Positions 1 to 32,000 are shown, counted from the first letter of the stretch. The stretch is DNA of 32,000 nt from Anaerobacillus isosaccharinicus (GCF_001866075.4 NZ_CP063356.2:5192926-5224925), one strand, 5' to 3'. Notes: a model not told the origin generated them from the sequence alone. A program made the numbers and translations.

Positions 1-296
1 TTATCAATAACTTGAACCTCGGCATTATCAATCGAAAAGAATTCCCGGAGAAGGATGTCTATATCGGTCCTTAACGTAGGTGTCGATTCATCACGACTTT
101 TCTTCATTTCTTGTTCGATATTATAGGCAAGTAAATTAGCTCTTTCATCTAGCATTTCAAAAAAATTATCTACGAGCTGATCTTCCAACTGTTTAGTGAA
201 ATAAACACCAATTACTTGCATAGCTATTAATATTAATAACACATAAATAATGACTATTTTCACATGAATCGATTTGAAAAAACCGACTTTATCCAT
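1..296 (-). CDS. walK: Sensor histidine kinase WalK/YycG, N-terminal part (truncated by window edge)
   Basis: Minus-strand reading MDKVGFFKSIHVKIVIIYVLLILIAMQVIGVYFTKQLEDQLVDNFFEMLDERANLLAYNIEQEM...; immediately downstream of walR with RBS AGGAG; not in the supplied ORF track because it runs off the edge. Confidence 0.88.
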   Translation of the reverse strand, partial: MDKVGFFKSIHVKIVIIYVLLILIAMQVIGVYFTKQLEDQLVDNFFEMLDERANLLAYNIEQEMKKSRDESTPTLRTDIDILLREFFSIDNAEVQVID

Positions 297-302
297 AGTT
301 AT

Positions 303-1004
303 TTACTCCTCAAAGTTCTTTAAATAATAGCCTACTCCTCTTCTAGTTATGATCCAATTAGGATGACTAGGATTATCCTCTACTTTTTCTCTCACCCTTC
401 GAACTGTAACATCAACCGTTCGGACATCACCAAAATAATCATAGCCCCAAACAGCTTGAAGAAGATGTTCTCTCGTCATTACCTGTCCAATATGCTTCGC
501 TAAGTAATAAATTAACTCAAACTCTCGATGTGTTAGCTCGATTGCCTCGCCACGTTTCGTTACTAAATAGGCATCAGGTTGAATAACAAGTGCGCCAATG
601 TGAAGCTCCTTCTTATCTGGAATGACTTCCTCAGCCTTTTGCTGATGGCGCCTTAAGTTAGCCTTAACTCTGGCTAATAGCTCCCTCGTGCTAAACGGCT
701 TTGTGACATAATCATCTGCCCCTAGTTCTAAACCTAGAACTTTATCAATCTCAGAATCCTTTGCAGTTAACATAATGATTGGCATATCATATTTCTTTCT
801 AACTTCACGACATACTTCCATACCATCTCTTAAAGGAAGCATAATATCTAACAATATTAAGTCAGGAACTAACTCAACTACTTTTTTAATTGCTTCTTCA
901 CCATCATGAGCACACTCTACAGTAAAGCCTTCTTTTTCTAAACTAAATTTCAAAATATCTGCAATCGGTTGTTCATCATCAACAACTAAAATTTTCTTAT
1001 CCAT
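303..1004 (-). CDS. walR: Two-component response regulator WalR/YycF (receiver plus winged helix); likely start [11 protein letters not shown], not the longer ORF start at 1034
   Basis: ORF 303..1034; [39 protein letters not shown] and C-terminal [34 protein letters not shown]. Confidence 0.96.
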
Positions 1005-1231
1005 CTTTTTACCAACTCCTGACTTAAAGTTCAATAACTTTATACTTACTCATGTCTTAGTTTATTTTATCATACTATCAATCTATTTTTCCGTTTACAA
1101 ATTTAAACAATATATAGTGAAAAACTCTATTTCATTCCCTAGTACGGAAATTCAGATGACTTAGATCAAACGTCTGTTCAGATTCATTGTACCATGGTCT
1201 TAAAGGGATCGTTTGGAACGAATATTTATAC

Positions 1232-1300
1232 AAAAAGGCCTAACTTGCCAGGCAAAAGATTGATATATTCACCAATACCTTTGCCAAGCTAGTCAGACCT
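1232..1300 (-). terminator. Terminator of the M23 peptidase gene: long imperfect hairpin (arms ~23 nt) followed by TTTTT
   Basis: Minus strand AGGTCTGACTAGCTTGGCAAAGG ... CTTTTGCCTGGCAAGTTAGGCCTTTTTG, directly after the stop at 1311. Confidence 0.7.
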
Positions 1301-1310
1301 TACACGCTTT

Positions 1311-2825
1311 TTACCTATTTAAATAATCCATTGGATTTTTTAAATTTCCACCTTGTAACACTTCGAAGTGTAAATGGATTCCCGTAGAATTACCTGTCGA
1401 CCCCATTACACCAATTTTTTGTCCTTGAGCAACGGTCTGACCAACTTTTACATCCATTGATGCTAAATGGGCATATAACGTACTCATACCATTATTATGA
1501 TTAATAATAATTTTGTTGCCATAACCACCATCCCAGCCTGCAAATGAAACCGTTCCATTATCCGCAGCTAAGATATTTAGGTTTCTTGGTCTAGCAATAT
1601 CAATACCTCTATGAAACCTTCCCCAACGCATTCCTTGGTAACTTGAAATATAGCCACCAACCGCAGGCCAAGCAAGTTTCCCAGTTCCTCTGGAAGGAGT
1701 AACCTTTGTTCCTTTTAGAACAATACGGTTTTGCGGTTCCTTAGTTATTTTTTCGCTAACAATTTGCCTTTGAATTGTTCGCCCGTTTTCCCGGGTAATA
1801 TTATAACTAACAACTCTTTCTCCAGCATGCCCAGCTTGCTGAACTTTCGTGTCACCACGCCACATATTTGAATCATCTTTTGTCTCTGTTTGAAACGGAA
1901 TTTCTTCTTTTATAGTCGATGCTTCCTCTACAATAACCTTGACGATTGGTTCATAAACAGTAACATTTAACTCATCACCAATTTGTAGAAGTGTATTTTC
2001 TGTAATTGATGGATTTAGTGCTAAAACATCAGAAACTGAAAGACTATGTGCTTGAGCAATAGTCCCAAGTACATCTCCAGGCTCAACAACGTAAATATCA
2101 TCTTCTAATGTCCCTAGATTAAGTTGTTTAATTGCATTTTCAATTGACAAAATCGATTTTAGATCAACAGGTACTCTATCGATCTCAATATCTTTTGATA
2201 GTTTAACATCAATGATTACTTTTTCACCAACTGATGGCGGATTAATAGTTATATCATTCTCTTTAGCTTTCATTACAGTAGCCAATTGCTCTTCTGAGAC
2301 ATATTGCAGCTTGAGCTGTTTAATAACAGCCTGATAATCGTCTTCAGAACTTACATAACCCACTACTTTTCCATCAACCTTTAATGCAATAGCTTCCCCT
2401 TTAATTGAAATTTTATTTTCAAGTTCACTAACCGTTGCACTGCTATTAGCTCTTGAAGTAAAAACAACTTCTGGGATAAGCTTAATAGTTTCTCCAACAA
2501 CTAAATTCAAATTAGAGTAATCTTCCCTATACTCACTCATTTTCGAATTAATTACCCGTTCAACTAAGTTTTTATCATCTACCGAACCAACTCTAAGACC
2601 GTCCATATAAACATGATAAATCGTTTCTAAGTTTAATTTAGAAGTTTCTTCAGCTTTTACACTATCACTATGTACACTCGTTGTTAATAATGCAGCTATA
2701 CATATGCTCGTTCCAAGCACTTTTTTATATTTATTCGATAATTGTTTCATTGAGTTTAAACTACTTTTAGTTATCCCTTTAAGTTTTTCTTGTAGTTGAT
2801 CTAACCGGCCTTTATAATCTCCCAT
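1311..2825 (-). CDS. M23 family peptidoglycan endopeptidase with LysM and G5 domains
   Basis: LysM-like YVVEPGDVLGTIAQAHSLSVSDVLALNP; G5-like GERVVSYNITRENGRTIQRQIVSEKITKEPQNRIVLKGTK; M23 motifs HRGIDIARP, YGNKIIINHNNGMSTLYAHL, GIHLHFEV; RBS GGAGG. Confidence 0.92.
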   Translation of the reverse strand: MGDYKGRLDQLQEKLKGITKSSLNSMKQLSNKYKKVLGTSICIAALLTTSVHSDSVKAEETSKLNLETIYHVYMDGLRVGSVDDKNLVERVINSKMSEYREDYSNLNLVVGETIKLIPEVVFTSRANSSATVSELENKISIKGEAIALKVDGKVVGYVSSEDDYQAVIKQLKLQYVSEEQLATVMKAKENDITINPPSVGEKVIIDVKLSKDIEIDRVPVDLKSILSIENAIKQLNLGTLEDDIYVVEPGDVLGTIAQAHSLSVSDVLALNPSITENTLLQIGDELNVTVYEPIVKVIVEEASTIKEEIPFQTETKDDSNMWRGDTKVQQAGHAGERVVSYNITRENGRTIQRQIVSEKITKEPQNRIVLKGTKVTPSRGTGKLAWPAVGGYISSYQGMRWGRFHRGIDIARPRNLNILAADNGTVSFAGWDGGYGNKIIINHNNGMSTLYAHLASMDVKVGQTVAQGQKIGVMGSTGNSTGIHLHFEVLQGGNLKNPMDYLNR

Positions 2826-3078
2826 GGTTCTCCTCCTACACTACTTTACTTACTATTTCTCTATAGTGTTAAAACTACTACTATATTATTTTACAAAATA
2901 TAACCTCTTGTATTTTATCATAAACTATAATTGTATGTCTGAAAAAATAAAAAAACGTAATATAACTGTATCATTTTTGGGAATTTTGTTCCAAATTACT
3001 AACAAAATTCGATACAAAATTTCATTCTATCAGAAAATCAGACCCATTAATAAGCGCGACATAAGCATTCACCCAAAA

Positions 3079-3112
3079 AATAAAAGTCTATCAAGTAAAT
3101 GATAGACTTTAA
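3079..3112 (-). terminator. Rho-independent terminator of the tRNA cluster
   Basis: Minus strand AAAGTCTATCA-TTTACT-TGATAGACTTT-TATTTTTT. Confidence 0.85.
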
Positions 3113-3126
3113 TCTTAATATAAGAG

Positions 3127-3199
<73 letters not shown>

Positions 3200-3218
3200 A
3201 TGATATCAAACTAAATGG

Positions 3219-3291
<73 letters not shown>

Positions 3292-3318
3292 AATATAAAA
3301 TTATAACGAATAAAATGG

Positions 3319-3391
3319 CGGACCCGACCGGGATCGAACCGGCGATCTCCTGCGTGACAGGCAGGCATGTTAACCGCTACACCACGGGTCC
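3319..3391 (-). tRNA. tRNA-Asp(GTC), CCA encoded at 3316-3318
   Basis: Minus strand GGACCCGTGGTGTAGCGGTTAACATGCCTGCCTGTCACGCAGGAGATCGCCGGTTCGATCCCGGTCGGGTCCG. Confidence 0.95.
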
Positions 3392-3520
3392 GTGGCAAAT
3401 AGATGTTTTGTTGGTACATTTACACAATGAAAGTTATTTTTACGTTGTACGCAGATTTGCTCTTGCACCACTTCGTTTGCTCGTCGCAAACCTTGCAAAG
3501 GAGTGAATTCAAGAAGTTGG

Positions 3521-3598
<78 letters not shown>

Positions 3599-3722
3599 AT
3601 AATATAAAGTATTTAATTTAGTTCCTGCACTTAGCCTGCTGACTGTTTCTTCCTCTTCCAGCTTTGCTTTGTAGCATTATGCGTCGAAACAACTCGTAGC
3701 GTATTCATGAAGTAACGCTCGT

Positions 3723-3760
3723 TGCTCCACCCCGCAATAATATAAAGTATTTAGTTCTTA
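3723..3760 (-). pseudogene. Truncated 5' duplicate of the tRNA-fMet gene plus its upstream flank
   Basis: TGCTCCACCCCGC[A]ATAATATAAAGTATTTA at 3723-3753 matches 3585-3615 at 30 of 31 positions; only the first ~13 nt of the tRNA are kept. Confidence 0.75.
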
Positions 3761-3825
3761 GCTTTTTGCCGACATAAATTATTATATCCAAGATCATTTT
3801 ATTTTACAACATGGATATAAGTTGG

Positions 3826-3897
3826 TGACCCGTACGGGATTCGAACCCGTGTTACCGCCGTGAAAGGGCGGTGTCTTAACCGCTTGACCAACGGGCC
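3826..3897 (-). tRNA. tRNA-Glu(TTC), CCA encoded at 3823-3825
   Basis: Minus strand GGCCCGTTGGTCAAGCGGTTAAGACACCGCCCTTTCACGGCGGTAACACGGGTTCGAATCCCGTACGGGTCA. Confidence 0.95.
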
Positions 3898-3913
3898 ACT
3901 AAGATGAAAATGG

Positions 3914-3986
3914 TGAGCCATGAAGGATTCGAACCTTCGACCCTCTGATTAAAAGTCAGATGCTCTACCAACTGAGCTAATGGCTC
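3914..3986 (-). tRNA. tRNA-Lys(TTT), CCA encoded at 3911-3913
   Basis: Minus strand GAGCCATTAGCTCAGTTGGTAGAGCATCTGACTTTTAATCAGAGGGTCGAAGGTTCGAATCCTTCATGGCTCA. Confidence 0.95.
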
Positions 3987-4006
3987 ATCTTGTGACGACA
4001 AGATTA

Positions 4007-4035
4007 ATAGTAACATATTAAACTTATTAATGCAA
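4007..4035 (-). promoter_or_regulatory. Probable sigma-A promoter of the tRNA cluster
   Basis: Minus strand TTGCAT (4035-4030), 17-nt spacer, TACTAT (4012-4007), directly upstream of tRNA-Lys. Confidence 0.65.
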
Positions 4036-4182
4036 GCCTTTTTAATAAAAAACTTTTTTTGAATAATATTGCGATGTGTTTTTCAACACTTTTCCTATAT
4101 TACAGATACTTTTAAAGAAAAGCAAGTTTTTTTAAATGGAATTAATAGGTAAGGAGTGGCACTAAGCCACTCCTCTTTATTT

Positions 4183-5490
<1,308 letters not shown>

Positions 5491-5544
5491 TCAATGCATA
5501 TATATTTTTAACCTGATCTACTTTATTCATTCAAAACCATAGCT

Positions 5545-5573
5545 AGTGTAACAATTTACTTTGATGAAGTCAA
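5545..5573 (-). promoter_or_regulatory. Probable sigma-A promoter of purA
   Basis: Minus strand TTGACT (5573-5568), 17-nt spacer, TACACT (5550-5545). Confidence 0.65.
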
Positions 5574-5575
5574 TA

Positions 5576-5618
5576 AATTCCGAACAATTTTACACTAATA
5601 TATTTATTTGTTCGTATT
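5576..5618. promoter_or_regulatory. Putative PurR operator (PurBox pair) upstream of purA
   Basis: AATTCCGAACAAT matches the PurBox pattern AWWWCCGAACWWT; an inverted, less perfect partner TTTGTTCGTATTA follows. CGAA at 5581-5584 and TTCG at 5611-5614. Confidence 0.6.
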
Positions 5619-5629
5619 AATTTGTGAAC

Positions 5630-5667
5630 AAAAAAAAAATTGATGATTCAACCTAGCGAATCATCAA
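5630..5667 (-). terminator. Rho-independent terminator of the que operon
   Basis: Minus strand TTGATGATTC-N8-GAATCATCAA followed by a run of T. Confidence 0.9.
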
Positions 5668-5674
5668 CTCCCAT

Positions 5675-6166
5675 TTACCTATTATCAATTTTTTCAGGAT
5701 ACATATCATGATTAAATAAGCGCTGTTTAGCCATGTCTTCAAACATTGTATCCTTCTTGCCATAGTTTGCGTATGGATCAATTGAAATACCACCACGTGG
5801 AGTAAATTTCCCCCAAACCTCAATATACTTAGGATCCATTAACTCAATTAAATCTTTCATAATAATATTTATGCAATCTTCATGAAAATCTCCTTGGTTA
5901 CGGAAGCTAAAAAGATACAATTTTAGCGATTTACTTTCGACCATTTTTTCACTAGGAATGTACGAAATATAAATTGCCGCAAAATCAGGTTGCCCCGTTT
6001 TAGGACAAAGACTTGTAAACTCAGGACAATTAAATTTTACCCAGTAATCATTGTCATTATGCTTATTTTCAAATGTTTCTAGAATTGATTTATCGTACTC
6101 AAATTTATATGGCACGTTTTGGTTACCTAATAAAGATACTCCTTCTAATTCATGGTCTTTTCTCAT
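5675..6166 (-). CDS. queF: NADPH-dependent 7-cyano-7-deazaguanine (preQ0) reductase QueF
   Basis: [72 protein letters not shown]. Confidence 0.96.
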
Positions 6167-6168
6167 GT

Positions 6169-6894
6169 TTACACTCCTTTTTTATTACCCCAGAGTAGGG
6201 CATGAAGCTGTGGTAATACTCTTGCATCATTAAACTCCGGATCATTTATTACCTTGCCAACTAACCAATCTAGCTTTTGTAATAATTTTTGGGCAAGCTC
6301 AACATCGTTTTCCATCGTCAGATCTTCATTTCCTACTGATAAATAAAATGGAACCGAAGAATACTTAGTATGAATTTTTTTCGCGTAGTTTAAGTCCTTA
6401 TCATCAAAAATAACGACCTTTAGGCTAACATGACCATTTGTTACTCTTTCTGTTAGCTGCTCGATCATTTCATTTAATTTACTGTAGTTTGTCTCCATGC
6501 CACTACTCGGTGGTTTTGGTGATATCGTTAGGTCATCTATATTTAACATCCAGTCTTGCCAAACCGTTCCTTGTGTTTCAAGACCGATCCTCAGATTTAA
6601 TTCTTTTAAAATATCAATGAGCTCACCAAGTTGCTTCAATAATGCTGGATTTCCACCTGAAATTGTGACATGCTGAAAATTCTCTAAACCAATTGCTTTT
6701 AGCTCAGTAACGATTTCATTAGCAGTCATCATTTTTATATCATCTTTCCCAGATCCATCCCACGTAAACGCAGAATCACACCAAGAACATTGATAATCAC
6801 AACCGGCAGTACGAATAAAAACGGTTTTTTTTCCAATTACCGCTCCTTCACCTTGAATGGTTGGACCGAAAATCTCTAATACAGGTATTTTCAT
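6169..6894 (-). CDS. queE: 7-carboxy-7-deazaguanine synthase QueE (radical SAM)
   Basis: [41 protein letters not shown]; in the que cluster. Confidence 0.95.
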
Positions 6895-7379
6895 TCCATC
6901 CACTCTCTTCTAGCTTCAGCATAGCTTGTAGGAGTTTCAAAGAGGCGTACAAATTCAACTCTCGGTTTTAATGTCTTAAATTGGCTCTCTTTTAAATAGT
7001 CTGCCATTTTCTCATAGATCCAAACAACCATATTTTCAGCTGTCGTATTCATTGGAGGTAATGTCTCATTTAAATAACGGTGGTCTAAATAAATTTCAAT
7101 ATGCTCTTTCCAAATCGCCTTGATGTCACCGAAGTCAATGGCAATTCCAATCTCATCTGTTAAAGAACTTATACCAAAAATGACTTTATACGTATGACCG
7201 TGTAAGTTTTTACATTTACCTTCATAGTGATGAAGATGATGTGCAGAATCAAACGTAAACTCCTTACTTACCAAAACACGCTTATTATGATATCTCAAAT
7301 CTTCTATATGAATATCTTCACCTAGTTTTTGAAGTTTATCAACTATACGAAAACCAAATAATCCATCGCTGCTACACAT
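6891..7379 (-). CDS. queD: 6-carboxytetrahydropterin synthase QueD
   Basis: [47 protein letters not shown]-like [10 protein letters not shown]; overlaps queC end. Confidence 0.94.
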
Positions 7380-8040
7380 GAGTCGACACCCCCGTTCCTT
7401 GTTCTTCTAGGAACTTTCGCAAACCTTCACTACGAAGTTTACAAGCAGGGCACTCACCACAACCATCACCAACAATACCATTATAGCAAGTCAATGTTTT
7501 TTCTCTAATATAATCAAAAGCTCCAAGTTCAGCTGCTAGAGCCCACGTTTCTTTTTTATCAATCCACATAAGCGGTGTGTGAATAACAAAGTTGTAGTCC
7601 ATCGCTAAATTGAGCGTTACATTTAGTGATTTAACAAACATATCACGGCAATCTGGATAGCCTGAAAAGTCAGTCTCACACACACCTGTAATAATATGAT
7701 TTATCCCTTTTGCTTTCGCCATAATAGCCGCAAAAGACAAGAAAAGATGATTTCTACCGTCAACAAACGTCGTAGGTAACTCGCCATCTTCTCCTTCTTT
7801 TATTTCAATATCACTTCTTGTCAACGCATTAGAAGTAAGTTGATTTAAAAGACTCATATCAATAACTGTATTTTCTACACTCATTTCATGAGCAATTTTT
7901 TTTGCTACTTCAATTTCCTCTTTGTGCCTCTGGTTATAGTCAAAGGTCACTGTTTCCACTTGATCAAAATGTTTTAGTGCCCAAAATAGACAAGTCGTTG
8001 AATCTTGTCCGCCACTGAACACCACCAATGCTTTTTTCAT
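7372..8040 (-). CDS. queC: 7-cyano-7-deazaguanine synthase QueC
   Basis: [41 protein letters not shown]-like [20 protein letters not shown]; ATG at 8040 with AGGGAG RBS. Confidence 0.96.
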
Positions 8041-8050
8041 ATTTAACACT

Positions 8051-8090
8051 CCCTAGTTTTTTTTAACGAGAGGAGATCGCGAACTCTCGA
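8051..8090 (-). promoter_or_regulatory. Candidate preQ1-I riboswitch overlapping the queC RBS
   Basis: RNA CGAGAG-UUCGCGAUCUC-CUCUCG-UUAAAAAAAACUAGGGAG: 6-bp stem, 11-nt loop starting UUC, A-rich tail ending AAAACUAGG, 10 nt before the queC ATG. Confidence 0.6.
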
Positions 8091-8101
8091 AATTATATGA
8101 G

Positions 8102-8196
8102 AATGTAAAATGTAGCGTGTAGAATGACGTTAGTAACGCTTCGAAGTTTTTCATAAACAATCTACATTTTAAATTTTACATTCTACATTTTACATT
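8102..8196. repeat. Heptad-arm palindromic element, copy 1 (dnaB|queC gap)
   Basis: AATGTAA AATGTAG ... GCTTCGAAG ... CTACATT TTAAATT TTACATT CTACATT TTACATT. Confidence 0.85.
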
Positions 8197-8245
8197 ATCT
8201 CTTAATAAAAATATACGTCATTACTTGGTAAATAACACAACAATC

Positions 8246-8279
8246 CCCCTTTAGAACTTTTTTCAAGTACTAAAAGGGG
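8246..8279 (-). other. Stable hairpin between dnaB and queC without a clear U-tract
   Basis: Minus strand CCCCTTTTAGTACTT-gaaaaa-AGTTCTAAAGGGG. Confidence 0.55.
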
Positions 8280-8368
8280 AATACTAGTGATTATAAACTA
8301 ACATTAACAAATTCTTTTTAAAAGCTTCGAAAGCACTTCTCTCACAAATCAATAATTCAGAAATGAAC

Positions 8369-9739
8369 TTATGCTCCTGCGCCAATAGGCATATTATTCT
8401 CATCAAAACGCCGTTCTAAGTTTACGAATTTATTATATTCCTTCACAAAAGCTAGCTCTACTGTTCCAACAGGGCCATTCCTTTGTTTAGCAATAATGAT
8501 TTCAATGATATCCTTATTTTCGCTTTCTTTATCATAGTAATCATCTCGATACAAGAAAGCAACAATATCTGCATCCTGCTCAATACTTCCGGATTCACGA
8601 ATATCAGACATCATTGGACGTTTATCCTGACGGGATTCTACACCACGGGAAAGCTGAGAAAGGGCAATAACAGGAACTTCTAACTCCCTTGCCAATGCTT
8701 TAAGTGATCTAGAAATCTCAGAAACTTCTTGCTGGCGATTTTCGCCACTACGGCCATCACCACGAATCAACTGCAAATAATCTATTAAAATCATGCCTAG
8801 ACCTTTTTCTTGACTCAACCTGCGGCACTTTGCCCGGATATCATTAACACGAATACCAGGCGTGTCATCAATATATATACCAGCCTTAGATAAGCTTCCC
8901 ATCGCCATAGTAAGTTTCGTCCAGTCCTCTTCTTGAAGAGAACCTGTACGAAGTCTCTGTGCATCAAGGTTTCCCTCAGCACAAATCATCCTCATAACAA
9001 GCTGAGAAGCGCCCATCTCTAAACTAAAAATAGCTACATTTTCATCGGTTTTAGTTGCTACATTTTGAGCAATATTTAAAGCAAAGGCTGTTTTACCTAC
9101 AGATGGACGAGCCGCAACAATGATTAAGTCATTTCGTTGAAATCCAGCTGTCATCCGATCCAACTCAGAAAACCCTGTTGGAATTCCAGTTATATCCCCT
9201 GTTCGATTTTGAAGTTTTTCGATATTATCGTATGCTTCAACAAGCACATCTTTTATAGAAATAAACGCACTTGTATTTTTTTTATGGGAAACTTCTAAGA
9301 TCGTTTTCTCTGCTTCATTTAAGATTGCGTCTACTTCATCTTCTTCAGCATACCCTTCAGCTGCTATGTTTGTAGCTACTCGAATTAGTCGTCTTAACAA
9401 GGATTTCTCTTCAACAATTCTACTATAATACTCAACATTTGCAGCGGTAGGAACTGAGCTAGCTAAGTCACTTAAATAAGAAACGCCACCAATTTCCTCA
9501 AGCCATTTCTTGTCCTGGAGCTCGGCTGTTACCGTTATCAGGTCAACCGGTTCTCCTTTTTCGGCTAATTGAATCATCACGCTGTAAATCCGCTGATGTG
9601 CAGCCCGATAGAAATCTTCCGATGCTAGTCTTTCTGATGCTGTAACAAGAGCCTCTGGTTCTAAAAAAATCGCACCTATAACCGCTTGTTCTGCCTCAAT
9701 ATTTTGTGGCGGAGTGCGATCAGCGAACAATTCACTCAT
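8369..9739 (-). CDS. dnaB: Replicative DNA helicase (DnaB; called DnaC in B. subtilis)
   Basis: RTPPQNIEAEQAVIGAIFL, LIIVAARPSVGKTAFALNIAQN, GMILIDYLQLI, EVPVIALSQLSRGVESR. Confidence 0.97.
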   Translation of the reverse strand: MSELFADRTPPQNIEAEQAVIGAIFLEPEALVTASERLASEDFYRAAHQRIYSVMIQLAEKGEPVDLITVTAELQDKKWLEEIGGVSYLSDLASSVPTAANVEYYSRIVEEKSLLRRLIRVATNIAAEGYAEEDEVDAILNEAEKTILEVSHKKNTSAFISIKDVLVEAYDNIEKLQNRTGDITGIPTGFSELDRMTAGFQRNDLIIVAARPSVGKTAFALNIAQNVATKTDENVAIFSLEMGASQLVMRMICAEGNLDAQRLRTGSLQEEDWTKLTMAMGSLSKAGIYIDDTPGIRVNDIRAKCRRLSQEKGLGMILIDYLQLIRGDGRSGENRQQEVSEISRSLKALARELEVPVIALSQLSRGVESRQDKRPMMSDIRESGSIEQDADIVAFLYRDDYYDKESENKDIIEIIIAKQRNGPVGTVELAFVKEYNKFVNLERRFDENNMPIGAGA

Positions 9740-9761
9740 GATGGTTTCACCTACCTTTTTT

Positions 9762-9861
9762 AATGTAAAATGTAGAATTTAGAATGAGAATGATTAAGGG
9801 TAAGACTTCGAAGCTTCCCCCAAAACAATTCTACATTTTACATTCTACATTCTAAATTTTA
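9762..9861. repeat. Heptad-arm palindromic element, copy 2 (rplI|dnaB gap)
   Basis: AATGTAA AATGTAG AATTTAG AATGAG ... ACTTCGAAGCTT ... CTACATT TTACATT CTACATT CTAAATT TTA; ends on the rplI stop codon. Confidence 0.88.
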
Positions 9862-10302
9862 TCCTTCTACAACATGTACTTTAATTGTTGCTGTAACTTC
9901 ATGGTGAAGTTTGATTGGAACGTTAGTATAGCCTAGTGCACGAATAGGCTCGTCTAGTTCAATTTTACGCTTGTCTACTTTCATTTTCATTTTAGCTAGG
10001 GTGTCGGCAATTTGCTTGCTTGTAACGGCACCAAATAGACGTCCACCTTCACCAGACTTCGCCTTAATTTCGACAGTCAGTTTTTCTAGCTTTTCTTTAT
10101 ATACTTGAGCCTCTTTCAATTTTTCTTCTGCGCGCTTTTCTTCGCCTTGCTTTTTCACTTCTAATGTTTTTAAATTGCCTGAGTTTGCTTCAGCAGCTAA
10201 TTTATTTGGTAACAGAAAGTTTCTTGCGTACCCTTCAGAAACATTTTTTACTTCTCCTTTTTTACCTTTACCTTTTACGTCTTCAAGAAAAATTACTTTC
10301 AT
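9859..10302 (-). CDS. rplI: 50S ribosomal protein L9
   Basis: [36 protein letters not shown]. Confidence 0.97.
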
Positions 10303-12269
10303 TCTTCTCTTCCCCCTTCAAAATATTGATCTATTTTTTCCATTAATAATCTTTCAGCTTCATCTAAAGAAACATCGCCAAGCTGGGTTGCTGCATTTGT
10401 CAAATGTCCTCCACCATCCAGCATTTCCATAATTAATTGTACATTGACATCACTTAAAGACCTTGCACTAATACTTGTTGCACCGTCTTTTCGTTTTGAA
10501 ATAACAAATGAAGCAACGACATCATTCATTGATAAAAGTGTGTCAGCTGCCTGAGCTATAAGGACTTGGCTACAAACTTCATCAGGATTTCCTTTTGCTA
10601 TTGCTATTCCATTTCTATATATATGAGCACTTTCAATTAACCTAGATCGCTTAATATACTGGTCTAAATCTTGTTTTAATAAATTTTGCACTAAATGTGT
10701 ATCTGCACCTTTGGACCTTAAGTAAGATGCGGCATCAAAAGTCCTTGAACCTGTTCGAACAGCAAAGCTTTTTGTATCAACGATGATTCCCGCTAACAAA
10801 GCAGTAGCTTCAAGGAGGTCAAGCTTAGTTTGCTTTGGTTGATACTCAAGAAGCTCAGTTACTAGCTCCGAGGTTGATGAGGCATAAGGTTCCATATAGA
10901 CGAGCACAGCTTCATCAATAAACTCTTCACCACGACGATGATGATCTAGAACGATTACACGGTCAATTTTATCTAATAACTTTGGTTCAATCACTAATGA
11001 AGGTTTATGTGTATCAACTACAACTAATAATGTATTAGGTGTCACTTCCTCTAACGCTTCTTCAGGAGTGATAAAGTGCGCCCATAAACGGTCATGCTTT
11101 TCAACTTCTTCCATGAGCTTACGAACATCTCTACTAATATTATTGCGATCTAATATAATATAGCCTTCTTTACCATTAAGCTCGGCTAATTTTAATACAC
11201 CAATTGCGGCACCAATGGCATCCATATCTGGACTAATATGCCCCATGATCATGACACGGTCACTTTCTAAAATAAAGTCTCGAATGGCATGAGAGATAAC
11301 TCTTGCCCTAACTCTCGTTCGTTTTTCAACAGCATTTGACTTCCCACCGTAAAAGCGTACTTTTCCATTTTTTTGTTTAATAGCAACCTGGTCACCACCT
11401 CTACCAAGAGCTAAATCTAAACTCGATTGAGCCAATATACCAAGTTCTTGAAGGCTCCCTTGTCCGCTACCAACACCAATACTTAAAGTAATCGGTATCT
11501 TTTCCCTAGCAGTTGCTTCCCTTACTTCATCAAGGAGATCAAACTTTGTTTCTTCAATTTTCTCTAATATCTCTTGATGAAAAATAGCTAGAAACCGGTC
11601 TGAAGATGTTCGCCTTAAAAAGACACCATGTTCCTTTGACCAACTATTTAAACTTGAAGTGACCTGACTCATTAATTTACTTCTAATTTGGTCTTCCATA
11701 CCTTGTGTAACTTCATCATAGTTGTCTAAATAAATAATAGCAATAACAGTTTGTTCCTTTTCGTACAGCTTTTTCACTTTTGTTTCTTCAGTAATATCAA
11801 AGAAATATATGAGCCTTTCATCACGTCGAAAGTTCGTCCGAAAAACATTTTCACCAATTTGTATCGATACTTCATTTTGTCCACTTTCAATAGCATCAGC
11901 AAGTTCCACAGCAATTTTGGAAATCGAGCTTCCAATACAATCTTCTTCTATAATCGAATTAACCATCGGATTTGCCCACTGAATGATTTTTTCTTCATTA
12001 TAAAGAAGAATTCCTATCGGAAGTTTCGTAACAGCCTCTTCTCCTGCTTTATTAACACGATATGTTAGTGTTGAGATGTACTCTTCGATATCCCTTTTGT
12101 ACAAATTTCTCGCCTGTATCGTGTAGAAAAGGAGGATTCCTAAGCTTAAGAATCCAAGTAAACCAATGATCCACTGGTATATTGTTAAAATCCCAATGAA
12201 AATGAATGCCACAGCAAATAATGCGATAATATGATAGCCATGCCACCGTTTTAATAGGAATTCTGGCAT
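10299..12269 (-). CDS. gdpP: Cyclic-di-AMP phosphodiesterase GdpP/YybT (PAS, degenerate GGDEF, DHH-DHHA1)
   Basis: [42 protein letters not shown]; ATGA-type overlap with rplI. Confidence 0.96.
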
Positions 12270-12284
12270 AATTTCAACTCCTAA

Positions 12285-13220
12285 TTAATTCGAGTTTTTT
12301 ATTCTTTTCCGAAGTTCAAATCCTAAATCAATTATACCTAATATTCGATAGATATAAAGGAGAAATGGGGCAATTAAAGTAACGATGATAATTCCAATAG
12401 GAATGGATTTATTAAATCCTTTAGCATGACAATAAAACATGATTACAGCTAATCCTTGGATCGTCATAGCAATCTCTAAAAGGGGGAACAAATTCCACAT
12501 CACCATATAAAGTGCCGTTCCTTCTTCTAACCCCACTAAAATAAAGATTGATGTTACTAAATAATACCATAAAAATGACTTTGGAAATGCCCACTCCCGA
12601 AATGGTTTGAACGGAGCAACTTTCTCCCCAATTCTTTTTAAGATTGCATAGGCGATTACTTGAACAAAAAGAGCAAAAAATACTCCCGTTGTGATGATTA
12701 AAGACGGCGCTAAAAACATTAGGCGATCAATAAAATCAATTAAGGGCTCTAGTTGTTTACCTGGGTCTTGTCCAATTGCAAGAAGCATTGATTCAGCTGT
12801 TTGTACGGAATCTCTCATTAATTCTTGAATGACTTTAATTGGATGTAAGTCTAATACGACGATGCTTAAAATAAAGTACAAAATTAAATTACTAATATAA
12901 GCTAGGCTTCCACCAAATAATACTGTAAATGCTGATTTTTTTCTTCTATATAACTCCCCAACAACAATTCCACTACTTCCAAAAATAATAGCACTAAGAA
13001 TAAGGACTACCCCACCAATAGTAAAAGAAACAAAGGAGGCGACAACCCATAACATCAATCCTGCTTTCCAGCCATTTCTTACTGTGTACACAATAAAAGG
13101 GACTGGTAATATCCAAAGTAAAATGGAACCTAAGATCGGTAAAAAAACTGTTAAAAAGGCTATTAATGCAAAAATTGCTGCAAAAATTGCTCCTTCAGTC
13201 ATTACCTTGGTATTTTTCAT
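12285..13220 (-). CDS. yybS: YybS-like DUF2232 membrane protein; likely start MKNTKVMTEG
   Basis: Multi-pass membrane protein directly upstream of gdpP, as in Bacillus; ORF track start 13292 is upstream of a better ATG. Confidence 0.8.
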   Translation of the reverse strand: MKNTKVMTEGAIFAAIFALIAFLTVFLPILGSILLWILPVPFIVYTVRNGWKAGLMLWVVASFVSFTIGGVVLILSAIIFGSSGIVVGELYRRKKSAFTVLFGGSLAYISNLILYFILSIVVLDLHPIKVIQELMRDSVQTAESMLLAIGQDPGKQLEPLIDFIDRLMFLAPSLIITTGVFFALFVQVIAYAILKRIGEKVAPFKPFREWAFPKSFLWYYLVTSIFILVGLEEGTALYMVMWNLFPLLEIAMTIQGLAVIMFYCHAKGFNKSIPIGIIIVTLIAPFLLYIYRILGIIDLGFELRKRIKNSN

Positions 13221-13439
13221 TAGACTTCCCTCATTTCTAAAAACAGTTCCTAAATGATCGATCGCTATCCTATCAAATGTAACTATATCCATTCCTGATT
13301 ATATACGACTAAATTGATTTTGAAAAATAGTCTTCGATACTTATCGAATTTTTTTCTTATACTACCATCCAGTATGTTTGTTGAATTCATATATTCAATT
13401 AATAATTAATAATTGATAGTATAAGAAAAAATTCGTAAT

Positions 13440-13461
13440 GAAGGCATAACTAGATGCCTTC
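13440..13461 (-). terminator. Terminator whose stem encodes the last codons of the ktr gene
   Basis: Minus strand GAAGGCAT-ctagtt-ATGCCTTC then ATTACGAATTTTTTC; stop TAG lies in the loop. Confidence 0.65.
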
Positions 13462-14106
13462 TTCCTCAAATTTTTTCAAATCATTGTTATGACCTATTAA
13501 AATTAAAATATCCTTTTCCAATATTAGTTGATCTGGAAAAGGTGTAATAATAACATCTTCCCCTCTTTTTATACCTAATATTGTACAGCCATACTTTGCA
13601 CGAATATCTAATTTTTGAATGGTTTTATTAGCGACTTTATGTGAAGCAATAAGCTCCATAATGCTATAGTCAGGAGACAGTTCAATATAATCGATAATTT
13701 TCTCTGAAACTAAGTAGTGGGCAATTCTTACTCCCATATCTTTTTCGGGATGAATAATTCGGTCTGCACCAATTTTTTCAACTACTTTATGGTGATAATT
13801 ATTTTGAGCTTTTACCCATACGTGCTTAACATTTAATTCTTTCAACAAAAGTGTGCAAAGAATGCTCGCCTGGATATTGTCACCAATTGCTACTATTACG
13901 TACTCAAAGTTCCTAATTCCTAAAGATAATAATGTATTTTCGTCTGTAGCATTCGCAACAACTGCGTGTGTCGAAAAATTAGCAAAATCATGTACTCTAT
14001 CCTCATTAGTATCAATGGCTAAAACTTCATGCCCCATTGAATATAATTCTTTACAAACACTACCACCAAATCTTCCTAAACCAACAACCGCAAATTGTTT
14101 CTTCAT
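13450..14106 (-). CDS. Ktr/Trk potassium uptake regulatory subunit (RCK_N plus RCK_C), KtrA/KtrC type
   Basis: MKKQFAVVGLGRFGGSVCKELYSMGHEVLAIDTNEDRV; RCK_C-like IQKLDIRAKYGCTILGIKRGEDVIITPFPDQLILEKDILILIG. Confidence 0.93.
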   Translation of the reverse strand: MKKQFAVVGLGRFGGSVCKELYSMGHEVLAIDTNEDRVHDFANFSTHAVVANATDENTLLSLGIRNFEYVIVAIGDNIQASILCTLLLKELNVKHVWVKAQNNYHHKVVEKIGADRIIHPEKDMGVRIAHYLVSEKIIDYIELSPDYSIMELIASHKVANKTIQKLDIRAKYGCTILGIKRGEDVIITPFPDQLILEKDILILIGHNNDLKKFEEEGI

Positions 14107-14213
14107 AATAAACACGCCCCCTTACTATACTTACTTCCTTTATGTATAGTTTAAACAGTTTTTGATTTACAATGTGTTTGCCCTACAGAAAAAGTGTAAC
14201 CTGTTGTCATTAA

Positions 14214-14250
14214 ATAAAAAAAGGAGATAGACTATAAGCCATCCCCTTTT
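14214..14250 (-). terminator. Terminator of the rpsF-ssb-rpsR operon
   Basis: Minus strand AAAAGGGGATGGCTTATAGTCTATCTCCTTTTTTATTT (with G-U pairs). Confidence 0.8.
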
Positions 14251-14258
14251 GACATTAA

Positions 14259-14504
14259 TTATTCACCGCTAACATACGGTAATAAAGCGATTTGACGTGC
14301 ACGCTTAATTGCAGTAGTTAATTGTCGTTGGTACTTAGCTGAAGTTCCAGTTACACGACGAGGTAAAATTTTACCACGCTCAGAAACGAAACGCTTAAGT
14401 AGTTCAACGTTTTTATAGTCGATTTTCGTGATCTTGTTTACTGTAAAGTAACATACTTTACGGCGCTTCGCACCACGGCCACCACGACGTCCTCCCATTG
14501 CCAT
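14259..14504 (-). CDS. rpsR: 30S ribosomal protein S18
   Basis: [49 protein letters not shown]. Confidence 0.97.
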
Positions 14505-14591
14505 CTAAAAAACCTCCTTCTTTATAAATTTTTATATTCATCCAAAAGGGTACTTACCCTTATTTAAGTTAAACTAAGAAAGCCAATAGAT

Positions 14592-15083
14592 CTAGAATGG
14601 TAAATCATCATCTGAGATATCAATTGGCTTGCCATCACTAGCAAAAGGATCATCAGAAAATGACTGATTACTACGGCCTTGATTCTGGTTGTTATTATTT
14701 CCTCCTTGATTAGGAGAGCCATAATAGTCTCCACCGCCCTGATTTCCACCAGAATTGTTAGAGCCTTTCGTTTCAAGAAATTGCACACTATCAGCTACAA
14801 CTTCCGTTATAAAAACTTTCTTTCCTTCATTGTTTTCATAATTACGAGTTTGTAGACGACCATCAACACCCGCTAAACTTCCTTTACGTAAGTAATTAGC
14901 AACATTTTCTGCTTGTTTACGCCAAATGACTACGTTAATAAAGTCTGCTTCTCGGTTACCTTGTTGGTTAGAAAATGGTCTGTTTACAGCAAGTGTAATA
15001 CTTGCTACAGCAATTCCATTCGGCGTGTACTTAAGTTCAGGATCTCTTGTGAGTCGACCTACCAGAACGACACGGTTAAGCAT
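14592..15083 (-). CDS. ssb: Single-stranded DNA-binding protein
   Basis: [33 protein letters not shown]...; C-terminal tail DISDDDLPF. Confidence 0.97.
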
Positions 15084-15114
15084 CAGAACCCCTCCCCAAT
15101 ATATCTACTAGTTC

Positions 15115-15402
15115 TTATTCTTCGTCTTTAGTAATAAGTAAACGAATTACATCTTCGTTAATTTTAATTAAACGATCGAATTCAGCGATTGCTGCTGGTT
15201 CAGCTGTTACGTTTAGTAATACATAGAAGCCTTCACGGAAGTCTTCAATTTCATAAGCTAAACGACGCTTACCCATTTCTTGAACCTTATCAAGAGTCGC
15301 TCCATTATCAGTTAAAACGTTGTTAAAACGTTCAACTAACTCTTTCTTTGCAGCTTCTTCTAGGTTTGGTCGAATAATGTACATGATTTCATATTTACGC
15401 AT
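15115..15402 (-). CDS. rpsF: 30S ribosomal protein S6
   Basis: [18 protein letters not shown] ... [22 protein letters not shown]; RBS AAAGGAGGTG. Confidence 0.97.
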
Positions 15403-15428
15403 TTGTACGTCACCTCCTTTTGGTCTAA

Positions 15429-15457
15429 CGGCCCCTCTTAATTGAGGAGCAAGGGGC
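15429..15457 (-). promoter_or_regulatory. Candidate S6:S18 ribosomal-protein leader hairpin
   Basis: RNA GCCCCU-UGCUCCUCAAUUAAG-AGGGGC-CG in the short rpsF 5' UTR. Confidence 0.4.
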
Positions 15458-15521
15458 GAATAATAACAATTTTATAAGTGTCATTTACTCGCATTTATCG
15501 ATTATAGCAGAATTAATATAG

Positions 15522-15618
15522 AAAGTAAAATGAAAAATGTAGAATGTAGAATTTTTTTAGGGAAGCTTCGAAGCTAGTCCCACGCCATTTTACATTCTAC
15601 ATTGAATTTTACATTTTA
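15522..15618. repeat. Heptad-arm palindromic element, copy 3 (ychF|rpsF gap)
   Basis: AAAGTAA AATGAAA AATGTAG AATGTAG ... GGGAAGCTTCGAAGCTAGTCCC ... TTACATT CTACATT GAATT TTACATT TTA; ends on the ychF stop codon. Confidence 0.88.
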
Positions 15619-16716
15619 AACGTTAAACCTAAAGTGAATAACATCACCATCAGCAACGACATATTCTTTTCCTTCTAGCCTTACTTTCCCTTTTTCCTTA
15701 GCCGCAGCATGAGAACCAGCTTCAACTAGGTCATCATACGCTACTACTTCCGCACGAATAAAACCTCTCTCGAAGTCTGTATGGATGACTCCAGCAGCTT
15801 GAGGAGCTTTAGTCCCTTTCCGAATTGTCCATGCACGAACTTCTTGAACACCTGCTGTAAAATAGGTTGATAATCCTAATAAATGATAAGCAGCGCGGAT
15901 TAGTTGGTCTAAACCAGATTCCTTAATTCCTAACTCCTCAAGGAACATTGTCTTTTCTTCGCCTTCAAGTTCAGAAATTTCCTCTTCTATTTTTGCACAA
16001 ACAACGATAACCTCTGAGTTTTCTGCTGCAGCAAATTCTCTTACCTTTTGAACTAGTGGATTTTCATCTGCTACAAGTAACCCATCCTCATTCACGTTTG
16101 CTACGTATAATACAGGCTTCATCGTTAGTAAATGCATTCCTTGGACAATTTTCTTTTGCTCGTCCGTTAAATCTACACTTCTAGCAGGCTTTTCATTTTC
16201 AAATGCCTCTTTAAGTAAATTTAAAATTTCATACTCTGCCATTGCATCTTTATCTCTTTGCTTCAATAACTTTTCAACACGCATAATACGTTTTTCGACT
16301 GAATCAAGATCAGCAAGAATTAATTCTAAGTTAATCACTTCAATATCACGAATTGGATTTACACTACCAGATACGTGAGTGATGTTTTCATCTTCAAAAC
16401 AACGAACAACATGTGAGATTGCATCAACTTGGCGAATATGTGATAAAAATTTGTTTCCTAACCCTTCACCCTTACTTGCCCCTTCTACAATTCCTGCAAT
16501 ATCAGTAAATTCAAATGCAGTTGGAACCGTTTTTTTCGGTTGAACAAGTTCAGTTAACTTATTTAGACGGTGATCAGGAACTTCAACAATCCCTACATTA
16601 GGATCAATCGTACAGAATGGATAGTTAGCAGACTCTGCTCCTGCTTGTGTAATTGCATTAAATAATGTTGATTTTCCTACGTTAGGCAAACCAACAATTC
16701 CAGTCGTTAAAGCCAT
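15616..16716 (-). CDS. ychF: Redox-regulated ATPase YchF (Obg/OLA1 family)
   Basis: [39 protein letters not shown]; C-terminal [16 protein letters not shown]. Confidence 0.97.
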
Positions 16717-16912
16717 ATCATTGACACTTCCTTCATTATTAATAATATTTAATAAATTTCATTATTCAATATTCGTGACACTAATTTACAAGACTAAATC
16801 GCGTCCATTAGTTGCAATCATGCTAATTATGAAATTCATTTATATAAACTTTAAGTACGAATTCAAAGTTAAAAACAAGTTTTCTAATCCTTCACAATTA
16901 TATTGATTAAAG

Positions 16913-16944
16913 AAGAAAAGCGCAAGCGCCCCGTTAGCCCCGAC
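16913..16944. repeat. Fragment resembling the GCGCAAGCGCCC intergenic repeat seen in Bacillaceae genomes
   Basis: GAAGAAAAGCGCAAGCGCCCCGTTAGCCCCGA, a GC-rich mini-palindrome in AT-rich intergenic DNA. Confidence 0.45.
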
Positions 16945-16966
16945 TTGTTAATGTTCTGAAAGGAAA

Positions 16967-16993
16967 AACAAGCCTTGTTAAGCTTGTTTTTTT
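16967..16993. terminator. Bidirectional-looking terminator overlapping the end of the molybdopterin oxidoreductase gene
   Basis: AACAAGCcttgttaaGCTTGTTTTTTT; T-runs on both strands; stop codon 16978-16980 in the loop. Confidence 0.65.
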
Positions 16994-18978
16994 CTAATAT
17001 TAACTAGACAATCGTATTGAATGCCACCTTGTCCAATATCGGACTCTCCTGATGAAGTAAGGACATTTACAGAACCGCCTAGCTTTTTCCATCTTCCCTC
17101 ATCAATATTAATCGTATCATCATGAGAATTCTTCATTATTTTCGCGCTGCCAGTAATACTGCCACGGTCATTCCAAATTGTGACCTCTTCTCCTTCTGAA
17201 AGGCATTTTTCTTTAGCGATTTTTTCTGATACTTCTACAACTACCTTTGAATCATTAATTAGATGGTAATTTTGCGAATGGTTAGACCTTGATGGATGTT
17301 TTGATAACAAATGGTATGGAAATTTAGTTTGTTTTGGGCTATTAATTGACTCTAACGGATATTGAAACGTTAGCTTTCCACTCTCCCCGTCCTTTAACGC
17401 TTTGGTGGACGAAAATTCATATTTACCTGATGGAGTTTTAAACTGATAGTCGGACCAAGGGACATCTTGAATTGGGAGTTTCACAAATCCTTCCGCTTTG
17501 ATTTTCTCCAGCGTAATCCCCTGTTTTTCTAATGATTGTAATCCCATCTTTAGAAATTCGTCATCACTAAATGCAAAGTCTTCACCAAAGCCTAAACGAT
17601 TGGCAAGTTCTGTCCAAATCCAATGATCTGCTCTTGCTTCACCTTTTGGCGTGACAAGCCTCGGCCCATAATTAACATAACTATGGTACATTGAAGCATA
17701 ATAAATATCTTCTTCCTCAAAAACGGTTGTACAAGGAAGGATATAATCAGCTAGCTCTGCCGTATCTGTCATAAATTGATCAATGACAACTAACGTCTCT
17801 ATCGACGTAAAAGCTTCTTCTACTCGATTCGTATCTGGCAACTGTGTCAATGGATTACCTCTAGTTACAAACGCCATTTTTATTGGCGGGTCTTGTTCAG
17901 ATAAGATTTTTTCAGCTTGATTCATTCTCGTAAAAACTCTATTTTGAAACCTTCGATTAGATAACGTTAAATTGCTTACATCAAATGATTGTCCCACCGG
18001 TAGATGTCCATAATTTGCACCGCCACCTTTAATTCCGACATTACCACTTATAGCAACTAATGCATCTATTAATCTAATCATACTGCCACCATTAGCATAC
18101 CTTTGCATTCCTAAACCAAGATACGTAGAAGTAGGACCACTACTATAATGACTAGCTAAAAGATTTATTGTTTCTTCTGACACTGAGGTTTGAGAAACGA
18201 TTTCAGATAGCTCTATCTCATCTATATACGCCATAAACTCATTATAACCATAGGTATGATTACGAATGAATTCCTCATCTACTAAATTCATTTTTTTTAA
18301 TTGTTTTATTACACCAATCGCCAAAAGACCATCCATTCCTGGTCTCACAGCAATATAGACATCTGCTAGTTTGGCAGTTTGGTGGTATAGAGGATCGATC
18401 ACAGTTACGTGAATACCTCTTTTTTTTGCTTCTATTAAGTTTGCATACAAATGAATATTTGTACTTGCAGCATTTCTACCCCATATAACCGTATTTTTAC
18501 TATTGAAAATATCTTCTGGAGCATGAGCTGCACTATTACCAAAATCCCGTATCTGCGCTTCAATTCCTGCTCCCCAGCATAGACTACCTACTACCTCTGT
18601 CACTCCACCATAGCAATTAAAAAAACGATGGTCTAAATTTTTTAATAAGCCATTATTAGAATAATCATGACTATGAAGGACAGCAGTTGAACCATACCTA
18701 TTTTTAGTAAAGAGTAGCTTTTCTGCAATTTCATCAAGAGCTTGGTCCCATGAAATTTCTACAAAATCGCCATTATTCTTTTTTAATGGCTTCGTAATCC
18801 GAGAAGGGGCGTTTGTTCTTGCCTCTAACATCCTACCTCTATTGCATATATGCCCCTTTGTAACTGGGTGTTGTTTGTTTCCAGCTACTTTTACTACGGT
18901 GTCATTTTCTACAGTTACAGTGAAGCCACATGTATCCCAACAATTAAGGGGACAGGCTGATATATCTTTTTTTTCCAT
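16978..18978 (-). CDS. Molybdopterin-dependent oxidoreductase with N-terminal [4Fe-4S] motif (YyaE-like)
   Basis: ACPLNCWDTCGFTVTVENDTVVKVAGNKQHPVTKGHICNRG; NTVIWGRNAASTNIH; DQFMTDTAELADYILPCTTVFEEED. Confidence 0.9.
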   Translation of the reverse strand: MEKKDISACPLNCWDTCGFTVTVENDTVVKVAGNKQHPVTKGHICNRGRMLEARTNAPSRITKPLKKNNGDFVEISWDQALDEIAEKLLFTKNRYGSTAVLHSHDYSNNGLLKNLDHRFFNCYGGVTEVVGSLCWGAGIEAQIRDFGNSAAHAPEDIFNSKNTVIWGRNAASTNIHLYANLIEAKKRGIHVTVIDPLYHQTAKLADVYIAVRPGMDGLLAIGVIKQLKKMNLVDEEFIRNHTYGYNEFMAYIDEIELSEIVSQTSVSEETINLLASHYSSGPTSTYLGLGMQRYANGGSMIRLIDALVAISGNVGIKGGGANYGHLPVGQSFDVSNLTLSNRRFQNRVFTRMNQAEKILSEQDPPIKMAFVTRGNPLTQLPDTNRVEEAFTSIETLVVIDQFMTDTAELADYILPCTTVFEEEDIYYASMYHSYVNYGPRLVTPKGEARADHWIWTELANRLGFGEDFAFSDDEFLKMGLQSLEKQGITLEKIKAEGFVKLPIQDVPWSDYQFKTPSGKYEFSSTKALKDGESGKLTFQYPLESINSPKQTKFPYHLLSKHPSRSNHSQNYHLINDSKVVVEVSEKIAKEKCLSEGEEVTIWNDRGSITGSAKIMKNSHDDTINIDEGRWKKLGGSVNVLTSSGESDIGQGGIQYDCLVNIRKKQA

Positions 18979-18997
18979 ATAATAAACCTCTCCCTAT

Positions 18998-19027
18998 AAA
19001 AAAAGCACCTTATTCTGAGTGCTTTAT
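18998..19027 (-). terminator. Terminator overlapping the end of the DUF951 gene
   Basis: Minus strand AAAGCAC-tcagaataag-GTGCTTTTTTTAT; TAA in the loop. Confidence 0.75.
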
Positions 19028-19210
19028 TAAAATTTTCTTTATTTTTCTACCAAACTCTTTACGTGGAATTAACACACTGTGATCACAGCCAAGGCACTTT
19101 ATTCGAATATCCATGCCTAGCCGAATGATCTTCCAACGATTTTCTCCACAAGGATGAGGCTTTTTCATCTCAACAACATCATTTAAGTCAAATTGTTTTT
19201 GATTTTCCAT
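19010..19210 (-). CDS. DUF951 family small protein
   Basis: DLNDVVEMKKPHPCGENRWKIIRLGMDIRIKCLGCDHSVLIPRKEFGRKIKKI. Confidence 0.88.
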   Translation of the reverse strand: MENQKQFDLNDVVEMKKPHPCGENRWKIIRLGMDIRIKCLGCDHSVLIPRKEFGRKIKKILIKHSE

Positions 19211-19304
19211 GTTCGCTTCCCCTCCCTTAACCTAAAAAACAGATTTATCTATTTGTCATTATACAATAATGAAGACTTAAGATACTATCTTAAAACATAA
19301 ATCA

Positions 19305-19339
19305 AAAAGAAAGAGAACACATTTTGTGCTCCCTTTCTA
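19305..19339 (-). terminator. Terminator after the YkvI-like gene
   Basis: Minus strand GAAAGGGAGCACA-aaa-TGTGTTCTCTTTCTTTTTG. Confidence 0.8.
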
Positions 19340-19340
19340 C

Positions 19341-20381
19341 TCATGCTTCACCATGATAATTTTTTGCAATTGGATATAGCAGAATTGCCGCTAATATATA
19401 TAAATTTAGTACACCGTATAATGGGTATAGTACTGCAATTAATGTTGAAAAACCAATTTTCGTCAAAGGGATCATCGCTAAAATGAGGAAAAATGCCAAT
19501 GCCCACAGTGGGATTGAAACATATTTTCTAAATCTCGTTGTTAATCCAAAAAGTCCAGCCGCAGCCGTAGTATATATGGCTACCCATAATAAACCTGACA
19601 TAACTAAAACCATAAAGTATGGATAATGTTTAAGAATAGCAAACAATGGAATTTCATAAAACATAATATCGTGAGCGACTTTCAATAAGGACTCATTATA
19701 GAGAAAAGAAATACCACCAAGCACAACTCCACTTCCCACACTTGCAATCCAGATCTCACCTTTTGTTTTTATTTCGCTTCCTATACCAGCTAAAACAGCT
19801 ACAAGAGGCAAGATATTTAACGCTGTGAAAGTAAAAGCTGCCGGCCAATTTCCTTGTTTACTTACACTTAAATTGACTGAAAAGCCTTGAAGGAATTGAA
19901 ATGAAAGTAAAATTCCGATTAGAAAAATGATTAAGATCGGCACAACGACTGAATTCATGGATGTAATCCCTTTTGTATCCCAGAAAAACAAGACAACTAG
20001 TAATCCTGAAATAAACATAATTCCTAGCCAATATGGCAAATGAACAACTTCTAATGTAGCTCCTCCGCCAGCTAACATCACTACTGTCACCGAAAATAAA
20101 TACAAAATAATCATATAATCATACAATCTAGTTAACTTCTTTCCCATTAGAAGTTGTAGCACTGGCACATAATCATTCGTTTTTTGGTTATAGCTTATTC
20201 CCATTATGACTGACACGCATATACTAAATAAAACCGCAAACAGTATAATTGCAAATCCACTTTCGTTCCCAAAAAACTCCCATAATTCTCTTCCTGATGC
20301 ATAGCCTGCACCAATCATTGTTCCAATAATTAAAAACATCCATTTGAAGCCTGCTTTTATCACACAAATGCACCCTTTCAT
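19341..20381 (-). CDS. YkvI-like multi-pass membrane protein (putative transporter)
   Basis: FLIIGTMIGAGYASGRELWEFF start and ~10 hydrophobic segments. Confidence 0.7.
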   Translation of the reverse strand: MKGCICVIKAGFKWMFLIIGTMIGAGYASGRELWEFFGNESGFAIILFAVLFSICVSVIMGISYNQKTNDYVPVLQLLMGKKLTRLYDYMIILYLFSVTVVMLAGGGATLEVVHLPYWLGIMFISGLLVVLFFWDTKGITSMNSVVVPILIIFLIGILLSFQFLQGFSVNLSVSKQGNWPAAFTFTALNILPLVAVLAGIGSEIKTKGEIWIASVGSGVVLGGISFLYNESLLKVAHDIMFYEIPLFAILKHYPYFMVLVMSGLLWVAIYTTAAAGLFGLTTRFRKYVSIPLWALAFFLILAMIPLTKIGFSTLIAVLYPLYGVLNLYILAAILLYPIAKNYHGEA

Positions 20382-20398
20382 TATTTATTCCCGGGCAT

Positions 20399-20428
20399 GT
20401 ATAGAAAGGAAAAAATATCCGTATACTA
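20399..20428 (+). promoter_or_regulatory. Candidate forespore (sigma-F/sigma-G) promoter of yyaC
   Basis: GTATA (20399-20403), 18-nt spacer, TATACTA (20422-20428). Confidence 0.45.
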
Positions 20429-20461
20429 ATACTATTAATTTTTAAGATGGGAGGTCATAGG

Positions 20462-21082
20462 ATGATTACACGTAATCTCTTTAAAAAGAAACAGTTACCA
20501 TTTCGAGTTCATATTGATGAAACTAATGCAGCCCATGACTTTGCAAACCAACTACTAGACCTTCTACCAAAACTATTAAAAAGAGATATTGTCATAGTCT
20601 GTATTGGCACCGATAGATCAACTGGTGATTCTTTAGGACCGTTAATTGGTTCTAGATTAAAAGAAAGTAATTTAGACTTCTTTCACACTTATGGAACATT
20701 AGAAAATCCAATTCATGCAGTAAATCTTGAAGAGAAATTAGCTGAAATTAACGAGAGACATAGTAATGCTTTTGTCATTGGTATCGACGCCTGTCTCGGA
20801 CGTTCAACAAGTGTTGGCTTTATTTCAATTGCGGATGGCCCTGTTAAACCTGGAGCTGCAGTTAATAAAAAGCTTCCACCTGTTGGTGACATTCATATTA
20901 CTGGTATCGTAAATGTTGGTGGATTTATGGAATACATGGTACTGCAAAATACTCGCCTTCACTTCGTAATAAAAATGGCTGATAAAATTGCCGAAAGTAT
21001 CCTTCTTACCGATAAGATACTTAATAAAGAAAGACAGCGTTCAATGTTAAAAAGCATTAAACCATCCTTTTTCTCTAGTTAA
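20462..21082 (+). CDS. yyaC: YyaC family spore protein (germination protease/HybD-like fold)
   Basis: IVCIGTDRSTGDSLGPLIGSRL, YGTLENPIHAVNL, GIDACLGRSTSVG, NVGGFMEYMVLQNTRL; RBS GGGAGGT. ATG at 20462 is the better start. Confidence 0.92.
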   Translation: MITRNLFKKKQLPFRVHIDETNAAHDFANQLLDLLPKLLKRDIVIVCIGTDRSTGDSLGPLIGSRLKESNLDFFHTYGTLENPIHAVNLEEKLAEINERHSNAFVIGIDACLGRSTSVGFISIADGPVKPGAAVNKKLPPVGDIHITGIVNVGGFMEYMVLQNTRLHFVIKMADKIAESILLTDKILNKERQRSMLKSIKPSFFSS

Positions 21083-21153
21083 AGAATTATGTAACCTTCA
21101 ATTCGAAATATTTATTTAGCTACTTTAACTATTTAAAACCTTTATTAAGCACG

Positions 21154-21199
21154 AAAAAAGACAACTCCTTACATGTATATGTAGAGGTTGTCTTCTTTT
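21154..21199. terminator. Bidirectional terminator between convergent yyaC and the DUF554 gene
   Basis: AAAAAAGACAACTCC-ttacatgtatatgta-GAGGTTGTCTTCTTTT. Confidence 0.85.
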
Positions 21200-21261
21200 A
21201 TGAATAATTTATTAGTTTTGCGTTTAAAGCGTAGAGTTTTCAAAGTAGCTCAGTGCAGTTT

Positions 21262-21963
21262 TTAAAAGAAGCTAAGGATCGTAACAATAACGGCTACTAC
21301 TAGAATTGCTGGTAGTAGATTAGCTACTCTAATTTTTGTAATTCCAAGAATGTTTAAACCGATCGCTAAAATCATCACGCCACCTGTTGCTGTCATTTCA
21401 ACAATAAATGCATCCATGATCACTTGTGGGACGTAATTTGTTATTTGTGTCGCGAGAATAGCAATCGTTCCTTGATAGACCATTACTGGAAATGCTGAGA
21501 ACAAAACACCAATACCAAGCGTACTAGTAAATAAAATTGCGGAAAAACCATCTAACATCGATTTCGTATATAACACGGCATGATCATTTCTTAAACCACT
21601 GTCTAGTGCACCAACAATAGCCATTGCACCAACAACATAGATTAATGTTGCTGTGACAAAACCTTTAGCAAAAGATCCCTCTTCCTTAGCACCTGTTTTT
21701 ACTTCTAACCATTTCCCAAGTCTGTTAAGCTTATCCTCTAAATCCCACTTTTCTCCTAAAACTGCACCTATAGCTAAACTTCCTATGACAATTAAGAAGT
21801 TCTCACTCTTTAATCCCATTCCTACTCCAATAATTATTACAGCTAATGCAATGGCTTGCATGACTGTTACTTTCACTCTTTCTGGAATATTTCTTAGCTT
21901 TATACCAATTAATGAACCAATAATAATTGCTAAACCATTTACAATTGTTCCAAACAACGCCAT
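21262..21963 (-). CDS. DUF554 family membrane protein
   Basis: GTIVNGLAIIIGSLIGIKLRNIPERVKVTVMQAIALAVIIIGVGMGL; GSLAIGAVLGEKWDLEDKLNRLG. Confidence 0.9.
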   Translation of the reverse strand: MALFGTIVNGLAIIIGSLIGIKLRNIPERVKVTVMQAIALAVIIIGVGMGLKSENFLIVIGSLAIGAVLGEKWDLEDKLNRLGKWLEVKTGAKEEGSFAKGFVTATLIYVVGAMAIVGALDSGLRNDHAVLYTKSMLDGFSAILFTSTLGIGVLFSAFPVMVYQGTIAILATQITNYVPQVIMDAFIVEMTATGGVMILAIGLNILGITKIRVANLLPAILVVAVIVTILSFF

Positions 21964-21975
21964 TCTCGTCTTCTC

Positions 21976-23136
21976 CTATCCCACTAAACCTTCTTTTATC
22001 TCTATAATCATATCAATCCATTGGTCAATTTCTTCTATTGTATTATAAAGTCCAAAACTAGCCCGTAACGTACCACCTTCAATTGTTCCAATCGTTTCAT
22101 GCGCTAATGGCGCACAATGGAGTCCACCTCTTAATGCAACTTGATAGTGTTGGTCAAATATCATTGCAATTTCTTGGACATCGGTTTCATTAATAATAAA
22201 CGGAATGACTGCCAACCTTTCAACATGAAGATCAGGACCAAATACAGTTACACCATTAATATTTTTGAGTTTTTCTAAGCAGTATTTTGTTAATTTCCAT
22301 TCATGTTGGAAAATAGTCTCGACACCTCTACTAACTACTTCATCAATTCCAGCCGATAATCCAGCGATACCTGGTGTGTTTAATGTTCCACTTTCATAGC
22401 GGTTTGGTCGTGCTAGAGGTTGATCTTTTTCTTCAGAATGACTACCAGTTCCCCCATGAAAAAGTGGAGTTAGTTCGATTGATTTTTTAACAATAAGGGC
22501 ACCCGTTCCTTGTGGACCTAATAACCCTTTATGACCTGGAAATGCTAGCATATCGATATTCATTTCTTCCATATTTATCGGCAATATACCCGCTGTTTGT
22601 GAAGCATCGACTAAAAAGGAAATTCCTCTCTCTTTACAAACTGTCCCGATCATTTCTATTGGAAAAATAGCCCCTGTTAAGTTTGAGCCGTGGCTAGCTA
22701 CAATTAATTTCGTTTCAGGGAGTACTTCTGTTAAAAGTTGTTCTCTTGAGATATGACCATTATGATCACTTTTTAAATAGGTAACCTTTACACCTTTTTC
22801 TTGTTTTAAATACTCCAAAGGTCTCCTTACCGAATTATGTTCGTAAGAAGTTGAAATAACATGATCACCTTGTTTTAGATGTAAACCTTTAATTCCTTGA
22901 TTTAGTGCGTGAGTTGCGTTTTGACAAAAGATCACATTATTCGGATCTTTTTCGCCAAAAAGCTTTGCTAGCTTTACTCTTGTTTCATATATGACTGACG
23001 CTGCCTGATTCGCTAATTGATGCCCACCTCGGCCTGGATTGGCTCCAAACTCATTAATGGCTTTGATAACAGCAGTCGCAACAGTGTCTGGCTTTGGAAA
23101 TGAAGAAGCCGCTTGATCAAAATAAATGATTGGCAC
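21976..23136 (-). CDS. Aminotransferase class V / cysteine desulfurase-like enzyme
   Basis: YFDQAASSFPKPDTV, SYEHNSVRRPL, DASQTAGILPINM, FPGHKGLLGPQGTGAL, RGGLHCAPLAHETIG. Confidence 0.92.
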   Translation of the reverse strand: MPIIYFDQAASSFPKPDTVATAVIKAINEFGANPGRGGHQLANQAASVIYETRVKLAKLFGEKDPNNVIFCQNATHALNQGIKGLHLKQGDHVISTSYEHNSVRRPLEYLKQEKGVKVTYLKSDHNGHISREQLLTEVLPETKLIVASHGSNLTGAIFPIEMIGTVCKERGISFLVDASQTAGILPINMEEMNIDMLAFPGHKGLLGPQGTGALIVKKSIELTPLFHGGTGSHSEEKDQPLARPNRYESGTLNTPGIAGLSAGIDEVVSRGVETIFQHEWKLTKYCLEKLKNINGVTVFGPDLHVERLAVIPFIINETDVQEIAMIFDQHYQVALRGGLHCAPLAHETIGTIEGGTLRASFGLYNTIEEIDQWIDMIIEIKEGLVG

Positions 23137-23179
23137 GTTTACCCTCCTAACAAATTTCTCTTTAATCCTATAATTAGAA

Positions 23180-23222
23180 AAAAAGAGACTAACCCTTAAG
23201 GATTGGGTTAGACCTCTTAAGA
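23180..23222 (-). terminator. Terminator after spo0J/parB
   Basis: Minus strand AGAGGTCTAACCC-aatcctta-AGGGTTAGTCTCTTTTTTT. Confidence 0.85.
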
Positions 23223-23280
23223 GACATCTTTACGTCCGTCTTACTTTTTGTCTAGCAAAAAACTAGCTCTTTTCTTATTA

Positions 23281-24126
23281 TTAGTTTCCTTCTAATAACG
23301 ATAAAATTCTTTCTAAATCATCTTCAGAATAAAATTGAATTTCAATCTTACCCCTTTTCTTATTTTTCTTGATCGCAACAGAAGTACCAAAACGATCTCT
23401 TAAATACTCTTCTTTTTCTTTTATGAAAATAGAAGGCTCTTGTTTTTTTCGAATTGTTTCACGTGAAACATTCTCATTTAGATTCTGAATAATTTGTTCT
23501 AGTTGCCTGACATTCAGACCTTCTTCAAGTACCTTTTTGAGTAAAGGTACGAGCTTTTCTTTATTTTTTAATCCTAGTAAAGCTCGTCCATGCCCCATGG
23601 AAAGCTCTCCTTCTTCGATTAAAGCTTGAACTTCGTTTGGTAACTGTAATAAACGAAGATGATTGGCAATATGTGGGCGACTTTTCCCTAAACGCTTTGC
23701 AAGCTGCTCTTGTGTTAATTTTAAATGTTTCATAAGCTTATCGTAGGCAACAGCTTCTTCGATCGAGTTCAAATCTTCCCTTTGTAAGTTCTCAATTAAG
23801 GCAAACTCCATCATTTTATCTTCTGTTAACTCTTTGATAACAACAGGGACTGTTTTTAATCCCGCCTCTGTAGCAGCACGATATCTACGCTCACCTACGA
23901 CAATTTCATAGCCTTTAATACTTTTGCGGACTAGGATTGGTTGTAATATGCCATGGTTTAGGATTGAATCTTTCAACTCAGTAATTGATTCCTCTGAAAA
24001 GTACTTTCTTGGTTGATAAGGATTTGGCCTTAATTCACTTAATGAAACCTCTTGAATTTGTTCTTGTTTTTCATCCATTGCATCTGGAAAAAATGCTGAT
24101 ATCCCCTTACCTAACCCTTTAGCCAT
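23281..24126 (-). CDS. spo0J: Chromosome partitioning protein ParB/Spo0J
   Basis: [82 protein letters not shown]. Confidence 0.95.
23455..23470. promoter_or_regulatory. parS: parS site, inside spo0J
   Basis: Perfect TGTTTCACGTGAAACA palindrome; encodes part of NVSRETI. Confidence 0.95.
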
Positions 24127-24880
24127 TCGCAACCACTTCCTTTGCTAAATCTAGATAAACTTCAGCTCCCCTTGATTTCGGGTCATAAGTAATGATTGGT
24201 TGCCCGTGACTTGGCGCTTCACTTAAACGTACATTTCTTGGAATAATTGTTTTAAAAACTTTTTCTCGAAAGTATTTTTTTACTTCATCAATCACTTGAA
24301 TTCCCAAATTCGTTCTCGCATCAAGCATCGTTAACAATACACCTTCAATTGCTAAGTTTTTATTTAAGTGCTTTTGAACTAACCTAACCGTATTTAAAAG
24401 TTGACTTAATCCTTCAAGGGCATAATACTCACATTGAACTGGTATTAAGACTGAATTAGCAGCTGTCAAAGAATTAATCGTTAATAAACCTAAAGAAGGT
24501 GGGCAGTCAATAATGATATAATCATATTCTAGTTCCACTTGTTCAAGTGCTCTTCTTAATCGAACTTCCCTTGAAATTGTAGGAACTAGCTCTATTTCAG
24601 CACCGGCTAACTGAATAGTAGAAGGTATAATATGTAAACCGTCTACCGTTGTTTGCCTGATAACTTCTTTTGGACTTATATCTTCAACTAAAATGTTATA
24701 AATACAATTTTCAACATCGCCTTTATCTATACCAATTCCACTTGTTGTATTTCCTTGGGGATCAACGTCAATTAACAGTACTTTTTTACCTAAATGAGCT
24801 AGACAAGCACTTAAATTAACAGCAGTGGTTGTTTTACCAACCCCACCTTTTTGATTCGCGATTGCTATTACTTTCCCCAT
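24119..24880 (-). CDS. soj: ParA/Soj partition ATPase; likely start [13 protein letters not shown]
   Basis: [56 protein letters not shown]. Confidence 0.96.
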
Positions 24881-25146
24881 TCTTTCACCTACCTCATTTA
24901 CATGTCTTTCTATCATATTTAAATAGAATTTTGGTATAAAATGTATCTAGATTAAGATTTTTAACCAAAAAATATCTATCTAAAAATGCATTAGTTATAT
25001 TTTATCATGAAAATTTAAAACTAAGTTATTTTTTACGTTAAAAAATTGAAAAACTATTGATATTGATAGAAAAGTAAATAAAAAAAGAACTCAAATCCGA
25101 GGAAGTGAGCCATAGAATTAAGATAAATGGTAATTACCTAAAATTA

Positions 25147-26007
25147 TTATTTCTTTTTTGGGATTTTAATCGTGAATTGATAATAGTCTTCATGATCTTC
25201 TTCATCGGTATCAATAGAAAGACCACTTTTGATAACCATATCAACAGATTGACGAATTGTATTCATCGCTAAACGCATATCTCTTGAAAATGCTTTTCTT
25301 TGCGGTTTTTTCTTTTTGATTGGTCCTTCTAAGAACTTCTTAATAAGTTCTTCGGTTTGTTTCACATTTAGTCCTTTTTCAATAACTTCCGTAAGAAGTT
25401 TTTCTTGAACCTCTTCATCTTTTACAGATAGAAGTGCTCTAGCATGACGTTCTGTAATCACTCGATTTAATATAGCTTCCTGTACCTTTTCCGGTAACTG
25501 TAATAGCCGAAGTTTATTTGCGATTGTGGACTGCCCTTTTCCAAGGCGTTGCGCTAAACTTTCTTGTGTTAAACCATGTAACTCTAATAATTTAGCATAG
25601 GCAACAGCTTCTTCAATCGCTGTTAAACCTTCACGTTGCAAATTTTCAATTAAAGCAACAGAAGCAGTTTGGGAATCATTAAATTCCTTCACAATTGCCG
25701 GAATATGCTCCCAACCTAATTTCGTCACTGCTCTCCAGCGGCGTTCCCCAGCAATGATCTCAAATCTACCATCACGCTCACGGACAACGATTGGTTGAAT
25801 AACACCATGGGTACGAATCGTTTGTGCTAATTCATCAATACGTTCATCAACAAAAACAGTACGGGGCTGAAAACGATTTGGTACTATATCCTTAATAGGT
25901 AATTGTTTTACTTCTTCGTTCTCCCTAATTTCCTCAACTTTTTCTACTTCTTCAATTATTTCTTCGCTCTTTTCATTAAAACCGAACAGGCGTGAAAACG
26001 GCTTCAT
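25147..26007 (-). CDS. noc: Nucleoid occlusion protein Noc (ParB-like)
   Basis: N-terminal amphipathic [10 protein letters not shown], ParB fold, adjacent to rsmG; conserved synteny soj-noc-rsmG. Confidence 0.94.
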
Positions 26008-26101
26008 CGCGACACCACCCTCTGAAAACTACCTTCCTAACATATTTCTACATTGATATTAGAAAGTCCTTCTTTAATAATAACATTATAAACAATAAAA
26101 A

Positions 26102-26117
26102 TGTTTCACGTGAAACA
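26102..26117. promoter_or_regulatory. parS: parS site between rsmG and noc
   Basis: Perfect TGTTTCACGTGAAACA. Confidence 0.95.
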
Positions 26118-26200
26118 TTTTTATTATGAATAAATCAAATAAGTCTATTAGACTAGCAAATTCAAAGATCAGTCAGATGTAACCAACAAATTTACTCTCC

Positions 26201-26234
26201 TAAAGAAGCTAACGATTAGTAGTTAGCTTCCTAA
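26201..26234 (-). terminator. Hairpin downstream of rsmG, weak U-tract
   Basis: AGAAGCTAAC-gattagta-GTTAGCTTCCT. Confidence 0.45.
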
Positions 26235-26248
26235 AGAATTTCAAATTT

Positions 26249-26962
26249 TTATAACGGTTGTTTATTTGGAGTTCCTGGCTTTCTTGGATACGTATTTGGT
26301 GTTTTCTTGCGTTTTTCGATAAATACAAAATGTCTTGTACTCTCTTCAACGGGTAATAATAAACTTTCGTTTCTAACAACGTGTCCTCCAAGAGTAGCAA
26401 TCGCTTTTTTACTATCTGCAATTTCATTAACTACTTCCGGACCTTTCATTGCTAGGAACAAGCCGCCTACTTTCACTAAAGGCAAACAAAGTTCTGCTAA
26501 AACAGGCATTCTTGCTACAGCCCTAGCTATGACAAAATCATAATTTTCACGATGTTCTTTTTTCTTAGCAAACGATTCAGCACGATCATGAAAAAATGCT
26601 ACCTTTTCTAACTTTAACATTGAAGCTAAATGTTGTAAAAAAGAAATTCGCTTGTTCAAAGAATCGACAATTGTTACGTTTAAGTGAGGAAAACAAATTT
26701 TTATGGGAATACTTGGAAATCCAGCTCCAGCACCTACATCAACTAGACGTAACGGCTTTGTGAAATCATGAAAAAAAGCTGCACTAATTGAATCATAAAA
26801 ATGTTTTAAATACACCGCTTCTTCATCGGTAATCGCTGTTAAATTCATTTTATTATTCCACTCAACTAATTCACGAAAATATAACTCAAATTGTTGCATT
26901 TGCGTTTCATTAAGAACAATACCTTTTTCTGCTAAGCTAGAATGAAACTCTGTCTTATTCAT
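26249..26962 (-). CDS. rsmG: 16S rRNA (guanine-N7) methyltransferase RsmG (GidB)
   Basis: [63 protein letters not shown]. Confidence 0.96.
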
Positions 26963-28859
26963 CTGTACCACTTTCTTTCGTTCTTTTTAATTTACCTTGC
27001 TCTAAATAGACTAATAAAATTGATACATCAGCAGGATTAACACCTGAAACCCTTGAAGCCTGACCAACAGAAAGCGGTCTTACTTCACTTAGTTTTTGAC
27101 GAGCCTCTGTTGCCAGTCCAGAAATTGCATGATAATCAAGATTTTCAGGGATCTTTTTATCATCCATTTTCTTCATTTTTTCAACTTGTTGATACTGCTT
27201 TTCAATATATCCAGCATACTTAATTTGAATTTCTACTTGTTCAGCCACTTCAGCTGAAACTTCTTCATCACTAGGGAAAAGCTTCGCAATAAATTGATAC
27301 GTAATTTCAGGACGCTTTAATAGTACAGATGCTTTATAACCATCTTGTAATGGTGAAGATCCAATTTCAGCAAGTAATGACTGCACTTCACTAGTCGGCC
27401 TAATCATCGTTTGTTCTAATCGCTCAATTTCCTTTCTAACTTGGTCTTGTTTTGCGACAAAACGCTGGTAACGTTCCTCAGGAATAAGGCCGACCTTATA
27501 TCCAATTTCTGTAAGTCTTAGATCAGCATTGTCATGACGCAGCACTAACCGATGCTCCGCTCTTGAAGTAAGCAACCGATAAGGTTCATTCGTTCCTTTT
27601 GTTACTAAATCATCTACTAAAACACCAATATATGCTTCTGAACGATCAAGAATAATCGGCTCGCGGTTAGATGCTTTTAGCGCTGCATTAATCCCTGCAA
27701 AAATCCCTTGCCCTGCAGCCTCTTCATAGCCTGATGTTCCATTAATTTGACCTGCTGTAAAAAGGTTTTGAACTAATTTTGTTTCAAGAGTTGGCCAAAG
27801 TTGCGTTGGTACGACTGCATCATACTCAATGGCATACCCTGGACGCATCATTTTTACATTTTCTAACCCTTTAATTGTTTTTAACATTTCTAGCTGCACT
27901 TCTTCTGGCAAGCTTGTTGAAAATCCTTGGACATAAACTTCAGACGTATTTTTCCCTTCAGGTTCTAGAAAAATTTGGTGTCTAGGCTTATCACTAAAAC
28001 GAACAATTTTATCCTCAATTGACGGACAATATCTTGGACCAGTTCCTTCTATTACTCCTGAATACATAGGCGAACGGTGCAAATTAGCATTTATAATTCC
28101 GTGTGTTTCCTCTGTCGTATACGTTAACCAACAAGGTAATTGATCTACGACATTAAATTCTTTCGTTTCATATGAAAAAGCTCTTGGTTCATCATCTCCA
28201 GGTTGAATTTCGGTCACGCTATAATCAATAGTATCTCCTTGAACACGTGGAGGAGTTCCTGTTTTAAATCTAACTAACTGAAAGCCATGATTAAGTAAAT
28301 CATACGCTAAATTAACAGAAGGCTGTTGATTGTTTGGTCCACTTTCATAAGCTAAGTCACCAAGTATGACTTTTCCTCGTAAATAAGTACCGGTTGTAAT
28401 AATGACTGTCTTAGCTTTATAAGTTGCACCAGTATTAGTAACAACACCGCGGCAAAGTCCATCTTCAACAATTAGTTTTTCAACCATTCCTTGACGTAAC
28501 AATAAATTCTCTTGCTCTTCGATTGTCTTTTTCATTTCATGTTGATATAAATATTTATCGGCCTGAGCACGCAGCGCCCGGACTGCTGGCCCCTTTGCAG
28601 TGTTTAACATTCTCATTTGAATATGGGTTTTATCAATATTCCTTCCCATTTCGCCACCAAGAGCATCTATTTCTCTAACAACTATCCCTTTTGCAGGACC
28701 ACCTACAGAAGGATTACAAGGCATATAAGCAACTGCATCTAAATTTAACGTTAACATTAACGTGTTAGCACCCATTCGTGCCGCAGCTAAGCCCGCCTCT
28801 ACCCCTGCATGCCCAGCCCCAACAACGATAACATCAAACTCACCAGCATGATATTCCAT
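26955..28859 (-). CDS. mnmG: tRNA uridine-5-carboxymethylaminomethyl modification enzyme MnmG (GidA)
   Basis: [67 protein letters not shown]. Confidence 0.97.
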
Positions 28860-28880
28860 TAAAATTCCTCCTCTACTTCA

Positions 28881-28979
28881 TTGTAAAATGTAGAATTTAG
28901 AATGTAGAATTAGTCGAGGGGAAAGCTTCGAAGCAACACTCACAACATTCTTCATTTTAAATTTTACATTCTACATTTA
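28881..28979. repeat. Heptad-arm palindromic element, copy 4 (mnmE|mnmG gap)
   Basis: TTGTAA AATGTAG AATTTAG AATGTAG AATTAG ... AAGCTTCGAAGC ... CATT CTTCATT TTAAATT TTACATT CTACATT TA; ends on the mnmE stop codon. Confidence 0.88.
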
Positions 28980-30353
28980 TTTCCCTAAACAAAACTGTGA
29001 AAAAAGTTGATCGATTAGGCTTTCTGAAACGGTATCTCCGTTGATTTCACCTAATAGTTCCCATGTTCTTGTTATATCTATTTGAACCATATCAATAGGT
29101 ACTGCTGAATGCAGCGCCATAATCGCTTCATCAATCGTTCCTAGCGCTTGATGTAGTAAACCTATATGCCTAGAATTTGATACATACGTTAAGTCGCCAC
29201 CTTCAATATTACCCTGGAAGAAAAGTTTTGAGATGGCATCTTCTAACTCATCAATGCCTTCATCTTCTATTAAAGATGTCGTAACAACGGGTCTTCCTTT
29301 TGCTAACACCTTAACTTTCTCTAAATCAATTTTCTTAGCTACATCAGTTTTATTGACGATAATGATTGCATCCATGTTTTCAATAATTTCAAATAAGCTC
29401 TCATCTTCTTTTGTTAATACTTCACCGTAATTCAAGACAAGTAAAACGAGTTCTGCTTCTTTAACTACTTTCCTTGATCGTTCAACACCAATTTTTTCAA
29501 CAATATCTTCTGTTTCTCTAATACCAGCAGTGTCTAACAATCGTAGCGGAACACCTCTAACATTAACATATTCCTCAATAACATCCCTTGTTGTACCTGG
29601 TATATCTGTCACAATCGCTTTCGCTTCATGAACTAAGCTATTTAATAATGAGGATTTTCCGACATTCGGTCTTCCAATAATAACTGTTGAAAGCCCTTCT
29701 CGTAATATTTTCCCTTGTTGGGCCGTGTTAAGAATTTTTTCTATTTCACCCTTAACATACTGTGCTTTCTCTAAAAGAAGGTTAGTCGTCATTTCCTCAG
29801 CATCGTATTCTGGATAATCAATATTTACCTCAACGTGAGCAACCGTCTCTAGTAACGCTTGTCTTAGCTTCTGAACTTTTTTTGATAATCTTCCTTCGAC
29901 TTGGCCAATAGCAACGTTCATTGCCTTGTCTGTTTTAGCACGAATCAAATCAATAACACCTTCTGCTTGAGACAAATCAATTCGACCATTTAGAAAAGCC
30001 CGTTTTGTGAACTCACCTGGTTCAGCTAGACGAACACCCGACTGCAACACTTGTTGCAAGACGCGATTAACAGAAACTAAGCCACCATGACAGTTAATTT
30101 CAACAATGTCTTCCCTTGTAAATGTTCTTGGAGCCTTTAAAACTGAAACCATTACTTCATCTATAACTTGCTCTGAATTTTTTTCAATAATATAGCCGTA
30201 GTGGATCGTATGACTTTCCACCTCTAATAAAGATTTTCTACCTTTATAAATTTTATTAACCGCAGCAACTGCATCGTCTCCACTTACTCGAACAATAGCA
30301 ATAGCACCTTCCCCCATCGCAGTGGAAATTGCGGCAATTGTATCAAATTCCAT
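28977..30353 (-). CDS. mnmE: tRNA modification GTPase MnmE (TrmE)
   Basis: [71 protein letters not shown]-terminal FCLGK. Confidence 0.97.
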
Positions 30354-30625
30354 CTTCTTCTTCACCTCTTAATAGAAAAGCATAGAGCGCCGCATAGCGG
30401 CGACAAGCAAATAATATTATTGTATTTCTTTATAGAAAATCCTACTGTCCCTAACTAACAAGAATACCACAGTCTCTCTTTAATAAAAAGATTTTCCAAC
30501 TACTCTATTCAACTATTGTTTCCGTTTTTCACTATTATCAACCGTAAAACTATCCACAACCCTTTTTTCTTATTTTTTTCTTTTAAAAACATTTCTATTT
30601 TTCCACATGTTAATAACCGATTTAA

Positions 30626-30716
30626 AATGCAAAATGTAGAATATAGAATTACTTGTGGGTAAATTCTACGAAGCTTTTCAAAAACATTTTACATTCTAAA
30701 TTCTATATTCTACATT
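30626..30716. repeat. Heptad-arm palindromic element, copy 5 (jag|mnmE gap)
   Basis: AATGCAA AATGTAG AATATAG AATTACT ... CTACGAAGCTT ... CATT TTACATT CTAAATT CTATATT CTACATT; divergent core. Confidence 0.8.
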
Positions 30717-30764
30717 AAAAAAAAGCCTACATCAGTGTTTTCACACTAGCATAGGCTTTTTTGT
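30717..30764. terminator. Terminator after jag, T-runs on both strands
   Basis: AAAAAAAAGCCTAcatcAGTGttttCACTagcaTAGGCTTTTTT-like hairpin, adjacent to copy 5. Confidence 0.85.
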
Positions 30765-30772
30765 CATTTTAT

Positions 30773-31396
30773 TTACTTGCTGGCTGGAGCAACAACGATT
30801 CTACGGTTAGGTTCAACACCTTCGGAATACGTTTTGACTCCTTTAATTTCTTGTAGTGCTGTATGAATAATTTTTCTTTCTAACGCATTCATCGGTTCTA
30901 AAATAACTTCTTTTCTCGTTCTAACTGCTTTAGTACCTAGACGTTTCGCCAATTGCTCAAGGGATTCCTTACGACGATCTCGGTAATTTTCAGCATCTAA
31001 AACGATTCGCATATATTGTTCTGATGAACGGTTTGCTACTAGATTAACTAAATATTGAAGTGAATCGAGGGTTTGCCCTCTCTTACCGATAAGCATTCCG
31101 ATGCCTTCTCCGCTAAGATTCAATAGTAAACCATCTTTCGTTTCAACTTTATTTATCTCTATAGAAACACCCATATTTTTTGTAACATCTTGAAGGAAGT
31201 TAATTGCTTCATCTGCTGCATCAGGTTTAATCTCAACTTCAACGACTGCTGGTTTTACACCAATTAAGCCTAAAAATCCCTTTTGAGGTTCTTCTACAAT
31301 TTTAATTGAGACTCTTTCTCTCGTTGTATTTAATTGCTTTATAGCAGATTGGACAGCTTCATCAACGGTTTTCCCTGAAACAGTTATCTTTTTCAC
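30773..31396 (-). CDS. jag: RNA-binding protein Jag/KhpB (Jag_N, KH, R3H)
   Basis: [54 protein letters not shown]; [24 protein letters not shown]; SYSEG-like [16 protein letters not shown]. Confidence 0.96.
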
Positions 31397-32000
31397 TTTT
31401 TTGCTCCCCCTGGTTTAGCATCGCCATTCGCTTTGCCTACATTTGGTCCAGTAATAAAGTAAGTTTGTACAATCATGAAAATGTTACCTACTACCCAATA
31501 CAACGCAAGCGCTGATGGGAAAAAGGCAGCAAACGCAATAATCATTACCGGCATAATATAAAGTAATGCTTTCATTTGCGGATTATCAGTAATCATCATC
31601 ATCTTCTGTTGAATATATGTTGTAGCCCCTGCTACAAGCGGTAAAATATAAAATGGATCTGGTAACCCTAAATCAAACCATAAAAATGTATGTGTTTTAA
31701 TTTCACCTGTTCGAATAATCGCATGATAAAATGCAAACAAAATTGGCATTTGAACAAAGATTGGTAAACACCCTGCTAGTGGATTAACTTGATGCTCTTG
31801 AAATAACTTCATTGTTTCTTGTTGCAGCTTTTGTTGTGTTTTTTGATCTTTCGCACTATATTTCTCTTTTAATTTCGCCATTTCAGGTTGTAATGCCTGC
31901 ATCGCTTTTGAACTTTTCGTTTGTTTAATCATTAACGGTAATAGAACAATACGGATAATAATTGTAACAAAAATAATCGATAATCCATAACTTTCATTAA
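31393..32000 (-). CDS. yidC: Membrane protein insertase YidC/SpoIIIJ, truncated by window edge
   Basis: ORF 31393..31932 continues in frame to the edge as [30 protein letters not shown]...; [19 protein letters not shown]; overlaps jag start. Confidence 0.94.

Follow-up and report, generated by a model that had tools for sequence, protein, structure and literature searches.

The elements of the window

What lies between the genes of this origin-proximal stretch of Anaerobacillus DNA? The window, by which we mean the whole 32 kb that was analysed, holds five elements of about 91–100 bp (c1–c5), a density of one per 6.4 kb. Every one is intergenic, lying between housekeeping genes, and all five are near the origin. 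The original prediction had listed five copies, and each was found at its predicted position. The features are as follows.

8102–8196, unstranded: element c1; left arm 8102–8126 (AATGTAA AATGTAG cgTGTAG AATG), core GCTTCGAAGT at 8138–8147, right arm 8161–8196 (five heptads)
8319–8341, minus strand: solo core-like sequence GTGCTTTCGAAGCTTTTAAAAAG, 11–35 nt downstream of the dnaB stop and, by inspection, without heptad arms
9762–9861, unstranded: element c2, occupying the rplI–dnaB spacer; core ACTTCGAAGC at 9805–9814
15501–15529, minus strand: rpsF promoter-like site, TTTACT–17 nt–TGcTATAAT, the top-scoring match of a promoter scan
15522–15618, unstranded: element c3, beginning at the ychF TAA stop; core GCTTCGAAGC, in inverted orientation, at 15565–15574
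28881–28979, unstranded: element c4, occupying the mnmE–mnmG spacer; core GCTTCGAAGC at 28925–28934
30626–30716, unstranded: element c5, between the jag terminator and the mnmE upstream region; degenerate core TTCTACGAAGC at 30664–30674

The arms are inverted arrays of two to five AATGTAR heptads each, forming terminal inverted repeats around a mini-palindrome of the GCTTCGAAGC type. The consensus reads (AATGTAR)2–5, about 35 nt with the inner mini-palindrome GGG..GCTTCGAAGC..CCC(A)4C, then (YTACATT)2–5. The arms and core that the copies had been said to share are both there; the likeness stops short of identity, in that the number of heptads mostly differs between the left and right arms of one copy, and the core of c3 is oriented opposite to those of c1, c2, c4 and c5. 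The outer stem of c5 is a perfect 18 bp, including the paired variant heptad AATATAG/CTATATT. No AATGTAR unit contains more than two G, each isolated.

The elements fit tightly against their neighbours. c1 is flanked by the dnaB terminator on one side and the queC preQ1 riboswitch on the other. c2 begins immediately 3′ of the TAA stop of rplI, and 22 nt separate its end from the dnaB start (RBS AGGTAGGTGA); the first heptad of c4 overlaps the mnmE TAA stop, and its end lies 20 nt upstream of the mnmG start. c5 adjoins the jag terminator, which is canonical (30717–30765). Triplets resembling TAA flank four of the five copies, but these belong to the palindrome and its AT-rich context. The solo sequence GTGCTTTCGAAGCTTTTAAAAAG resembles the centre of c5 and, judged by that sequence, may be the remnant of an element.

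Departure from chance

Could the five sites be low-complexity sequence in an AT-rich genome, with no real feature behind them? At a GC content of 35–37%, AT-rich heptads are common when taken singly. Their number and placement argue otherwise. With at most one mismatch, AATGTAGAAT matches 32 times in the window, as against 5.9 ± 2.5 times in shuffles (about 10 sd), and 29 of the 32 matches fall within the five elements, in 7-nt register. The core GCTTCGAAGC, at the same tolerance, has four matches where 0.49 are expected, and these are confined to c1–c4. Every copy folds into a long hairpin on both strands, with z-scores from −3.9 to −8.1 and not one shuffle as stable. In about 150 kb of the Anaerobacillus clade, six palindromically paired tandem arrays have period 7, against none or one for periods 5, 6, 8 and 9; the mostly exact 7-nt phase first proposed holds in the register of the matches and is specific among the periods tested. 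Centres can be aligned across ten copies, and orthologous copies were found in relatives. We put the likelihood of a chance origin at next to nil.

The evidence supports homology among the five sites, as copies of a single palindromic family that is dispersed, non-coding, real and uncatalogued. The original prediction had allowed that they might belong to a repeat family already catalogued; Rfam, searched with the window at the gathering thresholds and at E ≤ 0.5, gave no match to the elements, only tRNAs and a weak preQ1, and with five cross-phylum loci at E ≤ 1 it gave only generic miRNA-hairpin noise. A literature search found no description of AATGTAR hairpins.

Turnover among relatives

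How stable are the elements at their sites? Seven relatives were compared with the window, and the loci cited here are labelled L124, L126–L128 and L250–L253. The orthologous slots are occupied in L124, L127, L128, L250 and L252 and empty in L126, L251 and L253, both states thus being present among the orthologous loci, and presence, absence and replacement at these slots support the suggestion that the element spreads. Slots that are empty in close relatives carry no visible replacement, and the difference between filled and empty slots spans the entire spacer. Target-site duplications and clean empty-versus-filled junctions were sought at the orthologous slots, and none could be defined.

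Which part of the element changes? Heptads and core had been expected to persist while the variable parts differed; in fact the heptads are the fastest-changing part between close relatives. A 14-nt indel separates c2 of the window from its counterpart in L127, an exact 7-nt indel separates c5 from that in L250, and L128 carries a one-sided expansion of ACTCAAA to 14 copies. The same slots hold heptads of the types AATGTAR, AATTATG and AGTTTTG in genomes whose flanking proteins are 94–99% identical. At orthologous slots AGTTTTG/CAAAACT has taken over in both arms, while the heptads at the outer boundary are retained, as is the RBS or −35. An unrelated AATTATG element fills the mnmE–mnmG slot of one relative with 98% identity in MnmE. 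In view of these switches of type, and of the abundance of a permuted control heptad described below, the claim that heptad sequence and core form a conserved, selected signature is not supported.

Do the two arms change together? At c5, AATATAG/CTATATT in the window stands against AATGTAG/CTACATT in L250, a compensatory change mirrored on both arms; this is the one instance found of the changes that the original prediction had proposed to look for. Variant heptads are common to both arms of one element in 25% of cases, against 6% between elements. RNAalifold, applied to ten copies, gives 11 pairs with a covariation term of about zero, because tandem arms make the register ambiguous; the sharing of variants between arms and the comparison of orthologues were used in its place. 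The relatives' short-read contigs break at the elements, which suggests many copies per genome, and in Anaerobacillus MEB173 copies also lie on non-origin contigs (L006, L015).

Some of this behaviour would be expected of a classical MITE, in which the heptad arrays would be terminal or subterminal transposase-binding repeats, with cut-and-paste movement by a transposase whose gene lies at another place in the genome. The terminal arrays are inverted and their units contain TG...CA, the same slots are polymorphic for presence and replacement, the family-specific centre is conserved in the Anaerobacillus clade, and assembly breaks are typical of multi-copy mobile DNA. Yet no target-site duplication is recognizable, and the arms change faster than expected of a protein-recognition site. 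Nor did a partner emerge. The window, as predicted, has no mobility gene, there being no transposase among its ORF translations or the Pfam labels of syntenic genes; no RAYT was found in the 32-kb window or in about 150 kb of the relatives' loci; and all-vs-all clustering of 2,170 ORFs near 120 cross-phylum copies returned no recurrent neighbour, a transposase included. In other phyla, moreover, the centres are unique to each copy while the arms are common to copies, which is not the outcome of whole-element copy-and-paste. We therefore consider a classical MITE quite unlikely. Other associations were also set aside: DAHP synthase, EF-Tu and LigA as linked neighbours were coincidental or positionally inconsistent, and a phage or plasmid origin was rejected, plasmid and phage BLAST having given no match and the element class having only one viral match.

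Inverted heptad pairs in other phyla

Is this arrangement peculiar to Anaerobacillus? Among the matches listed, more than 120 AATGTAR-armed hairpins occur across many phyla, and palindromes of the permuted control heptad AAGTTAR are, among the matches listed, equally abundant. Unselected neighbouring arrays consist of arbitrary heptads with no A/T polarity. The control and these neighbours together rule out AATGTAR as a universal signal. Inverted pairs of arbitrary non-G4 heptads occur in Firmicutes, Bacteroidota, candidate-phyla-radiation (CPR) bacteria, cyanobacteria and others. The Moorena matches contain mixed GAATNNN heptad arrays. In a class-level period test, 56 palindromic pairs have period 7 and 0–16 have any other period (12 for period 8, none for periods 6 and 9–12). 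The heptad sequence is not general across the class; what its members share is a 7-nt period and arrays placed in inverted order, and nothing more.

Might the heptads nonetheless be regularly spaced binding sites for a protein, whether of the nucleoid, of the replication origin or RNA-binding, for example one of the HutP type recognizing UAG-N4-UAG-N4-UAG? That pattern is present in c4, and we take it to fit the published HutP site; the five copies lie in an origin-proximal 32 kb near parS and DnaA-box-like sites; and in AATGTAR arrays AAT (98–99%) and A6 (92%) are nearly invariant. However, unrelated heptads replace the heptad at the same slots in close relatives, the wider class uses arbitrary heptads, the MEB173 copies extend to non-origin contigs, and no hut or other linked gene was found near the elements. 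A protein array is accordingly a very doubtful explanation. Arrays of −10/−35 boxes, AUG-UAR start–stop mini-ORFs, binding by HutP or TRAP, primase YTA sites, RuvC sites and RNase E sites were all dropped as not general, because each needs the AATGTAR sequence, which is replaceable.

A more ambitious proposal takes inverted 7-nt array pairs as an unrecognized pan-bacterial class of post-stop-codon elements. Both the period and the palindromy would then come from a single universal machine and not from the sequence. On this view a hairpin is there first, the arrays are added around it one module at a time, and they serve as terminator or insulator modules that can be lengthened; the Anaerobacillus family would be a mobile offshoot confined to one lineage. 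Candidate machines are a footprint of replisome slippage or fold-back template switching and the stem-to-release geometry of RNA polymerase, of some 7–8 nt. We regard the proposal as speculative and rather unlikely as a whole.

Promoters and RNA 3′ ends

Where do the elements lie with respect to genes? Across phyla, 41 are in tandem, 24 in convergent and 5 in divergent context, regions of divergent promoters being avoided. Arms begin at most 3 nt downstream of a stop codon in 48–59% of cases, and the stop lies inside the array in 32–46%.

These positions are what one would expect if the elements were functional RNA hairpins at gene 3′ ends, serving as (bidirectional) terminators, as stabilizers that protect from exonucleases or as RNase III processing sites within operons, with the heptad arms as extendable A-rich and U-rich stem modules. 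The strong preference for sites 3′ of genes (24 of them convergent and only 5 divergent) and the tight fit of the elements against stop codons point this way. So do the centres, whose GC content and degree of structure exceed those of shuffles in several phyla; some resemble genuine terminator stems, several look like classic stems with flanking A4/T4, and some have UUCG-like loops. Of 38 AAGTTAR cases, 29 have a more stable fold in sense-strand RNA than in antisense RNA, with more G·U pairs (p = 0.008), which hints at selection at the RNA level rather than at a purely DNA-level or selfish element.

The copies of the window behave otherwise. A simple terminator scan called none of the five; what follows their core is a run of A rather than of U, and they do not match the pattern of an intrinsic terminator, a GC-rich stem and short loop with a U-tract directly 3′ of it on the strand that is transcribed. 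c1 and c5 each lie beyond a separate canonical terminator. No strand preference appears in the window or in the AATGTAR set (30 vs 26). Terminator polarity, with the A-rich arm first, was rejected as a feature of the class, the unselected heptad palindromes being divided 32 vs 26 between A-first and T-first, and the empty slots of close relatives lack visible replacement. We consider a primary RNA function rather unlikely; some RNA role is possible.

Promoters are touched at one site. The −35 hexamer of the rpsF promoter-like site falls in the terminal, outermost heptad of c3, and the arrangement TTTACA/TTTACT + 17 nt + TATAAT is also found in L124, L127 and L128. c3 may donate the −35 of the rpsF promoter, a local co-option to which the conservation of the sequence points. 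Correia elements, for their part, can supply promoter elements and fold into stems of the RNase III type. On the best reading, any influence on promoters or on the 3′ ends of RNA is incidental.

Comparison with known repeats

Do the elements resemble anything already described? Their closest precedent is the inverted pairs of GGGAATC heptamers in Xanthomonas campestris and X. citri (Rehm et al. 2015, PMC4692102). Those repeats are intergenic and tandem, typically of about four units; 70–75 cases per genome consist of two convergent arrays on opposite strands, able to form a stem-loop. They are scarce between divergent ORFs, often lie less than 50 bp from a stop codon or overlap it, and vary strongly in length among related strains. 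The Anaerobacillus elements share the arrays of one heptad set close to each other on opposite strands, the intergenic position near stops and the rarity between divergent genes. They differ in that the G-rich GGGAATC has been read as a G-quadruplex; AATGTAR cannot form one, so G4 cannot be the common denominator. For GGGAATC, moreover, no conserved central mini-palindrome is described, whereas the Anaerobacillus elements have one, and the host phylum is different.

Heptanucleotide units are, as cited in PMC4679880 and PMC4692102, the most over-represented class of long SSR in many bacteria (Mrazek et al. 2007). Such SSRs, like the cyanobacterial STRRs, are intergenic, undergo indels in 7-nt steps and are scattered across phyla without a known vector; a slippage mechanism linked to the footprint of the polymerase has been suggested for them. 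The exact 7-nt tandem units and the whole-unit length polymorphism are common to those repeats and ours. The reported arrays are mostly direct, as with the TAACTGA repeats, of which 169 sets are direct and one inverted, mostly just upstream of start codons (MacGregor 2015, PMC4679880), whereas here they are systematically inverted around a centre and follow stop codons.

REPs are single imperfect palindromes of 20–40 nt with one terminal GTAG/CGTC tag (Di Nocera et al. 2013, PMC3733652). Like REPs, REPINs and GTAG-tagged palindromes, the elements are extragenic, hairpin-forming, probably multi-copy and placed after genes, with a GTAG inside each AATGTAG, and members of the heptad class in other phyla combine variable loops with conserved stems. 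Unlike REPs they measure 91–100 nt with tandem-heptad arms, and the AGTTTTG and AATTATG sister subfamilies have no GTAG. Correia/NEMIS, ERIC, RUP and bcr1 are bacterial MITEs whose transcripts form hairpins (listed in PMC3733652). The elements resemble these in size (70–300 bp), inverted ends, non-coding nature, gene-adjacent position and co-transcription; those MITEs, however, have TIRs of unique sequence, defined target duplications and parent IS families, none of which is demonstrable for the Anaerobacillus elements.

A proposed mechanism

The original prediction had left MITE-like, REP-like and RNA-structural roles all open; the evidence now favours a REP/MITE-like palindrome with microsatellite arms. 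With a probability of roughly 0.55, we read the five sites as copies of a dispersed, hairpin-capable palindromic repeat with heptanucleotide microsatellites for arms; inverted heptad pairs form a pan-bacterial class, of which this family is the local representative.

How might such an element persist? Its arms gain and lose whole heptads through replication slippage, as the 7- and 14-nt indels between near-identical strains show. A change in one arm is mirrored in the other, presumably either by quasipalindrome correction (strand switching templated by the hairpin) or because pairing is selected, so that palindromy is kept while the heptad drifts or is swept along the series AATGTAR ↔ AATTTAG ↔ AGTTTAG ↔ AGTTTTG, with AATTATG as a further form. 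Whole elements arise, decay and are replaced within the same tight intergenic slots, and would persist only where harmless, immediately 3′ of a stop codon and still 5′ of the RBS or promoter that follows. Since 7 is coprime with 3, each 5′ arm has TAA or TAG in all three frames on either strand, and insertion at a gene end would thus cost a few codons at most. Once transcribed, the element would form an AU-rich hairpin of 20–35 bp flush with the stop codon, open to local co-option.

Significance

The inverted-pair form, seen once before, in Xanthomonas, and explained there by G4, recurs with arbitrary non-G4 heptads across phyla. Its members abut stop codons, which they often provide themselves, and turn over between genomes with 98–99% identical flanking proteins, changes in one arm being mirrored in the other. 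Unit-step indels, mirrored substitutions and the replacement of elements within slots offer testable handles on the puzzle of heptanucleotide over-representation, which dates from 2007. In practical terms, the elements break short-read assemblies, shift annotated stops and promoters, and offer hypervariable typing markers.

Five copies of one dispersed element

Are the five heptad-armed palindromes of the window copies of one element? All lie where the original prediction had placed them:

8102–8196, copy 1
9762–9861, copy 2
15522–15618, copy 3
28881–28979, copy 4
30626–30716, copy 5

With at most one mismatch, AATGTAGAAT matches the window 32 times, where dinucleotide shuffles give 5.9 ± 2.5, and 29 of these matches fall in the five elements, at exact 7-nt spacing. 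At the same tolerance the core GCTTCGAAGC occurs four times against 0.49 expected, in copies 1–4 only, while that of copy 5 is degenerate (TTCTACGAAGC). A long hairpin is predicted for every copy on both strands (z −3.9 to −8.1; no shuffle equally stable). In ~150 kb of the Anaerobacillus clade, a generic search for any tandem array facing its own reverse complement gave six palindromic pairs at period 7 against 0–1 at periods 5, 6, 8 and 9. The heptad phase is thus real, and the in-register matches bear out that part of the prediction as well. We conclude that the five-copy feature is confirmed and that its members form a homologous dispersed family.

Ten copies, taken from the window and from two relatives, were aligned after copy 3 had been turned to its reverse complement. 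Their consensus, (AATGTAR)n-GAcGTGGGnnTAG-CTTCGAAG-CTtCCCnAAAAC-(AATTYTACATT)n, is a nested palindrome in which outer heptad arms enclose an inner GGG...CCC / GCTTCGAAGC mini-palindrome. To this extent the single architecture first proposed holds; however, the two arms of an element mostly differ in length, and the core orientation is not uniform. Judged by the element's sole asymmetry, an A-run flanking one side of the centre, copies 1, 2, 4 and 5 are alike and copy 3 is opposite.

Genes around the copies

The window lies close to the origin in an Anaerobacillus genome, and the best named protein matches are to Anaerobacillus species. The gene order is yidC, jag, mnmE, mnmG, rsmG, noc, soj, spo0J ... 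ychF, rpsF, ssb, rpsR ... rplI, dnaB, queCDEF, purA and a tRNA cluster; the genes that flank elements are all on the minus strand. The copies occupy heterogeneous positions, since copies 2 and 4 lie in operon-internal spacers, copy 3 at a promoter edge and copies 1 and 5 at post-terminator sites. Copies 2 and 4 start at the TAA stops of rplI and mnmE, respectively, and run to ~20 nt before the next start codon, so that only the RBS remains. Copy 3 starts at the ychF stop. Copies 1 and 5 are each preceded by a canonical terminator and followed by the regulatory region of the next gene; an intrinsic-terminator scan of the window copies called none of the five. Several other features lie near the copies or elsewhere in the window:

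15403–15529, minus strand, rpsF promoter-like site and leader (TTTACT-17-TGcTATAAT, the best promoter-like score in the region)
8047–8094, minus strand, preQ1-I riboswitch match below the gathering threshold (27.5 bits, gathering 39, E = 0.09)
8319–8341, minus strand, solo core-like GTGCTTTCGAAGCTTTTAAAAAG without heptad arms, just past the dnaB stop
23452–23478 and 26094–26120, parS-like palindrome TGTTTCACGTGAAACA, once at each position, from an inverted-repeat search
30550–30662, three DnaA-box-like 9-mers, CTATCCACA, TTTTCCACA and TTACCCACA, in the jag–mnmE spacer
3585–3618 and 3723–3756, a 34-nt duplication, 94% identical, spanning the tRNA-Met upstream region and first ~14 nt

At rpsF the −35 TTTACT comes from the last heptad of copy 3, 17 nt upstream of TGcTATAAT, an arrangement kept in three relatives. 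The leader (AATGCGAGTAAAT...GCCCCTTGCTCC...GGGGCCGTTAGACCAAAAGGAGG) is conserved, occurs in every relative, and is a candidate for rpsF/S6 autoregulation. The preQ1-I match adjoins copy 1 on its 3′ side, lies directly ahead of queC and has conserved counterparts in the relatives' loci L123, L124 and L128. The solo core-like sequence may be the remnant of a decayed element. The parS-like copies adjoin spo0J/soj and noc, as expected of an origin-proximal Bacillales region. One of the three jag–mnmE 9-mers sits in the centre of copy 5; over the whole window such 9-mers are not enriched (11 observed, 10.3 expected), and the similar GTTGTGGATA and TTATTCACATGTGGAAAA are conserved in relatives. As a result of the duplication the intact tRNA-Met is preceded, ~140 nt upstream, by a truncated 5′ piece of the tRNA; L128 has a similar arrangement.

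Turnover at orthologous slots

How do the elements behave in relatives? Orthologous loci were retrieved via DnaB and MnmE homologues. An ENA MAG (DnaB 99%, MnmE 98%) carries copies 1, 2, 3 and 5, with copy 2 shorter by exactly 14 nt, two heptads, and copy 5 by exactly one heptad; copy 5 reads AATGTAG/CTACATT in the MAG and AATATAG/CTATATT in the window, a G-C to A-T substitution mirrored on both arms. Its mnmE–mnmG slot holds another element, with AATTATG arms and its own core, beside an identical flanking RBS; in Anaerobacillus alkaliphilus the same slot carries AATTATG four times. L128 (DnaB 94%) has elements at the same three slots, with the outer boundary heptads retained and with GCTTCGNAGC-type cores in flipped orientation; the inner arms consist of AGTTTTG/CAAAACT, one side reaching as many as 14 tandem units. 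The arms of Anaerobacillus MEB173 mix AGTTTAG, AGTGTAG and AATTTAG. The comparison with loci lacking the element, suggested in the original prediction, also found empty slots: two in L126, and the mnmE–mnmG slot in both L251 and L253. We conclude that arms mutate by whole-heptad steps, that changes are mirrored across the two arms, and that elements are gained, lost and replaced at fixed, tight slots.

L126 also carries an IS3-family transposase pair (HTH_28, rve domains; 14532–15694) between an M23 peptidase gene and walR. Many short-read contigs with dnaB or mnmE barely exceed gene length and break off within a flanking element, as multi-copy repeats would cause them to. Bacillaceae bacterium IKA-2 has a variant of another period:

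L123, 11366–11658, large palindrome with 8-nt-unit arms, GGAAAGTT / AACTTTCC, downstream of dnaB

A class defined by period and inversion

One genome per species was scanned for the exact pattern of two AATGTAR heptads, a 30–60 nt gap and YTACATT, with at least 120 matches. Those listed, from Bacteroidota, Peribacteria and other candidate-phyla-radiation (CPR) lineages, cyanobacteria, Clostridia, Gemmatimonadota, Omnitrophota and others, are all hairpins with heptad arms in which variant heptads are paired; positions 1–3 (AAT) and 6 (A) are almost invariant, and the centres are lineage-specific or copy-specific. AATGTAR as a universal signal is ruled out: the permuted control AAGTTAR gave at least 120 matches of the same architecture in metagenomes. 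Unselected heptad palindromes near the seeds have arbitrary units (AACGCGG, ACAGTTG, CGTCGTT and others) and no A-first/T-first polarity (32 against 26). It is the period alone that is special in this broad, cross-phylum class; its members, the window family among them, are united by period 7 and by inversion and not by what the units spell. The minor period-8 signal matches the palindrome of IKA-2.

Palindromic array pairs by period in 1.67 Mb around the seeds, seeds excluded
4 nt: 16
5 nt: 5
6 nt: 0
7 nt: 56
8 nt: 12
9–12 nt: 0

Among the matches listed, 70 classifiable AATGTAR elements lie between co-oriented (41), convergent (24) or divergent (5) genes, with five more inside ORFs. For listed arms facing an ORF of at least 100 codons, the arm starts within 3 nt of the stop in 48% (AATGTAR) and 59% (AAGTTAR), and in 32–46% the stop codon lies within the array itself. 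Convergent elements are often touched by both stops. The stop-bearing arm is the 5′ arm on either strand, and any stop triplet of the unit recurs in all three frames within 21 nt because 7 is coprime with 3.

Is a mobile partner or an RNA at work? No neighbouring protein recurs near the listed AATGTAR elements; viral contigs gave one AATGTAR match, and plasmid and phage BLAST none. The main rival explanation is a general RNA-hairpin function. Among the matches listed, RNA stability of AATGTAR elements is unbiased between sense and antisense (30 against 26); for AAGTTAR the sense strand is favoured (29 against 9, p = 0.008), with more G·U pairs, an excess compatible with RNA-level selection as well as with a transcription-linked C-to-T bias.

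A DAHP synthase gene adjoins AATGTAR hairpins in Clostridium (L007, L053) and Peribacteraceae (L016, L037); the hairpin is downstream of the gene in the former and upstream in the latter, and the link is judged coincidental. In L094 a group II intron domain match (RF00029, 54 bits; 4118–4207, minus strand) lies ~1.8 kb from an AATGTAR hairpin, with no evident link between the two.

Interpretation

The nearest precedent for the inverted heptad pairs is the Xanthomonas GGGAATC repeat, with 70–75 inverted pairs per genome, near or over stop codons and depleted between divergent genes, which its authors read as G-quadruplex elements (PMC4692102). Heptanucleotide long SSRs, STRR and TAACTGA repeats share with the window family unit size, scattered phylogeny and an absent mechanism (PMC4679880). 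Neither REP/RAYT nor classical MITE membership is supported on every defining feature.

Slippage during replication of the arms would generate the heptad-step dynamics, and arm complementarity may be kept by hairpin-templated strand switching or by selection. Persistence directly behind stop codons would reflect tolerance, with stops supplied in all frames and RBS or promoter left intact; some copies were probably co-opted, for instance as the −35 of rpsF and possibly as 3′ hairpins. Given the family, its turnover and mirroring, together with this probable slippage and tolerance, we therefore class the element with REP/MITE-like palindromes, its arms being heptanucleotide microsatellites. The family is uncatalogued, yet a variant of an already known sort of repeat and not a new kind. 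What it chiefly offers is evidence for inverted heptad arrays as a general phenomenon, sequence-independent and tied to stop codons.
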